From: Pelagomonas calceolata | Lineage: Eukaryota | DNA: 64,000 nt | Reading direction: 5' to 3' | Assembly (NCBI GenBank): GCA_918797485.1 | Contig: CAKKNE010000005.1 | Span: 3,596,001-3,660,000, forward strand | Made by a program: the position numbers and the translations under genes | In this document: piece after piece, positions 1 to 64,000 of the stretch | Position numbering within the stretch: position 1 is the stretch's first letter | How the letters are laid out: each line of letters begins with the position of its first letter | The notes under the pieces: generated by a model | Database searches by the model: none | Told to the model about the DNA's origin: nothing | What the model saw: the letters and a program-made list of their open reading frames with translations, nothing else

Positions 1-1008
1 GTGACGCGGCATACCTCCATCAAAGCTAATCCACTGGTCGTTTACCGTGTCGTAAGCGTAGTGCTCGCGACCGTCAGAAGGTTCGCCGTCTTTCCTATGA
101 TCCGTCAGGTGGATGAGCGTTCTATCCACGCAAATGCCGGGCCATGGCACCGTATAGTTATATGGCGCATACCCGTGTCTCAAATCTACGATTTCGACTT
201 CTTCGGGAATGTCTAGGGTTCTCCACGTTTCTGTCTCGGTGTCGAAGACGCGAAAAAAGTCCGGCTCCATGCGGTCGAGGACATAGATTTCGGAGCCCAC
301 GGCGACTGCGACTAATTGATGACCCAGTCCGCTTTCTGCTACCGGCAGCGGCGGCGGCATCGGTGGCATGTCCACCCATCTCTGGGCGTCAGGGTCAAAG
401 CTTTGAAGTAAGATGCGCCATTCATGGTCATCGCGACACAATCCGCCCACATATAGACGACCAGCGCAGCCGACAGCAAACAGTTCGCGACGCGCGCCTT
501 GAGGATATGCAGACGATAGTGGAATCGTGAACCACTCGTCGTCGACTGCGTCGTACACGGACACACCAGCGTACGTGCTGTTTTGTTTCATGCCGCCGGC
601 GAGGAAGAGCTCGGAACCGATAACTGCGGTTCCCGCGCGAGCCACCCCACCAAAATGCAACCCACCAAGTATGCGCATCTCGGCCGACATCGGCACAAGG
701 CGTCGCCACACGCGCCCGGACACGAGGGCCATGAAGCAGTCGCCCACGACAACGAGCGCTTCCTCCGTAATCTCCTCCGCGCGCCGCGCCTTGAGGAAGC
801 GTTCACTCCGCATAATTGCGCGAAAGCCGACCGACGCGTCCGCGACGGCGTCGTGGTCCTCGCGAGGCAATCGTGCGAGGCAGGAGAGCATGACGTGTTC
901 CGGCAGGACCTGAAACGCTCCCAAATGAGACGTCTTCGCCCTGCGCTGCATAGCTTTCACGAGTGCGCGCCGCGGCTCCTTAAAAGTGTATGGATACTTG
1001 CTCTCCAT
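1..1008 (-). CDS. F-box/Kelch-repeat protein (runs off the window start; absent from the ORF track)
   Basis: Manual translation from ATG 1008, with an in-frame TGA just upstream. F-box-like LPEHVMLSCLARLPREDH is followed by Kelch-like blades (VIGSELFLAGG..VYDAVDDEW; GRLYVGG..FDPDAQRW; VGSEIYVL..FDTETETW; YDTVNDQW). Frame is open to base 1. Confidence 0.8.
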   Translation of the reverse strand, partial: MESKYPYTFKEPRRALVKAMQRRAKTSHLGAFQVLPEHVMLSCLARLPREDHDAVADASVGFRAIMRSERFLKARRAEEITEEALVVVGDCFMALVSGRVWRRLVPMSAEMRILGGLHFGGVARAGTAVIGSELFLAGGMKQNSTYAGVSVYDAVDDEWFTIPLSSAYPQGARRELFAVGCAGRLYVGGLCRDDHEWRILLQSFDPDAQRWVDMPPMPPPLPVAESGLGHQLVAVAVGSEIYVLDRMEPDFFRVFDTETETWRTLDIPEEVEIVDLRHGYAPYNYTVPWPGICVDRTLIHLTDHRKDGEPSDGREHYAYDTVNDQWISFDGGMPRH

Positions 1009-1119
1009 GAGGTATCGTCAAGACCGCTGGGGTCACGCAGCGCAGGGGTGACAACGAGTCGTCCTGACGGTCAGATTTTGCCACAGCGCCCGCGTTGTGT
1101 GCCCAACTTGATCGAGCTT

Positions 1120-1142
1120 GCTAGTGTCTTACTTGCGCTAGC
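1120..1142 (+). promoter_or_regulatory. Bipartite CTAG promoter-associated motif
   Basis: GCTAGTGTCTTACTTGCGCTAGC between divergent F-box/Kelch and XPG starts. Confidence 0.65.
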
Positions 1143-1291
1143 TCTGCGAGAGGGGGCGCCGCGTCTCGGGGCCACGCGTCTTTACGGCCGCCAGCGCTGT
1201 GGCCAGCACGCTCATAGGTGCGCCCCAACGCGGCAGAGTCAAGCCTTTTGACGCCTGCGCGCCAGCGGCACCGATTGAGATCTGAGGAGGC

Positions 1292-4200
1292 ATGGGCGTC
1301 AAGGGCCTCTGGAAGTTATTAGAACCGTGCGGCCGTCGTATTCATGTCGAGACGCTCGAGAACACGACGCTCGCTGTTGATGTCAGTATCTGGATGACAC
1401 AATTTGTGAAAGCGATGCGTGACGAGGAAGGTAGACCGATCAAAAACGCCCACGTCATCGGCACGCTGCGGCGCGTCGCGAAGCTCCTCTATCATGGCGT
1501 GCGACCGGTCATTGTGTTTGACGGCGGCGTCCCTGCTCTCAAGGAGCGGCTCATCCGCCAGCGGCGCATGCGGCGCGAGCGCCGCGAGGACGACGCGCGG
1601 TCCACCGCGAAGCGGCTCCTCGCCGCGCGGCTCCGCGCCGAGGCGTTGCGGAGGAAAGCCCCGGCCCAAAATACTGAGGCGGCCTACGCGGGCGGCTTCG
1701 ACCCGGGGAGCCAGGGCGAGGCCGCACCTACGAGGGCGCCGGCGCCGCGCCCCGCGCCCACGCAACCGTCACCAGAATCGTCGTCGGACGACGACGACGA
1801 CGACGGCTGCGAGTGGGAGCGCGGCGAGACCGCGGACGGTTTAGGGGTGGCGGCCGACGGCGACGCTTCCGCCGTCGACGTCGAGGCGCTCATCGCCCTG
1901 CCGCCGGCCGTAAGGAAAGCAAGGGTCGAGGCCGTCAACCGCAAGCAGCGCGTCGCCGCGCGGCGGCGCTTGATGCCTGTGGCCGGGGACGCCGACGAGT
2001 TCTCGGCGACGCAGCTCTCGTCGTTCCTGCAGGGCGCGACGTTCCGGCAGCGCGTCGAGCGGGCCCAGGCTGAAAGGGGAGACGACGACGCGCGCGGCGA
2101 GCGCATCCACTCGGACCCCAAGCGGCGCTTCGTGCTGTTGCGCGACGATGAAAACGGTCAGCAGGTCCGGGGCGGCGTCAAGGCGCGCATGGAGCGGTTC
2201 CTGCAGGCGAACGACGAGGAGGTCGTTGATGATGACGATGATGAGGATGACGCGCCGCCGACGTGCGCCGCGTGCGGCCGGCGGAAGAGTAGATGCGCGT
2301 GCGCCCTGCGCCACGGCGCCTGCGCGCGGCGACCGGCGCCGCGGCCGCGGCCGACGCCGCAGACCGTCGTGCCGCTGCCGGGCCAGTCCATCGACGAGGC
2401 CCTCGAGGAGGCCGAGCTCCGCTACGTCGAGGACTTCCCCGAGGAGTTCGCCGGGTCCGACGACGACGCGGCGCCGGCGCCGGCTCCCCTTGATGATGAT
2501 GGCGGCGGCGGCTTCTTCGTCGACGGCGAGGAGGAAGGCGGCGGCTTCGTCGCTGAGGACGACGACGGCGCGGCCGGCGGCGGCTTTTTCGCGGAGGAGG
2601 AGGAGGCCGCCGCGGCGCCCGCGCCCGCGGACGAGGGCGGCGGCGGCTTCATCGTCGAAGAAGAGGAGGAGGACGCCGGCGCCGCGCCGGCGCCCGCGGC
2701 CGACGACGCGTCCGAGTCGAGCGACGACTGCGCCTGGGAGGCGGGCAACGCCGACGACGCCGCCGACGACGCCGCGGCGGCGGGCGTCGCCGTCGCCGTC
2801 CCGTGCGCCGACCCGGAGGCCTTCCGCGCGCGCCTCGCGGCGCTCGGCGACGCCGGGGCCGCGCCGCCGCCGCCGGTCGCCGCCGAGGCCGAGGACGAAG
2901 CCGACGAGGTCGACGAGGCCGCGAACCGCCAGGCGCTCGCAGCGGCGGCGCGCACGGCGTCGCAGATGGCCGACTGGGCGGGCCGCGCGTTCCGGCGCGC
3001 GCTTGCTGACTCGGGGAGCGCGGAGCTGCTGGCACCGGCCGCCGCGCCCCCGGCGCCGGCCGCTGCGGTCCCGGCGCCGCGCGCCATGGAGGTCGAGGCG
3101 CCCGCGCCCGCCGCGGAGCCGCCGGCGGACGCGGACGCGGACGGCGACGCCGACCTCGCCCGCGCGCTCGCCCTGTCGCGCGAGGCAGCGCCCGAGCCCG
3201 AGCCCGCCGCCCAGGCGCCGCCGGTCGTCGAGGCGCCGCCGCCCGCCCCGCGGCCCACCGAGCGGGAGCCTGAGCCCCCCGCGCCGCGGCCCGCCCCCGA
3301 GCCGGCGTCAGCGCCGCGCCCGCCGCCTATGTCTCCCGCGGGGGCGCCGCCGCCCGCCGCCGCGCGGCCCACCGAACCGCCGCCTGCGGAGGTGCCACCG
3401 CCCGCGCCGCCGCCCACCGGCGCACAACTGCCCGCCGCCGCGCCTGAGCCGCCCGCGCCGCCCGCGGAGGAGCCACCGCCCGCCGAAGCGCCGCCGGCCG
3501 ACGATCACGACGACGACGCCTGGGCCCCGCACCGGAAGGCCGCGACGGAGGGCGGCTTCTACGAGGTCTGCCCCGACTTCGACGCGCAGCTCCAGTTCGC
3601 CCTCGACAACGCCCAGGAGGGCGACCTCGACGGCATGGCGGCCGCCGCCGCCGCGGCCACGGACCCGCGCGAGCGGGCCGTCTACGCTTACGTCGTGGCC
3701 GCCGTGCGCGCCAAGTGCCCACAACAGCCACCTTCGTTCGCCGACGCCGCGCGCGCCGACGCGCTGGACCGAGAAGCGGCGCAATTGCGGCGAGAGCTCG
3801 CGAGGTCAGCAAGGGACGCCGACAGCGTGACCGACGAGATGCGCGAGGACGTCATGGGTTTACTGGATGATCTCGGGGTGCCGTACATCGTCGCTCCCAT
3901 GGAGGCCGAGGCGCAATGTGCGGCTTTGGAACTTGCTGGATTGGTAGAAGGCACGATCACGGACGACAGCGACGCGTTCTGCTTCGGTGCCAAAAAGGTC
4001 TACAAGAACATTTTCGACGACAAAAAGTTCGTCGAGGCGTATTTTGCCGAGGACTGTCGAAGGGAGCTGAAGCTAGGTAGATCTGAGTTCGTGTCATTGG
4101 CTTTACTATTAGGTGGCGACTATGCGCACGGCGTGAAGGGCGTCGGCATCGTGAATGCGATGGAGGTGCTGCAGGCGTTCCATTTTCCCCATGCTCATTC

Positions 4201-4873
4201 GGAAAATCAAGTCGACGCGTCGATTTCATCCCTTCGCAAGTTTGGGCGGTGGTTGGACGACGTGGGCAACACGCAACTCCAAGATGCGCACGTGAAACGC
4301 TTCGCGAAGCGACATCGGGCCGCTCGGTCGCGTTGGGAGGCGCCGCCCGCGTTTCCGAACCGCGAGGCCGCGAAGGCTTATGTCGAGCCTCGAGTTGCTG
4401 ATGAGGACGAGTTAGCAAGGCAGCTGGGTAGAGATATAGAGGCGTGGGACCCGCAGTCGACGCAGCGCTTGTTCGACTGGCGCGAGCCCGACGAGAAGCG
4501 GTTACGAAAACGGTGCGCCTTGGAGCTGAACTGGGCGCCGTCGACGGCCGCCGCGGTGCTGGACCCGGTCTTCAAGCGGTGGGCGGAACGGAAGGCCGGT
4601 CGGCAGCGCCGCGTCGACGCGTTTTTTGATTCGTACCACTCGAACAAGAAGAACGACACGCACGCATCTAAAAGACTGCGGCGGGCCTTGGACGAGAGCG
4701 AGCCCGAGGCGCCTAAGCAGAAGAAGAAGCGGAAGCGGCGGGTCGTCGTGGAGTCGGAGGAGGAGGACGAGGAAGACGACTCACCGGCCCCGCCTAGGCC
4801 TAGGTCCTCGCGCGCGGCGGCGGCGAAGGCTGCTCGGCAGCTCGCCGAGGAGGAGGAGTCTGGCGACGATTGA
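1292..4873 (+). CDS. ERCC5: XPG/Rad2 structure-specific endonuclease (nucleotide excision repair)
   Basis: XPG-N (MGVKGLW..AVDVSIW..VFDG), long acidic/Pro spacer, XPG-I (EAEAQCA, TDDSD), H3TH (LLGGDY..GVGIVNA), C-terminal basic NLS. Confidence 0.95.
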   Translation: MGVKGLWKLLEPCGRRIHVETLENTTLAVDVSIWMTQFVKAMRDEEGRPIKNAHVIGTLRRVAKLLYHGVRPVIVFDGGVPALKERLIRQRRMRRERREDDARSTAKRLLAARLRAEALRRKAPAQNTEAAYAGGFDPGSQGEAAPTRAPAPRPAPTQPSPESSSDDDDDDGCEWERGETADGLGVAADGDASAVDVEALIALPPAVRKARVEAVNRKQRVAARRRLMPVAGDADEFSATQLSSFLQGATFRQRVERAQAERGDDDARGERIHSDPKRRFVLLRDDENGQQVRGGVKARMERFLQANDEEVVDDDDDEDDAPPTCAACGRRKSRCACALRHGACARRPAPRPRPTPQTVVPLPGQSIDEALEEAELRYVEDFPEEFAGSDDDAAPAPAPLDDDGGGGFFVDGEEEGGGFVAEDDDGAAGGGFFAEEEEAAAAPAPADEGGGGFIVEEEEEDAGAAPAPAADDASESSDDCAWEAGNADDAADDAAAAGVAVAVPCADPEAFRARLAALGDAGAAPPPPVAAEAEDEADEVDEAANRQALAAAARTASQMADWAGRAFRRALADSGSAELLAPAAAPPAPAAAVPAPRAMEVEAPAPAAEPPADADADGDADLARALALSREAAPEPEPAAQAPPVVEAPPPAPRPTEREPEPPAPRPAPEPASAPRPPPMSPAGAPPPAAARPTEPPPAEVPPPAPPPTGAQLPAAAPEPPAPPAEEPPPAEAPPADDHDDDAWAPHRKAATEGGFYEVCPDFDAQLQFALDNAQEGDLDGMAAAAAAATDPRERAVYAYVVAAVRAKCPQQPPSFADAARADALDREAAQLRRELARSARDADSVTDEMREDVMGLLDDLGVPYIVAPMEAEAQCAALELAGLVEGTITDDSDAFCFGAKKVYKNIFDDKKFVEAYFAEDCRRELKLGRSEFVSLALLLGGDYAHGVKGVGIVNAMEVLQAFHFPHAHSENQVDASISSLRKFGRWLDDVGNTQLQDAHVKRFAKRHRAARSRWEAPPAFPNREAAKAYVEPRVADEDELARQLGRDIEAWDPQSTQRLFDWREPDEKRLRKRCALELNWAPSTAAAVLDPVFKRWAERKAGRQRRVDAFFDSYHSNKKNDTHASKRLRRALDESEPEAPKQKKKRKRRVVVESEEEDEEDDSPAPPRPRSSRAAAAKAARQLAEEEESGDD

Positions 4874-4916
4874 TGTGTTCTTAGTGAATGTAAGACTGTG
4901 TTTCTTAGTCATGAAT

Positions 4917-5594
4917 TCAGGGGGCCGCGGCGAAGGATGCGAGCTTCGATCGCGCGCTCTCGAGGTTTCCGTTGATGGTCATCATAGTAGGATGGGCCGT
5001 CCCAAAGACCCGCCGCGCAGTCGAGGATAGCTCCTCGAGAAGCGCCACGGCTTCGACCAGGTCGTCTCTGCTTCGACCTTCTGAGATGAGGGCACTTGCG
5101 TAATTGATGCGAAGGGTTAGTACCGTCGCGTCTTCTGTGCCAAGCTCGCGCGCGGCCTCGGGGATTGTCGCCCGTAAAAATGGCTTCACCTCCTCGTAGC
5201 GTTCGCATCTATCGGCCTCGTCCATCAAGATCTTCGCCTGCTCCGCCAGACACGCCACGTGCGCGAAGCCGGCCGTCCCGCGGCACGCGCACCGGCGCAC
5301 GAGGCCCTCCTTCGTCTTCCAATGGAGGGCCTGCGTGCAGATGTAGCACGTCTGGCCCTTCGTGTCGTCCGCGCATTTCGCGACGGCCTCCGCGACGGCC
5401 TCCTTGTATTTGTTGTCGGCGTGGTATTGCTCAGCGTTGCCGCCGCGGTGTATCTTCTTACACATCTGCTTGTGGCCGCGGCGCCAGTGGTCATGCTGGC
5501 AAGTTTTGTTGCAGTACCTCGTCTGACATCTAACGCATCGCGGCGCGTTGTGGGCCAGTGGGGCGGCGCAGGCGGCGCAAGTTGTGAGGATCAT
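4917..5594 (-). CDS. MYND zinc finger + partial RING-variant protein, possibly internally deleted
   Basis: CAAC..CVRC..YCNKTCQHDHW..HKQMC (MYND); CYIC..CAC..H..C (RINGv lacking the last CxxC); TPR-like tail ARRVFGTAHP. Confidence 0.75.
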   Translation of the reverse strand: MILTTCAACAAPLAHNAPRCVRCQTRYCNKTCQHDHWRRGHKQMCKKIHRGGNAEQYHADNKYKEAVAEAVAKCADDTKGQTCYICTQALHWKTKEGLVRRCACRGTAGFAHVACLAEQAKILMDEADRCERYEEVKPFLRATIPEAARELGTEDATVLTLRINYASALISEGRSRDDLVEAVALLEELSSTARRVFGTAHPTMMTINGNLESARSKLASFAAAP

Positions 5595-5759
5595 CTTGCG
5601 TTTTTCGGTGAGTTTTTGGGCTTGCGGCGGCTTGACTCGGCTTGAAAAACCCGATTTTTTTCAACTCACAAAAAAAACGCCGCGCGACGAACGCTCTGCC
5701 GCGCCAACGCTACGGTGCTACAGTGTACAAAAGAGACATATATACAGGGCACTTCCTCA

Positions 5760-7091
5760 TCATCGCGCCACGCCCGCCCACGTGCCCTTCGCCGCGCGCT
5801 CCTCCTTGATGATGTCGGCGACGCTCGCGGGCGACGGCCTCTCGCGCGGCGCGGCGGACTTTCGAAGCCACGGCGCCTCGGCGGCGGGCGCAGGAGCCGG
5901 CGTTTTGGGAGGCCCGCGCAAGAAGGCCGCGAGCGACACCGGCGGCGACGCCGCCGCGGCGCGCGGCCCCCGCTTCGGCGCGCGCGGCGGCGGCGTTTCG
6001 GCGGCCGCCAGCAGCGAGCGGAGATCGGTCGCGGGCGCCGCCGCGGGCGCGGCGCCCCACGCCGGCCGCGGCGCCTCGGGGGTACTCGGGATGGCGTCCA
6101 CCTCCGGCTCCGGAGTCGCTTCCAGCCGCCGCCAGCGCTGCCGCCGCCGCCGCGGCTCGGGCGTCGACTCCGGGACCGGCTCGGGCGGCGGCGGCGGTCG
6201 CTCGGGCGCGACGTGGCGGAAGCGCCGCAGCAGCGCGTCCTCGAGGGGCGAGGACGCGGCCGGCGACGACGAGAGCGGCGTCTTCTCGGAGTAAAAGACC
6301 GGCGCCGGGCAGAGCTCATGGCCCAATTTTGAACGCGGCGCGAAGTAGACGGCCGCCGCGCCGCAGGACCGGAGGTGGTCGCGGAGGCCCGCCAGCGGCA
6401 GCGTCGCGCCGCAGTGGCACCGTCCTGTAGCGCGTTTCAGCTTCCGGCGCGTCTTCTCGGCGACGGCGACGCGGCACTTCGCGCCGTCGTAGAAAGGAGC
6501 TCGGCAAAGCGGGCAGACGACGTCGGACGGCCGCGTCGCGCGCGAGGCCACGAGCGCCACGCACTCTCGACAATATTCGTGGCCGCACGGCAGCTTGACC
6601 GGCAGCTCCAGGACCTCGCGGCAGCAGGCGCATTCATACGAGTCGTCGAACTGCACGTCATCCAATTGACCCATGACGGCGTCGGCGGCTCGGCGCTTCG
6701 CCGCGAAGCCGGCGAGGACCGCGCTAAGGGCCGCTCGCGCGGCTTCCAAGTCGTCGCGCCGTGCTAATTTCTTGCGTTCCGCGTCGTCGAGCGTCTCTTT
6801 GGCGGCCAGGCCGCGGATGCTCTTCAGGCGCTTCTCGACGCCGCGGAGCTGCGCCTTCGCCGCGGCCTCGACGTCCGCCGGCGGCGTTTCGGTGGTGGCT
6901 TGCGGCGTTTCGGCCGCGGCGGCCGCGGCCGCCGCGCGGCGCCGCCGCCGTCGCTCGTTGCGCAGCGCCGCCTTCGTCCGCGCGCCGTCGTCGGACGCCG
7001 CGGACGCGTTCGAGGCGTTCGAGTTCGCGCGCGGGCGGCGCTCGACGACGAGGGACCAGTCCTCGTCGGTTTCTGCAGTTTGGTCTGCCAT
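5760..7091 (-). CDS. C3HC4 RING finger protein with coiled coil and second Zn finger
   Basis: CACC..LPCGHEYCREC..CPLCR, then CHC..H..C. Confidence 0.8.
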   Translation of the reverse strand: MADQTAETDEDWSLVVERRPRANSNASNASAASDDGARTKAALRNERRRRRRAAAAAAAAETPQATTETPPADVEAAAKAQLRGVEKRLKSIRGLAAKETLDDAERKKLARRDDLEAARAALSAVLAGFAAKRRAADAVMGQLDDVQFDDSYECACCREVLELPVKLPCGHEYCRECVALVASRATRPSDVVCPLCRAPFYDGAKCRVAVAEKTRRKLKRATGRCHCGATLPLAGLRDHLRSCGAAAVYFAPRSKLGHELCPAPVFYSEKTPLSSSPAASSPLEDALLRRFRHVAPERPPPPPEPVPESTPEPRRRRQRWRRLEATPEPEVDAIPSTPEAPRPAWGAAPAAAPATDLRSLLAAAETPPPRAPKRGPRAAAASPPVSLAAFLRGPPKTPAPAPAAEAPWLRKSAAPRERPSPASVADIIKEERAAKGTWAGVAR

Positions 7092-7416
7092 CGGTGCGAG
7101 TGTCGGCAGGTTGGGTATGCCGCGCTACGTCGAATCAGTGGTCAAAAGCAGCCACACATGAATCTCGGTTTGCAACGCGTTGTGGACCTCTATCGATGGT
7201 GTTTTCAAGGATGCTCAACGATCACCATATATATAGTCCTCTCCAGTGCTTGTAACCAGTGGTACGTTCGCTGGGGTGCCGTATTGGGCCGCGTGTGGTG
7301 CCACTGGCAAATTGCCAAAATGCAATTCGAACAATTCAGGCGCAGGCGGACGCGTCTTCCCCCCCCGTACGCCGTCGATGCACAGCGGTCGAGGAAAAAA
7401 ACGAAAAAGAAACTAC

Positions 7417-8022
7417 TCACAGGTCGTCGAACCCCCCGCCATCGTCGTCGGCCGCGTCGTCGAACTGCCCCTCGACCCGTGCGAAGCCGGGAAGTGCAGG
7501 CGCCGGAGCGTCCGCGAGCATGGCGTCGAAGCGCCGCAGCATCGCCTCCGCGTCCGGCTCGTCGTCCTCACCAGCAATACCGAGCATGCCGCCGTCCGAC
7601 TCATCGGACTCGTCGTCAGAGTCGGGGTTCAGCTCCGCCGTCCGCGAGAGCGCGTCGAAGAGCGGTTCGAGGGCCGCGGCGTCGGGCGGCACCAGGAACA
7701 GCTCCGAGACGGCGTCGTCGGCCGCGGCGTCGCTCAGCAGGAGCTGCACGTAGAGGCAAGGTTCGGGGAAGGTCTGTGCGTCGCGCGTCACGGCGTGCAG
7801 GCCCACGCGCTTCGCCAAGAGCTCAAACCCGTGGGCGGGCTGCTCCCAGAGCACGCGCCGGCTCGTCACGCGCAGCCGGCCCGCGCCCCAGGGCGTGCTG
7901 TCGCCCTCCTGCGGCGCCGCTGTGATGCGCACGTCTTCTAGCGTGTACAAGAGCTCCTCGTCGGCAGCGATGCTTGTGGCGCCGTTGCTTAAAGGCTGCA
8001 GTGGGGAGGCGAAGCTAGCCAT
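7417..8022 (-). CDS. CLNS1A: Methylosome subunit pICln (Voldacs domain)
   Basis: GRLRVTSRRVLW..VGLHAVTRD..PCLYVQL..ELFLVP..LFDALS..AELNPD; C-terminal GQFDDA; ATG at 8022. Confidence 0.88.
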   Translation of the reverse strand: MASFASPLQPLSNGATSIAADEELLYTLEDVRITAAPQEGDSTPWGAGRLRVTSRRVLWEQPAHGFELLAKRVGLHAVTRDAQTFPEPCLYVQLLLSDAAADDAVSELFLVPPDAAALEPLFDALSRTAELNPDSDDESDESDGGMLGIAGEDDEPDAEAMLRRFDAMLADAPAPALPGFARVEGQFDDAADDDGGGFDDL

Positions 8023-8527
8023 CTCTTGTTTTTTCCAGCGGTTGCTTGCAGCGATGCGTGGCACAGCGATGTGTTTGCACAAATGTGATTGATTCTGGGC
8101 GTATCGATGTGCAATGGGCCAGCAAGCGCCACAAAAAGTCGATGCGCATCTCGTAAAACCAGCGCGAAACATACTAGAGAAACAAGGCAGGACGCCTCCA
8201 GGGCTCTCTCCCCCAAAACGACGAAGTCCCGGAGCGGTATACAGGTCCGAAAGGCATTGATTTGGCCCTCGCAAAAAACCCGCGGCCCCGCCAGTTGCTC
8301 ACGAACGCGGACGCCCTGCTTGGTGCGTAGTGTGTACCTGAGCGCCGCGGAGGACTCTCTGCGGGCCCAGCAGTAACGACAGGCCGCGGCGCTTCGAAAA
8401 AGCGACGCGCGCAGACGTGCCTTTGGCTAAAAACGCCCCAGCGCAAAAAGCCGCCGTTCACCCCGCGGACAGCGCCGGGACGCCATCAACGCCGCAAGCG
8501 CCGCGCCAGAGCAGCGCCAGAGCAGTT

Positions 8528-11500
8528 ATGGAAACCAAAATGGCCGAAACGAAGCTACGCGTCGCCATAAGGGTAAGGCCGCTCCGGAGCGAGGAGGGCG
8601 CGTGCGCGTGGCGCATCGAGGGCGAGAACGTCTACCAGGCGGACTGCGAGGAGGTTGTGGGGCGGACGGCCTTTAGATATGATGCGGTCTACGGCGAGAA
8701 CAGCGCCACGAAGGACGTCTACGAGGGCGTTTGTAGAGAGTTGGTGGATGGCGCGCTCCGCGGCGTGAACGGCACGATTTTTGCGTACGGCCAGACGTCG
8801 TCGGGCAAGACCTTCACGATGCAGGGCGGCGACAAGTACGGCGCCGGCGCGCCGGGCCTCATGCATTTGGCGGCGGACCACATTTTCTCCGTCATCGAGG
8901 CGCGGAGCGACACGGACTTTTTGCTGCGCGTGTCCTACCTCGAAGTGTACAACGAGCAGCTGCGCGACTTATTAGCGGAGGACGGCACGGGGGAAGTCCA
9001 CATCCGGGAGCACCCCGAGACCGGTGTTTATGTCGAAGGCGCGCAGGAGACGGTCGTGACGCAGCCCCACGACATGGCCGAGGCCCTAGTCCAGGGCGAG
9101 AAGCGGCGGGCCGTCGGTGCGACGGCCATGAACGAGAGATCGTCGAGGTCGCACACGGTCTTTAGGATCGTCGTCGAGTCGCGGCCGCGCGAGTGCGCCG
9201 AGGACCACGGCGTCCTCGTGGGGGCGATTTCGTTGGTGGATCTCGCCGGCTCGGAATCCGTACGATTGACGGGCGCGACGGGCGTGCGCCAGAAGGAGGG
9301 CGGCAAGATCAACCAGTCTCTCTTAACTTTATCTCGAGTGGTCCAGCAATTGGGCGAGAAGGGCAAGGAGAACTTTGTCAATTTTCGGGACTCGCGCCTG
9401 ACGCGGTTATTGCAGCCTACTTTATCGGGAAAAGCGCAGTTGGCCATGGTCTGCTGCGTCGCGCCGTCGTGCAACTACGTTGAGGAAACGAGATCTACCT
9501 TGCAGTTCGGGTCGCGGGCGGCGCGCGTCACGCTGAAGCCCGTGGTCCACGAGATTCTGGACGACGCGTCCCAATTACGCCGTGTGAAGCGCCAGCTGGC
9601 CGAGTTACTAGCGAAGCAAGAACAGCACGAGCGCGACCAGGCGTCGGGCAAGACGGAGGAGCTGGCTGATCTCCTCGAGAAGAACGAGAAGCTCGAGGCG
9701 GACCTAGCTCAGAGAGCGGCCAAGATGACGGAGCTTACCAAAATGATCTGCGTCGGCGGCACGAGCCAGCAACCGACCAAGCCGAGGAGGCGGCGCCGCG
9801 CGACGTGCGCCGTCGGTGCCCGCGGTTTTAGACCGGAGGACGATTCGAGGTTGCCCCAGATCCCGTCCTTCGCGCAGCTGCGGGCCCAGAAGAAGGCCGC
9901 GGAGCCCGTCGTCGAGGAGGAGGACGAGCCGCCGCCGCCGCCTCCATCTGAGGATGGGGTCCTGGGGGCCTGCCGCGACGATGATAGGGAGGCCGAAGCT
10001 CGAGGGCTGCCGGCGCTGGACCCGCCTACTTCAGATAATTTGGAAGCGGCCGTAAGGGCGCGACTCCAGAGAGCCGCCGACGAGACGCTCGCCGTGTCCC
10101 AGGACGCCGACGAGACCGTGTCTGAATTGAGAAGGCAATTGGAGGTCGAGAAGGAGGTGGCGGAGGAGGTCGAGGGCGAGCGGACGAAGATCGAAAGTGC
10201 GGCCGAAGCACTCAAAGAAAGGTTGGCCGCGGCCGAGGCCGAGGCCGGCGAACGGGCCGAGGCCCACGCTACGGAGGTGGATTCATTGAAACAGGAAGTC
10301 GCTGAGCTGCGCCGCTTGAACGAGGCGAGCCACGCGGAGAAGGTTTTGGTGGAGGAAAGCCTCGATGCCGTGAAGGCCCAGCTTAGTGAAGCGGAAGCCG
10401 CGCGCGACGCTCTACAAGAAGAGCTCGCTTCCGAACGCGAGAACGCCAAAATGACCAGGGACGCCGAGAGCCAGGCGACGATCGAGGCGTTGCAAGCTAA
10501 GATTGACGCGGCGTCCGAAGCGAGGGCCGAAGCCGACCGCCAGCTCGCGGACGCGGCGGCCGCGGCGGACGAGGCGCGGCAGGCGGCCGAGGCGGAAAAT
10601 GAGGCCGTGTTGCGGCGGTCGCGGGAAGAATTAGACGAGGCCCGGGCCGCGACCGCGCGCGCCGAGGAGGCCGCCGCGGCGGCCGAAGCGTCCCGAGCCT
10701 CCGTCGAGGCTTTGCGAGACGAGGAGCGTACTGAATCAGACGGCGTGCGCGGCGAGCGCGATTCTCTACAAACCGAGTGCGACGAATTAAGGACGCAGAT
10801 CGAGCGCGAGCGCCAGCAGGCGCGCGACGCGGCCGAAGCCCGGGCCTGCGAGGCCGCGGACGAGACCGACGCCACCATCGCGGAACTGCGAAGGCAGCTC
10901 GAGGTCGAGCGCGAGGTCGCGCGCGAGGCCGAATCGGAACGCGACGCGCTGTCGAAGAAGGCCGACGAGGCCGCGGCCCAAACCCAGGCCGCCCACGCAT
11001 CCATCTTAAAGTCGAAGGACGAGCGCATCGCGCGCCTCGAGAAGGTCAAGATGACGACGGCCATCTTCGCGCAGATCCAGAAGCTGAGGACGGACAAGGA
11101 GAGGGCCCTCGCCGAGGCGAAAGAACTAAGAACGCGCGTCGCGGCCCTCGAGGCGGCGTCGGCGTCGCCGAAGGAGGCCCGCGAGGACACGGAACTGGCA
11201 GCACGCTGCGCCGCCGCCGACGCGGCCTGCAAGGCCGCGACGGAGCGCGCCGCGCGCCTCGAGGCGCGCGCGGCGCGCGCGGAGCAGTCCATGTCCAAGA
11301 TCCGCACGCCCGGCGGGCGCCGCGCGCTGCGCGAGACGGATGCGCTCCACGACAAGATCGAGTTCCTCGAGCAGGAGAACCTGGACCTCATGTTGGAAGT
11401 CAAGGCGCTCAAGGCGTCGCAGGCGCGCCTCGCGGCGTCGCCGGTAGCTGTCTCTGGCGACGTCGGCGACGAGAACGCGCCGCCGGGGCCGTCGCCCGTC

Positions 11501-11587
11501 GCGGCCAAGCTCTCGGCGGTCAAGGCGTCGCCCGGCGTCGAGGCGCAGCAACCCGCGGAGGGGACGCAGGAGTGCACGCAGTCCTAG
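8528..11587 (+). CDS. Kinesin-7 (CENP-E-like) motor protein
   Basis: IFAYGQTSSGKT P-loop, NERSSRSH, DLAGSE; long coiled-coil tail. Confidence 0.92.
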   Translation: METKMAETKLRVAIRVRPLRSEEGACAWRIEGENVYQADCEEVVGRTAFRYDAVYGENSATKDVYEGVCRELVDGALRGVNGTIFAYGQTSSGKTFTMQGGDKYGAGAPGLMHLAADHIFSVIEARSDTDFLLRVSYLEVYNEQLRDLLAEDGTGEVHIREHPETGVYVEGAQETVVTQPHDMAEALVQGEKRRAVGATAMNERSSRSHTVFRIVVESRPRECAEDHGVLVGAISLVDLAGSESVRLTGATGVRQKEGGKINQSLLTLSRVVQQLGEKGKENFVNFRDSRLTRLLQPTLSGKAQLAMVCCVAPSCNYVEETRSTLQFGSRAARVTLKPVVHEILDDASQLRRVKRQLAELLAKQEQHERDQASGKTEELADLLEKNEKLEADLAQRAAKMTELTKMICVGGTSQQPTKPRRRRRATCAVGARGFRPEDDSRLPQIPSFAQLRAQKKAAEPVVEEEDEPPPPPPSEDGVLGACRDDDREAEARGLPALDPPTSDNLEAAVRARLQRAADETLAVSQDADETVSELRRQLEVEKEVAEEVEGERTKIESAAEALKERLAAAEAEAGERAEAHATEVDSLKQEVAELRRLNEASHAEKVLVEESLDAVKAQLSEAEAARDALQEELASERENAKMTRDAESQATIEALQAKIDAASEARAEADRQLADAAAAADEARQAAEAENEAVLRRSREELDEARAATARAEEAAAAAEASRASVEALRDEERTESDGVRGERDSLQTECDELRTQIERERQQARDAAEARACEAADETDATIAELRRQLEVEREVAREAESERDALSKKADEAAAQTQAAHASILKSKDERIARLEKVKMTTAIFAQIQKLRTDKERALAEAKELRTRVAALEAASASPKEAREDTELAARCAAADAACKAATERAARLEARAARAEQSMSKIRTPGGRRALRETDALHDKIEFLEQENLDLMLEVKALKASQARLAASPVAVSGDVGDENAPPGPSPVAAKLSAVKASPGVEAQQPAEGTQECTQS

Positions 11588-11682
11588 GCTCCCCCGCATT
11601 ACACTACTACCAAGAATTAGAGTCGTAGTCGTAGCACCCCCCGGGCCCGTCGTTGACCGGGGGTGCATCCTTTGGCTATTAC

Positions 11683-12501
11683 TCATCCCCCGCCGACCGG
11701 CCCCACCGATGATGGCCCCGCGAGGGGCTTCGAGAACAAAATCCTCGCCGCCGCGTGCGAGCGCCGGAGGGCGCTCAGCTTCTTCCGAAGCACGTCACCT
11801 CGCCGTGACGCATCGGCCACGTCGGTCGCCAGGGTGCTGATGCTGCGTGTTGTTTCTCTATGTGCTCGTTCGAGGCCTTTTATGGCGCGGAGCGGGTCCT
11901 TGCGTGAGGAGGCCGGCGGCAGGACCGGGGGGAGCCGTTGCCGGCGGGGAGCGAACGTGACTGGGGGCTGCCTTTCGACCGCCCAGCCCCGCTCCCTTGC
12001 GAAGGCCCGGCAGTCCGCGCGACACATCGGACACGTCACCGATTTGCAGAAGGCGGCTTCGAGGCACGTTTCGCAGAACTCGTGGCCGCACGGGGTCCTC
12101 GTCGTGTCTCCGCGCAACAACTCGAGGCATATCGCACACTCGGCGTCGTTACTACGCCGCCGTGGTCGGATCCGCGACAACGCGACGCGGTTGACGCCGT
12201 TCCGCATCCAGCGTTTGATGGGCGGCGCGGTGCTTTGCCCGCGCATAGCCTCGACCTCCTCGCGGCGGATGCGGTTCAGGCTTAGGACGTGCTTGCGAAG
12301 CACGCCCTGTGCCTCATTGTCGATGCGCTCCGTGATGCCTTCGCTCGTCCCGTCGGCCGCGCGCCATCGATCTTTGGCTTCTTCGAACGTCCGTATTCGT
12401 ATGATGTTTGACGGCCTCTCCCTGATTTGCTGGAGGATGCGCCTCTCGTACTCCTCCTCTTGGTATCTACGGTACGCCGCTGCGGCGGCATCGTCGACCA
12501 T
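11683..12501 (-). CDS. RING finger protein
   Basis: CAIC..TPCGHEFCETC..CPMCR. Confidence 0.8.
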   Translation of the reverse strand: MVDDAAAAAYRRYQEEEYERRILQQIRERPSNIIRIRTFEEAKDRWRAADGTSEGITERIDNEAQGVLRKHVLSLNRIRREEVEAMRGQSTAPPIKRWMRNGVNRVALSRIRPRRRSNDAECAICLELLRGDTTRTPCGHEFCETCLEAAFCKSVTCPMCRADCRAFARERGWAVERQPPVTFAPRRQRLPPVLPPASSRKDPLRAIKGLERAHRETTRSISTLATDVADASRRGDVLRKKLSALRRSHAAARILFSKPLAGPSSVGPVGGG

Positions 12502-12565
12502 GGTCCCTTGTCCTTCAAAATGTGGGCAGCCTGGTACTGCCTTTGCGCATGGGCAGCTCTGGCAG

Positions 12566-13237
12566 TAGGGAGTTTACGCTAGCGCTTTTACTGGAATTGG
12601 CACTACATCTGCCGCGCGGGGGGGCAGCGGAAGGTCGGGCCGCTCGTCGTTGGCGAGCTCCATTTCGCTCGACTAGCCTGTGCGCCGAAGAGCCGGCCGC
12701 AAATGATGCGGCGGGCCCCAAGAACGGCCAGGCTGGGAAAGTTGTGCCTGGCGGGCATTGGGCCGCTTCGGGCGCCGATTTTCCGCGACCAACCCCCGCG
12801 CGCACGCGCCGTGGTGACTGGGAGGGTCCCTGCCAAATCTCGCGACCGACGGCGCGATTTTTGCCCGAAACCGCGTCCCGGCGAGAAACGCGGACCACAC
12901 ATAGACCGACATCTTACGAGCCGCTGCTGCCGAACTTCGTCTCAGATCGTCGTCGGCCACGTGGTGAACGATGTCCGACGCTGCGGTGGCCCGATCGGCT
13001 CGAAACGGCGCCAAAAGAGACGATCGTAGGTCATTTTGCATGGTTTTTGGCCGTTTTCTCGGCGAGAAAGGCCGCGTTTGCTGCCGCGTTTTTTGCAATG
13101 CGTCGTCCGACTGCCGGGGCCCAGCCGGGGCTGCCCCTCGGCGCTTGGCACTCGAGTGCCAATCTGAGTGAAAGCTTGGCACTCGAGTGCAGCCTGTAAG
13201 TCCTAGTGCCAGTAAAACGGCTAGCGTAAACTCCCTA
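12566..13237. mobile_element. Non-autonomous TIR element (MITE-like), ~670 bp
   Basis: Imperfect ~35-40 bp inverted repeats TAGGGAGTTTACGCTAGC..TTTTACTGG / CCAGTAAAA..GCTAGCGTAAACTCCCTA; flanks CTCTGGCAG / GTCTGCCAG resemble a degenerate TSD; no credible ORF. Confidence 0.7.
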
Positions 13238-13315
13238 GTCTGCCAGCACTCTGCTCTGTGTGGGGAGGCGAGCCGATAGCCCGACGAGGAGTATGCGTTA
13301 GTTTAAAAGTTAACA

Positions 13316-14020
13316 TTATGAATCGTCATCACGTATCGATGCCCCCGCGGCTTCCGCCTCGCGCAGAAAGGGCGCGCGGACGTCGGCGTCGTCGAGCGTC
13401 AGCTCGATCAGCGCTGCTCCGTCGTCGCGGTAGTCCTCGCTCGCGACGGTGACGCCGCGGTGTGACCACGCCGATAGCAGCCCCCGCACGCCGCCGTACG
13501 CCTCCGGCGCCACGACGAGGTCGATGGCTATTCGTGGCGGCGCGGCGGGCGCGGCGACGGCAGTTTTTAAGCAATCCCTCGCGGCTTGGCCGTAGGCACG
13601 GATCAAGCCTCCGGCGCCGAGCTTCGGCGCTGTCGAGGCCTTGTAGCGCGTGACGATCACCGCGCAGTCGACGAATTCAGCGCCCTCGATGGCAGCACGG
13701 ATCGGAGCTGCAGCCGTCCCGGTCGGCTCGCCGTCGTCGCTCATGCGCGCCGACGTGGCGCCGACCCAGGCCCAGCAGTTGTGCCGCGCTTTGTCGTCGC
13801 GATGCCTCGCGAGGAAGCCTTCGGCCTCGTCGAACGAAGTACAAGGAGCCGCGTGCGCGACGAAGCGCGATCGTTTCACGACGTATTCGACGGCATCCGT
13901 TTCAGAGGCGATCGTTGAGGCGCGTTGCGCAAGCTGGCGTCTGCCAGTGCATCTTGTAAACTGGTGCAGCGCTCCACACGCGCGTGCGTAGATCAGCAGC
14001 ATGCTGGCACGGCTCGGCAT
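13316..14020 (-). CDS. IMPACT/YigZ (UPF0029) family protein
   Basis: VKRSRFVA..ARHNCWAW..SDDGEPTGTAA..VIVTRY..KLGAGGLIRAY; start uncertain (14020 or 14002). Confidence 0.9.
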   Translation of the reverse strand: MPSRASMLLIYARACGALHQFTRCTGRRQLAQRASTIASETDAVEYVVKRSRFVAHAAPCTSFDEAEGFLARHRDDKARHNCWAWVGATSARMSDDGEPTGTAAAPIRAAIEGAEFVDCAVIVTRYKASTAPKLGAGGLIRAYGQAARDCLKTAVAAPAAPPRIAIDLVVAPEAYGGVRGLLSAWSHRGVTVASEDYRDDGAALIELTLDDADVRAPFLREAEAAGASIRDDDS

Positions 14021-14103
14021 TGATGCAACCAGCACTTGCGCGTGGGCAAATGCATCCGTATCGCCCCGCCCGCGCTCGAGCTGAGATTGCTGGGCCAGGG
14101 GTG

Positions 14104-14127
14104 CCTAGTGTCTTACAAGCCGCTAGC
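14104..14127 (+). promoter_or_regulatory. Bipartite CTAG promoter-associated motif
   Basis: CCTAGTGTCTTACAAGCCGCTAGC between divergent starts. Confidence 0.65.
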
Positions 14128-14302
14128 TAACCACGCTTCTCCTCGATAGCTTATACACGTGAGAGCGGGGAAGACCCGCCCCGGGAGCGCTCCCGAGATA
14201 GTGCGAAGGCTCGGGAAGGAACCCGGTCGGGTCAATTCTGTCAAAAGCACACAGGTGCGCAGGTCACATTAGAAAACAAGCCGAGCGCGGGCAGCCGCAG
14301 CG

Positions 14303-14695
14303 ATGGCCATGGTCTGGCGCGTGCCGCGCGCGATCACGCCGGGGTTGGTCTTGGTCCAGCCCACGTATCTCGACAGTGCGCAACAATTGGTGCCCTGCGC
14401 ATGGGAGCCGCCCGTCGGCGTCGCGCCGCCGCAGACGCCGAAGCTGAAGCCGACATCGCCATCGATCATGGCGCCGCTCCTCCTCACGACGCCGGACGCG
14501 CCGCGCCTCACACCGGTTGCGCCGTTCGCACCGCGCCGCGGCCAGCGCGAGCGCCGGCCGCCGCGCCACCTGCCTAGAGGATCGAAATTCCCCGGCGGCG
14601 GCCAAGCGACGCCGGCGCGCAAGCTCGTGTTCGTCGAGGAGGACGACGTCGACACCGCCGGCCTCGCGCTCCTGGCCCTCGCGCGCTGCGCGTGA
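14303..14695 (+). CDS. Small Pro-rich hypothetical protein
   Basis: ATG-started ORF with GC3-rich codons, followed by AT-rich 3' region. Confidence 0.5.
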   Translation: MAMVWRVPRAITPGLVLVQPTYLDSAQQLVPCAWEPPVGVAPPQTPKLKPTSPSIMAPLLLTTPDAPRLTPVAPFAPRRGQRERRPPRHLPRGSKFPGGGQATPARKLVFVEEDDVDTAGLALLALARCA

Positions 14696-14830
14696 TCCCC
14701 CTGTCCCCTAAGTTTGTGAAAACATAATTACCACTCGGATACTCTCTCGTCCTGGATGAACTCCCCGTTGAACTAGCCCACGATGAAATACAACTAAACA
14801 GTTTAAACAACAGTATGTGCGACGGGGTCA

Positions 14831-15361
14831 TCACGTCGCGCCCGGCTCGTTCTCCTCGCCCTCGTGGTTGCACCACGCTTGGAGCGTCAGGAGCACGAGA
14901 TGATCGACGGGCACGGCCGACGCCTCCTCGTCGACGGGCGCGGCTGCTATTCGTCGGTCGAGCTGCAGCCCGTTCTCGGACGCCGCCGCGACGACGGTCG
15001 CGACGCGTTCGGCGAGCGCGTCGGTCGGTGTGGCCGCGGCGTCGTCGCCAAGGGCGTCAACTGTCGTTAGCGTCGTGCGCACCGTCCTCAGCCAGTCGCG
15101 TCGCGCGGTGCGGTCCTCCGAAGACGCCTCCTCGGCGAGGTCGAGCTCCATGAGCACCACGTCCAGCGAGAATTCATGACGAAATGCGGCCACGGCACTC
15201 GCGACGAACTCTTCCAAGGGCTCGACCCTGCCGTCGGAGCGATACGTTCGGTAGCTGTCGACAAGGGAGCGAGCGGTCACGCCCAAATTCAAGGATGCGG
15301 GCCTCAGGGCTGCACAGTGCAGCAAGAGCAGGAGCAGTGGGCAGACCCTTGGTGGCAGCAT
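14831..15361 (-). CDS. Hypothetical protein with signal peptide
   Basis: Hydrophobic N-terminus LLLLLLHCAA-L; GC3-rich codons. Confidence 0.65.
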   Translation of the reverse strand: MLPPRVCPLLLLLLHCAALRPASLNLGVTARSLVDSYRTYRSDGRVEPLEEFVASAVAAFRHEFSLDVVLMELDLAEEASSEDRTARRDWLRTVRTTLTTVDALGDDAAATPTDALAERVATVVAAASENGLQLDRRIAAAPVDEEASAVPVDHLVLLTLQAWCNHEGEENEPGAT

Positions 15362-15426
15362 TGCTCTCAGAACATTCTGTGGGGGCGTCGTTCTGCGTAG
15401 AGATGCCGAGACGCGAACCGGAGTTA

Positions 15427-15449
15427 GCTAGCGACAGTAAGACACTAGC
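15427..15449 (-). promoter_or_regulatory. Bipartite CTAG promoter-associated motif
   Basis: Reverse complement GCTAGTGTCTTACTGTCGCTAGC between divergent starts 15361/15516. Confidence 0.65.
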
Positions 15450-15515
15450 AAGCCCCCCTGTCTCCGCGTGTCGCAAAAGGCTGCCCATCGACGCTCAAAC
15501 GCAGCCAAACTGCTG

Positions 15516-17102
15516 ATGGAAGAGGCGAAGAAGTGCGCCTCGCCGCGCAGCGCGGCCGCCGCCGCCGCCCGCGCCGCGCCGCCGCCGCCGCCGTCGCTCG
15601 GCCACCCGGAGCTCGACGAATGCGACGACGCCGCGGCGGCGAAGGACGACTACCCGGCGCTCGAAAAACCCGTGGAAGAGACGCCGCCGGCGCTCACGGC
15701 GGGCGAGCGGAAGGTCCACGCCTTCCTGCGCAAGCTCGAGGCGACCAAAGCACTGAACGCGACGCAGGAGGCGCAGCTCGCCGCACTCGAGGCGAAGCTC
15801 GCGCCGCCGCCGCCGCCGCCGCACCCGCCCTCGAGCTGGACTGCGAACGCCAGGGTCCGGGCGCCGCCCGCCGCCGAGCCGGAGCTGCGGGACCCGCCGC
15901 CCGCGCGGAGCGTGCGCGACGCGCACGCGCCGCCGCCGCGGCCGCCGTCGGCGCCGCTGCCGCGCCGCGCGGCCTGGCAGAACGCGGCGCCGCCGTCGCC
16001 GTCGCCGGAACGGACGCCGCCCGCGACGCCCGAGCGCGCCGGCGGCGAGTCGTGGCCCGGCGTGCGCGACGTCACGCCGCCCAAGGCCTCGCCGCCGAAG
16101 CCGTCGCCGAAGAAGCGCGTGAGCTTCTCGCCCCACGTGCCGCTCTGCGTCCGTACACGTCCCTTCGACCGGTCGCGAAGCCGCGTTCCCGTCGCGCAGG
16201 TCGAGGAGTGGCCCGGCGTCACCGAGGCCGCGCCGCGCGCCATGCCCGCGCGCGACGACGGCATGAAGGTCGTGAAGAGTAGACGGGGCCACGGCGCCGT
16301 GTCGCCCGAGACGGCGCGCGCGAACGCGCGGAAGCGTCGCGAGGCGCAGCGCCGGAACGAGGCCGGCCGCAACGTCTTCACGGGCCTCGACGACGCCAAG
16401 GAGGAGGCGCCGCCGCCGCCGGAAGTGCGGCGGCGCAAGCCCGAGGCGCCGCCGCCGCCGCCGCCGAAGGACAATTCGCCGAAGCAAAAGCCGTCGAAGG
16501 CCCGGCGGAAGAAGGCCGCGGCCGACGACGGCTTCGTCGACTACGCGGGCGACCTCCGCGAGCGCGTCGCGGGCGTCGCGTCGATCGTCCTCATGACGTG
16601 CGTCTGGTTCCTGCCGGCCCTGCTCTACGTCCTGCGGACGCCGCACGACTTCTCGCGGGAGCGCTTCCACGCCGTGCCGCCGCCGCCGCTGCGCTTCGAG
16701 ATCCTGCAGCCCGAGCGCGAGAAGCTCGCGACGTCCGAGGTCCTCGAGTGGCGCCTCTCCGAGGACCTGACGCGGCGGGCGTCGGCGACGACGGTCGGCG
16801 TCGAGATCTGGCTCGACGGCACGCGCCTCCTCGAGCAGAACCTGACCATGCCGCGCGCCGGCAAGACCGAGGCCGGCGACCTCGAGCTCTCGCGGCTCAC
16901 CTACGGCCTGGGCCACCTCCAGATGGGCATCCACAACGTCACCGTGGTCCTGGGCTCCGCCGAGCGGCCGCCGCGGTTCGACGCGTGCCAGAACACGTCG
17001 CTCTTCCTGAGCACGACGGTCGGCGAGCCGAGCCGCGCGGCCGTGCCCGAGGCCGTGCCCGAGGAGCCCGCGCTCGCCGCCGCCGCCGCGGAGGAGGGGT
17101 AA
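15516..17102 (+). CDS. Pro-rich single-pass membrane protein, unknown function
   Basis: Low-complexity N-half, one TM segment (VASIVLMTCVWFLPALLYVL), beta-rich C-terminal domain. Confidence 0.65.
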   Translation: MEEAKKCASPRSAAAAAARAAPPPPPSLGHPELDECDDAAAAKDDYPALEKPVEETPPALTAGERKVHAFLRKLEATKALNATQEAQLAALEAKLAPPPPPPHPPSSWTANARVRAPPAAEPELRDPPPARSVRDAHAPPPRPPSAPLPRRAAWQNAAPPSPSPERTPPATPERAGGESWPGVRDVTPPKASPPKPSPKKRVSFSPHVPLCVRTRPFDRSRSRVPVAQVEEWPGVTEAAPRAMPARDDGMKVVKSRRGHGAVSPETARANARKRREAQRRNEAGRNVFTGLDDAKEEAPPPPEVRRRKPEAPPPPPPKDNSPKQKPSKARRKKAAADDGFVDYAGDLRERVAGVASIVLMTCVWFLPALLYVLRTPHDFSRERFHAVPPPPLRFEILQPEREKLATSEVLEWRLSEDLTRRASATTVGVEIWLDGTRLLEQNLTMPRAGKTEAGDLELSRLTYGLGHLQMGIHNVTVVLGSAERPPRFDACQNTSLFLSTTVGEPSRAAVPEAVPEEPALAAAAAEEG

Positions 17103-17161
17103 GTACTTGTGTAGTTTACTAGTAATCGTTGTTACGAATCCCCAGGCGGAAGCGAGCGAGT

Positions 17162-17971
17162 TTACGAGATGGCGCAGCACGTCTCCCGGGACGTCTTCTT
17201 CACTGGGCGGCTGTTCTGGAAGGTCGTGCCGCCAAACATGTTGCGCGTCTTCTTCACTGGGCGGCTGTTCTGGAAGGTCGTGCATATATTGTAGTCTGGG
17301 TGGCCAAACATGTTGCAAGTATCGCAGTCTGGCCTAAGTTGCCAGTCGCCGAGCGGCTGGTTGAACGCCGAGGCGCTGTAGAACATCGAGCCCATACTCG
17401 TGACGTTGTCGACCCGCCAGTCGTTCAGCGGCTGGTTGAACGACCTGGCGCAGAGGAACATGCAGTGCATAGTCGTGACGTTGTCGACCCGCCAGTCGTT
17501 CAGCGGCTGGTTGAACGACTTGGCGCCGTGGAACATCGAGCTCATATTCGTGACCTTGTCGACCCGCCAGTTGCCGATCGGTTGATTGAACGACGAGGCG
17601 CCCATGAACATCCACTTCATCGACGTGACGCCGGAGGTGTCCCACGTACCGATGTCGTCGTTGAAGGCCCGCTGATTCTCGAAGAGCTTGCTCATGTCAG
17701 AGACCCGGCTCGTATTCCAGGTCGAAATGTGTGGCAGGCCCTCGCGGTCGCCGCCGCACCAGCGCGCCACCCGTTTTCGCAGCGTCTTGTTCGTGAGCGC
17801 CGGGCCCTCTCCGAGCACGACGCCGCCGGTCTCTGCTTCCGCCGTCCCCTCCGGCATGACTTCTTCTTCCCGCGGCGCCGCCTCGCCCTCCGCCGCCACC
17901 GCTGGCTCCTGCTCCATAGATATCGCCGCCGGCGCTTGCTCTGCTTGCTCTGGCTCTATAAAGCCCATCAT
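17162..17971 (-). CDS. BspA/DUF285-type repeat protein with C-terminal CaaX-like motif
   Basis: ~25-aa repeats W(N/D)TSxVxxMxxMFxxAxSFNQPLNDW; ends CCAIS. Confidence 0.88.
   Translation of the reverse strand: MMGFIEPEQAEQAPAAISMEQEPAVAAEGEAAPREEEVMPEGTAEAETGGVVLGEGPALTNKTLRKRVARWCGGDREGLPHISTWNTSRVSDMSKLFENQRAFNDDIGTWDTSGVTSMKWMFMGASSFNQPIGNWRVDKVTNMSSMFHGAKSFNQPLNDWRVDNVTTMHCMFLCARSFNQPLNDWRVDNVTSMGSMFYSASAFNQPLGDWQLRPDCDTCNMFGHPDYNICTTFQNSRPVKKTRNMFGGTTFQNSRPVKKTSRETCCAIS
17192..17283. repeat. 54-bp-period duplication in the DUF285 gene C-terminus
   Basis: CGTCTTCTTCACTGGGCGGCTGTTCTGGAAGGTCGTGC at 17192 and 17246 (TTFQNSRPVKKT twice). Confidence 0.85.
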
Positions 17972-18117
17972 GATTGCTGCTCATGGACCGCGGACCGCTG
18001 CCCTGGCGGGCGGCCTCGCTCTGGCTGGCAGCGTTTTCCCTCACTCTGAGGTCAGGCTGCCCCTGTTCCTCTGGCAATGTCTCTGCAGCGGATCCGCTTC
18101 CGATTTTTTTAGTTCTT

Positions 18118-18151
18118 GCTAGTGTCTTACCTGTAAGTACAGGCCGCTAGC
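18118..18151 (+). promoter_or_regulatory. Bipartite CTAG motif with 10-bp insertion
   Basis: GCTAGTGTCTTAC[CTGTAAGTAC]AGGCCGCTAGC. Confidence 0.55.
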
Positions 18152-18278
18152 TCGATTTTTTAATTCCCATTTTTTTCATGCCTTAATCCAGTTGCCTTAA
18201 TCACGCAAGGGCAGCCCGGGGTGGTGTGCTGCTTCACCACAATGCATCGATGCGCCATGACGCCGTGAGCTGGGCAGC

Positions 18279-19701
18279 ATGCGCCTCGGCGGCGTCCTAC
18301 TCCTACTCAAGGTGGTAGGCGGTGTCCCCGACCTCGCCGCGTTCGGTCCCACCGCACCGGACAACGTGTTGGAACTCACGAGCGGCGACAGGAAGGCGGC
18401 CCGCGAGGCGATGCGGCGGCACCCGACGCGCTTTGCCGTTTTGATGATGGCGCCGCGCGTCGGCTCGAAGATGCTCTGGAGCCAGCTCAGGAGCTACCGC
18501 CCCGGCATCGTGCACATGCTCATGGAGGGGAACGACGCGCGGCTCAAGGACGAGCTGCCGAACGCGACGGTCGCCGAGCGCGTCGAGGCGCTACTCAGCA
18601 AAGCCGAGGCGATCGCAATTCGGCGCACGCCCCACCACCGGGGCCGGCCCAAAGCTGTCGGCTTCAAGACCGCGAAGAGCTGCGTGTGGGACCCCGCGGC
18701 GCGGCGCTACCGGCCGACGCCCGTCTACGACGACGCTTCGACGGCGGCCCTCGCGGACGTGTGGCGGGGCGCGGGCGTGCGCGTCATCTGCCTCGCGCGC
18801 CTGAACGGGCTCGCCTGGGAGATCTCGCGGGCGCGCAAGCTGGTGATCAACGCGTTCTACGACGAGGTGCGCGCGAAGGCGCTCGAGGTCTTCGCGCTGC
18901 TGGGCGACGGCGCACTCGCCCGAGACGACGTGATCCGCGGCGTTGCGAAGAATGAATCTATTGCGCAATTCCGGGCCGAGCTGAGCGGAGGGCAGGCGTC
19001 GACGATATTGGCAGGGCTGCTCGACGCGCCCGACCAGCTGAAGCACGCGCTACCGAAGGCCGTGGATAACACCACCTGGGCGGCCGCCGTCTCCGCCGCC
19101 GCGACGCGCGCGGCCACCTTCACGGTGCCCCTCGACTGCTCGCGGCGCGGCCTTTCGAAAATCGCCAACGAAACGCTCGAGCACGTGCGCCAGTTCCACG
19201 GCGAGTGCGCCTCGCTCTGTGTGGAAATCAACCGGTGCGTCGGGTGCACCCGACAATTCTTCACTTAGTCATTTCTCGGCGATGACGCCGCCGTCCTGGC
19301 TCGGTCGAGCGGTGAGGAACCGACATCGCCACGCCATCGAGCAGGTTTCGTGTCGATGGCGTGGAGGTCGACGCGGCGATTCAGGACGAACGCGCCGTAA
19401 ATTGATTTCCACACAGGCCACGCTCGGGACGCGGACGCGCGCGCTCTGGGTGCCCTACGAGGCCATCAAGGACGGCTCGCCGCGGCAGCGGAAGGAGCTC
19501 GCGGCGGTGCTGGACTTTCTCAACTTGGATCGGCGTGCGACCATCACCGCCGATACGACCCACGACTCGCCCGGCGCGACGGCGAACTACGTCGCGGACG
19601 CGGAGCGGTGCCGCGCGACGCTCAAGCCGAACGCGTATCTGGGCGCCATGCTGGACGATCCGTATTTCCCCTACGTACGGAAAGGCCCCGCACTAGTGTG
19701 A
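18279..19701 (+). CDS. Secretory-pathway sulfotransferase-like protein; join(18279..19208,19417..19701)
   Basis: Signal-like N-terminus; PSB-like APRVGSKMLW; WVPYE..VLDFL. Removing intron 19209-19416 gives in-frame ..GEC|ATLGTRT.. Confidence 0.65.
19217..19416 (+). mobile_element. Introner element copy 1 (creates GC-AG intron 19209-19416)
   Basis: 15-bp TIR CTGTGTGGAAATCAA..TTGATTTCCACACAG; 8-bp TSD GCCTCGCT/GCCACGCT; closely similar to the copy at 48527. Confidence 0.92.
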
Positions 19702-19727
19702 TATGTATCGTGTACAATGAACAACAC

Positions 19728-20297
19728 TTACTTCTCCCTCGTCCTCCTCGCCCTCTTCGCGCGCGGCGCCTCGTCGGCGTCGCCGCGCACGGCCCAGTGC
19801 ACGTCGATCTCGTCGCGGCTGAACGTGTACGAATGGCCGCGGACGACGAGGTTGTAGTGCTGGCGCCGCGTCCGTTGTAGAATAATCATGATATTCTGCG
19901 GATCGATCACCACAAAGCGCCCTGCCCCGCGCGCGGCCTCGTCGAGGATCGCAAACCCGACCTTTTGATGAGCTGCGATGGTCCGCAGGGCGAAGTCATC
20001 GGCCCAAACGCACCCGGCTGCTCCGCCCGGTATTCGCAGGCGCGCGCGCAGCGCGTCCAAATCGTCGCAGTCGTCGACGAAATCGTAGTCCTCGAGCCCC
20101 GCCGCGCGCGCGGCGCGAAACGACTCCAACGTCTCGTCGTCGCACGCGTCGGCGACGACGTCGCGGAGGTCCTGCGTCGTCGGGTCGCCGTCGAAGGCCT
20201 TGGACACACAAGCAAAAAAGCAGTCCCCGTCGGCGTCGACGAACTCGAGCGACCAGTCGTCGCCGAGCAGTTTCTTCAGCGTCGCGGTGCGACTCAT
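19728..20297 (-). CDS. OTU-family deubiquitinase
   Basis: DADGDCFFACV catalytic Cys motif, WADD, QHYN His motif. Confidence 0.85.
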   Translation of the reverse strand: MSRTATLKKLLGDDWSLEFVDADGDCFFACVSKAFDGDPTTQDLRDVVADACDDETLESFRAARAAGLEDYDFVDDCDDLDALRARLRIPGGAAGCVWADDFALRTIAAHQKVGFAILDEAARGAGRFVVIDPQNIMIILQRTRRQHYNLVVRGHSYTFSRDEIDVHWAVRGDADEAPRAKRARRTREK

Positions 20298-20557
20298 TTT
20301 GGTTTTTTTAGGGCATAGCAAGCTGGCTGAGCTCCAGTGCAGCAAACGCGTCGGTGCTTGCTTGCTCCCGTACGGCGTAGCAGCACGCAATCACACTGCC
20401 TCCTTAATCAAGCTAGAAAGCCGGAAACGGCCGTAGAGATGCGTTTCTCTCCTTTCGCAGCTCCGCGTGGCTAGCACGCGACCACTGCGATGCGCCTGCG
20501 GCGACAGAGCATCGATGCTGTGCGTATGGCAGCCAAAACGTGTGAAAACCAAAACGC

Positions 20558-20581
20558 GCTAGCGGCATGTGAGACACTAGC
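20558..20581 (-). promoter_or_regulatory. Bipartite CTAG promoter-associated motif
   Basis: Reverse complement GCTAGTGTCTCACATGCCGCTAGC upstream of the OTU gene. Confidence 0.6.
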
Positions 20582-20801
20582 AAGCCAAACCCGGAACGCG
20601 AATGCGGCCGTTTGAGTACCGTTCGGTTCGCTAATGGTCCAAGGAGATCAATGGGACACGTCCCAGGGGCCGAAAAAGGAATTTTTTTAATTCGCGGCCG
20701 AGGGCGCCCTACGGTCTATGGCGGCCGCGCCAGTGGAATCCTGTCAATCCCTGTCAAACAGGTCTCCCTGAGGTGGCCTAGGGTCGGTACTATACACGTG
20801 C

Positions 20802-20956
20802 AAGCGCCTACACCGCATACGCCGCCGCTTCAATCATTTTTGGTCGATTTCTCTCAGCAGACCACTCGGTTTAGCCATCTTTTGGCATGGTTTGCTTCCA
20901 GGGCTCTCGGAGAGCACTAGACTGCCGCATCGATGGCGTATGCGGTGCAGGCGCTT
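20802..20956. repeat. 22-bp inverted repeat (21/22) with 111-bp spacer
   Basis: AAGCGCCTACACCGCATACGCC / GGCGTATGCGGTGCAGGCGCTT. Confidence 0.8.
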
Positions 20957-21215
20957 ACCCACTACCAGACCTACCCCACGAGACCTCCAGGAGCCGACCT
21001 GCCCCCGAAAAAAGTGTGCAATTTGGACCCGATGGCGCCCCGTTCCCGTCAAAAACGTCAATTACCCGAGGGCCCCCAGTAGTCGCCGTAGCGGTCTCGT
21101 TGGGCCCCATACTACCCCACCGATAGTCAATTACAAGTATATGACATCTACACGCCGAGAAGGGTGCTTTGGGCTGCCCACGCTCGGGACGTGAACATCT
21201 GCATCTGGACCTCGC

Positions 21216-21581
21216 GCAAGTCGGTCGATCATAAAGCAAATGATCGCGTCATGGTCCATGGTGATGGTACACGGGCTGATGGTCGCAGGTCTGGTTTTTT
21301 TGCTCATATTAGCGAGATGTTGAGGCCGCGATTGGGCCGAGGCGCCCGGAGTATACGGAACCGTTAATCAAATGTAGTACACGCCCAGGCCGGTTATCTG
21401 GCCCGTCCCCAAGCCGAAGCGCCTGAAACGCAAATTTACTTTATAAACCATCGGTCTGGGGCCTTTCCAGTGCCCCGCGTACGCACCGTCGTCCGCGGAG
21501 AACGGGCAAGTCGGTCGATTGTGAATAGAACAACGGCGTTTTGGTCCATCTGGATGGTGGCGTCGCTGATACTCGCAGGTT
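21216..21581. repeat. Two diverged ~75-bp direct repeats, 290 bp apart
   Basis: GCAAGTCGGTCGAT..TGGTCCAT..GATGGT..GCTGAT..TCGCAGGT at 21216 and 21506. Confidence 0.75.
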
Positions 21582-22044
21582 CATGCTCTTCGCCTGTCTT
21601 TGTACAAACGCGTGGGCTCGAAGTTGACGAATCGCGCGGCTCTAACGGAATATCTCAGATAGCTCAGTGGGTGCTGATGCGGGCTAGATGGACTCTACCA
21701 CTAACAAACGGAAGGAAACGAACATAAACTCGGGAGTTGTCTAGTAGAATTCTTTTCCCGCCCTCCGAGCGCGCGCCGTCGGCTCCGGTTCCGTCGAGTG
21801 TGGATGAAAACTGGGCTGGAGTTGATATGATGTATTATTTGGATAGTAGATGGCGTCGTCAATCGCTGGTGTATTTTGGCGACCCGTAAGTCTCATCCGC
21901 GAATGTCGCGGGCGCTGCCTTCCGGGAGGCGCGAGTGTATGTTCCCGGGCCGCTACTCTGAAATATTTGGTCGCGGCGAACGACTAGGGTGTATTCTGAA
22001 TTTTGGCCATTCTTTCGACGCTATCGAGGCGTATCTCTGAATTT

Positions 22045-22066
22045 GCTAGTATGTCGATACACTAGG
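22045..22066. promoter_or_regulatory. CTAG-N12-CTAG motif variant with no adjacent annotated gene start
   Basis: GCTAGTATGTCGATACACTAGG, similar to the 36795 variant. Confidence 0.45.
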
Positions 22067-22232
22067 TTCTATTTTTCCTGCGGACCGCACAGTGCTGCCC
22101 TCCTGCGATAGTGCCGCGCCGCGAAACTTCCGCGAGGCGCGAGGGTATGCTCCTCGGCCGTTTTGGGTGAACGATTGGTCTCGATGGATGCCTATGATCA
22201 ACGCCGTCGACGCGAGTCACAACAACAGAAAC

Positions 22233-23048
22233 TTACAAAACCCACAGCCCCTTCTCGACGAACGCCCTGTGCTTCGCGTCATGCCCATCTATCCAGTTCG
22301 CGTGGGCCACCACCACCGTTCCTGGGTCCCGCGCCGACCAGCGCCGCCGGAAGAAGCTGCGCTTCGCCGAGACGAAGACCTCGGAATCGAGGGCGCAGGT
22401 CACCGGCTTGAAGAGCGGCGGCCGTTGCAGCGCCTGGTGGGCGCGGTTGAAGAGCGGCAGGTTGCGCCCGGGCTCCTTCGCGAGGAGCGCGGCCCACGTT
22501 TTCAACAGCTTCGCCGCGGCGTCCGTCGGCGTCAGGACCAGGAAGCCGGGGTTCAGCAAGCCCTTCTCGCGGTGCTGCGTCTGCGCCCACGCGGCGCAGT
22601 CTCCCGTAAAGTAGGGCCGCGGGTCCTTGAGCCAGAACACGTCCAAGTCCGTGAAGATCAGCCGCGCGCGCGGGTCGTCGCCCCACTGGCGCCGCAGCGC
22701 CGCGTGGGCGCCGATGAGGTGCCGCGCGCGCCGGCTCATCAGCTGCGCGAAGCCGTCCGTGTAGAAGCCGAGCTCGCCGCGCGCGAGCGGCCGCGTGTCG
22801 CGCGACTGCGCCACGCGCCGATACGTGCCCGGTGGTGCGCTTTTACGCCACTGTTGCAAGTGATCTACAATGTCCGCGTCCTCGGCGATGGCGACGACGC
22901 CGATCTCTTGCTCGAGGCCGAGGTTCCCGAGCTGCGCCGCCCAATTATCAAAGAAGTCGCGGTAGTGCATGGAGCACGCGACGACGGCTACGGTCAAGGG
23001 CGGCCGCGCCACCGCTGCGCCCAGGCTAAGGAGCAGCAGCCGCTTCAT
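22233..23048 (-). CDS. Nucleotide-diphospho-sugar transferase (GT77-like), secretory
   Basis: Signal peptide; FTDLDVFWLKDP DxD motif; LNPGF; HANW..K. Confidence 0.85.
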   Translation of the reverse strand: MKRLLLLSLGAAVARPPLTVAVVACSMHYRDFFDNWAAQLGNLGLEQEIGVVAIAEDADIVDHLQQWRKSAPPGTYRRVAQSRDTRPLARGELGFYTDGFAQLMSRRARHLIGAHAALRRQWGDDPRARLIFTDLDVFWLKDPRPYFTGDCAAWAQTQHREKGLLNPGFLVLTPTDAAAKLLKTWAALLAKEPGRNLPLFNRAHQALQRPPLFKPVTCALDSEVFVSAKRSFFRRRWSARDPGTVVVAHANWIDGHDAKHRAFVEKGLWVL

Positions 23049-23208
23049 ATTGGCGGCAGCCTCACTGGTGCTTACCAAAACTCATACTTGCGCGGATCAG
23101 GGCTGTTTTTTTGCACCGCTGCGGCAACTGGCGATGGACTGCAATCGTCTCCGTGGTTCTACGATGGCAAGTGCCGTTTTAGCTGCTTTTTTTGCTAATC
23201 CCGAGCTT

Positions 23209-23232
23209 GCTAGCGGAATGAAGGACACTAGC
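23209..23232 (-). promoter_or_regulatory. Bipartite CTAG promoter-associated motif
   Basis: Reverse complement GCTAGTGTCCTTCATTCCGCTAGC between divergent starts. Confidence 0.6.
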
Positions 23233-23381
23233 AATCGGCAGGCACAGGCCAGTTTGAATATTGCGGTCGCTTAGGCATCGGCAGCGGTACAGCTCCGCTG
23301 GTTTTTACGTAGTCTTTGACCCCGCGCAGCCGTAAGCGAGGAAAACGCGCAGCCAAGACGATTTTCAAGCGCTTCCTGACC

Positions 23382-24038
23382 ATGTCGGCCGTCGCTGCCT
23401 CAAAGCCGCCGGCGCGCGGCACCTTTGTGGTGTTCGAGGGCGTTGATAGGGCCGGCAAGAGCACGCAGTGCAAGCTCCTCGCCGAGGGGTTGCGGAAGCG
23501 GGGCCGCGAGGCGACGCTCATCAACTTCCCGGACCGGACGACGGGCGTCGGCCAGCTCATCGACAAGTACCTGCGGAAGGAGGTCGAGCTCGACGATAGA
23601 GCTGTGCACCTCATGTTCTCGGCGAACCGCTGGGAGGCGGCGCAATCGATCAAGGACCTGCTGGAGAGCGGCGTCGACGTGGTCTGCGACCGCTACGCGT
23701 TCTCGGGCGTCGCCTTCTCCGCGGCGAAAGAGTCGATCGACGATTTGGACTGGTGCAAGGCGCCGGACGCGGGCCTCCCGGCGCCGGACGTCGTCGTGTT
23801 CCTCGAGATCCCGCCGGAGAAGGCCGAGGCGAGGTCGGGCTTCGGCAACGAGCGCTACGAGGTCTCGGACATGCAGGTCCGCGTCGCGGCGAACTTTGGC
23901 AAACTCGTGACGCCGTGCTGGCGCAAGATCGACGCCGCGCGGCCCATCGACGAGGTCCGCGCCGACGTCGAGCGCTGCGTCCTCGCCGCCGCGGAGGTCG
24001 CCTGTTCTTCGCCGGTCAAGACGCTCTGGGAGGACTAG
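23382..24038 (+). CDS. DTYMK: Thymidylate (dTMP) kinase
   Basis: FEGVDRAGKSTQ P-loop, FPDRTT, HLMFSANRWE, CDRYAFSGVAFS, GNERYE. Confidence 0.96.
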   Translation: MSAVAASKPPARGTFVVFEGVDRAGKSTQCKLLAEGLRKRGREATLINFPDRTTGVGQLIDKYLRKEVELDDRAVHLMFSANRWEAAQSIKDLLESGVDVVCDRYAFSGVAFSAAKESIDDLDWCKAPDAGLPAPDVVVFLEIPPEKAEARSGFGNERYEVSDMQVRVAANFGKLVTPCWRKIDAARPIDEVRADVERCVLAAAEVACSSPVKTLWED

Positions 24039-24099
24039 TGCCGTCGCCCCGCCTTAAGAATATAACGAATGACTTACGAACGAACGAGAACAACAAAAA

Positions 24100-26013
24100 C
24101 TAGCCGCGCCCCGACGGCGACTTACGAGTCCGCCGCGCGGCCTCGACGGCCCGCAGCGCCCGTGTGCGGTCCAGGACGGACCCGCGCCGACACAGCCGCA
24201 TGCGGTCGACGCGCGTCCGGAACTTGCGCCACTCGCACAAATGGACCTGCAGGTCGAAGGGCGTCACAGAATCCGAAACCTGCTCCACACAAAGCCCGAA
24301 GCGCGCCCGCGCCGCGCCACCGACGAAGCGCAGCATGGGCCTCAATCTAGGCTCGAGCCGATCCAACGCCTCCTCGTCCAACTGCGCCGTCAGCGCATCC
24401 AACAACACCGCGCGGTGCGCCGACCGCGCGCGCGCCTGGACATGAGGATACAAATAATCAAAGGCCTGCTCCGCGCCGTCGCCCACGGCGCAGGACGCAT
24501 CTAATAAATGCGCTTGCGGGAAGGCGAGGTGCGTGCTTACCAAAAACATCTTTGCCATGGTCGGCCCGACCTCCCGCTCCGCGAGCAGCTCGCCCTCGAG
24601 CTTGACTCGTAAAGCGTCGCCTATTACCGCATCCTTCGCGAGCTGCCCCGACTCGAAGAAGTTCCTCCCGAGGCCTTTCTCGAGGAACGCGTGGACCCTT
24701 CTCCCGAGTTCCGCGAAGCGCGCCGTGCGGTCCACAATATAAAAGACAAATTCCGAACCCGCCGCGCCCGCCGGCGGGTGGCACTGGTAGCACGTCGTGT
24801 GGAGCTTCTTGCCCCGCAGTCGATACGCCTCGTAGCGCCGGCAGAGGGCGCCGCCTCTCCGTAAAGCTTCGAACGGCTTTTGTATTAACAGCTGGCCTAA
24901 CGCCGCGTCCTCCTCGGACGCGTGCTGCTCGAAAAGAGGTCTGAGTAAAGTCTCGAACAACTCGATGTCCCGCGAGCCGCTAAAGGCGAACGTGACTACG
25001 GATCGAGATAGCTCGTCCGACAGCCGCGGCAGCCGCCGGACCACTTCCAACAGATATCTTTCATGCGCACCGAGCGCGCAGTGCCAGGGCATCCACTTGT
25101 CGCCGCGCGCGCAGGGGCCCGTCAGGAACGCCTCGACGAGCGGCTCGCTCGATTTCAGATCTTCCGATTGAGTAATAGAGGCGCATTCCCGGTCAAACAC
25201 ATCATAAGCCGTTCGTTTCAATGCAGAGCACCTACCACCACCACTCTCGATAACGATCTCCGCGTACTCGGACCGCAGCTGCAACAGAGCGAAATAAATC
25301 AGGTGGGCGGCCTCGTTCATGTCACACAGCACATCTTCGGGCGGCGGCGGCGGCGGCGGCCGTCGGCCTCGACGCTTGTCTTTGCGCGACCACTTCGCGA
25401 GCTCGTCGGGGTCCCAGTCGGCACTTTCCACGACTTCTATATCGTCGCCGTCTTCCGGCCAGTCCAGAAAATCCACGCTTCCATCTTCATCATATATAAT
25501 CTCCACACTTCCACCGGTCCGTTTCTTCTTGGGCGGCGGGTGGCAGCGGCAGACGACGGCAGGAAACCATTCTGCCGGTTTTGACTCGTCGTTCTCCGGG
25601 AAGGTGTGCACCCTGATTTTCGAGCCGACGGCGGGGGGCGGCTTCATATCTGTTATGCGGCGTCTCTTTATGGCTTTCTGGGGCGGTTTCGGGGTACGTA
25701 TTTGCCACAATTCACTCATCCGTTGTTCCGGTAGCGCTTGGGCCGGTTGGCGCTGTTCCGTGAGTAGAGGCAGAGGAGGTAATGCAGGTCGCGCGTAGTC
25801 CGGCGGGAGGCACCACGGCTCGGCCGGGAACTTCGTGACGCGTTCGGCGTCGGCGGCGGCGTAGGCCGGCGTGACGCGCGCGGGGCCCGATGGGGGCGCC
25901 ATGATGAGTGGGACGTCGGGCGGGGTCGCTGGCGCTTTTGCGGCGGGTGCGGGGACCGCGTTTGCGTTCGGTGGTGCTTGCAGAGCCATGCTGCTCTGCG
26001 GCTCGATTTCCAT
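24100..26013 (-). CDS. Tudor-like domain + putative aGPT-Pplase1 (HMUDK helical)-like DNA base-modification domain
   Basis: Tudor-like VGSKIRV..WFPAVV..IIYDEDGS; NLS-like KRRR; C-terminal GKKLHTTCY, VGPTMAK, VGDGAEQAF, DLQVHLCEWRKF. CDS is well supported; the family call is by motif recall only. Confidence 0.6.
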   Translation of the reverse strand: MEIEPQSSMALQAPPNANAVPAPAAKAPATPPDVPLIMAPPSGPARVTPAYAAADAERVTKFPAEPWCLPPDYARPALPPLPLLTEQRQPAQALPEQRMSELWQIRTPKPPQKAIKRRRITDMKPPPAVGSKIRVHTFPENDESKPAEWFPAVVCRCHPPPKKKRTGGSVEIIYDEDGSVDFLDWPEDGDDIEVVESADWDPDELAKWSRKDKRRGRRPPPPPPPEDVLCDMNEAAHLIYFALLQLRSEYAEIVIESGGGRCSALKRTAYDVFDRECASITQSEDLKSSEPLVEAFLTGPCARGDKWMPWHCALGAHERYLLEVVRRLPRLSDELSRSVVTFAFSGSRDIELFETLLRPLFEQHASEEDAALGQLLIQKPFEALRRGGALCRRYEAYRLRGKKLHTTCYQCHPPAGAAGSEFVFYIVDRTARFAELGRRVHAFLEKGLGRNFFESGQLAKDAVIGDALRVKLEGELLAEREVGPTMAKMFLVSTHLAFPQAHLLDASCAVGDGAEQAFDYLYPHVQARARSAHRAVLLDALTAQLDEEALDRLEPRLRPMLRFVGGAARARFGLCVEQVSDSVTPFDLQVHLCEWRKFRTRVDRMRLCRRGSVLDRTRALRAVEAARRTRKSPSGRG

Positions 26014-26274
26014 GTCCGGCGGCTCGTTTTTCGCTGTCTTTGCTGCTGGGGTGTGACGCTGTATTGTGGGCGTCCTTCGGCTAGCCCCCTCGCGTCGATT
26101 TTTGGCCTTTGCGAAGAGCACACTGCGCGAGAGCCGCCGGCGCCGCAGAGCCTGGCTCTAACAGACGTCCCGGCCGGGTGTCCCCGACGCATTGTTCGCC
26201 TGCGCCGCGCCGTCGACGCGACCCGCAAACGCAGCCCGCGACGCCGTCGACGCAATTGACACACAAAACACAAG

Positions 26275-27558
26275 TTACTCAGCAGCGAGCGCGTCCGCGA
26301 CCGCCAACAGTTGTAAGTGAGACGCGTACAGATCCAGGTACATGGCCAGCGAACATTCGTGCACGACCATGCGCGGTCCTAATAACCCTCTACAAAGCTT
26401 CTCCTTCTTCGTCCTCTGGATCGCGTCCCGCACGCTATCCTCGAAGTGCCACCTGTCCCGCTCGAGCACGGACAGCCAACAAGCCACGTCATACGGTTTA
26501 AAACCGTGCCAGTGCCACAAATAAGGCTGTTCCGGTGGGACCCTCATAAACCCTCGCGCGTTGTACTTCAAATCATCAAAGCTCTCCCACGCGTGCCAGT
26601 TCCCCTCGGAGACGTCCCTAAAAGGCGCCTTGTCGCGCCTCAACTCTTCCGCGCGCACCTTCTGCCGATAGAAGGTCTCGAGCATGCCCTGGTCGTACAT
26701 CATGAACTGCCACGCCTTCTCGTTGCCCCAATCTAGTAAGTTACCTCTATCGGCTAACATCCTAGGCACGTTCATGTACATGACGCCACTATTTAAACCC
26801 CATATACTGAAAACTTCGGTCCCGGCCAGGAACACGGCCGGCTCGTCGTCCTTCAAGGGGTGCTTGCAGCACTTTGGGTTCGGCCAGCCCCGCGGACACC
26901 CGCGGCACACCGTGAGTTGATTATGCGCGGGCCAATCTCGAGCAAATATAACGTCCGTGTCCGTGTATAGCACGTAGGTCTTGTCGATGTTATGCTGCTC
27001 GAAGATTGGTTTGAGCACCGTAGCCGCAACCAAAGGTACATCTAACCTACCAAAGGCACCCACGGAAACGTGGCCCTGCTTCGACTTTCGGATCTTCAGA
27101 GGTATGTCCGCATAGAAACTGAGACGCCACTTCAGCACATGCGTCCCCGCCCTTTTCAAAAAGCGCACTAACCTATCATCTGGCTCCTCGACGTCTTGAT
27201 GCGGCAAAAACGTATACAAAAAGAAAGGGTAGAGCGTCGGCGCATTGAGCCGCGCCGACGCCGTCGCCGCCCGCGCGAAGTCGACGTACGTCGCGCTGAC
27301 TTCGTCGTCGGGCTTGGACATCGACATGAACCACGCGACGCGGCGGCCTTCGACGGGCGGCGGCAGGGCCGTCGTCGTCGTAGGAGGCACGAAGGGCTTG
27401 ATCCTAGCGCATTCGTGCTGCTGCTGGTTCTTGAGCGTTCTTATATTTACACGCTTGTCATTAGCCCAGCGCGTCGCGTTTGTATGTATGCTGTGCCAGT
27501 TCAGTATCGATGAATTGGAGGCGGCGGCACTCGTTATCAGTAGGAGGAGCCATCGCAT
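26275..27558 (-). CDS. GT-A fold glycosyltransferase (GT8-like), secretory
   Basis: Signal peptide; LYTDTDVIF, NSGVMYMN, DQGML, HWHGFKP; alternative start 27579. Confidence 0.85.
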   Translation of the reverse strand: MRWLLLLITSAAASNSSILNWHSIHTNATRWANDKRVNIRTLKNQQQHECARIKPFVPPTTTTALPPPVEGRRVAWFMSMSKPDDEVSATYVDFARAATASARLNAPTLYPFFLYTFLPHQDVEEPDDRLVRFLKRAGTHVLKWRLSFYADIPLKIRKSKQGHVSVGAFGRLDVPLVAATVLKPIFEQHNIDKTYVLYTDTDVIFARDWPAHNQLTVCRGCPRGWPNPKCCKHPLKDDEPAVFLAGTEVFSIWGLNSGVMYMNVPRMLADRGNLLDWGNEKAWQFMMYDQGMLETFYRQKVRAEELRRDKAPFRDVSEGNWHAWESFDDLKYNARGFMRVPPEQPYLWHWHGFKPYDVACWLSVLERDRWHFEDSVRDAIQRTKKEKLCRGLLGPRMVVHECSLAMYLDLYASHLQLLAVADALAAE

Positions 27559-27756
27559 GGCTGCCCGCCGCCGTCGCATGGTGCGCAATGGCAGCCCTAC
27601 GGGCCGTTTGCGGAGCCGCGCGGCCCGCGCCGTCCAAACTTTGCTTAGGTCTCGGGTTTTGCGCGATTAAATGGATCGGCGGCCAGAGCGCGTAGTGAAG
27701 TTGTTTCTTGATTCTCGCGAAGGTTGAGGCAGCATGGTCTGCGGCCGTCACCGCGC

Positions 27757-27780
27757 GCTAGCGGCCTGTAAGGCACTAGC
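27757..27780 (-). promoter_or_regulatory. Bipartite CTAG promoter-associated motif
   Basis: Reverse complement GCTAGTGCCTTACAGGCCGCTAGC between divergent starts. Confidence 0.65.
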
Positions 27781-27932
27781 AGCAGCAACAAAGCAGCACA
27801 AGCTGGTTTAACCGACCCCACAGGCGTCCTGCGAACAGTAAGGTTTACGCGGGGTTCAGCTGGTAGTGGCCGCACAGCGCTCGAGAAGTTCAGCGCTCTG
27901 AGATTGCGAAAAGGCAGCTCCAGAACAAAAAG

Positions 27933-28493
27933 ATGGCTGAAAGGCGCCCGGCTGCCGCCGCGCCACCCGCGAAGAAAGCCAAGCGAGAAAAAGTAGGCGT
28001 CGGCGTCGGCGTCGTCGTCACGAAGGGCCGGCCGCGCGTCGCGAACGGCACGGTCTCCGACTTCCGCATCCTCGTCGGCCTGCGCAAGGGCAGCCACGGC
28101 GCGGGCCAGTGGGCGCTGCCCGGCGGCTGGCTCGAGAAGGGCGAGGAGTTCCTGGATTGTGCGTTAAGGGAGCTGCGCGAGGAGACGGGCATCGCGCCGA
28201 GCGACTCGGACCTGCCCACTCGCGGCGAGTCGAAGGCTCGCGCCGCGGGCACGCTGCCCTTCGTGGCGAATAATACCCAGATGGACGGCGTCCACTCGGT
28301 GACGGTCTTCTGCTACGTGAAGCTCAAGGACGCGAGGACGGAGGCGCGCGTCGAGGAGCCGGACAAGTGCGAGGAGTGGCGCTGGTGCTCGCGCGAGGAG
28401 CTCGCCGAGCTGCCGCTCTTCCCTCCATTAAAGGCGTTGCTCGAGACGGACGAGGGGCGCCACGCGCTCAACGTCGTCGACTTCCTCGGGTGA
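27933..28493 (+). CDS. Nudix hydrolase (NUDT15/plant NUDX1-like)
   Basis: RKGSHGAGQWALPGGWLEKGE..ALRELREETG Nudix box; EPDKCEEWRW..LFPPL. Confidence 0.92.
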   Translation: MAERRPAAAAPPAKKAKREKVGVGVGVVVTKGRPRVANGTVSDFRILVGLRKGSHGAGQWALPGGWLEKGEEFLDCALRELREETGIAPSDSDLPTRGESKARAAGTLPFVANNTQMDGVHSVTVFCYVKLKDARTEARVEEPDKCEEWRWCSREELAELPLFPPLKALLETDEGRHALNVVDFLG

Positions 28494-28519
28494 CCCCCCC
28501 TCTAACTGTATCGTGTCCG

Positions 28520-29563
28520 CTAGACTAGTCTTAGGAAGGCGGCCCACGACGGCCACTGCGCGAGGACGCGACCGTTGTCGCCGTTCGACCACGACGACCA
28601 GCCGAGCTTGACGACCGCGCCGCTGCGGGTGTCAAGGCAGAGCCGCGCGTGGTCGAGCTCGCCCGTCAATGGAATCGACCGCTCGTAGTTGTAGTTTTGT
28701 AAAGCCGTGGCGATGTCGTTGAGGGGCAGCAGGCAGCCGTATCCCGCGAAGGTGTCGAAGTCCTGGCCGTCGTGGTGTCTCAGTACGCTAAGGCGGAACT
28801 CCAGCGGCAAACGTCGTCCACAGAGCACCTCCACCCTGCTAAGGTCCTCCGCGCGGCAGGGGCCCCGCAGCCGGCCCCGGTTGCGCCCGCCGCCCGAGAA
28901 GCCGCCGATCGCGCGCCACCGCCGCCGCAGCAGCCGCCGCGCGCCGACGGCGCGGCAGACGTCCCGCCGCTTCCGGCGCCAGCGCGGCGCCGCGAGCCGC
29001 CGCATCGCGCGGCACGTCGAGTCCAGCGCCAGCAGGTCCACGACCTCGGCGTCGCCGGCCTCGATCGCCTCGTCGCGCGGCGCGACGTAGGGCAGGATCT
29101 TCGTGGCCACGACGTCCTCCGGCAGGCCCGGCAGCGCGACCGCGGCCGCGCCGAAGGCGATGCGGTGGTCGACGCGGCGGAGCACGTCCAAATTACCGCT
29201 CCAGACGAGGTGCGCGCCGTCCTCCGCGAACCCGAGCGCCGCGAGCAGCGCGCGGCCCTCCTCCAGTCCCGTCTCGCGGAAGGTCCGCGACTCGGAGTTG
29301 ATGCGCTGGAAGCGCTCGTCGTCGGGCGCGTCGACGATGCGGCCGACGACGGCTTGCACGGCGGCGCGCGCGCGCTGGGGCGTCTCGCGCAAGACTGCGC
29401 GCAGCTCGGCGTCGGCGCCGGTCAGGACCGTCTCTGGCGTCGGCGCACGTGGGTGCGATGCGCGCAGCTCCGCGTCAGCGTCGAGCAGCAGAGTCTCGGG
29501 GGTGTCTGGCGTGTCCGGCGTTGTCGGGGCCGCTTGTCTCCGCTGCTCGGGAGTGTTGGGCAT
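28520..29563 (-). CDS. PUB domain + F-box-like + SMI1/KNR4-like protein
   Basis: PUB: IVDAPDDERFQRIN..LLAALGF; F-box-like LPEDVV..ILPY; SMI1-like VEVLCGRRLPLEFRLS..HDGQ. Confidence 0.65.
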   Translation of the reverse strand: MPNTPEQRRQAAPTTPDTPDTPETLLLDADAELRASHPRAPTPETVLTGADAELRAVLRETPQRARAAVQAVVGRIVDAPDDERFQRINSESRTFRETGLEEGRALLAALGFAEDGAHLVWSGNLDVLRRVDHRIAFGAAAVALPGLPEDVVATKILPYVAPRDEAIEAGDAEVVDLLALDSTCRAMRRLAAPRWRRKRRDVCRAVGARRLLRRRWRAIGGFSGGGRNRGRLRGPCRAEDLSRVEVLCGRRLPLEFRLSVLRHHDGQDFDTFAGYGCLLPLNDIATALQNYNYERSIPLTGELDHARLCLDTRSGAVVKLGWSSWSNGDNGRVLAQWPSWAAFLRLV

Positions 29564-29770
29564 GCTTGTCCGGCGTCTCAGTCAGTGCAAACAAGCGGCA
29601 CTTGTTGCAGCTTTTTTGCGCCCACTGACGGCCCCGGGCGCAGAGCGAGTGTCTTGAAGCGGGTGCTACGTCTGACAGCCGTCGTCTGAGGCCGTCAGAC
29701 TCACTCTAAGGCCGTAGGCGATTCGATCGTGGTCGATTTGCCGACAACGCAATCCGCATAATCACTCGAC

Positions 29771-29796
29771 GCTAGCGTTAACACACTTAGGCTAGC
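29771..29796. promoter_or_regulatory. Degenerate CTAG motif variant
   Basis: GCTAGCGTTAACACACTTAGGCTAGC, directly abutting the MITE TSD. Confidence 0.45.
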
Positions 29797-29804
29797 CCAA
29801 AAAG

Positions 29805-30251
29805 TAGGGGGATGCACCCCGCCAGCTGGCGGGCTCCCCGCCGGCCGGCCAGCCGGATTTTTCGCCGGCGGGCCCGCCGGGTCACAGGTCTCCGGCGGGA
29901 CCCGCCGGCTCTTGGGCCGGCGGGCCCCTCCGGGCGTCCGGCGGGCCCGCCGGGTCGGTGTGGAAATACCTCCCTAGACGCCGCTTTGGAGGTTTATTTT
30001 GGTTGTATTCGCGGCCCGAGGGTGCCAGGGGGTCTCGCTTCCCGCAGTGGAGGCGCGTAATAAGGGTTTTAGGCCGTTCGAAGTGAGCCGGCGGGTCCGG
30101 CGGGCCCGCCAGCCGGATATTTTTCTGGCGGGCCGCCGGCCGGATAGCTCTACAGAGACGTATTTGGGCCGGCCGGAGGGTTCCCCCTCCGGCCGGAGCT
30201 GTGGGCTGGCTGGCGGGCCGCCGGCCCCAGCTGGCGGGGTGCATCCCCCTA
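29805..30251. mobile_element. hAT-like MITE (447 bp)
   Basis: Perfect 25-bp TIRs TAGGGGGATGCACCCCGCCAGCTGG; perfect 8-bp TSD CCAAAAAG (29797-29804, 30252-30259); GC-rich subterminal repeats; no ORF. Confidence 0.93.
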
Positions 30252-30486
30252 CCAAAAAGGAGCAAAAGCAGCGTGCGACGCTATAAATCATCGGCAAGAG
30301 ACGGTCAAACGCACGCTGTGACCTCTGCGCTGCGCCCAACACCGGCACGCACGACGCCAGCCGCGCCGAGCCGCCAAAAAGCCCCTGGCACTGAGGGGAG
30401 CCACCAGAGACGCCAGCCGCGCCAGCGCTGCAGCACCAGAGACGCCAGTCGCAGCCAGCGCTGAAACGATAAAGACACAGACAAAG

Positions 30487-31554
30487 ATGCCCAAGCCCGA
30501 GAAGGGCACCCCAAAATGGATCGCGAACCAGTGGAAAAAAAAGGGCCTCTCGAAGCTGCGATGGCACTGCGGCCTGTGTGGCGTCTGGTGCAAGGACGCG
30601 AACGGCTTCAAGATGCACTTGGAGCATCCCAATCATTTGGCGAGAGCGATAGAACAGGAAAAGACGGAGGACGAGCGCAGCGACCACGTCGAGGCGAGGT
30701 ACTGCCCGGACGAGTACTCGGAGGCGTTCGAGCGCTCTTTCTTGAGGTACCTCGCGACGCATCGCTTGGGAGAACGAGTGAAGGCCCACGAGGCTTATCG
30801 GGTGCTCAACCCGGACGACCGGCCTCACGCGAACATGAAGCGGACGTGCTGGGGGACGCTCGGGAGGTTCGTCGCCGATTTGAGGGAGAGAGGAGAAGTG
30901 TGGGCGGATAGAGAAGGCAACGGCTGGGTCCTGAGCGTTACCGAGGACGACCCTGCTGCGGAATGGGCCGCATTACCTGATTCTGAAGCGCGAGAGTTGC
31001 GAGGTAAAATTCCGGGGCAAAAACGGGCCTGGAACCAAGTGGAAGATGAGCTGAAGAGGAAACGACGGCGCGACGACGGTCTATCGGACGTCATGCGGCG
31101 CGCCGAGGCCGTCGGTCGCGTTGATGCGCCGGAGGCTACTACACTACAAAGCGATGTCAAGGTCGCGTTCTCCTTCGGCGGACCACCACCAGTCTCTTCT
31201 GATGACGACACGTGGGCGCGGCCCGGGCTCATCGTGAAAGCGCGCGCGGGCAAGACGCTGCAGGGCGGGGCCTTCGACAAGGTCAAGTGCGTCGTGCGAA
31301 GCGTTTCTAATGATGGAGTGGCCGTGGAGACGCTCGACGGGCGTTCTAGGGCGACGCTTCCTCTGACCAAGCTCGAGACCGTCATCCCGGCCGTCGGCAA
31401 GCGCGTCCGCGTCGTCGGCGGCGCGCACAAAGGCGAAGTGGCGACGCTCGAGGCGCTCGATCTAGGCGCCTTCGCCGCGCGCATCCGGCTCGAGGCGTCG
31501 GGGGAGGTGGTGGAGGGCGTGCCCTACGAGGACGTGTGCAAGGAGCGGGCGTAA
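30487..31554 (+). CDS. KIN: KIN17-like DNA/RNA-binding protein
   Basis: KGLSKLRWHCGLC..CKDANGFKMH C2H2 finger; mid domain HANMKRTCWGTLGRF; C-terminal KOW (LETVIP..GKRV..YEDVCK). Confidence 0.88.
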   Translation: MPKPEKGTPKWIANQWKKKGLSKLRWHCGLCGVWCKDANGFKMHLEHPNHLARAIEQEKTEDERSDHVEARYCPDEYSEAFERSFLRYLATHRLGERVKAHEAYRVLNPDDRPHANMKRTCWGTLGRFVADLRERGEVWADREGNGWVLSVTEDDPAAEWAALPDSEARELRGKIPGQKRAWNQVEDELKRKRRRDDGLSDVMRRAEAVGRVDAPEATTLQSDVKVAFSFGGPPPVSSDDDTWARPGLIVKARAGKTLQGGAFDKVKCVVRSVSNDGVAVETLDGRSRATLPLTKLETVIPAVGKRVRVVGGAHKGEVATLEALDLGAFAARIRLEASGEVVEGVPYEDVCKERA

Positions 31555-31782
31555 GTTTCTGTTTTGTTGACTTCATGCGGCACGGTAGTACCTCTCACTG
31601 GTGTTCCGGTCAGGACTTGCGATCGGCTCGCGGGCCGCGAGGGGGGCTCTTCCAGCAGCAGCGGCTCTGCGGCTACAAGCTCGTACAAAGTGGGAGCACG
31701 CTGCTGGGAGCACAAGGTGCAGACTTCGGTGCGCACGGTAGTTTGAGCCAGGGGGCAGCAACTCATAGCAAGGAAAGGAAGG

Positions 31783-34700
31783 ATGCGGCGGCTACTGCTC
31801 CTCTTGGCTTGGGAGGGCAGCATGGCAGCAGGACGCGACGCCGGTGGCGTCGTGCCCGCGCTTACGAAGCGGGAGGACAGCGCGGTGCCGCCGTGGCTTG
31901 TACGCGGCGCGGACCTCGCGGCGGTGCCTCTGGACCTCGGCGCCGGCAGCGCGCGCCGGGACCTGCAATCCTCCTCCGACGCCTGCGACTACGTCTCCGT
32001 GTCGGGCTCCACCGCTCAAAGCAGCAGGCACGGCTTTTACGAAGCGACCGGAACGTGCGAGTCTCAGCCTTACTTTTCGTGTATCGACTGCGGTAGCACG
32101 CAGTACATCTGGTATACTTCAAATAAATACTGGTACATTGGTGATTCTGGTTGCGGGAGTACGTACGTGTCGATATATAACCGCGACACGGACGGAGACC
32201 TCGCGGCCGTATCCGATTCGTGGACTGAGTATGACGGGGGTTGGGTAGAAAATTCCGCCATCACGGTCAAGTGCTACGCGGCCGCGAGTTGTCAGCTAGT
32301 TCCCGGCACGACGGCCAAGTATAGGTGCTTCGACTGCGCCGACGCGAGCGACCTGGCGAGCGTCGGCGACGGCCAGTGCGACGCCGCGAACAACGTCAGC
32401 CCGTGCTGGGACGGCGGCGATTGTTGTGAAACGACGTGCATCGACGGCGACACGCACACGTGTGGCTCCTACGACTGCAAAGACCCCGATGCGCCCCCGG
32501 TGCCGGACCCGTACTACCCCGACGCTGCGTGGTACCTCGAGGCGATCCGCGCGCCCGAGGCGTGGGCGGCGGGCTATGACGGAAGCGGCGTGCAGATCCT
32601 CATCAACGACGACGGCGTCGACAACACGCATCCGGACCTGGCGAAGCTCGACGTGGCCAACTCGTGCGGCGTGTATGCCCCGTGCGCAAAGGCCAGAGGC
32701 CCCGACGCCGGCGTTATTGACTCGCACGGGACAAATTGTGCGGCAATCGCGGCCGCCGACTCGAACTCGGCCTGCGGCGTCGGCGTCGCGCCGGGCGCCG
32801 GCATCGCGTCGTGCGTCCAAAGCTTCAGCAATTGCAACCCCGCCGCAAGCGAGGACTCTCTCACGCACAATTACAATGTGAACGACATTAGTTCAAATAG
32901 CTGGGGCATCGACCAGTGCGAGTACATCGAAGACGGACGACGATTGTCGACGGACTGCCCGTTCGAGTGTCCCTCGGTGAGCTCGGACGACTGCCCGTGC
33001 GACGCGTGCGACGGCGACGACTGGGCGTCGGGGGACCTCGACTCGGATTGCGAGGATGCTGTCGTGGATTACTGCACCAGTTACTTCAATGACGACGTGA
33101 CGCCCTGTTTGGAGCTCGACCACTACTTCGTCCGGTGCGGCTACGGCCAGCTCTCGAGCTACGGGCACGATCAGCTCGTCGACGGCACGACAAACGGTCG
33201 AGGCGGCCTGGGCACGGTGTACGTCTTCTCGGCTGGCAACGAATACGAGCTCGGCGATGACGTTAATTATGAGGGCTATCTCAACTCGCGGTTTACCATT
33301 TCCGTCGGTGCCGTCTACGCAGATCTCACGCACTCGCTCTACTCGTCGAGTGGCGCCCCCGTGTTCATCAGCGCGCCTGGCGGGGACGGCGGGAACATGG
33401 CCGTCGCGAAGCCAGTCGGGAACGGCAACACCGACAATTGCGGCGACGCGGGTCAGGGCACATCCTTCGCGTGTCCGCTGATCTCCGGAGTCGTTGCTCT
33501 AGTTTTGGAGGCGAACCCCAATTTGACATGGCGCGATGTCCAGGGGGTGCTCGCCGCGACCGCGCGGACCGACCATAACGACGAGAACGACGAGACCGGC
33601 CAGTGGACCACGAACCAGGCCGGCGTCAAACATAGCTACAAGTACGGTTTTGGGCTCGTCGACGCGCACGCTGCTGTTATTGCGGCGCAATCATGGGCGA
33701 CCCTGGGCGCCGAGATCACGCTCGTGACGGCGACGACGAGCGGCGCGGCGCTGCTCGACTTCGACGGCACCGAGCACTGGGTCGAATCGACGGCGACAGA
33801 GTTCGCCGGCACGGGCGCCTCGGACTTTATCATCGAGAGCGTCTCGGTCTACGTAACTCTAGAACACCCGCGCCGCGGCGATCTCAGGATCGAGCTCGAG
33901 CGGAACGGCGTGACCTCGCTCCTGACCGACGACAAACTCGCGCTCGGTACGCGCTACACGCACCACAAGTTCACGACGCTTCGGCACTGGGGAGAAACCG
34001 CCGACGACGGGGCGTTCACACTCCGCGTCGCCGACCGACGCGCGGGCTCGGGCGACGACGACGACCACGAGCCGTTCGACGATGAACACTGGAAGTTCGA
34101 CGATTCGAACTACGCTGACGACGACGGCGACGACGACGGCGTACTTGTATCGTGGACGCTCCAGCTCTACGGCCACGACAGCGACACGTCGACGCCGTGG
34201 ACGCCCCAGCCGACACCTCGGGGAGGTTGTGATTCCGTCACCGTGTCGGGCTCCAACGATCAAACCGGCAGGCACGGAACGTACTTACCTGAAGGCAGAT
34301 GCACGGAACGTATTTACTACAAATGCTCCGACTGCGCATGGACAACATACCTCTGGTATCACGATAGTGGCTACTGGGTCATCGGCTCAGACCCGGACGG
34401 CTGCGACTCGCTCTCTGCGAACATATATATCGTCTCAAACGAAGACCTCGCGGACGTGTCCGGAGATTGGAAAGAGTCTACCAGCTCCGGGTGGTCGACA
34501 AACTCTAACATCGCGGTCGTCTGCCAGCTCCCGACGGCGCCGCAACCCACCTACGGTCCCACGACAGCCCTACCCGTGCCGGCGCCGACGCCCCGTCCGA
34601 CGCCGTCTCCCAGCGCCGCGCCGGGCGACCCTACGGCCCGGCCCGCGCCGGAGCCGACGCCAGCGCCTGTGCCGGCGCCAACGCCGCGCCCGACCTTGTC

Positions 34701-36738
34701 GCCCGTGCCTGCGCCGACACCTGCGCCTGTGCCGGCGCCGACGCCGCGCCCGACCTTGTCGCCCGTGCCTGCGCCGACACCTGCGCCTGTGCCGGCGCCA
34801 ACGCCGCGCCCGACCTTCCCGTTGACGCCCGGACCCTCTCCAAGGCCATCGCCCTCGCCCAGCGCGCGGCCGACGCCGAAACCTACGCCTAAGCCGACGC
34901 CTCTACCGTCGAAAGCGCCCAGCCCGAGACCGACCCCAATGCCATCGCCGCGGCCCACGCCTGTGCCGACGACGGCCAGGCCATCGCCTCGACCGACGCC
35001 GCGCCCGACGCCTGTGCCGACGACGGCCAGGCCATCGCCCTCGCCGTCGCCGAGGCCGACGCCACAGCCGACGCCTGCACCGACGCCGTTGCCTGGCGAC
35101 CCCACGGCCGCGCCAGTCTTCGCGCCGACGCCCAGGCCTACCCCCCGGCCGACGCCGTCGCCGACGCTAAGACCGACCATCTCGCCGCGGCCGACGCCTG
35201 GGCCGACGCCGACGCCCACGACCGAGCCCACGCCTCGACCGACGCCGGCGCCGTCCCCGAAGCCCACGGCGAGGCCGACGCCTCGACCGACGCCGATCCC
35301 GACGCCGTTACCCACGGAAGAACCATCATTCAAGCCCACGCCGAGGCCCACGCCACGGCCGAGCCCTTCGCCGACTGCGACAGCCGGCAGCCCCACGGCC
35401 AGCCCGGTCTTCGCGCCGACGCCGCACCCGACGCCGTCGCCGTCTTCGCAACCGACAACGCCGTCGCCTACCGCCTCGCGCGGCGCTCCGACAACGAGTC
35501 CCGTGCCCCGCCCAGTCGTTGCTCCGACGCCAACGCCGACGCTGCGACCCTCCCCGCGGCCGACGCCCAGACCTAGTGCGAGACCCACCCCAACGCCAAC
35601 GGCGGCGCCGACGCCCCTGCCCTACGTCGTGACGGGCGCCATCTCGTTTTCTGGCGTGAGCTTGGAGGAGGCCCGAGCCGAACGACGAGTGTTCCTCAGG
35701 ACGCTCGCCATCCTCTTGGGCGTCGACGAGAGCTGGGTGCGGGTTGCCATTCGGAGAGCGCGGCGGTCGCGCCGGCGCTTGGATGCGAGCTATGCGCCCA
35801 CGACGGCGCCGACGCGGGAGATGCCGACGCCGGCGCCATCCCTAACGCCGACGGCGACGGCAGCTTCGGAACCGACGGCTGCCGACGGCTTTTCCCTGGC
35901 ACCGACGGCCGCCGGCGTGTCCCTCGATTATAACGTCTCGGTGCCGTCGATCTCTGAGGCAGAGGCGGTGGAGGCCGTCGTGGAGACCACGACGCCGGCG
36001 GACGTTGACGAGGCCGTCGAGACCGCGGCGACGGAGGTCGAGGCGGAAACGGGCACGACGATAACGCTCGTCGACTCCATTGCAACCGAGGACATCAGCG
36101 CGGTCGAGATCGTCGCGGATCCTCCCGGCACCCCCGGCGACGACGATCCGCCCACGCTCGGTCTCAGCGAAGCAGACGACGGTGCGAGCGGTGACGGAGG
36201 AGATGGTGGTAGCGGCGGCGGGGGCGGCGGCGGCGCGGACGCGGCGGCGGCCGGTGGGGCCGCCGCTGGCGCCGTCATCTTGCTGCTCGCTTTGGGCGGC
36301 GGTATGTACGTCTACCGTCGTCGCAGCAGCAAGGCCCCCGCGGCGGCCGAGGACGACGTCGAGCGCGCGATCAGCAAACAGCTGGCCGTGCCAGACCTTT
36401 TGCCTCTGCACGAGCTTGCCCCAGAGGACGCCGCGGGGTGGCTCAGGCGGCAGGACCTGCCAGGCGGTGTCGACGGGCTCTGCGCCGCCGTGATCAAGAG
36501 GAAAATTGACGGGGCGACCCTCCGCGACGCCGACGACGCCTCCCTTAAGGAGCTGGGCGCCACGCTGGGCCTGCGGAAGGCCGTCCTCAAGCTCCTGCGC
36601 GCGGAGCCGCCCGCACCGCGACGCGCCGACGAGCCGCCGCCGCCGCCGCCGCCGCCGCCGCCCCTGCCTCCGCCTCCGCCGGCGCGGCCCGGGCTCCTGG
36701 GGCGGATTGCGTCGTGGCGGTCCGGGGGCGAGTCCTAA
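31783..36738 (+). CDS. Type I membrane kexin/furin-like subtilase (S8 + P domain) with Cys/Trp domains, PT-repeat stalk, TM and SAM-like tail
   Basis: Catalytic D (INDDGVD), H (SHGTNCA), N (SAGN), S (GTSFACP); [16 protein letters not shown] domain [40 protein letters not shown]. Confidence 0.9.
34663..34817 (+). repeat. 60-bp coding tandem repeat (~2.6 copies) in the PT stalk
   Basis: Lines 34681 and 34741 are near-identical; encodes [20 protein letters not shown]. Confidence 0.9.
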
Positions 36739-36794
36739 AGATCACCCTTAGTTATATCTGTTACGGTGCTAGGACTAGTGGGGCGGAAATAAGA

Positions 36795-36816
36795 GCTAGC
36801 GTGTCGACATACTAGG
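36795..36816 (-). promoter_or_regulatory. CTAG-N12-CTAG motif variant
   Basis: GCTAGCGTGTCGACATACTAGG. Confidence 0.5.
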
Positions 36817-37256
36817 CTGCCAGGAGCTGAGCACAGCTGGCATTGGCAAGCCGGCGCGCTGCTCGCAGCGTCAGCAACGTGCTGCGTTGCCCTCGTAATT
36901 CACAAGCACTGGTTCACTGCGAAACTGATCCGCGCTTCTGCAGCTTCGGGTGCTTGCACTGCTTGTGTGCTTGCCAACCTCGCTGCTGCCTTCACACCAA
37001 CCCCCTTGTTGCATCGCTGCATCGCTGCTGGCGGTGGGCACCCAGCGTCTCTAATAGTGCAACTTCGAGTATTGCCAACAAAAAAGAGCTGTACAGCAAC
37101 AAACGTCTGCAGCGCAGCAATGCGCATCAATGCAGGCGCCGGGGCGGCTGCTTTAACACAGCCGTCACGTCCCAGAGACAGCGAGAGCATCGCGCCACCT
37201 AACCATCGCTCGCGGATTAAGCCGTCGCGCGTCAAACAAGTGGCGTACACACAGGC

Positions 37257-37862
37257 ATGAAGCCGCCGGCATTAGGTAAGCTCGCGGCGACAGGTGCCGT
37301 GCTGGGCCCGGCCTGCGACGCGATTCATAACCAGTCGCTGCTGCAATACGACGTGCTGCCGATCGGCGATGGCATTGCGAAGACGTCGTTGCTTATTCCC
37401 CCCCTGCTCGCGCTGACCTATGCGTTGCTGGGCGGCGTCTTTCCCGCGATCGCTCGTCGCGTCGCTCCGGGGGCCGCGGCGGCGCCGCTCATTGATGACC
37501 AAAAGCTCAGAACGATCGCCGCGGTCGTTGCGACCTGCTCTGTCATCAAGTTGAGCGCAATTCTGATAGCAGCGGAGACGCCCAACGCTCTCGCAACGCT
37601 CGCCGCGGCGGCGCTGCTCCAATGGATTGTGCTCGACGGGACCTACGCCTCGCTCCTCATAGGGGTTGTTGTGGCCGTCGCCGGCCCGCTCGCAGAGATC
37701 CCGTTCATGCAACTCGGCTGCTGGCACTACTACTCGCCGGACTACTTTCCGTTCGGCCAGGATCTGCCGGGACTATCGAGTCTGACGGGCCCTTGCTATT
37801 TTGCGGTAACTCAGGACGCCCAGGCGCTCGGGCGGCTCTTCGACGACGACCGCGATTTGTAA
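37257..37862 (+). CDS. Multi-pass membrane protein (INSIG-like plant/algal family); may have an upstream exon
   Basis: GAVLGPACDAIH..PPLL..LDGT..GPLAEI..WHY..PD..PCYF; ACACACAG acceptor-like sequence just before the ATG. Confidence 0.65.
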   Translation: MKPPALGKLAATGAVLGPACDAIHNQSLLQYDVLPIGDGIAKTSLLIPPLLALTYALLGGVFPAIARRVAPGAAAAPLIDDQKLRTIAAVVATCSVIKLSAILIAAETPNALATLAAAALLQWIVLDGTYASLLIGVVVAVAGPLAEIPFMQLGCWHYYSPDYFPFGQDLPGLSSLTGPCYFAVTQDAQALGRLFDDDRDL

Positions 37863-37895
37863 TGTTGTTGGTACTTATAATACAGTTAGTGTCAC

Positions 37896-39494
37896 TTACA
37901 TAAATGTTGCTTCGAGCGGCACCTCGTGCACGAAGACGGGCTCGCCGCACGCCGCGAGGTCGGCGCGATCGTGTTTCGAGAACGGCGGGCAGGGCATCAG
38001 CAGGTCGTTGGACGCCTCGCCGCCGAGCAACTTTGGCAACCTTGACACCGCGTCGGCGTCGAGGCGCGCGTGGTCGCGCAATGCCTTGGCGAAATGGCGG
38101 CCGCGGAAGGACACCTTGTCCCGCATCGCCTGGTCGAGCCAGAGGGACACGATGCCCCAGAGCGTCTCGACGCCGCGCGGCGAGTTGATCACTGTGGTGG
38201 ACGAGTTGACCTCGGGGAAGTACCGCTGCGCGACGGCCGCCGCCGGCGGGCCGAACTTGCGCACGTGCCGTAGCGTGGCGATGACCGAGAGCCCGTCCAA
38301 GTCGAAGATCGTGTGGGCCCGCACGAGTCGTTTCTCGCGCTGCGACGCGGCCCGCACCGTCTGCAGGACGTCCTCGAGCATCGACGCCTGGAACATGAGG
38401 ACCGGGTCCAGCGCGTGCTCCCTTGCGAGGCCGGCCATGTCCAACCTACCCGTCCGCGACACCGTTGTGACGCCGCCGTCGTCCGCGAGGACGTCCCGAT
38501 GGATCGACGACGTGCCCGCGTTCTGCGCGATCCGTCCACGCACCGTCGTCACGTCGGCCACGGCCGACCGCCGCCAGGTCCACTCGCCGCGGCACGGCGC
38601 GCCGTCCAGTGGGCGGTGGTCCGGATTCGAGAAGGAGCCGAGTTCTTGGAGGGCGCGCGGCACGTGGAGCCGCCGCCAGGCGTGCGTCGCGCGCCACATC
38701 GCCGCGGCCTTCTGCGGGTCGCATTCCCGCGCAAGGAGGAACCGCAGCAGCATGAGCGGCTCGGATAAGGCCGCCTCGCCCTCTTCCTTGATGAAGGGCG
38801 CGAGGCGCTTTTGTAACTCGCGGACGCCCGCGACATGCTCCGCGGGAATCCCGGCCAGAGAAGGCGTATGTTCCTCTGGTATAGTGGGCTCCGGCTCAAT
38901 AACAGGCACTTCCGGCGTCGTGTCGCACAGCGCCGGCACGAACCGGCAGAGGAGCAGGAGGACCCAGTCGATCAGCCGCTGCCAGAGGCTCCTCGGTGGC
39001 GGCGGCGGCGACGGCGGTTCGAACTCGACGCTCGTGGACAGGCACTGCTTGAGCGCCTCGTCGCCCTCGCTCTCGCGCTCGAAGTCCGCGCTGAGGTCGC
39101 GCCTGTGCGCAAATCAATCAGCGAGTCGGGTGCACGAGCGGTATAGACCACAACGCCACGCCATCGAGCTGGCGTCGCGTTGATGGTGTTTTAGCAGTGG
39201 CGGAGACGCGCCGCGACAATTTGATTTATGCACTGGCGCGTGCGTTGGCGTGGGTGCACGCTTTCGCGCCGACCTATGCGACCGGCCGGAGAACGTCTTC
39301 TTCAGCAGCAGGAAGGGAGATGTCAGGGCCTTGCGCATGCGGGCGCCGCCGTCGCTGGCCGACTTCTTCATGCGCTGGCCGAAGCTCCGCTTCCGGTCGC
39401 TCGGGTAGCCGCCGTGGGCCGTCGGCCACGACTCGGCCTTGGCGGCGCTCCCCAACGAATTGGCCGAGCCGCGGGCGCTGCTGGCGCGGCGCAT
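37896..39494 (-). CDS. CRAL-TRIO/SEC14 lipid-binding protein; intron 39103..39243 (or ..39273)
   Basis: LLRFLLARECD..W..WR; IFDLDGL; QRYFPE..VINSP..W..LD..KV; LPKLLGG. Both donor options restore the frame. Confidence 0.85.
39103..39235. mobile_element. Degenerate introner element copy 3, antisense to its host gene
   Basis: CTGTGCGCAAATCAA..TTGATTTATGCACTG ends; shares GTCGGGTGCAC and CGCCACGCCATCGAGC with copies 1 and 2. Confidence 0.8.
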
Positions 39495-39781
39495 GGTTGT
39501 AGTGTTGCTCGCGCGATGGCGTGTAAGAGATGCAGTGTTGCTCGCACGACGGCGCGGCGACTCGGGAGCAACCCGCGGCAGCGATATAGGCCGCGGCAAC
39601 CCGCACAGGTCACGTGCAGGAATGCTCTAGAACAGTGAGGGTTACACGCGCTCGCAGGCTGAAAGCGACTTGCCAGAGCGATGCGGCAGCGAGATAGAAG
39701 TCCGCGCGTGGTGTGACAAGCGTGTAAATGCACGAATGGCCACGACTGGCGACATAAAATGGCTGCCGACAAGATGAGCAG

Positions 39782-39803
39782 ACTAGCGAAGCAACACACT
39801 AGC
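39782..39803 (-). promoter_or_regulatory. CTAG-N12-CTAG motif variant
   Basis: ACTAGCGAAGCAACACACTAGC upstream of the CRAL-TRIO start. Confidence 0.5.
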
Positions 39804-39982
39804 AAACAATACAGTCGGACGGGTGGGCCCGGGGGGAGCGGGAGGGGTACGGGGAACCCTGCGACGTAACTAGCCTCAGCCTCACAATACGCCGTCGCCG
39901 CCGCGACAAGCAGGAGACTCAGCACCCTAGCAGAACAAAAAGACTCCTTTGAACCGAAGATTAAGGGGGGAGGTCCGGGCGG

Positions 39983-42070
39983 CTAGTACATCGGCGCGAC
40001 GTTGAAGTCCATGCCCGCGGCGATCATCTCGATGGACTCGACGAGGTCGCCGGGGTCGCGCGTCCGCTCGTAGGCCTTGACGCAGGCCGACAGCCGCGGG
40101 TCGCCGACGAGCGCCAGCTTCTTGATGGCCTTCTTGTGCTTGGCGAGCTGCGGCGCCACTCTGGCAATTTTGGGGTCGTTGGAGTTGCTCTCGAGGCCCT
40201 TGACGAAGACCAGTAAACTAGCTCTGTCCTCGGGCGACATGGGCGTGCCAAATCCAATACCCGCGAAGCCCAACGAGGCGGAGTCTATCGAGGACGCGAT
40301 CGAGGCCGTGTCCGGACCGCCGCCTCTTTGCCCAAAACCAGTAGAGCCTCTTGTGGAGGTTCTGCCAGGGCCATATTGAATAGTAGTGGTCATGGGGCCG
40401 TCGTTGCCGCCCATCGCAGGACCACCGGCCATCTGCTGCCGTTGCTCCGGAGGGATCAATTTCATCAAGTTGGCCGGGTTCTCCGCCGCGGCCCTATCAA
40501 TATAAGCTATATTCGCGAACTCCTCGACCAAGTCCGGCAGGCCGTGGGCCACGCGATCCGCGGCGATCGCTTGGAGCTGGACGCTTTCGCGCATCTGCTC
40601 GACCTTGGTCATCAACGCCACTATTCTTGTAGCCACGTTCTCGCACCGCTCCTTGAGACCCGACGTCTCCCGCTGGAACTGCTCCATCTTGAGCTGCCCC
40701 GCACTGTTTTTATCTTTCACGGCCACCATCAACCACCTCCGGAAGCCGTAGTTGAGCTGCGAATTCGCCAAACGTCTGATAACAGTAGACATGCGCTGCT
40801 TGGCCGTTTTTTGCCCGTGCACCTTGGCCTTCCAGGCCTTCATGCCCTGCCTTATATGGAGCTGGCAGAACTTCGTCAGGACTCTCTTGAGCAAAGCGAC
40901 CTGCGACGCACTCGCGCCGGCGATCATGGCTTGCGCCATGCGGTCCGCGATCGCTTCCACCTCCTTCTCGACCTTCTCCTTCCAGGCCCGAGCCTTCGCG
41001 AGTTCCTCCTGCAAGGCCTTGATCTGATCATCCAACGACATCTTGCCGACCGTGAAGGTGCAGAAGTACCACTTGCCCCACGCGGAATTGGTCTTGGCCG
41101 ACATCAGTCGCCCCAGCACGCGCTTCATCAACACAAACTTCGACCGAAAGTCGATCATCATGCCCTTCCACTTGCTGTAGTACTCCCTCGTCTTGTCTCC
41201 GGTCATTTTGCTGAAGATGTTCAGGATGAGCTGGTACTGCGCCTCGGACGTGTTCTTGAGCCGCCCTTCGAGCATGGCCTTCTGTCTTTCTTCATTCGCG
41301 ATCTCATCAGCTTTAATCTGGGCGTAGAAGGCCTCGATCTCGGCCTTTCTACGCGCAATTTCAGCTTGTTTGGCCAAGCGATCCTTCTTGACGGTGTTGA
41401 GCTCCCAGGTCTGGAAGCCCGTAAACAACTTAATTCTCCCGAGTCGCAGAATAACGCGCAGCAATTTCTTGCGGTCCATGTTGTGCTCCAAGAATATAAT
41501 TTCAGCAGCTAATCTTTGTTTTTCTACATTGGTAGCGTCACAAACAGCAGCTAACTGCTCGACCCAGGCCTCGTGGTCTTTCCTTTGCTTCATTACTTTC
41601 TCCCGAGCTTTCGCTCTTTTGGTCGCCGCCGGGTTCTTGCTCGTAGTAATATGAGCGGCTTTCTGCGCAGCTTTGGCAGCTTTAGCAACGTCGTGCATGG
41701 AGCCCATCTTGCCGCCCTTGCGCATCATGTCCTTCAAGCGGCTCTTCTGGTCGGCCATCGACCATTTCCCCTCGAAGCCTTCCGGGTTATCTACGTCGCG
41801 CCTCCGCGCGTCGCGCGCACTTCCATCGGTCTTCGAGAACTCGTCCTCGCCCCCGATAGAACCGAGGCCGGCCTTCTTCTGCCAGTCCTCGAAGGTCAGC
41901 GAGGCGCTTCCGCTTTCGCCGCTCCCGGCGGTGCCCGGTCTTGAATACCCACTCTCGCTATCGGAGTCCGGCGGGCCGTAGGCGCCGCCAAAACTATCGG
42001 AAGGCGTGCCCGGCTTCTGGCGGATGTCGGGGAAGCCCTCGTCGTCGTCGTCGTAGCGCCGGCGCGGCAT
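39983..42070 (-). CDS. Coiled-coil protein with Sfi1-like Trp repeats (possible centrin-binding protein)
   Basis: Recurrent L..(G/A)F/W..W units: GFQTWE, YYSKWK, AWGKWY, GMKAWK, GFRRWL. Confidence 0.6.
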   Translation of the reverse strand: MPRRRYDDDDEGFPDIRQKPGTPSDSFGGAYGPPDSDSESGYSRPGTAGSGESGSASLTFEDWQKKAGLGSIGGEDEFSKTDGSARDARRRDVDNPEGFEGKWSMADQKSRLKDMMRKGGKMGSMHDVAKAAKAAQKAAHITTSKNPAATKRAKAREKVMKQRKDHEAWVEQLAAVCDATNVEKQRLAAEIIFLEHNMDRKKLLRVILRLGRIKLFTGFQTWELNTVKKDRLAKQAEIARRKAEIEAFYAQIKADEIANEERQKAMLEGRLKNTSEAQYQLILNIFSKMTGDKTREYYSKWKGMMIDFRSKFVLMKRVLGRLMSAKTNSAWGKWYFCTFTVGKMSLDDQIKALQEELAKARAWKEKVEKEVEAIADRMAQAMIAGASASQVALLKRVLTKFCQLHIRQGMKAWKAKVHGQKTAKQRMSTVIRRLANSQLNYGFRRWLMVAVKDKNSAGQLKMEQFQRETSGLKERCENVATRIVALMTKVEQMRESVQLQAIAADRVAHGLPDLVEEFANIAYIDRAAAENPANLMKLIPPEQRQQMAGGPAMGGNDGPMTTTIQYGPGRTSTRGSTGFGQRGGGPDTASIASSIDSASLGFAGIGFGTPMSPEDRASLLVFVKGLESNSNDPKIARVAPQLAKHKKAIKKLALVGDPRLSACVKAYERTRDPGDLVESIEMIAAGMDFNVAPMY

Positions 42071-42438
42071 GGCGTCTCTCCCTTGCCGCTCTCAGTGGCG
42101 GTAACGCTTTGGTTGCGTACAAGGGCAGCCTCCGGCGGGGGGTGCGACCTCGGTAGGCTGCCTCGTGCCTGTCCTTGCGCCGCTGCAGCTTGCCTGGGCT
42201 CCCGCAGGGCAAATTAAGCGCCGCTCTCAGGGCCGCCGCTAATTCTACAAGCTACATATCCTACATGCCCTTTTCCGGAATCGCGGCGTTTGGGGCCCTC
42301 TCGCGGTCCCTAGGCTCGCGCGGAGCGCTCCCGGGCACGCCTGGCGAGCCGATACAAAAAAATCAAAAAAGTACCTGTCCCCGACAGGACACCTTCGGCG
42401 CGGGACGGCGGGAGTCATATATCCACGAATACTTAAAC

Positions 42439-43116
42439 CTAAGGTACGGCGTCCGCCTTGAGCTGCTCGACGTACTCGTCGAGCAGCAAGGGCCACGCGC
42501 CGTCCTCCTCGTAGCCCTCGAAGCCTGGAGCGGCCCCTACTTTCACACTGAACTCGAGGAACGAGCACCACTGGTCCAACGTGACGCGTGTTGTGGAGGA
42601 CGCCTCGAGGAACTTGAGGAATGTCTCTTCGTGGCACGATCGGCCGCAAATCGCGATCGGTAACAGATCAGCCACGAGATCTTTTTCGATCGTTCTATGA
42701 GTACCCTCTCGGGAAAACAAAAAGGTGAACTTGAAGAAGTCCCGGAATTGTTTTTGCTCGAGGTTCGTCGGGTCGCACGAGTCCCCGAGCACGAATTTTT
42801 TGAGCTTGTCCAATGAATCCAATCGCAGGCGGCACATGCCCTCGTTCCACTCCTCCCGTAAGATCATGGACGGTTTTTTGGCCCCAACCCGCCAGCAGAA
42901 GCAGAGCAACCGGACGTCGGTCTCGGGATCAATCCCGACCGCCTCACACAAACCACAGAGCCCCTCCATGCCCAAACAGTCCTCCTCTTCCGCATACGTC
43001 TCGAACATCTTGATAATTTTCTCGGGCTCGACGGCCGGCGGCTCCGGCGGCCGCCGCTCGCTCCGACTTCCGCTCCGCAGCCGCCGCGCCGCCGCCGCGC
43101 GCAGCTGCGCCGCCAT
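42439..43116 (-). CDS. DCN1-like cullin neddylation protein (PONY domain)
   Basis: GMEGL..LC..GIDP..FRDFFKFTFLF..TLDQW..FLEFS..YEEDGAWPLLLDEYVE. Confidence 0.92.
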   Translation of the reverse strand: MAAQLRAAAARRLRSGSRSERRPPEPPAVEPEKIIKMFETYAEEEDCLGMEGLCGLCEAVGIDPETDVRLLCFCWRVGAKKPSMILREEWNEGMCRLRLDSLDKLKKFVLGDSCDPTNLEQKQFRDFFKFTFLFSREGTHRTIEKDLVADLLPIAICGRSCHEETFLKFLEASSTTRVTLDQWCSFLEFSVKVGAAPGFEGYEEDGAWPLLLDEYVEQLKADAVP

Positions 43117-43360
43117 CTTGATGGGGCTGGAGATGGTGGCTGCGCGGCGCCGCGCCGGCGCCGCGAGGGGTTCTGTGCTTATTACTGCGGTCGCGCCGCG
43201 AATTCAGTGAGCACCACCCTGGCTCTGGTGCAGGGCGCCGCGCCGTATAAATGCGCAGCGCTGATCGATTATCGATTGATCGATCGAAAACGTATCCGCG
43301 TTGCTCGACGGGCAAGAGCGGCCGCGTCTAGGCACGCGTTTTTTGGCAGACTGCCGGCTG

Positions 43361-43383
43361 GCTAGTGTCTTACGGCCGCTAGC
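43361..43383 (+). promoter_or_regulatory. Bipartite CTAG promoter-associated motif
   Basis: GCTAGTGTCTTACGGCCGCTAGC ~245 bp upstream of the DCN1-like start. Confidence 0.65.
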
Positions 43384-43547
43384 TTGCGGTTCCCGCGATA
43401 CCTCTCTCGCACCGTACCGAAACGACCACACAGAGTCGGGAGATGCTGTTCTGGAAAGACGCGGCCCGCTCCCGCCTCCGATGAATCCGCGACGCGCAAG
43501 CGCGGGGCACCGTTAAAAAGGCAACGACGAGTACAATGCAAAGGAAA

Positions 43548-46500
43548 TTAAAAAGCCACCGTGTGCACCTCGACGCGCCGGTTCAGGTGCTTCAGGGGCC
43601 CCTCCGTGTCGTCGACGAGGCGCCTCGAGCCAGCAAGGCCCGCGGCGTGGACCCTTTCACTCGAAACACCAGCTTCTTCCAAGTAGCGCGCGACGGCCTC
43701 GGCCCGTCGCCGAGAGAACGCCGACGCGCCACCACTCCCCCCAAAGTCCTTGGCACACCGGTTGTTCGCGCACACATAACTACCATCGCACTGTAGGCCA
43801 CATTTGGAATTGGTGTGGCCCTCGAGGCGAATGGCTATGGAAGGATGCTTTTTCAGAACGGAAGCGAGCTGATCTAACAACGTGAAGGAGGCGTCGACGA
43901 TCACGTCGCGGTTCCCCTCGAAGTGCACCGGACCTGAAAGCCAGAGCCGATGCGCCGCCGCGTCCACCGCCACACAACACGCCGCTTTGGTGGGGTCGGC
44001 CTCGCCTTCATACAATCCTGCTTGAACGCCACCGAAGCGCGCCGCTAAAGGTGCGAGTGCACATTTCTTGCACACCACCACGTTATCGTCGGTGTAATCA
44101 TCAGAATCATTCGCGTCTAGGCCACACACGATGCACCTCTTACCAGACGTAGCATGGCCCCTCAAACACAATTCGAAAGCGTGCGCTTCGTGTAGAATGT
44201 AGCGCGGCGGCTCGCGCGAGAAGGCCATCGAGGCCACATCGGAAGGCGCGTTGCCCGTCTTTGTGGCATAGGCGAGCACGACCCGTTCTTCGTCGTCGTC
44301 GACGTCTAGCGAGAGAGTGGCCGTGTTTGAATCGACGGCGTGTTTCGTGTGCCAGTGTTTGCCACCATCTAGCGACACATGGAGTGTGGCACCGGGAGTG
44401 GGGCAAGTCGCATCGACCCGCAAAGCCCACGGATTGGAAGCCGTATTCAGGATCATCGGCTGCTCGCAGGCGTTTCTTAACAACTCGGCCTTCTTGCGGA
44501 TCCGTTCCGCTTCTCTCGCTTGCACCCTTCTTCGTCTAGCCGCGTCATCATCGTTGTTCGCGAGCCGGTCCCTTGCTTCCCGCGCTTCCCTTAATGTTCT
44601 TGCAATAAGATCGTTGTAGTTCTGGGATAGAGAAGAAACAGTACCCTCGGAGATCTCGACGTAGGACGGACTTTCCTGCTTCGGCGGTGAAACCGGGCCA
44701 GGAGACGTAAATACGGAAGCCCCATCCAACCTAGCTGCCCTACGACGAGTAGGCCGCCTCCTCTCATCGTAGGCCGCGCGAATGGACTGCACCTCTAATT
44801 GTTGCGACCGCTGCCTGAGTAACTGACTAGGGCCGTCCGTCGCGACGTTTCGTAATTCACTTTTGGCGTCGATCAGAGGCGCGGCCGTCTTCTCCATCGA
44901 CGCTACCAGAGACTCGCGGCGCCACTTTACGCCCAGTCCCGTGTCCTCTATTGTACTTTTCTGGACCTGGGACGCCTCCCGGAGCATCGCCATGCGGGAT
45001 TTGATGTTTGGCGTCGCCTTGACTTCACTGATCGATTCCTTCTCCACGTGATTCGGGGTCGCGTCCTGCTGTAGAGAAGCGATTTTGGCCGAGATGGCGT
45101 CGCTCGGCTTTATCGAGGAGGACCGCCGCTTGGGCGTAATTAACTCGGAAGATTTTTGGGGCGGCGTCGACCAGCGGCGCCGTCGTTGGGGCGTGTCGCC
45201 GGCCTCGGAGAAGGACGGTGTAGTAGAGGGGTTCCAGCGATTCTGGGCCCACTTGCGCGCGCCGGAGGGCGGCGACGTCGTTTCCTCCGCAGGTGTGTCC
45301 GCGGGTGTGTCGGCCGTGGTAGGATTCCACCGGCGCTGGGCCCACTGCCGCGCGCCGGACGGCGGCGTCACCGGCGCGTTCTGCTTTGTGGGAGACGCGG
45401 GGTTCCAGCGCTTCTTAGCCCAGTCGCGGCGGGGCGATACCGAAGGCGCCGCGACGATGCGCGCCGCTTCGCTCGCGTCGGGCGCCTCGGCCTCGACGTC
45501 CCTAGATGGAGAGTCCGTGACGGGCGTCGGCGGCAGCTCGGGCGCGCCCACGGGCTCCGTCGGCGAGGCGGGCGTTTTCTGTTGAGACGCCTCGTACTTC
45601 GAGATCTGGGCTCTCAAAAAGGTCTTCGCCGCGGCGTGCTGGTCCTCCACTACGCCGGTGCCCGGCGGCAGCGCGTCGCCTACCAGAGCGGTGGTGCCGC
45701 GGCCGACGACCCACGCCGTCGGCTTCGGCGACAGCGGTGCTCGCTTCCGCGCCTTCGGCGCCGCCGGCGACTGGAATAACCCGCGGCCAGGCGGCAGCGC
45801 GTCGCCGACGCGCGCGGCGCTGCCCGCGCCGACGACCCATGCTGTTGGTTTTGGTGATGGCGGCGCCGGCGGCGCCGCGACCCGCACGCCGGTCCCGGGG
45901 GGCACCGCTTTACAAACGTAGGCCGGGGCGCCGTCGCCGACGGTCCAGGCGGTGGGCCGCGGCTGCGGTTTCGGCGGTCGAACGGCGTCGGCGACGGCGA
46001 GCGAGCGGCTCTCGAGCGGCTCCGCCGGCGGTCGCCGCACTGCCGCGGGGATATGCAGCAGCATGGACGTCGCCGACTGCTCCAGCGTCGGCCCCATGTC
46101 CGAGACTCGCACGACGGCTGGCGGCGCCTCCGGGCCCGCGGGCAGGTGGAAGAGCGTCGCCGTCGCGGTCTGGGCCAGCCGCGCCCGTGGCACGGCGGCC
46201 GCGGGCGAGTAGAGCGTCGCCGCGTCCTCGCCCGCCGCGCCGACCGCCGGAAGCTCCGCGGGCTGCAGCGGCTCGGAGCGGCGCCGGGGGCTCTGGTACG
46301 TCAGGGCGCCGCCGCCCGTGACCCAGGCCGTCGGCCGCGGCAGGGGCGCCGTGGGCGAGTAGAGGGCGTCCGCGTCCTCGCCGGCGTCGCCGACGGCCGG
46401 GAGCGCCGCGGCGTTCAGCTCGAAGCGGCGCGGCACCGGCCGCGCGTAGGTCATGTGGCCATCACCCGTGACCCAGGCCGTCGGCCGCGGCTGCGGTATC

Positions 46501-47126
46501 ACCACGGGCGTGCGGCGCGCCACCGGCCGACGCGGCGGCGTCGGCGGGTTCGGCAGCGCCCGTTCTAGAATTGCCGCGGGCGACGCTATCGGCGCCACGG
46601 CGGCGAAGGGCGAGGCCGGCCTTTTCAAAGGCATGGTCTCTAGCCGTTTCACAGGCGACATGGCGGCGAGGACGGCCTCTTCGCCGGAGTCCACGGGCTC
46701 GGCCGTCGCCGACGAGGCCTCGGACGCCGTCGACTCGTCGTCCTCGTCATTGTCGAGGGCTTTCGCCAGCGCCGAGCTGCGCATCGAGAGCTGGACGTCC
46801 AGCGCGGCCTTGGGCGCGTGCCGCATTAATAATGGAGGCGTGTCGTGGCGGCTGGGCGGCGAGTCGTCCTCGTAGCCGTCGACCGGCGGCGGCGGTGGCC
46901 TCGGCGCTTCGGTTTGGGGCGGCGCGCGCGTCGGCTTGAAGTACGCGCCGAGCCCACCGAGCCACGAGCGCGCCGGGGGCTCTTCCTTCGTTTCTTCGCG
47001 GAAGAACTCGACTACCGGCGAGTCGTCGGCGAGGCTGTCGCCCAGCGACCCCGTCTCCGAGAAAGGCAGGCTGTCGCGGCGTGGACCACCCGTTGATGGC
47101 GTCACGCAGGGGGGCGGACCGCCCAT
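43548..47126 (-). CDS. Large Pro/Ser-rich protein with C-terminal OmpA-like domain
   Basis: VHFE..LLDQLASVLKKHP..IRLEGHTN..SRRRAEAVARYL..GV..NRRVE; internal PTAWxxG and WAxxRWNP repeats. Confidence 0.8.
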   Translation of the reverse strand: MGGPPPCVTPSTGGPRRDSLPFSETGSLGDSLADDSPVVEFFREETKEEPPARSWLGGLGAYFKPTRAPPQTEAPRPPPPPVDGYEDDSPPSRHDTPPLLMRHAPKAALDVQLSMRSSALAKALDNDEDDESTASEASSATAEPVDSGEEAVLAAMSPVKRLETMPLKRPASPFAAVAPIASPAAILERALPNPPTPPRRPVARRTPVVIPQPRPTAWVTGDGHMTYARPVPRRFELNAAALPAVGDAGEDADALYSPTAPLPRPTAWVTGGGALTYQSPRRRSEPLQPAELPAVGAAGEDAATLYSPAAAVPRARLAQTATATLFHLPAGPEAPPAVVRVSDMGPTLEQSATSMLLHIPAAVRRPPAEPLESRSLAVADAVRPPKPQPRPTAWTVGDGAPAYVCKAVPPGTGVRVAAPPAPPSPKPTAWVVGAGSAARVGDALPPGRGLFQSPAAPKARKRAPLSPKPTAWVVGRGTTALVGDALPPGTGVVEDQHAAAKTFLRAQISKYEASQQKTPASPTEPVGAPELPPTPVTDSPSRDVEAEAPDASEAARIVAAPSVSPRRDWAKKRWNPASPTKQNAPVTPPSGARQWAQRRWNPTTADTPADTPAEETTSPPSGARKWAQNRWNPSTTPSFSEAGDTPQRRRRWSTPPQKSSELITPKRRSSSIKPSDAISAKIASLQQDATPNHVEKESISEVKATPNIKSRMAMLREASQVQKSTIEDTGLGVKWRRESLVASMEKTAAPLIDAKSELRNVATDGPSQLLRQRSQQLEVQSIRAAYDERRRPTRRRAARLDGASVFTSPGPVSPPKQESPSYVEISEGTVSSLSQNYNDLIARTLREAREARDRLANNDDDAARRRRVQAREAERIRKKAELLRNACEQPMILNTASNPWALRVDATCPTPGATLHVSLDGGKHWHTKHAVDSNTATLSLDVDDDEERVVLAYATKTGNAPSDVASMAFSREPPRYILHEAHAFELCLRGHATSGKRCIVCGLDANDSDDYTDDNVVVCKKCALAPLAARFGGVQAGLYEGEADPTKAACCVAVDAAAHRLWLSGPVHFEGNRDVIVDASFTLLDQLASVLKKHPSIAIRLEGHTNSKCGLQCDGSYVCANNRCAKDFGGSGGASAFSRRRAEAVARYLEEAGVSSERVHAAGLAGSRRLVDDTEGPLKHLNRRVEVHTVAF

Positions 47127-47424
47127 TGTGTGCCTGGTGTGGTGTGCTTTTGTCGTGGGCTGTGTCTCGTCCAAGGGCAGCCCGAGGCGGAACCTATTGA
47201 TGATTCTGCGTCGGTGGCTCTACTGATGTTTCTGCCTCATCGTAAAGAAGCGGCGGGCAGCCGAGACATCACACGTTTTTGCGGGCAGCGCCAAGACACC
47301 GAGACACCCGATTATTTTGCTGTGCCGCTAGAAATTCAGAAATTTACCAGTCCGCAAGGCGTTTGAACAGGGTTATAGATGTAAAGCATTGATGAGTGGC
47401 CGCTGGTCAGTTTCCTGCTTGATT

Positions 47425-47448
47425 GCTAGTGTCTTACAGGCCGCTAGC
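47425..47448 (+). promoter_or_regulatory. Bipartite CTAG promoter-associated motif
   Basis: GCTAGTGTCTTACAGGCCGCTAGC between divergent starts. Confidence 0.65.
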
Positions 47449-47627
47449 CCCAGTTTTTCTCGGCAGCACTGCAAGCCGCAACCGCATCAAACAGCTGTGC
47501 AAAGCACATCTAAGGAACGCCAGACAGTGGTACTTGCTGTGCCGGTCCAACTCCTGCAACCGTACATCGGTGCGCGCACGTAGTCGACCAGTGCAGCCTG
47601 CTGCACACATTGTGAGGCGCAAAAACA

Positions 47628-48906
47628 ATGCGACGAGCCCTCACGACCATAGCCCTCGGCGCACGCTACGCGTCGTCGCTGTCGACGAGCAAGCGTAAAA
47701 TCCTCGTGTTGCACGGCAAGGGCGGATCGGGCGCGTCGATGAAGCTGCGCTTCCAAGCCATCGAGAACGCGCTGCCCGAATTTGATTTTACGTACGCCAC
47801 CGCACCGCATGAGTTGGACGGAGGAGGCTACCAGTGGTGGACGCTGCCGCCGGGCGTGCGCTCCTACCAGGCCACGGAGTACGGCGGCGTCGACGCGGCG
47901 CTCGACGTCGTGCGCTCCTCGCAAGCCGACGTCGTGTGGGGTCACTCGCAGGGCGCGATCCTCCTGGGCTTCGCTGCGGCCACTGAAGCCATCGACTGGC
48001 TCGGCGGCGCCAAGCTCATCCTGAACGGCGCGTCCTGGCCGAAACCATATGAGGCCGAGCTCGAGCGCGGCTGCCGCGGGGACACGCTGCACGTCCTCGG
48101 CGCGACGGACGACATCAACCCGCCCGAGCAGGCGCGGCGCCTGGCGGCTTGTTTTGACAATGCGCGCGTCCACGTCCACCCGGGCGGCCACTACGTCCCT
48201 ACGGACGAGGCCGCCATCGAGTGCTATCGGGACTTCCTCCTGTCTGGCGCCGCGTCCGACTGTCCATTGCCCATGTCGACCGATGCACCTCAGGTCATGA
48301 TCGAGCGGACCCTGAACTCGTTGGCCGGTGACGACGTCGACGCGGCGCTCCGACGGATATGGGACCTAGCGGGGGACACGTTCAAGTACTACTACCGTTT
48401 TGACACCCTGGACGAGTTCATCAAGGACGCGAAACAGACGAGTGACGAATTCGCAACCAGTTTCTACGGCATGGCGATCACGGGCAAGCGCTGGACGGTC
48501 CTGCGACCTTTTACAGTGGCCGGCGGCTGTGTGGAAATCAACCAGTGCGTCGGGTGCACCGGACAATTCTTCACTAAGTCATTTCTCGGTGATGACGCGG
48601 CCGTGCTGGCTCCGTCGAGCGGCGAGGAACCGGCATCGCCACGCCATCGAGCTGGCGTCGCGTCGATGGCGTGGAGGACGACGCGACGATTCAGCACGAA
48701 CGCACCGTAAAATTTTGATTTCCACACAGGCGGGCGGGCCCGACGGCTGGATCGGGACCTGTGTCGTCGAGACCGTGGCGCGCGACGACCGGAAACGCAA
48801 ATGGATATGGGAGCTGCGCAAGAGGAGGCGTCCACCACGCATGGGCGAGTGGTACATCGAGTCCATCGGCAGTAGTGACGCCGACGGCACGTTCGACGTA
48901 GCTTAA
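47628..48906 (+). CDS. FSH1/OVCA2-type serine hydrolase fused to an uncharacterised C-terminal domain; join(47628..48518,48730..48906)
   Basis: ILVLHG, GHSQGA nucleophile elbow, LHVLGATD, HPGGH. Intron removal gives in-frame ..PFTV|AGGPDGW..WYIESI.. Confidence 0.85.
48527..48729 (+). mobile_element. Introner element copy 2 (creates GC-AG intron 48519-48729)
   Basis: TIR CTGTGTGGAAATCAA..TTGATTTCCACACAG; TSD GCCGGCGG/GCGGGCGG. Confidence 0.92.
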
Positions 48907-48917
48907 ACAATGTATTG

Positions 48918-51564
48918 TTACACAGCAGCTAGGAACGCCTCGACCTCCGGGCACTCCGTGAGCAACGATCCGCCCCCGTACAGCGCCGTCGCGCTCCCGC
49001 GGAAGAGCCGCTTGTCACTGAGGTCGCGGCACGAGAAGCGCGCGTAGAGCTCGTCGGCCACGCCGCACTTGCGCAGGACGTAGCAGCAGTCCGTCACGTC
49101 GCCACCCGAGAGCCACGTCAGGGGCTCGGGCGGGTCACTCTGTATGATGTAGAACGCGTACCTCAAAACCAACAGCACGGGGAGCGCGATCAATAAGAAA
49201 CGGGCCGCGCCCCGCAATATTGATCGTGGCCGCTCGACGAGGTCGCGCAGCACGGCCGCGCTCAAAACGACGCCGACCACGAACCCCGCGAGGTGGATCG
49301 TCGCCGACACCTGCTCCGCGTACGAGTAGACGACGTCGACGCCGAAGAAAACAGCGAAGATCAGCAACCGCGCCCACCGATTCAAAGCCCCTCGTCGCAT
49401 GTCCGCCCAGTGGAGCAACAAGTGGCCGAAGTGCACGCCCAGCACGCAGTAGACGCCCGCCGAGAAGCCCACGACTCTCTGATAGGGCGCGAAAATCAGA
49501 GATGCGACGGCACCTAGCACGACGCCGGCCTCGAACGCGAGGCCCACGACCGGCCCGTGCGCCATCTCTAACGGCGAGCCCAGCACAAGCAAAATCACCG
49601 AGTTCGCGACGAGGTGGCCCGCGTCGACGTGGACGAACTGGTACGTGAACAGCCGCCTCCAATCAGTCGTCTGCAACCGGCAGTCGTCGGCAAAGGGCGC
49701 CACGGCCTCCAGCGCATCGTCGAGTGAACCCATTACTTCATCACCTCCAGACAAATCCACAAAAAACTTGACCCAGTAGACCAGGAGAGCCGTGAGCGTG
49801 AAGTAGGGCGCGAAGTCCTTCTTTTGATAGGCCACGTCGACCTCCAGGAACTCGCGCTTGACTCCTTTGAGAAGCGTCCCCTCGGGCATGCTCGGCGGTC
49901 TTTCAATCAATGATTCTTCTTCCTTGCGCTCCTCGCCGCCGAATAATTCTTCCACCAACGAATCTTTTGTGTGGAGGTGCGGCCCGCTCACGTAGCGCAC
50001 GACGTAGCTCCCCTCGGTATGGCCTATTACTTCCCCAGTGACGTACGAGCCCGCGGCAAACAAAGGACAGGGCTGCCGCAACTTGACGTAGCGTCTTGAC
50101 TCACCTTTTTCGCGCGGCACGGGGAACTCGACGGTGTAGGGCGCCTCGCCGCTTTCCGGACAGAGGTCGTGCGCTACATGTACCAAAGTACCTTTGGCGA
50201 TGGACCCGTCCAGCTCGGGGTGCTGGTCGTCCCTATATAAGGCGTGGAGCCTTCGCAGACCGCATCTTTCGAGTAGATCCCTTCTCCTATTCTTCGCGGC
50301 GTCCTCGATGCCGTCTCTGATCAGTAAAGCGCCGTCGCACTTTCTTAATACATCATCGAACAAGACATCGAGCGGGCGGACACCGTCGCGATTCCGCATC
50401 GCGGCCGCCACGCTGCCAAACCCGCTCACCAGCGATCTTCGCGAGTGCGCGTCGCCCACGGCCAGGTCGAGGCGCTCGTTGTCCGCGAGCAGCAGGGAGA
50501 AGGTCCGCAGATTGCGATCCGGCAAAGGCCCCTTCGGCTGGATCTCGTGGAGGACGCCCTCGAGCGTGGACCAGCGGACGTGCGCCGTGTCTCCCCGAAT
50601 GGTGATGGTGCCGTCGTCGTCGGACGAGTCACTATCATCGGGTGCACTGGGGGCGCCGCCCCGGCGCGCCTCGAGCCAGCGTTCGTGGTCGGCTTTTGCT
50701 TGAGAATCGACGCCGCGGCGCCGCTGGACCGCCTTGAGGAACGCTTGTCCGGCCCTGGTTTCGGCGTCTTCCGGCGGCGGCGGCTGTATTCCGGCGTCGA
50801 CGTCGCGAGGCCTGCGTGTTTTATTCTTCGACCTCCAGTCGCGCCATCGACGCGACGTCGTCTCCGCGACTGCGTCTGCTCCGGACGCGGCTCTTGCAAA
50901 GGCGCCTCGGACGCCGGGACGCGTACCGGGGCGTCGACGACGCGAAGAAGGCGACCGCGCGCGCCGCGGGCGAGGGCGTCGCGAGGCCGCTCCGGCGCCG
51001 CCGCCGGTTCCTCCGGCGCAGGCGCCGCGCCGTCGCGTCCCAGCGCCACCAGAAGCCGCCCGGCTCGCGGAAGAGCACCAGCGTCGCGGCGGCGTACCTT
51101 CCGTGCAGGCGATCCCACACGAGCGTCCGCAGCGGCAGGCCCGCGTCGAGGCGTCTTCTTAAAGTCGTCGTCGCGGCTCGCAGCCGTTGGCGCACGTCCT
51201 CGGGCGAACCTTTGGATAAAGCGGCGTAGGGCGCGAGGGCCTCCGCGAGGTGCGGCGGTGTGGATGGAGGCGGCCGCGCCTCGGATCGTGGCGGCGCCGG
51301 CGGCGGCCGCACCGCCTCGTAGACCGGCGGCGCCTCCTCGTCGTCGGACGCGACGCTCGAGCCGTTTTCTTTTGCAATCTCGACGAAGAGCTCCTCGTCG
51401 CTCTTGGCCGGCGACGTCCAGTGCGGGCCGTGGTCCGCGTCCATGAGCTCGTTGAATATCGTTTCTTCGAGGTCGGCCCGCAGCGGCGTCTTCACCGGCG
51501 TGCGCAGCGGCGTCTTCACGGCCTCGAGCTTGGCCATGAAGTCCTGCGACGACGGAGCCGCCAT
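48918..51564 (-). CDS. Rhomboid intramembrane protease with long N-terminal region including a PH-like domain; complement join(50927..51564,48918..50811)
   Basis: WRRLFTYQFVH..HLVAN, VGFSAGVY (GxS), HLAG. GT-AG intron 50812-50926 joins two ORFs in frame (..TPR|PRDVD..). Confidence 0.85.
50812..50926 (-). other. Spliceosomal intron (115 nt, GT-AG)
   Basis: GTACGC..AACACGCAG; restores the frame. Confidence 0.8.
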
Positions 51565-51801
51565 CGTGAATGCGCTTGCAAGCAGTACCTTATCAACCGA
51601 ATACCGCGGCGTAAAGAGAGGGTGGCCAGCCGCTCTGACAGCGCCCTCTCCCAACACAAACACACCGGCCTGCAACCAAGCGCTTGGCTGCGAGCGGGTC
51701 TACGCGTGCGTTTGAATTGATATCACAACGTGGTGCAACCAATGGCTTCGTGGGCTGCGCGCACCACATAAATTCCGCCGTGGTCAAATCAAACAATTCT
51801 T

Positions 51802-51825
51802 GCTAGTGTCTTACATTACGCTAGC
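51802..51825 (+). promoter_or_regulatory. Bipartite CTAG promoter-associated motif
   Basis: GCTAGTGTCTTACATTACGCTAGC between divergent starts. Confidence 0.65.
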
Positions 51826-52059
51826 AGCTCACAGCATCGAGCCGGCCAGGCCAATCCTCAGCCCGCGTGCACCCACAAAGCACCGCAAAAGCACGAGCGA
51901 TTGTCAGCCTACCATCATGTGGAGTCATAACACGTGAGCCCGCACAGCCATAGCACAGCTGCACAGCCCCGGTACAGCTGGAGAAACGCCGTCGACGCGC
52001 GTGCAAAGCAAGCATTCATTCTGAAACGTATCGCATCGCTGCCAGCGAGCATCGATCAC

Positions 52060-53064
52060 ATGTCTCTCACCGCACGCCTGCGCGGCGCGGCCTTCGTGCT
52101 CCTCCTCGTCACCACCGCTTTAGTTGGCAGCACGCTCCTGCTGCCGCCGGCCATCCTCCTACCGCTCGGCTTTAAGAAGTTATACGCAAAATATGCATCA
52201 TTCATAGCCTGGTGGTGGTTTTCGTGCGCTGCCGCGGCGATCGAAGTCATGGGAAACGTGAAATACGAGATCGCCGGCGACGTACCTGATGACGAGAAGG
52301 TCCTGGTCATCTGCAACCACCACTGTCGCTTGGACTGGCTGTATCTCTGGCCGTTGGTCATGAGGCATGGCAGGTGCGCCTCGCTACACGTGACGCTCAA
52401 GGATTCATTGAGGAGCGCGCCGTTTTTTGGCTGGGCGATGCAGGCCTTCGGCTTCGCGTTCGTGTCCCGAAAAGACAGAGAAGGGGACCTCGACGTCATT
52501 CAGTCGTCGTTGGCAGGGCGTACACCGCTCTGGGCGCTGCTCTTCCCCGAGGGGACAGATCTGTCCGAGTCGAACGTCGCGAAGTCCCAGAAGCATGGGG
52601 CGACATTAAAGCCGCCCATCAAGTGGTCCCAGGTCCTGGTGCCGCGCGCGGCCGGGTTCGCCGGCGCCGTCGAGGCGATGGGATCTCCGGTGATCTACGA
52701 CTTGACCATCGCGTACGACAACGATGGGCGCCCGGACGAGCCGTCGATGCTCTCTGGTAAATTCCCGCGGCGTGTTATTGTTCGTGTTGACCGCATCACA
52801 AAACCGCCGCGCGACGTGAAGAAGTGGCTTTTTGAAAGATGGGCCCTTAAGGAGGAGCGCCTCGCGGCGGGTTTAACGGGCGAGCCCTCGGCTTCATCAA
52901 ATGCTCTTGTTCACGTTCTGTGCGGCGCTTTTATCGCGGCGCTGGCGTGCTACGCGCTCTGCGTCGACTGGCGCGTCCGCCGCGCCTTCTACGCGACGAG
53001 CGCTCTCTGGGTTGGCGTCGGGAAGGTTGGGGGCCTCGACGTGTTTTTGTTGAGTGGGAGCTAA
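52060..53064 (+). CDS. Lysophospholipid acyltransferase (LCLAT1/LPAAT-like)
   Basis: NHHCRLD (HX4D), FVSR, FPEGTD, LVPR..GF, YDLTIAY. Confidence 0.92.
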   Translation: MSLTARLRGAAFVLLLVTTALVGSTLLLPPAILLPLGFKKLYAKYASFIAWWWFSCAAAAIEVMGNVKYEIAGDVPDDEKVLVICNHHCRLDWLYLWPLVMRHGRCASLHVTLKDSLRSAPFFGWAMQAFGFAFVSRKDREGDLDVIQSSLAGRTPLWALLFPEGTDLSESNVAKSQKHGATLKPPIKWSQVLVPRAAGFAGAVEAMGSPVIYDLTIAYDNDGRPDEPSMLSGKFPRRVIVRVDRITKPPRDVKKWLFERWALKEERLAAGLTGEPSASSNALVHVLCGAFIAALACYALCVDWRVRRAFYATSALWVGVGKVGGLDVFLLSGS

Positions 53065-53080
53065 GTACTAAATAGCCTTC

Positions 53081-53995
53081 TTAGGAGCGAATAAACTCGG
53101 TATTGACTCGCAACCGCCCGATTTCGGTTCTGGGAAAATACCAGTTGAATTCGTCGATGATCAGGCCAGTCGCGTTTTGCCCCGCGTCGCGGGTGATTCG
53201 GACGAGGCACGATGGTTGTCTGCTGAGGGGACTGTAAAAGCCGGGGTTGTAATAACCAGCCGGATAGAAGGCGAGATCTTCGTGGTGATGATCCAGTCCC
53301 CACGGCGACGAATCCTCGGGGCCCCGAAGTAAGTCATTTGGAACGCCTTCTGGTTGGACTGGATCCCCACCTTGACAGAGTTGGAGCCAGAGACTGTGAA
53401 TTTCAGTGCTGCCTTCAGCGTCGAACACGACCGTCGGTTTCCAATGGGCAGGGCTCCTGTATGGAACCGCGACGATGCGGAAGCGAAGCGGCGCACAGTC
53501 CAGGCCGAGCCCCACGCCGAGGGAGTCCGGAATCGCTTCACCGGCCCGCAGTTGTGTGCAATGCTCGCACACGTCCCCGTCGGCCACGTGTAGATGTGAG
53601 GTGCCAGCAGAAATTCGGAACCAGTCCCCATCATCCTGATGTTCGCTAAACTCTTCGGGGAAGGTAGGTGAGAACTTCTCGAAAGACATCCTCCTCGTTG
53701 TCAGCAACTTCCCGCCGCTCCAGACCTGGAGCACAAACCTCGTGTCATTATCATAATCGTGCATTTGCAGGCTCTGGTCAGGATCCCCCGGCCGAAGCTC
53801 CCAGAGCGACCTAGCAAATGAGGGCCAGACCCACGTAACCATTACGTGCTCCGTCAGCGGGTTGCACTTCGCGTGCCGCTCCCACGTCTTCTCGTTGGGT
53901 CTAAATCGGCGGCTGGTCCGGCCTAACATAACAATCTCCTTGGCTCCACAGAAGTCCTCTAGGACGCGCGCGACGTCGTCTGGGAGAGCATTCAT
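53081..53995 (-). CDS. Hypothetical protein with N-terminal F-box-like motif
   Basis: LPDDVARVLEDF..LGRTSRRFR..W; 304-aa ORF. Confidence 0.65.
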   Translation of the reverse strand: MNALPDDVARVLEDFCGAKEIVMLGRTSRRFRPNEKTWERHAKCNPLTEHVMVTWVWPSFARSLWELRPGDPDQSLQMHDYDNDTRFVLQVWSGGKLLTTRRMSFEKFSPTFPEEFSEHQDDGDWFRISAGTSHLHVADGDVCEHCTQLRAGEAIPDSLGVGLGLDCAPLRFRIVAVPYRSPAHWKPTVVFDAEGSTEIHSLWLQLCQGGDPVQPEGVPNDLLRGPEDSSPWGLDHHHEDLAFYPAGYYNPGFYSPLSRQPSCLVRITRDAGQNATGLIIDEFNWYFPRTEIGRLRVNTEFIRS

Positions 53996-54343
53996 GGTCT
54001 GCTTGTCTCAGGAAGGCAGAGATGAGCTTAGATACGAGGCGACAGCGTATGAGGACCGGAGGCGGGCCGGGCGTGGTCACGCGGATCCGCGTCGTCGCCG
54101 CGCTCCGGTTCGCAAAAGCTTAAAAACCCGAGATTTGCTAATTAGGGCGCGGTTTTTTTTCTCTGACTTGTCCGGCCCCCTCCGGCCCCCGGCCGGTGTT
54201 ACGGCGTGGGTCGCGGCAGGCGTCTAGTGCACGGGGTTTTCGATAATTTACGCAGATAGATGTATACTCAGAACCGGTCTTTGCAGAGCAGCCCGAGCCG
54301 GACGCGCCACCGCTCGCCCCGGATCGGTTTCGGCCAGACCTAA

Positions 54344-54796
54344 GACGAGGCGCCGACGCCGGCGCAGAGCCCCGAGCAGACCTACGACGCGCTCGAGACG
54401 AACGAGGCCGCGCAGGACGCGGCGCAGTGGCGCCGCCGCGCCGCGGACTTGGAACGACAGGTCCTGGCGCTACAGCGCGAAAACGCCGCCCTGCGCGTCG
54501 GCGCGCGGCCGCCCTGGGCCTCACCTGATCAGGCTCCGGCGCCCGGCCCCTCCTTTGGGTCCTCTGCCGCCTTGGATGCCAACGAGCAGACGGCCTCAGA
54601 CCTCCTGTTCGCCGACGACGCGATCTTCGACATCGGCGATGAGGACCAGAACGAGAACGCCTGGGCCTGGCCCGACGCGTTCGGCCTCGGGTGCTGTTTG
54701 GCCCCGGAGCCTACGACGCCCGCTACGCCCGGCGTGCGCTTCGTGAGCAAGGGCAAGCGTCAGCGCGTGCCCGAAGAGTCCGACTCCGGACGCTGA
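54344..54796 (+). CDS. Small coiled-coil hypothetical protein; 5' structure unresolved
   Basis: Coding-like frame (LERQVLALQRENAALR), but an in-frame TAA at 54341-54343 and no ATG; needs an upstream exon or is disrupted. Confidence 0.35.
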   Translation, partial: DEAPTPAQSPEQTYDALETNEAAQDAAQWRRRAADLERQVLALQRENAALRVGARPPWASPDQAPAPGPSFGSSAALDANEQTASDLLFADDAIFDIGDEDQNENAWAWPDAFGLGCCLAPEPTTPATPGVRFVSKGKRQRVPEESDSGR

Positions 54797-54944
54797 TCAT
54801 CACCACGCCATTTCCCCGTGGCCCACACGTGCCGCGGTCGGCGCGAACGTATGCGTCCATCTCCATGAAATCCCCAACTCCTACTCCATGTTCCCCATTA
54901 ACAACCATATCAAGGATGTCTCGTGGTGGCGAATTGCTCCATTT

Positions 54945-54968
54945 GCTAGTATCTTACAACACGCTAGT
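54945..54968 (+). promoter_or_regulatory. Bipartite CTAG promoter-associated motif
   Basis: GCTAGTATCTTACAACACGCTAGT ~170 bp upstream of the epimerase ATG. Confidence 0.6.
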
Positions 54969-55137
54969 CGCCGCAGCTCGGCAGCTCCCCAGCGACGCCG
55001 CATCCCTGCCGCTGTGCACGCGTTTTAGGTGTTTAATCTATCAACCAGTTGATAATCTCGAGTCCTGTGCAGCGCTGCCGTTGCAGCTTACGCAGCCGTG
55101 ACAAACACACAAAGCTCTCACAGCTCTCACAAATACT

Positions 55138-56085
55138 ATGCGACCGCAAACATCCGCACTGCTCGCCGCGGCAGCCGCCACAGCCGCATGGCTCCTCTAC
55201 AAGAAAAAGAAGAAACGACGCGTCGTCATCACGGGCTGCTGTGGTAACCTCGGTCGCAAGCTCGGCGCCTACCTCCAGGAACGAGGCGTCGAGGTCGTCG
55301 GAATCGAGCACCCCGACTACTGCGCGAAGGGCTCCGAGCCGCCCTGCGACCGAGTGGTCCAAGGAGACGCCCAGCAGCCCGGCGGCGTGCCGTGGCGCCG
55401 CGTCCTCGCGGGCGCCGACGCCGTCGTCCACTTCAGCGCCGTGAATCCTTACCCTAACGCAGACTGGTCCGAGAGCAGCGGGTCCATGGACCACGCCTTC
55501 AACGTCGCGCTCGCGGCCGCCGACGCGGGCGTGCCCCGTTTCATCTTAGCTTCCTCGAACCATGTCATGGGCGGCTACAAGGACGACCATAAACATGGCG
55601 TGGTAAAGCCGTCGGACGCGCCGCGCGTCGGGACGGCGCTCAACGACCCCGCTGCTGCCCAGCGCGCGGGCGACGCCGTCGCCTACGCCGCGGCGAAGCT
55701 GGCCGCGGAACGGCTGCTGGCGGCGCTCGCGCACGTGCGGCCGCGCACGGTATTCCTCGCCCTCCGGGTCGGCTGGTGCCAGCCGGGTATCAACTCGCCG
55801 CGGACCATCGGGGCCTCGGGCGTGCCGCCCGCCTTCGAAACCGCCGGGGCGGCGGCATCCGTCAAGGACGACTCGCACGACGACGCCTGGTTCCGGGGCA
55901 TGTGGCTCTCGAACGGCGACTTCCTGCGCCTCTTCGGCGCCGCGGCGCTGTCGGACCGTATTCCGGGGTCGGGCTACCACTGCGTCAACGCCATGTCCGC
56001 GAACACTAATGCAAGGTGGTCGCTCGACGAGACGGAGGCGCTCCTCGGCGTGCGGCCCCGCGACGACGCGGCGAGCTATGGCTAG
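55138..56085 (+). CDS. NAD-dependent epimerase/dehydratase (extended SDR, uronate-dehydrogenase-like)
   Basis: VITGCCGNLG, ASSNHVMG, YAAAK, LRVGW, WLSNGD; N-terminal anchor + KKKKKRR. Confidence 0.85.
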   Translation: MRPQTSALLAAAAATAAWLLYKKKKKRRVVITGCCGNLGRKLGAYLQERGVEVVGIEHPDYCAKGSEPPCDRVVQGDAQQPGGVPWRRVLAGADAVVHFSAVNPYPNADWSESSGSMDHAFNVALAAADAGVPRFILASSNHVMGGYKDDHKHGVVKPSDAPRVGTALNDPAAAQRAGDAVAYAAAKLAAERLLAALAHVRPRTVFLALRVGWCQPGINSPRTIGASGVPPAFETAGAAASVKDDSHDDAWFRGMWLSNGDFLRLFGAAALSDRIPGSGYHCVNAMSANTNARWSLDETEALLGVRPRDDAASYG

Positions 56086-56187
56086 CTCACGTTATACGCC
56101 ATCGCCGCGCGTAAGTTAATGTGGTGTTACACGGGGAGCATGTCGCGATGCGTTTCGGGTCGGGGGCGCGGGCGGACGATTTCAACT

Positions 56188-56844
56188 CTAGACGAGGCAG
56201 AACTCGCCGTACTCGTCGCCGTGCTGGCCGCAGAGCGAGCGCTTGGCGGCCTCGACCGTCTTCTTGGCGCGCGCGTTGAAGTGCTTCGTGTGGCCCTTGG
56301 CCTTCTGGAAGAAGACCTTGCCGAGCTCGCAGCTCAGCACACGGAACGTTCGGTAGATGTCCACCGGGCCGCTGCCCGCGTCGAGGAGCGAGGCGATCTG
56401 CTGGAGCCCCAGCTCTTTTTCTTCTTCTGCGGCGACCTCGTAGCAGATTTCTAGGACTTCCGGGTCGACTAGGGCCGGCGCCTCGGTATCTAAGACCTGG
56501 AGCATCTCGTCGAGGTTGTTCTTCGCGCCGGGAGCGGAGAAGTGGATGTCGCGCGGCGCGACGCCCGCGTGCAGCTTGCCGTCGGCCGTCTTGATCTCGT
56601 AGCGGAGGCCTCCTTTCGCCTTGACCTTGTGGCCATCAATCACACCGAGCGTCGTGTGCTTGTTGAGGTCGAACTCGACGACCGTGCCCTTGCTCATGGC
56701 ATTAATCTGGACCGGTTCCGCGTCGGCGTCGCCCGCGTCCTTGTCCTTCTTCTTGAATACAATAGTCCTCGCCGCGGCGGGCGCGGGCGGGGCCAGGAAG
56801 GCGCTGGCGCCGTGGATGGCTAGGAGGGCTAGGAGGCGGTGCAT
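56188..56844 (-). CDS. Plastid-targeted hypothetical protein
   Basis: Bipartite presequence with GASA-FLAP cleavage motif. Confidence 0.75.
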   Translation of the reverse strand: MHRLLALLAIHGASAFLAPPAPAAARTIVFKKKDKDAGDADAEPVQINAMSKGTVVEFDLNKHTTLGVIDGHKVKAKGGLRYEIKTADGKLHAGVAPRDIHFSAPGAKNNLDEMLQVLDTEAPALVDPEVLEICYEVAAEEEKELGLQQIASLLDAGSGPVDIYRTFRVLSCELGKVFFQKAKGHTKHFNARAKKTVEAAKRSLCGQHGDEYGEFCLV

Positions 56845-57086
56845 GTTGCGCTGCCTTGGTCGCTGCGTAGCGAGATAGAGAGTGCGGCGGATAATTTCAG
56901 CCGTCAACGGGTCAATTTAATATGTACAGCAGCAGTGCAGGGCGCTAAAAGTCACGGCTTCCGACCACTGAAGCGCGAGGCGCAGCGAGCCACTTCAATG
57001 ACCGCGTAGCTCCTTTTCTGCGCGCAGACGAGCGCTCCTCGTCGGCCGCAGGCGTGGCTCCTCCCTGCGGAGCGGTCAGCGCGCAC

Positions 57087-57110
57087 GCTAGTGTCTTACA
57101 AGCCGCTAGC
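57087..57110 (+). promoter_or_regulatory. Bipartite CTAG promoter-associated motif
   Basis: GCTAGTGTCTTACAAGCCGCTAGC between divergent starts. Confidence 0.65.
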
Positions 57111-57309
57111 GCGCTCGTGTTTGCACGCGGCAAAAAACGACCGCTGCAGGCTCTCGTACAAGTGCATGCTGGCGCGAGCTGTGCGCAAGTCGACCAGTGC
57201 ACGCAGTAGCAGTGCTGCGCACGAGAAACGCCGATAGCAGCTAGCAACTCACATCTCCTGGAGAGCACCAAGCACTGCAGCTACCGCAGCGGAGCAGCGG
57301 AGAGCCCCC

Positions 57310-59851
57310 ATGCGGCCACACGCATGCATCGCAGCGCTGGCCGTAGCGGTACATGGCTACCTCCCGCCGCTCCCGACGCGCGACCTACGAACAAGACGCC
57401 TCGCCACGGTCCAAGACGAGCCCCAACAAACGAGGAAGGAGTTCACGGTGCCCAAGGCCGCGTCGACGCGGGAGACGGAAGTCCGGGCCGTGACCGCGTT
57501 GAGTCGAGACGGTAATGTGTCCTTGCCGGAAGTGTTTGTGGGGAATGATGGCTCTTCGCGGCAGTTGTATGATAATGGGGTGGTCATGCCCGTGGGCTGG
57601 ACGGGCGCATCTACTAGAAGACGCACGGGCAGTAAGTTCACGGGAACTTTACTAGCATCGACGGAGTTCCCCGTCGGCGACGCCGGAGCCAACCCCCAAA
57701 GGATAGCGCCGTTCTCGCGGAAGACGTGGCTCCAAGGTGTGCGAGATGATATCAGAAAACGATCACCGCTATACGCCCAGGACTGGTTCGACGGGTTGCG
57801 GAACCCGGCGAAGAGCGCCGGAGCCTGTTTATTTCTGTATTTTGCCGTGCTCGCGCCGGCGGTCGCGTTCGGTGGCGTCATGCAGACGGCGACGTGCGGG
57901 GCGCTGGGCCCGCGCGACGTGCTGCTGAGCTGCGGGCTGAGCGGCATGGCATACGCGTATTGGGCGGCGTCCTTTTTTCCTCGACGGCGTCGAGAGGAGT
58001 GACTCGCGATGCACGTCGAGAGAAACACAGAGAGGAGCCGCGCGTCGATGGCGTCGAGGTGGACGTATAAAGCTAGACGAGACGAATCGCCTCGAGATGG
58101 CGCGTGCAGAGAGTGGTTGGACAGACACACACAGACAAAGACACGGAAAAAAAAAACACAGGTGCCTCGCCGGCCAGCCCATGACCTTCGTCGCGCCGAC
58201 AGGACTCACTCTATCTTTCATCGGAGCATTGTCCGCCTGGACTATTAAATCTGGGGTCCCATTCCTACCGATGTACGCGTGGTGCGGCTGCTGGACGGCT
58301 TTATACCTCGCGGTCTTAGCGTCGTTCAACGCTTCTGGATTGATAAGGTACTGCACGCGCTTCACGGAGGACGTCTTCAACGCATTATTAGCCTTCAATT
58401 TTGTCTCAGAAGGGTTTTCTCCGGTGAGGAAAGTCATCGGGAACAGTCTCGCGTCGTCCAAAGGGGCTGCTGATGCTCTACTCGCTGCGAATGCGGCCGG
58501 TGGCACGTGTCTCGCTTGTCGGGCCTTCGCGGGAGCGCCCAAAACACGATTCTTTACCGCAAGAGCTCGCTCTCTACTCGCGGACTTTGGGCCAGCTGCT
58601 ACTATAGTCTTCGCCTCGTCCCTATTCTCGCTACCATCGGTGCGCAAGCTCGGCTCGCTGAAACGATTAACTTTAGGAGCGCCGCGCGAGAAGCTCTTTT
58701 CGTTAGTGGACATGGGCGCCCTATCGTTAAAGTACCGGTTGTTAGCAGCCATACCCGCTGTTTTTTTGGCGACATTGTTCTTCCTCGACCAGAACATTAC
58801 GGTCCGAACGGTCAATTCGCCCCAAAACAAGCTCAAGAAGGGCGCGGCGTATCATTTAGATTTGTTTGCTCTAGCTTCTATTACATTAGCGTCGTCACTG
58901 CTGGGCCTGCCGTGGATGTGCTCGGCGACGGTGCAGTCCCTGAATCACGTGCGGGCCTTGTCGACCTACGCCGACCAGGAGACACAAACGGTGGAGAAGG
59001 TCGATACGCCTCCAAAAGAGCCCTCGAAGCCGGCGCCGCTCGCCGCGCCGGCGGCCCAGAAAAGGCCTTTACCTTCTCCTGACGAGATCATCCGCGCCGC
59101 AAAAACCGAGCCGCCCGCCAAAAAGCCCCTCCCGAAGGCCGGCGACATCATCCTCGCGCGGTCTCTGGTGTCGGTCCAGAAACGCACGACCACCCAACCG
59201 CAGAAAGGGATTAGTTTTGGCGGCTATGCGAACGACTACTTGGAAGTTGTCAATAAAACGTTGTCGGTGAACAGGACGCAGGAAGATAGAGCCGAGGCCG
59301 TCGCGGCGGCCAGTCGTGCTACGGCCGGCGGCGGGGCCGCTCGCGTCGCGCAGGCGAAAGAGTTGGCATCAAAACCGGTCAACGTCGTGACGAAACCTAC
59401 CGTTTCCGGCGACGTCAAGGATGTCGTGGAGACGCGTTTGACTGGTTTCACGGTCCATGCTTTAGTGTTGGCTTCGCTGGGTTTTGCGCCGGTACTAGCA
59501 GAAGTGCCTCTGGCCGTCGTCTGGGGCGTGTTCCTCTTCCTCGGCTTCAAGGTCATGGCGGGCAACCAGTTTTTAGGGAGAGTCGTGTCGCTGTTTATTG
59601 ATCCAAGAATGCTCAACCCGACGAGTGAGGCGGAACGGGCCGTCGTCGAGTTAGGACGGAAGCGGGTCCTGCGGTACACGGCGGTCCAGGCGTCCTGCTT
59701 AGCCGCTCTATGGTTGTTGAAACTCAATAAAGCGACGGCCATGGTCTTCCCGTCCGTGATTGGGGTCTTGCTCGTGCTGCGCGCGTCTCTATTGCCCCGG
59801 GTGTTTTCACCTAGAGAGCTGCTGACGCTGGACACGGAGATAGATCGGTAA
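57310..59851 (+). CDS. SLC4: SLC4-family bicarbonate/anion transporter; join(57310..57956,58162..59851)
   Basis: LYAQDWFDG..FLYFAVLAPAVAFG, GQPM..TG, TRFTED, FFLDQNIT, LKKGAAYHLD, ATVQSLNH, VVETRLTG; GT-AG intron restores the frame. Confidence 0.93.
57957..58161 (+). other. Spliceosomal intron (205 nt, GT-AG)
   Basis: GTATTG..AAACACAG; gives in-frame ..MAYA|CLAGQP. Confidence 0.85.
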
Positions 59852-60036
59852 TTCATCCATAGTTCTTAGTAGTATCGCGTCGTCGCGGCGAATGCGGATG
59901 CGGATGCTCTGGATCTTGCTCTGCCTTTCCAGTGTTTCATGGGATTTCCCCACGGCCTAACTAACGCCCGACGTCTTGCACAATCGACGCGAAAGCAACG
60001 CCTATTACGATACCAACGCGCGTAGTGAGTTTCATC

Positions 60037-60976
60037 ATGATCCGTAAGCTTGCTCTTGTTTTAGCCCTCTCTGCCTCGAGCCAAGCACTGCTGCAGCCGC
60101 GCAATCGCCGCGCCCTGTCAGTCCGCGGCGGTGGCGACACCCTTACTAATGTACGCTTCCCGCGCCGTGAACAGATTGACTTTTGCGACCGCGCGTGGGG
60201 CCGCGGCGCCGGCGGGCCCGCGTCAAAGTTGGTTTAAATCTATAGCGTGCGTGCCCGCTTACCTTCTCTCTCCCGCGGCGCGCGGGCGCGCGGCGACGCC
60301 GCGACGGTGGCACGCGCAGGTCGCCGCCGGCCTCATCGGCGCGCAAGGCGTCATGTCGTACCTCGGTCCCGCCCAGACGATGGAGAGCTACGGCATGAAG
60401 AGTGATGCATTCACGGACGCCATCGTTCGCGGCTCCGGCGCGTGGCAGATGTGCGCGGCGGCCACTATGGTACTCGACGAGGAGACGATCCTGGACAAGG
60501 CTTTCATCCCCGTGATCGCGGCCATGCTCCTATACATCCCCGCCATTACTGAAGTCAAGGGCGGCATACCCAAGGAGCCTCTCGTCGCGTGGCTCGGCGT
60601 CCACGTGGTCCTCGCGACGCTGGCGGAGTCCGGCAAAGTGAACAAATGGGTGGCGCCGGCGCTCTACATCTTCAACGGCGCCCAAGCCTACTTCGCGCCC
60701 GAACAAACGTTCAAGCTCTACGGCGGCCCCGCGCTCTCGGCGGAGGGCGTCCACGTGACCCGCGTCTGGGGCACGGCTATGCTCTGCACCGCCGCTTACC
60801 TGTCCGCGCTCGCGAACGGCGACGGCGCGCGCAAGGGCGTCGGCTACGCCTACCTCGTGGCCGCCGGCACCGTTATCCGCTCATTCGTGTTCGACACCGA
60901 CCTCGGCGTTTCGCGTCCCATCCTGGCCGCATGGATCGTCGCCTGCCTCGGCATCGCGTACCTCGGGCTCAACTAG
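60037..60976 (+). CDS. Signal-peptide multi-pass membrane protein with internal duplication; join(60037..60150,60320..60976)
   Basis: Signal peptide + VRGG; GTACGC..CGCAG intron in phase 0; repeats YLGPAQTMESYG / YFAPEQTFKLYG. Confidence 0.72.
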
Positions 60977-61048
60977 AAGAGGCGCGCTGGGCTGATCCCC
61001 GACCAAGCGGGGACTACTACTACTAAGCCTCCTTACATCGACAACATT

Positions 61049-61109
61049 CTTACAGTTCGTCTCTCCGCCGCTTCGCGCGTCTTACAGTTCGTCCCTCCGC
61101 CGCTTCGCG
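61049..61109. repeat. 32-bp tandem duplication of the DnaJ gene 3' end
   Basis: CTTACAGTTCGTCTCTCCGCCGCTTCGCG / CTTACAGTTCGTCCCTCCGCCGCTTCGCG. Confidence 0.85.
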
Positions 61110-61720
61110 TACGCCGCGTAGCGCCTCCGCACCTCGGCCGGGTCCACGCGCCTCCCGTTAACCGTAAAGCGCACGTTCCCCTGGCCGACGTGGTCGCCGA
61201 CCTTCTTCATGATGTGTTCTAAATCAAGCTTCGACAGGGTCCATACCAGCCAAGACATGGAGCTCTTGAGGAGCGACCGCTTGATCCGCACCGCGTAGGA
61301 TTCGCCAGGGCTCGTCGGCCAGGCTCGCTCCACGGACTGCTTCAGCGATTGCTCGAGGAGCGTCGCGTTCGACCAGGCCTTGGCGATGTGCTCGCCGTAT
61401 CCTTTGAACGCGTCGCCAAATTCTTCTTCGAAGCGGAATAGCGCTGCGAACAAGGCCTCCTCGGGCGGCGTGCCCGCTGGTGGCTTGCTCGCGCCGCCCG
61501 GCTGCGAAAGGCTCTCGTAGGCGTCGTGGATCTTGATGAATTCATTACTATCACCTCCTTTGTCCGGGTGGTGCTCGCGGGCCAAACGCTTGTACGCCTT
61601 CTTTATCTCTTCGGGTGTGGCGCCCTTACGCAAGCCCAAAGTCCTCAGCGCGTCGCTTTCGAACATGCCAGCTGCGCTGAAGAACGTCAGCACGCATGTG
61701 AGGAGCCACAGCACTCGCAT
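61082..61720 (-). CDS. ER-luminal DnaJ-domain co-chaperone
   Basis: Signal peptide, IKKAYKRLAREHHPDKGG..AYESL J-domain, C-terminal RDEL. Confidence 0.88.
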   Translation of the reverse strand: MRVLWLLTCVLTFFSAAGMFESDALRTLGLRKGATPEEIKKAYKRLAREHHPDKGGDSNEFIKIHDAYESLSQPGGASKPPAGTPPEEALFAALFRFEEEFGDAFKGYGEHIAKAWSNATLLEQSLKQSVERAWPTSPGESYAVRIKRSLLKSSMSWLVWTLSKLDLEHIMKKVGDHVGQGNVRFTVNGRRVDPAEVRRRYAAYAKRRRDEL

Positions 61721-61963
61721 GGTGAAAGCCTCCAGCCGGCTGTACCCTGGCAAGGGCTGACGGCTTACTCGCCCGCGCAGCGCTAACTACAGCACTGTCA
61801 GCAGACGAGTGTCGAGCTGTGTAGCGACGAATGAGGACTATTGCCGCGGCAGCGATGGCGTGCCGTTGCACAGCAGCGAGGGCAACACTAAGACGCAATA
61901 TAGAAGGACCTGGTGCCCCTATTTGGCAGCCTCCACGCGTAGCAAAGTGCCGCATGCGAGTTA

Positions 61964-61985
61964 GCTAGCGGCAGTGACACACTAA
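61964..61985 (-). promoter_or_regulatory. Degenerate CTAG motif
   Basis: GCTAGCGGCAGTGACACACTAA between divergent DnaJ and dynein starts. Confidence 0.5.
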
Positions 61986-62045
61986 TCAATACAAATATTT
62001 AAGACAGCCAAACCGCGCAATTGCGCAGCGTCGCGCAGCGATGCA

Positions 62046-64000
62046 ATGAGCGCTCCGCTGCAAGACAAGCAGAACATCGATAGTTCAGTTGTGATGTCGG
62101 CTGAAAAAAAGCCACCAGGAACGCCGTCGCGCGCCGCAATGGAGGCCGCAGCGGCAGACACGCCAACGACGCCGCCGCCTGGGATGACCGCGGAAGAGGC
62201 TGACGCGGAGACGCCGGTCATGAGCGCCGAGGCCGCGGACGCCGAGACGCCGGAGCCGGCGACGCCCGAGCCCGCGACAACAACAACGCCGGCCACGCTC
62301 GACGCGCTCCACAATTACCTGGGCCCGCTCTGCCAGGCGCTGCTCGGCGCGACGCCCGAGGCCCTACGCCGCGCGGATGATAGTAATGTGGCCTGGTTCG
62401 CGGGCCAGCCGGCCGGGTCCACGCTCGTGTGCACGACGGACGACGACGGCAATGTAACGTACCACCGCGGCCGGAGTCGTAGCGGCGCGTCGAGGTACGT
62501 GGTCGTCGCGTCGACGGCTCCCTTGGGACCGACCATATCGGAAGGAGGGTTAGCGGCGGACGCGTTGACAGTCGTATTAAGTGGCAGAGACGCGGATCCG
62601 ATAAACGAGGCGAAGGGCGTCGTGCGCGCGGCACTGGCGCCGCTCGTCGCCGAGGTCGAGGACGAGACTTCGAACGTGGCCGCGGTGAAACGACGGCTGG
62701 GCGAATTAGATGCCGCTCTATCTAGGTGCGGTCACAAGGGCGACGCGGCCCTGGTCTCGCTACCACTTACACCTCCACCGAAGATCGCGGACCTCCTCTC
62801 GCACATGAAGAGTGATGAAGTCGCCGATCAGATAGGAGAGGACTCTACCATAGCCGACCGCTGCGCCGAGAGCGTCGCGGCGTGGGCCGCTTCTACTCGT
62901 GCACTGGCCGAGCTCGTCGAGTCCACACAAGATGACAATAATCCTTTGTACTTCGCTTCCACGCCGTCGGGCTGCGACGCCTTGCACGCCGAAGTGGAGC
63001 GCTGGCGCGCCTATTCAGCTGCCGTTAACAATGCTCAGACGACGCGGAAGAGTGCATCTGCAGTCGCTCTAGGTGCCATCCTCAAGAGAAACCGGAGGTT
63101 CGTGGCTGCTGCCCAATTAGATGACGGCGTCACGGGACCTTTACAGAGAGCGGCGGACGCGTGTAGGGACGCCAAGAGTCTCTTGTCATCTTTACCGTTG
63201 GATCGACTGGAGTCCGCCGCCTCGCTACCCGACTTGACGGAGACGTCTGATAACTTCTTCAAAGCACTAGGCAAGCTCAAAGCCACTAGACGATATGATA
63301 TGTCAAGGGCCGCTCGTTTAGTCGAGTGCGCGTCTTCTGCCATAGGAGAACGAGCCTCGTTCCTACTCGAAGACCAAAAGTCTCTCCTAGATGAGTCAAA
63401 TGAAGACGCCTTCGAGCATGCGGAGCAGTTGTTTCGTGTCACGCGGCAAGGGTGCCGCAAGTTCCGGGAAGTAGCTTTGGACTTAGCGAGGCGAGGCGCC
63501 GACGTCTCCCTCAACCTAGTCTTGGATCATGAGCGCGTCGAAAAGCGATTGACACAAGTCAAGGACTTCCTCCGGCGCCACGCGACCTTCCGAAGAGTCC
63601 TCGACGAGGCTTTGAGTGGAGACGAACGGCCTCTCGCCGAACTCGACGGCGCGTTCCGGGAATTCCGCGAAAGTCTGGGTAGCAAAGTCATCGACGCGTC
63701 GTTCGACGGCGACGCGACCTGGAATGCCGCAGCAGCACATTACCAAAAGCGCGTCACGCACTGCGAGACTTTAGCTGCGCAGCGCATGGCCGAGTCGCTC
63801 GACCAGGCGTCGGGCACGGACGCGGTCTTCGAGGTCTTTAAGGCCTTCCAGCCTTTGTTGGATCGCGTGCCTGTTCGCAGGGCGGCGCAGAGAAGGCAGT
63901 CTGAGTTGATAGAAGCGGTAGCATCTGAACTTGATGCGTTGAAGACGGCCTGTACTCGTAGATATGAAAATTCGGGCTGTCGGTCCCTAGATGTGCTGAG
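62046..64000 (+). CDS. DYNC1H1: Cytoplasmic dynein 1 heavy chain, N-terminal tail (runs off the window end; absent from the ORF track)
   Basis: Manual translation: VKRRLGELDAAL, EVERW, ILKRNRRFVAAAQLD, LPLDRLESAASL, KLKATRRYDMSRAARLVE, resembling DHC_N1 of cytoplasmic dynein. Confidence 0.8.
   Translation, partial: MSAPLQDKQNIDSSVVMSAEKKPPGTPSRAAMEAAAADTPTTPPPGMTAEEADAETPVMSAEAADAETPEPATPEPATTTTPATLDALHNYLGPLCQALLGATPEALRRADDSNVAWFAGQPAGSTLVCTTDDDGNVTYHRGRSRSGASRYVVVASTAPLGPTISEGGLAADALTVVLSGRDADPINEAKGVVRAALAPLVAEVEDETSNVAAVKRRLGELDAALSRCGHKGDAALVSLPLTPPPKIADLLSHMKSDEVADQIGEDSTIADRCAESVAAWAASTRALAELVESTQDDNNPLYFASTPSGCDALHAEVERWRAYSAAVNNAQTTRKSASAVALGAILKRNRRFVAAAQLDDGVTGPLQRAADACRDAKSLLSSLPLDRLESAASLPDLTETSDNFFKALGKLKATRRYDMSRAARLVECASSAIGERASFLLEDQKSLLDESNEDAFEHAEQLFRVTRQGCRKFREVALDLARRGADVSLNLVLDHERVEKRLTQVKDFLRRHATFRRVLDEALSGDERPLAELDGAFREFRESLGSKVIDASFDGDATWNAAAAHYQKRVTHCETLAAQRMAESLDQASGTDAVFEVFKAFQPLLDRVPVRRAAQRRQSELIEAVASELDALKTACTRRYENSGCRSLDVL

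What the first reader, a model, noticed from the sequence alone, without database searches (positions are those of the whole stretch)
1120..61985. Recurrent CTAG-N12-14-CTAG element marks nearly every promoter region: candidate lineage-specific bidirectional core-promoter element
Seen: the consensus GCTAG-TGTCTTACA(A/G)GC-CGCTAGC occurs once per intergenic region at 1120, 14104, 15427(-), 18118, 20558(-), 23209(-), 27757(-), 43361, 47425, 51802, 54945 and 57087. Variants occur at 22045, 29771, 36795, 39782 and 61964. Copies lie in either orientation, mostly ~65-300 bp from an ATG, in most divergent gene pairs. I noticed none inside coding sequence or between convergent 3' ends. Flanks are unrelated, so this is not a larger repeat. 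Inference: two palindromic CTAG half-sites with near-fixed spacing suggest a binding site for a dimeric general regulatory factor that sets up nucleosome-free bidirectional promoters, analogous in role to yeast Abf1/Reb1. I do not recognise it as a described motif.
Basis: partly seen in the sequence, partly recalled or inferred. Interest (0 to 1): 0.85.

Follow-up and report, generated by a model that had tools for sequence, protein, structure and literature searches.

The report
Long two-way promoter element of Pelagomonas
A roughly 29-base DNA word sits in front of many unrelated genes of a common open-ocean alga, mostly between back-to-back genes and about 10-40 bases before where RNAs begin, and it is likely the landing site of a still unknown protein that opens these promoters in both directions.

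Summary
Real and far above chance: 16 CTAG-N12-14-CTAG against about 1 expected. The window is a pelagophyte alga, Pelagomonas. The element is an asymmetric ~29-bp word, (GCTT)GCTAGTGTCTTAC-N3/4-CGCTAG(CT). It lies in 12 of 13 divergent, 5 of 12 tandem and 0 of 12 convergent gaps, and never in CDS at 12 bits or more. Metagenome contigs replicate this: 12/20, 4/20, 0/30. 'Nearly every promoter' is therefore too strong.

In stranded RNA-seq, 7 of 17 listed 5'-end clusters lie 9-39 bp outside an element, pointing away, on both of its sides. T-tracts flank it symmetrically. No target-site duplication, conserved flank, compensatory pairing or Rfam match was found.

Best reading (0.65): the binding site of an abundant promoter-opening factor, working like yeast GRFs or the vertebrate CGCG element but with its own sequence. 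The factor and any nucleosome depletion are untested. No description turned up in 10 literature searches or in earlier scan notes. Open lead: no TBP or TFIIB is annotated in the 88% of the published gene table I could read.

The parts
1121..1141 (+). Element, 13-bp spacer, in the divergent gap between a Kelch gene and XPG
   Evidence: 33.8 bits
8159..8177 (-).
   Evidence: 12.9 bits
13203..13224 (+). Weak element-like copy in the right arm of a transcribed inverted repeat (12566-13237)
   Evidence: 13.6 bits
14105..14126 (+). Element, 14-bp spacer, divergent gap
   Evidence: 32.2 bits
15428..15448 (-). Element, 13-bp spacer, divergent gap; identical at the orthologous place of L076 while flanks diverge
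18119..18150 (+). Element with a 10-bp insertion in the spacer (24 bp), divergent gap
18083..18089 (-). RNA 5'-end pile-up of the DUF285 gene, 30-36 bp outside the element, all four runs
   Evidence: table 6 (15, 26, 10, 54 molecules at 18083)
20559..20580 (-). Element, 14-bp spacer, tandem gap; kept with a 15-bp spacer at the orthologous place of L005
20520..20520 (-). RNA 5'-end pile-up 39 bp outside the element (one run, 6 molecules)
22046..22065 (+). Variant element, 12-bp spacer
   Evidence: 22.9 bits
23210..23231 (-). Element, 14-bp spacer, divergent gap before thymidylate kinase
   Evidence: 32.8 bits
23242..23259 (+). RNA 5'-end pile-ups of thymidylate kinase, 11-28 bp outside the element, three runs
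27758..27779 (-). Element, 14-bp spacer, divergent gap
   Evidence: 30.6 bits
29772..29795 (-). Degenerate element (below 8 bits in the matrix scan); 5'-end pile-up at 29742, 30 bp outside
29807..30249 (.). TA-flanked terminal-inverted-repeat element (MITE-like) inserted 11 bp beside the degenerate element; KIN17 5' ends pile up at 30265 beyond it
36796..36815 (-). Variant element, 12-bp spacer, tandem gap
   Evidence: 20.6 bits
39783..39802 (-). Variant element, 12-bp spacer, tandem gap
   Evidence: 25.7 bits
43362..43382 (+). Element, 13-bp spacer, tandem gap before a DCN1-like gene; 5'-end pile-up at 43330 (minus), 32 bp outside
47426..47447 (+). Element, full consensus, divergent gap
   Evidence: 36.7 bits
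51803..51824 (+). Element, 14-bp spacer, divergent gap; 5'-end pile-ups at 51849 and 51855 (plus), 25-31 bp outside
54946..54967 (+). Element, 14-bp spacer, 171 bp before the epimerase ATG
57088..57109 (+). Element, 14-bp spacer, divergent gap; the only listed 5' pile-up here (56951, minus) is 137 bp away and does not fit the usual offset
61965..61985 (-). Variant element (TTAG in one arm), divergent gap DnaJ / dynein; 5'-end pile-ups at 61928 and 61956 (minus), 37 and 9 bp outside

Best explanation
This is a ~29-bp asymmetric promoter element of Pelagomonas that likely serves, as double-stranded DNA, as the binding site of an abundant sequence-specific factor predicted to keep the promoter open and to set transcription starts about 25-40 bp away on either side. 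Shown: the sequence, its restriction to gaps upstream of genes, its orientation independence, coding regions pointing outward on both sides (median 157 and 172 bp to the ATG), RNA 5' ends just outside it, and T-tracts 6-26 bp out on each outward strand. Inferred: a two-part protein contact (two DNA-binding domains or two proteins, one per arm, across a 12-15-bp spacer), exclusion of a nucleosome, and loading of Pol II complexes at both edges. It would license promoters rather than set their strength, since partner genes differ up to about 100-fold in RNA depth. The factor is unknown. AP2 or Myb+AP2 proteins are the first candidates, because Toxoplasma AP2XI-5 recognises GCTAGC and the P. calceolata gene table lists such proteins.
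For: Enrichment 16 versus about 1. A matrix trained on 26 non-seed metagenome copies finds 18 intergenic and 0 CDS hits at 12 bits or more in the window (null mean 0.47): 12/13 divergent, 5/12 tandem, 0/12 convergent gaps. The reverse test (matrix from 15 window copies, applied to non-seed gaps of contigs of 1.5 kb or more) gives 12/20, 4/20, 0/30 and 0 hits in 162 kb of CDS; pooled divergent versus tandem P=5e-4. Coding potential points outward on both sides of about 130 seeds. Seven of 17 listed 5'-end clusters lie within 40 bp outside an element on the outward strand, 3 on one arm's side and 4 on the other (P=3e-4 for 7 of 8 against uniform placement between element and ATG). TTT at +6..+25 on outward strands: 243 versus 71 expected over 322 flanks. 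Neighbouring genes are unrelated in function. The element is kept in orthologous promoters while flanks diverge. CG frequency peaks at +105-120 and +285-300 on both sides, 180 bp apart, anchored on the element rather than the ATG (residual P=0.023). The stored gene table lists 17 AP2-domain genes; AP2XI-5 binds GCTAGC (PMC13734140, passages).
Against: There are no binding, chromatin or reporter data. The 5' ends come from ordinary polyA RNA-seq of one sample (four runs), with 5-54 molecules per pile-up and truncated tables (17 and 1 rows not shown). No single element showed pile-ups on both sides. Ten of 17 clusters are not near an element; one (56951) is 137 bp away. Genes without a nearby good copy are expressed (KIN17 depth 28-58, the gene at 24100-26013 about 2-17, rhomboid about 4-19), so the element is not required for all promoters. 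One copy with a 10-bp spacer insertion still has the strongest 5' pile-up. The CG phasing is weak and exploratory; there is no genome-wide 180-bp CG autocorrelation and no clear 10-bp periodicity. Three of the four orthologous comparisons were selected on the motif. Information content (about 32 bits from 15 window copies) is far above the ~13 bits needed to find ~8,000 sites, which one ordinary factor does not explain.
Confidence: 0.65

Rival explanations
1. It is a true core-promoter element that replaces the TATA box: a dedicated factor on it recruits the basal machinery directly, each arm at about -30 to -40 from its own start, possibly in a lineage where TBP/TFIIB are lost or strongly diverged.
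For: Start offsets cluster at 25-39 bp, TATA-like spacing. Information is about twice what site-finding needs. In the 14,639 of 16,667 gene rows that are stored (chromosomes 1-5 and the start of 6) there is no TBP (PF00352, IPR000814, K03120), no TFIIB (K03124, PF08271; PF00382 only in Brf1) and no TFIIA, while TAF1/5/6/9/13, TFIIE-beta, TFIIF-alpha/beta, Brf1 and SNAP43 are listed.
Against: The table is cut, and about 2,000 chromosome-6 genes were not seen. Brf1 keeps its TBP-binding domain, and TBP is thought universal in eukaryotes (recalled). Starts are dispersed (11-28 bp at one promoter; 9 and 37 at another). Many tandem promoters lack the element.
Confidence: 0.17
2. It is a dispersed relic or target of a mobile element or recombinase, found in promoters only because insertions survive there.
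For: High information content and one dominant spacer (AGGC in 27 of 126 seeds) could reflect common ancestry. Two unrelated copies carry an insertion at the same spacer position (18119 and L013). A MITE sits 11 bp from one copy, and in L076 the neighbouring gene is replaced within about 30 bp of the element.
Against: Flank conservation ends at about -5 and +2. No target-site duplication (2.40 versus null 2.36 +/- 0.06). Almost always one copy per gap, absent from convergent gaps and CDS. Preserved against diverging flanks. Variable spacer length is unlike recombination sites (recalled).
Confidence: 0.07
3. It serves a chromosome function that merely coincides with promoters: replication-origin licensing, an insulator, or protection from linker CG methylation.
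For: Orientation-independent, central in divergent gaps, contains a conserved CG, and CG peaks are phased around it. Partner genes are expressed very unequally.
Against: The extrapolated 7,500-9,000 copies are many more than origins usually number (recalled). The tight offset to 5' ends and the outward T-tracts tie it to initiation.
Confidence: 0.08
4. It works as a hairpin in RNA or as a DNA cruciform (7-bp stem with one G-T pair).
For: The arms can pair; 1 of 5 folded copies had z=-2.4.
Against: All 7 nearby 5'-end clusters leave the element outside the RNA. In 42 non-seed copies there is no compensatory double change: the inner G-C pair becomes A-C in 5 and is never restored, and the T-G mismatch is kept in 37. 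Four of 5 folds are no better than shuffles. No Rfam match.
Confidence: 0.03

Closest known systems
Yeast general regulatory factor sites (Abf1, Reb1, Cbf1, Rsc3/30; PMC2897762, passages seen)
   Same: Lineage-specific cis-element upstream of many unrelated genes, next to poly(dA:dT)-like tracts; GRF repertoires are known to differ between species.
   Different: Different sequence; much longer (~29 bp, ~30 bits); one word covers most divergent promoters; it sits only 25-40 bp from the starts; nucleosome depletion and the factor are not shown here.
Vertebrate CGCG element TCTCGCGAGA (PMC6192621, abstract and section 27 seen) and chromatin-opening TFs that set the TSS at CpG islands (10.64898/2026.05.04.722487, abstract and passages)
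   Same: TATA-less GC-rich promoters; divergent starts 28-51 nt from the element; housekeeping-type genes.
   Different: That element is a 10-bp true palindrome in a subset of promoters with reporter proof. This one is bipartite and asymmetric, has a variable spacer, and has no functional test.
Toxoplasma promoter hexamers GCATGC and GCTAGC (AP2XI-5) (PMC13734140 and PMC7854901, passages)
   Same: A SAR-lineage protist with bidirectional promoters; the right arm here contains GCTAGC in most copies; P. calceolata has AP2 proteins.
   Different: The Toxoplasma motifs are 6-mers peaking at -82 to -84, and GCTAGC marks 12% of promoters, a late programme. Here the hexamer is one arm of a 29-bp unit, the other arm reads GCTAGT, and the offset is about half as large.

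Membership tests
GRF-type promoter site (yeast Abf1/Reb1 class) | Enriched upstream of many functionally unrelated genes, not in CDS | tested here: met
GRF-type promoter site (yeast Abf1/Reb1 class) | Lies upstream of the TSS, orientation-independent | tested here: met
   7 of 17 5'-end clusters 9-39 bp outside, on both sides; one sample, not CAGE
GRF-type promoter site (yeast Abf1/Reb1 class) | Nucleosome depletion in vivo, with phased flanking nucleosomes | tested here: inconclusive
   Sequence proxies only: T-tracts, CG peaks 180 bp apart, P=0.023; no 10-bp phasing
GRF-type promoter site (yeast Abf1/Reb1 class) | Bound by an abundant sequence-specific protein | not testable with these tools
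   Needs EMSA, pull-down or footprinting
GRF-type promoter site (yeast Abf1/Reb1 class) | Matches the Abf1 or Reb1 consensus (consensus recalled, from no call) | tested here: not met
   By inspection of the consensus
Vertebrate CGCG element | Consensus TCTCGCGAGA | tested here: not met
Vertebrate CGCG element | Divergent starts about 28-51 nt away | tested here: inconclusive
   Offsets are similar and occur on both arms when pooled, but no single copy showed both directions
Vertebrate CGCG element | Sufficient to drive a reporter; methylation-sensitive | not testable with these tools
   Bench test
ApiAP2 (AP2XI-5) GCTAGC site | GCTAGC hexamer | tested here: met
   Right arm is followed by C in 86% of 126 seeds; the left arm reads GCTAGT
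ApiAP2 (AP2XI-5) GCTAGC site | Peak at about -84; subset of promoters (12%) | tested here: not met
   Offset 9-39 bp from the edge; 60-92% of divergent gaps
ApiAP2 (AP2XI-5) GCTAGC site | Bound by an AP2 domain | not testable with these tools
   17 AP2 genes exist in the stored table; binding unknown
MITE / transposon end | Target-site duplication | tested here: not met
MITE / transposon end | Conserved sequence beyond the core, paired termini | tested here: not met
   Flanks at background beyond -5/+2 in 126 seeds
MITE / transposon end | Empty orthologous sites | tested here: inconclusive
   None in 4 clear orthologous pairs, 3 of them selected on the motif
Structured RNA element | Lies inside a transcript | tested here: not met
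Structured RNA element | Compensatory base changes or Rfam match | tested here: not met

The most novel reading that the evidence does not exclude
Pelagomonas runs much of its Pol II transcription from one long bidirectional core-promoter word that replaces TATA: a dedicated two-headed factor places a start 25-40 bp off each arm, in a lineage whose TBP and TFIIB are lost or unrecognisably diverged (neither is annotated in the 88% of the gene table that could be read).
Probability: 0.12. Interest if true: 0.92.

Novelty: new variant of a known kind. Interest (0 to 1): 0.66.

Why it matters
Pelagomonas calceolata is an abundant open-ocean picoalga, and the genome paper has no promoter analysis (0 hits for 'motif' or 'promoter' in the main text). 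One long word marking most divergent promoters gives a direct handle for finding the master promoter factor by DNA pull-down. It also offers a short bidirectional synthetic promoter for transformation, a start-site predictor for annotation, and a marker that flags Pelagomonas DNA in metagenome bins. A single ~30-bit element at an extrapolated 7,500-9,000 sites is unusual among described eukaryotic promoters and makes a simple test case for how compact genomes define bidirectional promoters. If TBP/TFIIB prove missing or diverged, it would bear on how universal the basal machinery is.

Tried and rejected
No whole genome was held, so no genome-wide count was possible; the copy number is an extrapolation from 64 kb.

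Rfam and ARAGORN: nothing. Viral contigs: 0 matches to the strict pattern. A loose pattern gave 92 loci, none with the inner TCTTAC core in place, read as chance. GTDB: 5 matches in 596 Gb, all in marine MAGs. In the 3 read in detail (L124, L127, L128) the match lies in an alga-like segment joined to prokaryotic genes; L125 and L126 are short contigs that I did not classify.

Tested and rejected: hairpin covariation, target-site duplication, 10-bp rotational phasing, and genome-wide CG periodicity. A shared regulon was rejected because neighbours are unrelated (64 proteins). RFX and p53-like readings (motifs recalled) were dropped: the flanks do not fit, and PF02257 is absent from the stored table. 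L001/L022 and L026/L056 are paralogous gene families, not orthologous promoters.

Range beyond Pelagomonas was not testable: every named neighbour (6 of 17 clusters found, from 20 proteins asked) was P. calceolata. I tried to obtain a TBP query to test for a pelagophyte TBP, got only a 70-aa archaeal fragment and stopped. PMC6672047 does not mention Aureococcus. The papers on periodic linker methylation and introners in Aureococcus were not held and are recalled only.

Literature searches without a description of the motif: (listings only unless stated). The library lacks most subscription papers; bioRxiv supplements were not seen. Earlier scan notes: nothing on this element.
Full report
Observation. 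The window (64.6% GC) is a gene-dense eukaryotic stretch with 38 gene models by my codon model and Pfam. CTAG-N12-14-CTAG occurs 16 times against 0.97 expected. Re-placing the 122 CTAGs within their compartments gives mean 1.0, max 7 in 10,000 trials. Fifteen are intergenic; 56451 is an unrelated pair in CDS.

Organism. The closest named homologues of the window's thymidylate kinase are pelagophytes (Pelagophyceae sp. CCMP2097 61%, Chrysophaeum taylorii 60%). The window has two ~210-bp repeated introns that are spliced (19209-19416, 48518-48728), the introner size reported for Pelagomonas calceolata (10.1101/2021.10.25.465678, passages). Proteins next to the element in metagenome contigs fall in clusters with named P. 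calceolata proteins in 6 of 17 clusters found; the other 11 show no species name among the members read. I take the window to be P. calceolata. No whole genome was available.

Anatomy. Outside the pattern, conservation extends five bases left (T, G 62%, C 52%, T 70%, T 78%) and two right (C 86%, T 58%), then falls to background. The unit is thus about 29 bp: (GCTT)GCTAGTGTCTTAC-N3/4-CGCTAG(CT), commonest spacer AGGC (27 of 126). Copies not selected by the pattern have CTAG-to-CTAG spacers of 12-15, peak 14. Left arms nearly always have a partner (154 of 162, seeds included). Fifteen window copies carry about 32 bits, against about 13 needed for ~8,000 sites.

Where it lies. A matrix trained on 26 non-seed metagenome copies finds 18 intergenic and 0 coding hits at 12 bits or more in the window (null 0.47): 12 of 13 divergent, 5 of 12 tandem, 0 of 12 convergent gaps. 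At 8 bits two weak CDS hits appear. The reverse test, with automatic and therefore noisy gene calls and seed-bearing gaps left out, gives 12 of 20, 4 of 20, 0 of 30, and 0 hits in 162 kb of CDS. Against the pattern, 2 of the 37 seed-bearing gaps were called convergent there. Pooled divergent versus tandem: P=5e-4. Around the seeds coding potential points outward on both sides, beginning about 150-200 bp away, with median ATG distances 157 and 172 bp. Neighbours include RPL4, threonine synthase, cyclin, Rab28, helicases, transporters and many unknowns, so it is not a pathway regulon. In GTDB genomes the pattern matched 5 times, all in marine MAGs; in the 3 read in detail the match is in an alga-like segment of a chimeric contig. 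IMG/VR has no strict match.

Relation to transcripts. Four stranded polyA runs of one sample were laid on 12400-30600 and 42301-62300. The listed fragment-end pile-ups that mark RNA 5' ends form 17 clusters. Seven lie 9-39 bp outside an element on the outward strand: 18083/89, 20520, 23242-59, 29742 (degenerate copy), 43330, 51849/55 and 61928/56. Three are on the left-arm side and four on the right-arm side, and most offsets are 25-39 bp. Chance expectation is 1.6% per cluster (P about 6e-9, computed for 18 clusters). Against uniform placement between element and ATG, 7 of 8 gives P=3e-4. The other ten clusters are: 56951 (137 bp from an element), 30265 (beyond a MITE), four in repeats, three inside CDS, and 50491. 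Limits: this is not CAGE, counts are 5-54 molecules, 18 rows were not shown, and no single copy had pile-ups on both sides. Stranded depth does show both partners expressed at several copies, often very unequally (for example 27-92 versus under 1 at 61965). Genes with no good copy nearby are also expressed.

Flanking grammar. Over 322 outward flanks, TTT at +6..+25 occurs 243 times against 71 expected, on both sides, so T-tracts lie between element and start. CG frequency peaks at +105-120 and +285-300 on each side separately, with a dip at +135-150 in all ATG-distance classes and no such pattern when anchored on the ATG (residual P=0.023). This would fit nucleosomes phased 180 bp apart from the element, but it is exploratory: no 10-bp phasing and no general CG periodicity were seen.

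Conservation. The element is kept while flanks diverge in L011/L079, L012/L029, window 15428/L076 and window 20559/L005; only the last copy was not selected by the pattern. Spacer length or sequence changes in three of the four pairs. These contigs are P. calceolata or close relatives; wider range is untested.

Rivals. Hairpin: the element is outside the RNAs; in 42 non-seed copies no compensatory change occurs and the inner G-C becomes A-C five times; 4 of 5 folds are ordinary; Rfam is empty. Transposon relic: no target-site duplication and no conserved flanks, though the high information content and two same-position spacer insertions leave an ancient mobile origin open. An origin or insulator role is not excluded but explains the start offset poorly.

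Mechanism. Most likely (0.65) an abundant factor contacts both arms on double-stranded DNA, keeps about 80-100 bp open with help from the T-tracts, and lets Pol II start at both edges. Location and start offset are shown; binding and chromatin opening are inferred. Candidates: the stored gene table lists 17 AP2-domain genes, three fused to Myb domains (PMC9481584 supplement 4), and Toxoplasma AP2XI-5 recognises GCTAGC (PMC13734140, passages). This is a lead only. The same table, cut at 14,639 of 16,667 genes, shows no TBP, TFIIB or TFIIA but does show TAFs, TFIIE, TFIIF, Brf1 and SNAP43. The genes may lie among the ~2,000 unseen ones, and I could not test this. It supports the rival that the element is itself the core promoter (0.17).

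Comparison and novelty. It works like yeast GRF sites (PMC2897762, passages), the vertebrate CGCG element (PMC6192621, abstract and one section) and start-setting chromatin-opening factors (10.64898/2026.05.04.722487, abstract and passages), but matches none in sequence. It is longer, asymmetric, variably spaced and far more dominant. The genome paper has no occurrence of 'motif' or 'promoter' in its main text, and its readable supplements have no CTAG or MEME (one PDF unreadable, one table cut). Ten searches and six look-ups of earlier scan notes found no description; subscription papers are mostly not covered. Verdict: a real, apparently undescribed promoter-defining element, a new variant of a known kind; interest 0.66.

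Noticed in passing
window 19209-19416 and 48518-48728: Two copies (91% alike) of a ~210-bp repeated intron, spliced in RNA with GC..AG and, after shifting the cut, introner-type ends; the family is also in L006, L033, L034 and L070. Matches the introners already reported for P. calceolata.
   Followed up: partly
window 29807-30249: MITE-like element with ~23-bp terminal inverted repeats flanked by TA, inserted 11 bp from a degenerate element. Without it the KIN17 5' end (30265) would be 25 bp from the element.
   Followed up: partly
window 12566-13237: Multi-copy transcribed non-coding element with 39-bp inverted arms that contain element-like half-sites; RNA 5' ends lie on both sides of the left arm (12524/36 minus, 12598/606 plus).
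   Followed up: partly
window 18119-18150 and L013 (minus strand): Two unrelated copies of the element carry an insertion (10 and 6 bp) at the same spacer position, beginning with the same six bases; it resembles a TA-duplication footprint or a short inverted duplication. Unexplained.
   Followed up: no
window 4917-5594; L007, L043, L063, L102, L104: Paralogues of a young MYND+RINGv family share sequence only from about the ATG; 4 of 5 locus copies sit 50-70 bp from an element (selected on the motif), as if inserted into existing promoters. The window copy has none.
   Followed up: partly
L012, L027, L028, L055, L075, L096; window 8190-8210 and 20895-20910: A second word (GAGCCCTGGAAGC-like) follows the right arm at a short variable distance in a subset of promoters, and GGCTGCCC is enriched within 150 bp (26 versus 3.3 expected).
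   Followed up: partly
window 36758-36785; L027, L047, L051, L061, L082, L086: A ~80-bp repeat family rich in CTAG begins near elements in several promoters; the window holds only its first ~28 bp.
   Followed up: no
L124, L127, L128: GTDB MAG contigs labelled Spirochaeta, Gammaproteobacteria and Poseidoniales contain alga-like segments with the element, so they look chimeric.
   Followed up: partly
PMC9481584 supplementary file 4: No TBP, TFIIB or TFIIA is annotated among the 14,639 of 16,667 gene rows stored; chromosome 6 is mostly unseen.
   Followed up: partly
window 18079, 61866, 61885: Second alleles at about 30-50% of RNA reads in single-copy 5' regions suggest the sequenced strain is heterozygous.
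   Followed up: no
window 20300-22200: A 1.9-kb gap without a clear ORF is transcribed on both strands from multi-copy sequence and is flanked by two elements (20559, 22046).
   Followed up: no

Follow-up and report, generated by a model that had tools for sequence, protein, structure and literature searches.

The gene and its surroundings

The window, by which we mean the whole stretch of 64,000 nucleotides of Pelagomonas calceolata DNA that was analysed, is gene-dense, with about 63% GC. A scan of 44 other ORFs, chosen by composition out of 118 ORFs of at least 170 residues, found genes that are ordinary for a eukaryotic nucleus, including XPG, kinesin, KIN17 and dynein. The gene described here lies at 24100–26013 on the minus strand. 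It is an intronless ORF that starts with ATG, stops with TAG and encodes 637 residues, comprising a Pro/Ala low-complexity N-terminus, a Tudor-like barrel, a basic linker, a helical domain resembling aGPT-Pplase1, and a basic tail. A viral insert was rejected as its source: both the GC content and the neighbouring genes are ordinary, and weak scans with two short patterns each gave no close relative in viral or prokaryotic genome contigs. Two other ORFs in the window have a bacterial flavour, namely a DUF285 repeat protein (17165–17980, minus strand) and a long ORF with a terminal OmpA-family domain (43551–47219, minus strand).

The coding strand is covered by stranded poly(A) reads with no internal joint, in three runs that all come from one sample and of which 6–12% each was read. 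A single contig runs across 24066–26131 with zero differences and includes the whole ORF. Values of dN/dS are 0.04–0.14 for the core (against three orthologous loci), 0.02 and 0.12 for the barrel (against two), and 0.14 and 0.45 for the N-terminus. The gene is under purifying selection.

The nearest genes are a thymidylate kinase (23382–24038, plus strand), which is convergent to the gene, a nucleotide-diphospho-sugar transferase (22233–23048, minus strand), an ORF with no Pfam match but a glycosyltransferase-like look (26275–27666, minus strand) and a NUDIX hydrolase (27867–28493, plus strand). The gene order is kept in the related locus L049 and lost in L051. The thymidylate kinase was considered as a partner and rejected, since it is a neighbour only in L048–L050 (70–98% identical); in L051 (54% identical) a lipoxygenase-like gene and a WS/DGAT gene stand there instead.

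Domain organisation

An earlier note on this DNA, made from the sequence alone, had described basic patches resembling nuclear localisation signals, and these are present at residues 113–119, 161–165 and 210–218 (25657–25677, 25519–25533 and 25360–25386, minus strand). They may direct nuclear import of the product. The Tudor-like barrel described in the same note could be placed at residues 126–196 (25426–25638, minus strand), although its profile scores are weak. When the barrel profile was compared with the PDB, all 11 matches were to the UHRF1 Tudor domain, with a best E-value of 0.008. Agenet was matched in three of eight family members, with a best E-value of 8e-6, the window's own copy giving no match; Tudor scores lie under the curated cut-offs, as for the relative P0011 (21.5 bits against a cut-off of 27). 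The barrel is common to nine of the ten rows of the clade of Tudor-fused proteins. Three candidate aromatic cage residues, W149, Y174 and W185, are invariant, and a Phe or Tyr at position 150 is kept in eight rows. These weak but consistent matches point to a Tudor- or Agenet-like barrel of the Royal family.

Members of the wider family are repeatedly fused to other modules of nuclear type: Tudor, the NPK domain discussed below, and weakly matching MBD. MBD-like domains occur at the N-termini of P0082, P0123 and P0148 of the dinoflagellate clade, two of them with Pfam E-values of 0.014–0.019. In the same clade, the C-termini of P0061, P0089, P0097, P0101, P0123, P0131 and P0154 carry a duplicated domain that has no Pfam match and that may be AP2-like. 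P0076 and P0088 join the family domain to a GDSL lipase or a RING-IBR module; these joins could be genuine or could be chimeras created by assembly.

Relationship to aGPT-Pplase clade 1

The C-terminal part of the protein (residues ~230–611; 24181–25326, minus strand) is an all-helical domain of helix-hairpin-helix (HhH) type, homologous to aGPT-Pplase clade 1 (PF18723, HMUDK_hel). Its 380 residues have no direct Pfam match, and the window protein as a whole has no match in Pfam, PHROG, PDB sequences or phage tblastn. The ESM Atlas placed 26 of 30 matches in PF18723 HMUDK_hel clusters, the best at 0.96, with a recognition value of 1800 that is below the 2300 mark and therefore weak taken alone. 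PF18723 was matched by six of 82 relatives, the best with 24.2 bits and an E-value of 2.5e-5; the cut-off of 25 bits is reached neither by the window protein nor by any of the 82. PF18724 (ADDT) is matched by none of the 82 relatives and not by the window protein.

The earlier note had called for a profile comparison with the aGPT-Pplases. An hhalign run with 85 family rows against 16 phage clade-1 proteins gave a probability of 93.5% (E 2.3e-7) across 214 columns, and the four motifs named in that note were all in register. In 21 controls, the reversed profile gave 0.09% and the best of 20 column shuffles 1.5%. Narrow templates gave weak results (13.6% and 42.5%). The family scored 1.7% against ADDT, represented by two template sequences; clade 1 scores as low against ADDT, so this comparison does not discriminate. 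One unverified and unannotated phage record, L041 (PP337211.1), was left out of the templates because the reading frames of its M6-like clade-1 region are broken, probably by sequencing error.

The four motifs occur in the order claimed, at residues 401–409 (24787–24813), 482–490 (24544–24570), 509–522 (24448–24489) and 587–598 (24220–24255), all on the minus strand. They are not chance resemblances, being near-invariant columns of a family with 208 representatives at E≤0.001. The first, containing T406, aligns with TGAY of clade 1; the second, with T485 and K488, is the HhH hairpin and aligns with G.F.A of clade 1 and, by motif, with FGPW of the glycine:DNA transferase PUGT; the third, VGDGA, directly preceded by C508, aligns with GPGA. 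The fourth is QV.LCEW, in which C593 is encoded at 24235–24237.

Thus the kinship with clade 1 and HMUDK_hel that the earlier note had suspected is borne out by the Atlas, by Pfam applied to relatives, by hhalign and by fold searches alike, and the protein belongs to a divergent eukaryotic branch beside aGPT-Pplase clade 1. It shares the order of motifs, the CE motif and the predicted fold with M6 gp55, PhiW-14 gp72, PaMx11 gp50, PhiJL001 gp19 and the C-terminal part of SP10 gp186. However, identity to clade 1 is only about 10–16%, which is under the Pfam cut-off; the hairpin helix reads T..K where the phage proteins have F..Y[EQ]; and the algal proteins have an additional conserved Cys508 and form a separate, long-branch clade. 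Unlike the phage genes, the window gene is nuclear, fused to a Tudor-like domain and outside any cluster of modification genes. Profile-level homology with ordered motifs, an HhH-containing all-helical fold and the C-terminal Cys place the protein in the superfamily, while clade 1 and clade 2, each defined strictly, both leave it out. No 5hmdU pathway gene was found within the window; the NPK domain of paralogues offers an indirect link to such genes.

Predicted structure

The model of the helical domain has a pLDDT of 96 and a pTM of 0.93; an earlier fold based on five sequences, with a pLDDT of 58, was set aside. In a library of viral structures, clade-1 or HMUDK proteins take ranks 1–3, 6, 9 and 11, and ADDT takes rank 5. 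TM-scores are only 0.33–0.48, the best viral clade-1 matches being about 0.4. A structure search had been proposed in the earlier note, and its outcome is divided: clade-1 and HhH folds come out on top, but Foldseek returned nothing at E≤0.001 in either the PDB or the viral library.

In a PDB-wide structural alignment, the best 12 rows are QNG1 (two rows), PUGT and nine HhH DNA glycosylases, with Z-scores of 6.3–9.6. QNG1, a nucleoside hydrolase, is ranked first and is on a par with PUGT (Z 8.6, rmsd 4.6, 224 residues aligned). Z-scores of 8–10 are moderate, as helical proteins can reach such values by arrangement alone. The model gives the C-terminal domain an HhH fold like that of PUGT, whose structure is solved, and this resemblance is tied with that to QNG1. 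The helical scaffold and the hairpin are shared with the HhH-GPD DNA glycosylases (EndoIII, AGOG, AlkA) and with QNG1/DUF2419 (Z 5.5–9.6); no match between these proteins and the family was found at the sequence level.

Active-site residues

Conservation in the family is concentrated in a small number of residues. C593 is present in 69 of 70 rows and E594 in all 69; Q589 and V590 are present in 70 of 70, T485 in 75 of 75, K488 in 75 of 76 and H311 in 70 of 73. T406 and C508 are also near-invariant.

In clade 2, a Cys is the essential nucleophile of M6 gp51 and ViI gp247 (PMC8989533), and the equivalent Cys is essential in 15599 Pplase2 (PMC13458397). A required metal is held in clade 2 by a Glu-Thr pair, which is likewise reported to be essential in 15599 Pplase2 (PMC13458397); in PUGT these ligands are E243 and T244, four and three residues ahead of the Cys (PMC11472151). 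By motif spacing and the 1.7% alignment, C593 would be the positional equivalent of the clade-2 catalytic Cys, and Q589 and V590 those of the metal-binding Glu and Thr. The family therefore appears to share with clade 2 (PF18724: PaMx11 gp46, which is PUGT, 8Z2M; M6 gp51; ViI gp247; 15599 DADT) a two-lobed HhH fold and a Cys at the catalytic position. It differs in that the Glu-Thr ligands are replaced by Gln-Val, that a residue of the W146 type is missing at that position in the pelagophyte clade, and that PF18724 is not matched. A Gln at the position of the metal Glu is found in five of 16 true phage clade-1 proteins as well.

The earlier note had remarked that an expected N-terminal N..R..DR motif was missing, and none is present in the core. 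F.N..R occurs in all 16 phage clade-1 rows, in contrast to the F.N..R..D pattern in the family, which is found in one of 77 rows. At about the same place the algal proteins have the family-specific motif P[WFY]H....HE, containing H311, H317 and E318 (25060–25098, minus strand); the local profile alignment stops short of this point, and the register with F.N..R..D is our inference.

Comparison with the HhH-GPD glycosylases was made using a presumed EndoIII register. Gly511, present in 73 of 74 rows and followed by Asp in 25 of 74, stands at what we take to be the place of the catalytic Asp, and a Thr in the family hairpin presumably stands at the place of the hairpin Lys. On this assumption, neither of the two glycosylase positions is kept in the algal family.

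H311, H317, E318, K488, Q589 and C593 would share one pocket, and the active site reads as rebuilt rather than decayed. From the earlier suggestion that the protein might be divergent or inactive, the first part stands. Inactivity is not favoured, because the Cys-Glu pair and some ten other residues are near-invariant and because the gene is under purifying selection; judged by its residues, the protein is not obviously dead. Given that the Glu-Thr pair has become Gln-Val and that N..R..D has been replaced, its chemistry probably differs.

Distribution of the family

A profile built from five close relatives and run against 1.84 billion representatives gave the 208 representatives mentioned above. 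Family members were drawn from 150 of these matches that were listed, and 30 were looked up for their organism. An organism is named for eight of the 30, and all are pelagophytes (Aureococcus, Chrysophaeum, Aureoumbra) or dinoflagellates (Polarella and Symbiodinium, two each, and Polykrikos). The closest named relative of the window protein is from Aureococcus anophagefferens. The family may extend beyond these two groups. A search of genome contigs for close viral or prokaryotic relatives, a weak test with two short patterns for each, gave none.

The tree (77 family and 16 phage rows) has a long branch between the algal family and phage clade 1. The algal rows divide into a clade of 33, which contains the pelagophyte names, and a sister clade of 44, which contains all five named dinoflagellates. 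The Tudor-fused proteins form a single clade of ten rows (SH-aLRT 100). Because this was a quick tree, with SH-aLRT as its only support measure and a midpoint root, it names no donor. On these sequences the family is expanded in dinoflagellates, which bear TET/JBP-made 5hmU and also account for most of the distant rows to which an organism could be assigned.

Fungi and stramenopiles are said to have been named, in Iyer 2013 or in Pfam, as carrying homologues of the superfamily. That eukaryotic homologues exist has been noted before (PMC5889632, citing Iyer 2013). No literature on algal or dinoflagellate aGPT-Pplases was found, and the term 'aGPT-Pplase1' was met only in two phage genome papers; the supplements of Iyer 2013 and PMC11572971 could list the family. 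What is new here is a branch invisible to Pfam, its expansion in dinoflagellates, its altered active site and its link to the NPK domain. The dinoflagellate expansion and the NPK link to phage 5hmdU clusters go beyond the earlier note.

The NPK domain and its phage context

A 55-residue NPK domain stands in place of the barrel in four rows, three from a second clade with pelagophytes in it and one from the dinoflagellate clade. The carriers among the paralogues are P0019, P0020 (two copies), P0024 and P0076; the window protein itself has no NPK domain. When P0020 was compared with 50,697 phage records, the sole match was PhiJL001 gp18 (E 0.03; by HMM, E 2.7e-10). The next gene downstream, whose start it overlaps, is gp19, a PF18723 gene; TAGT, Nmad5 and a gene resembling dUMP hydroxymethylase belong to the same cluster. 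The Atlas gave only leads below 0.9 for the NPK domain, and the idea that it corresponds to PaMx11 gp45 or to the gene preceding M6 gp51 was dropped, as no match was found.

Among eight further viral NPK loci, PF18723 lies within 5 kb in three, each time with TAGT and a thymidylate-synthase-like gene, and the latter two genes occur in four. Over all nine viral loci, a clade-1 gene stands beside NPK in four, always with glycosyltransferase and thymidylate-synthase-like genes; the other five have no PF18723 nearby, and two of these end just past the match. In this survey 51 of 89 candidate ORFs were put to Pfam, and all six frames were scanned with the clade-1 profile. The phage NPK copies are at L060:5833–6288 and in L062–L069, with two or three copies each in L065–L067.

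Some 5hmdU phages thus keep as neighbours two genes that are fused in the algae. This link is independent of homology scores and ties the family to hydroxymethyl-uracil DNA; the numbers are small.

No M6-type kinase was detected with a three-sequence HMM in ten NPK stretches or in twelve eukaryotic stretches. The same HMM found 29 of 36 M6-like loci, a lenient control since these loci are close to the HMM source. Clade 1 can therefore, it is suggested, work without a nearby kinase. Within the 64-kb window, too, neither a partner 5-hmU DNA kinase nor TET/JBP was found. L060, L062, L063 and L068 combine clade-1, glycosyltransferase and thymidylate-synthase-like genes, with the M6-type kinase undetected, and a base-J-like glycosyl-hmU pathway is suggested for these phages. 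In L040 (LuckyBarnes gp38–39) a clade-1 gene is also clustered with a glycosyltransferase.

Proposed function

We propose, tentatively and at a little under an even chance, that 24100–26013 encodes a base-flipping enzyme that is tethered to chromatin and whose predicted substrate is thymine of the 5-hydroxymethyluracil type in DNA. The barrel would bind methylated histone tails and so bring the protein to chosen chromatin. The HhH hairpin would grip the DNA backbone and, as in PUGT, turn a pyrimidine out into the cleft that separates the two helical lobes. Cys593 would then attack C6 of a uracil substituted at C5, either 5hmU itself or a form activated by a phospho or glycosyl group, generating an exocyclic methylene, and the rebuilt pocket (H311, H317, E318, K488, Q589) would supply a reductant, or a nucleophile that is not glycine. 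The C5 substituent would thereby be exchanged or reduced, which would leave either a novel adduct of thymine or, in the case of erasure, thymine itself.

We hold processing or erasure of 5hmU to be likelier than amino-acid transfer, given that the Glu-Thr metal ligands are gone and that the phage clusters linked to NPK show no M6-type kinase nearby. Hypermodifying phages convert leftover 5hmdU to plain thymine ahead of packaging, and when the methylene intermediate is trapped with borohydride it is recovered as thymidine (PMC8989533). The clade-1 protein M6 gp55 is reported to be dispensable for glycine transfer in vitro (PMC8989533). In the parts of the literature consulted, phages included, no published activity for aGPT-Pplase clade 1 was found.

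The same dispensability of M6 gp55 would suit a protein with no chemistry of its own, which would recognise 5hmU or some other modified base by flipping and binding it, and would link that base to histone marks. Such a non-catalytic reader would be consistent with the loss of both the Glu-Thr pair and F.N..R..D, with the absence of a partner kinase from the window and, by HMM scan, from the NPK loci, and with the repeated fusions to nuclear-type modules. We regard it as unlikely, as Cys, Glu, Lys, His and Gln residues are near-invariant over two deep clades, which is more in keeping with a catalytic site than with a binding pocket.

The nine HhH DNA glycosylases among the best 12 structural matches, and the invariant Lys close to the hairpin, raise the question of repair: a domesticated HhH glycosylase, or a direct reverser of oxidative thymine damage (5hmU, formyl-U), in pelagophytes with no epigenetic base. 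We know of no programmed 5hmU in pelagophytes, and no literature report of 5hmU, TET/JBP or the kinase was found for them, though the supplements of PMC11572971 and Iyer 2013 may list TET/JBP. Repair is nevertheless quite unlikely. The sequence affinity of the protein lies with clade 1, a Gly (73 of 74) and a Thr occupy, by the presumed EndoIII register, the positions of the catalytic Asp and the hairpin Lys, and excision of 5hmU is at odds with an expansion of the family in dinoflagellates, which keep it.

The retained Cys and a fold near that of PUGT could equally belong to a hypermodification writer like those of clade 2, placing an amine or amino acid on 5hmU that a kinase has activated; TET/JBP and the kinase, in diverged form, would then be encoded elsewhere in the genome. 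This is improbable: the metal pair is lost, PF18724 is matched by none of 82 relatives, a P-loop motif was found in none of the 76 relatives checked, and candidates of 1170–3340 residues yielded no relative, the last being a weak test. Finally, the rank of QNG1 as top structural match, on a par with PUGT, and the frequent shift of DNA modifiers acquired by eukaryotes to RNA (PMC4738411) give a slim chance to RNA or free modified nucleosides as substrate, with the barrel binding methyl-arginine proteins of RNA complexes, but in the PDB the barrel profile matches nothing except the histone-reading UHRF1 Tudor, and the phage gene context is one of DNA modification.

Implications

A chromatin-tethered enzyme acting on 5hmU-type thymine would have parallels among protists, in which thymine is likewise modified in the nucleus by kinetoplastid JBP1/2 with the J-glucosyltransferase (base J) and by dinoflagellate TET/JBP. 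The enzymes of these eukaryotic 5hmU systems, by contrast, are dioxygenases and glycosyltransferases. In dinoflagellates TET/JBP enzymes make 5hmU, of which the DNA contains a great deal (PMC11572971, cited in PMC13229309), and according to Marinov et al. further elaboration toward base J has not evolved there. The dinoflagellate 5hmU literature, in the portions consulted, mentions no step past 5hmU and no Pplase. It is possible, though doubtful, that pelagophyte nuclear DNA contains programmed 5hmU or hypermodified thymine and that this phage-derived family is a step past TET/JBP, providing chromatin-targeted writers or erasers in pelagophytes and dinoflagellates.

Were this so, a shared Cys chemistry would account for the conversion of leftover 5hmdU to thymine in phages. 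The family provides named candidates for the fate of dinoflagellate 5hmU beyond its synthesis and for the role of phage clade 1, with Cys593 as the residue to mutate, and would predict that a very abundant group of marine algae has a thymine modification not yet reported.
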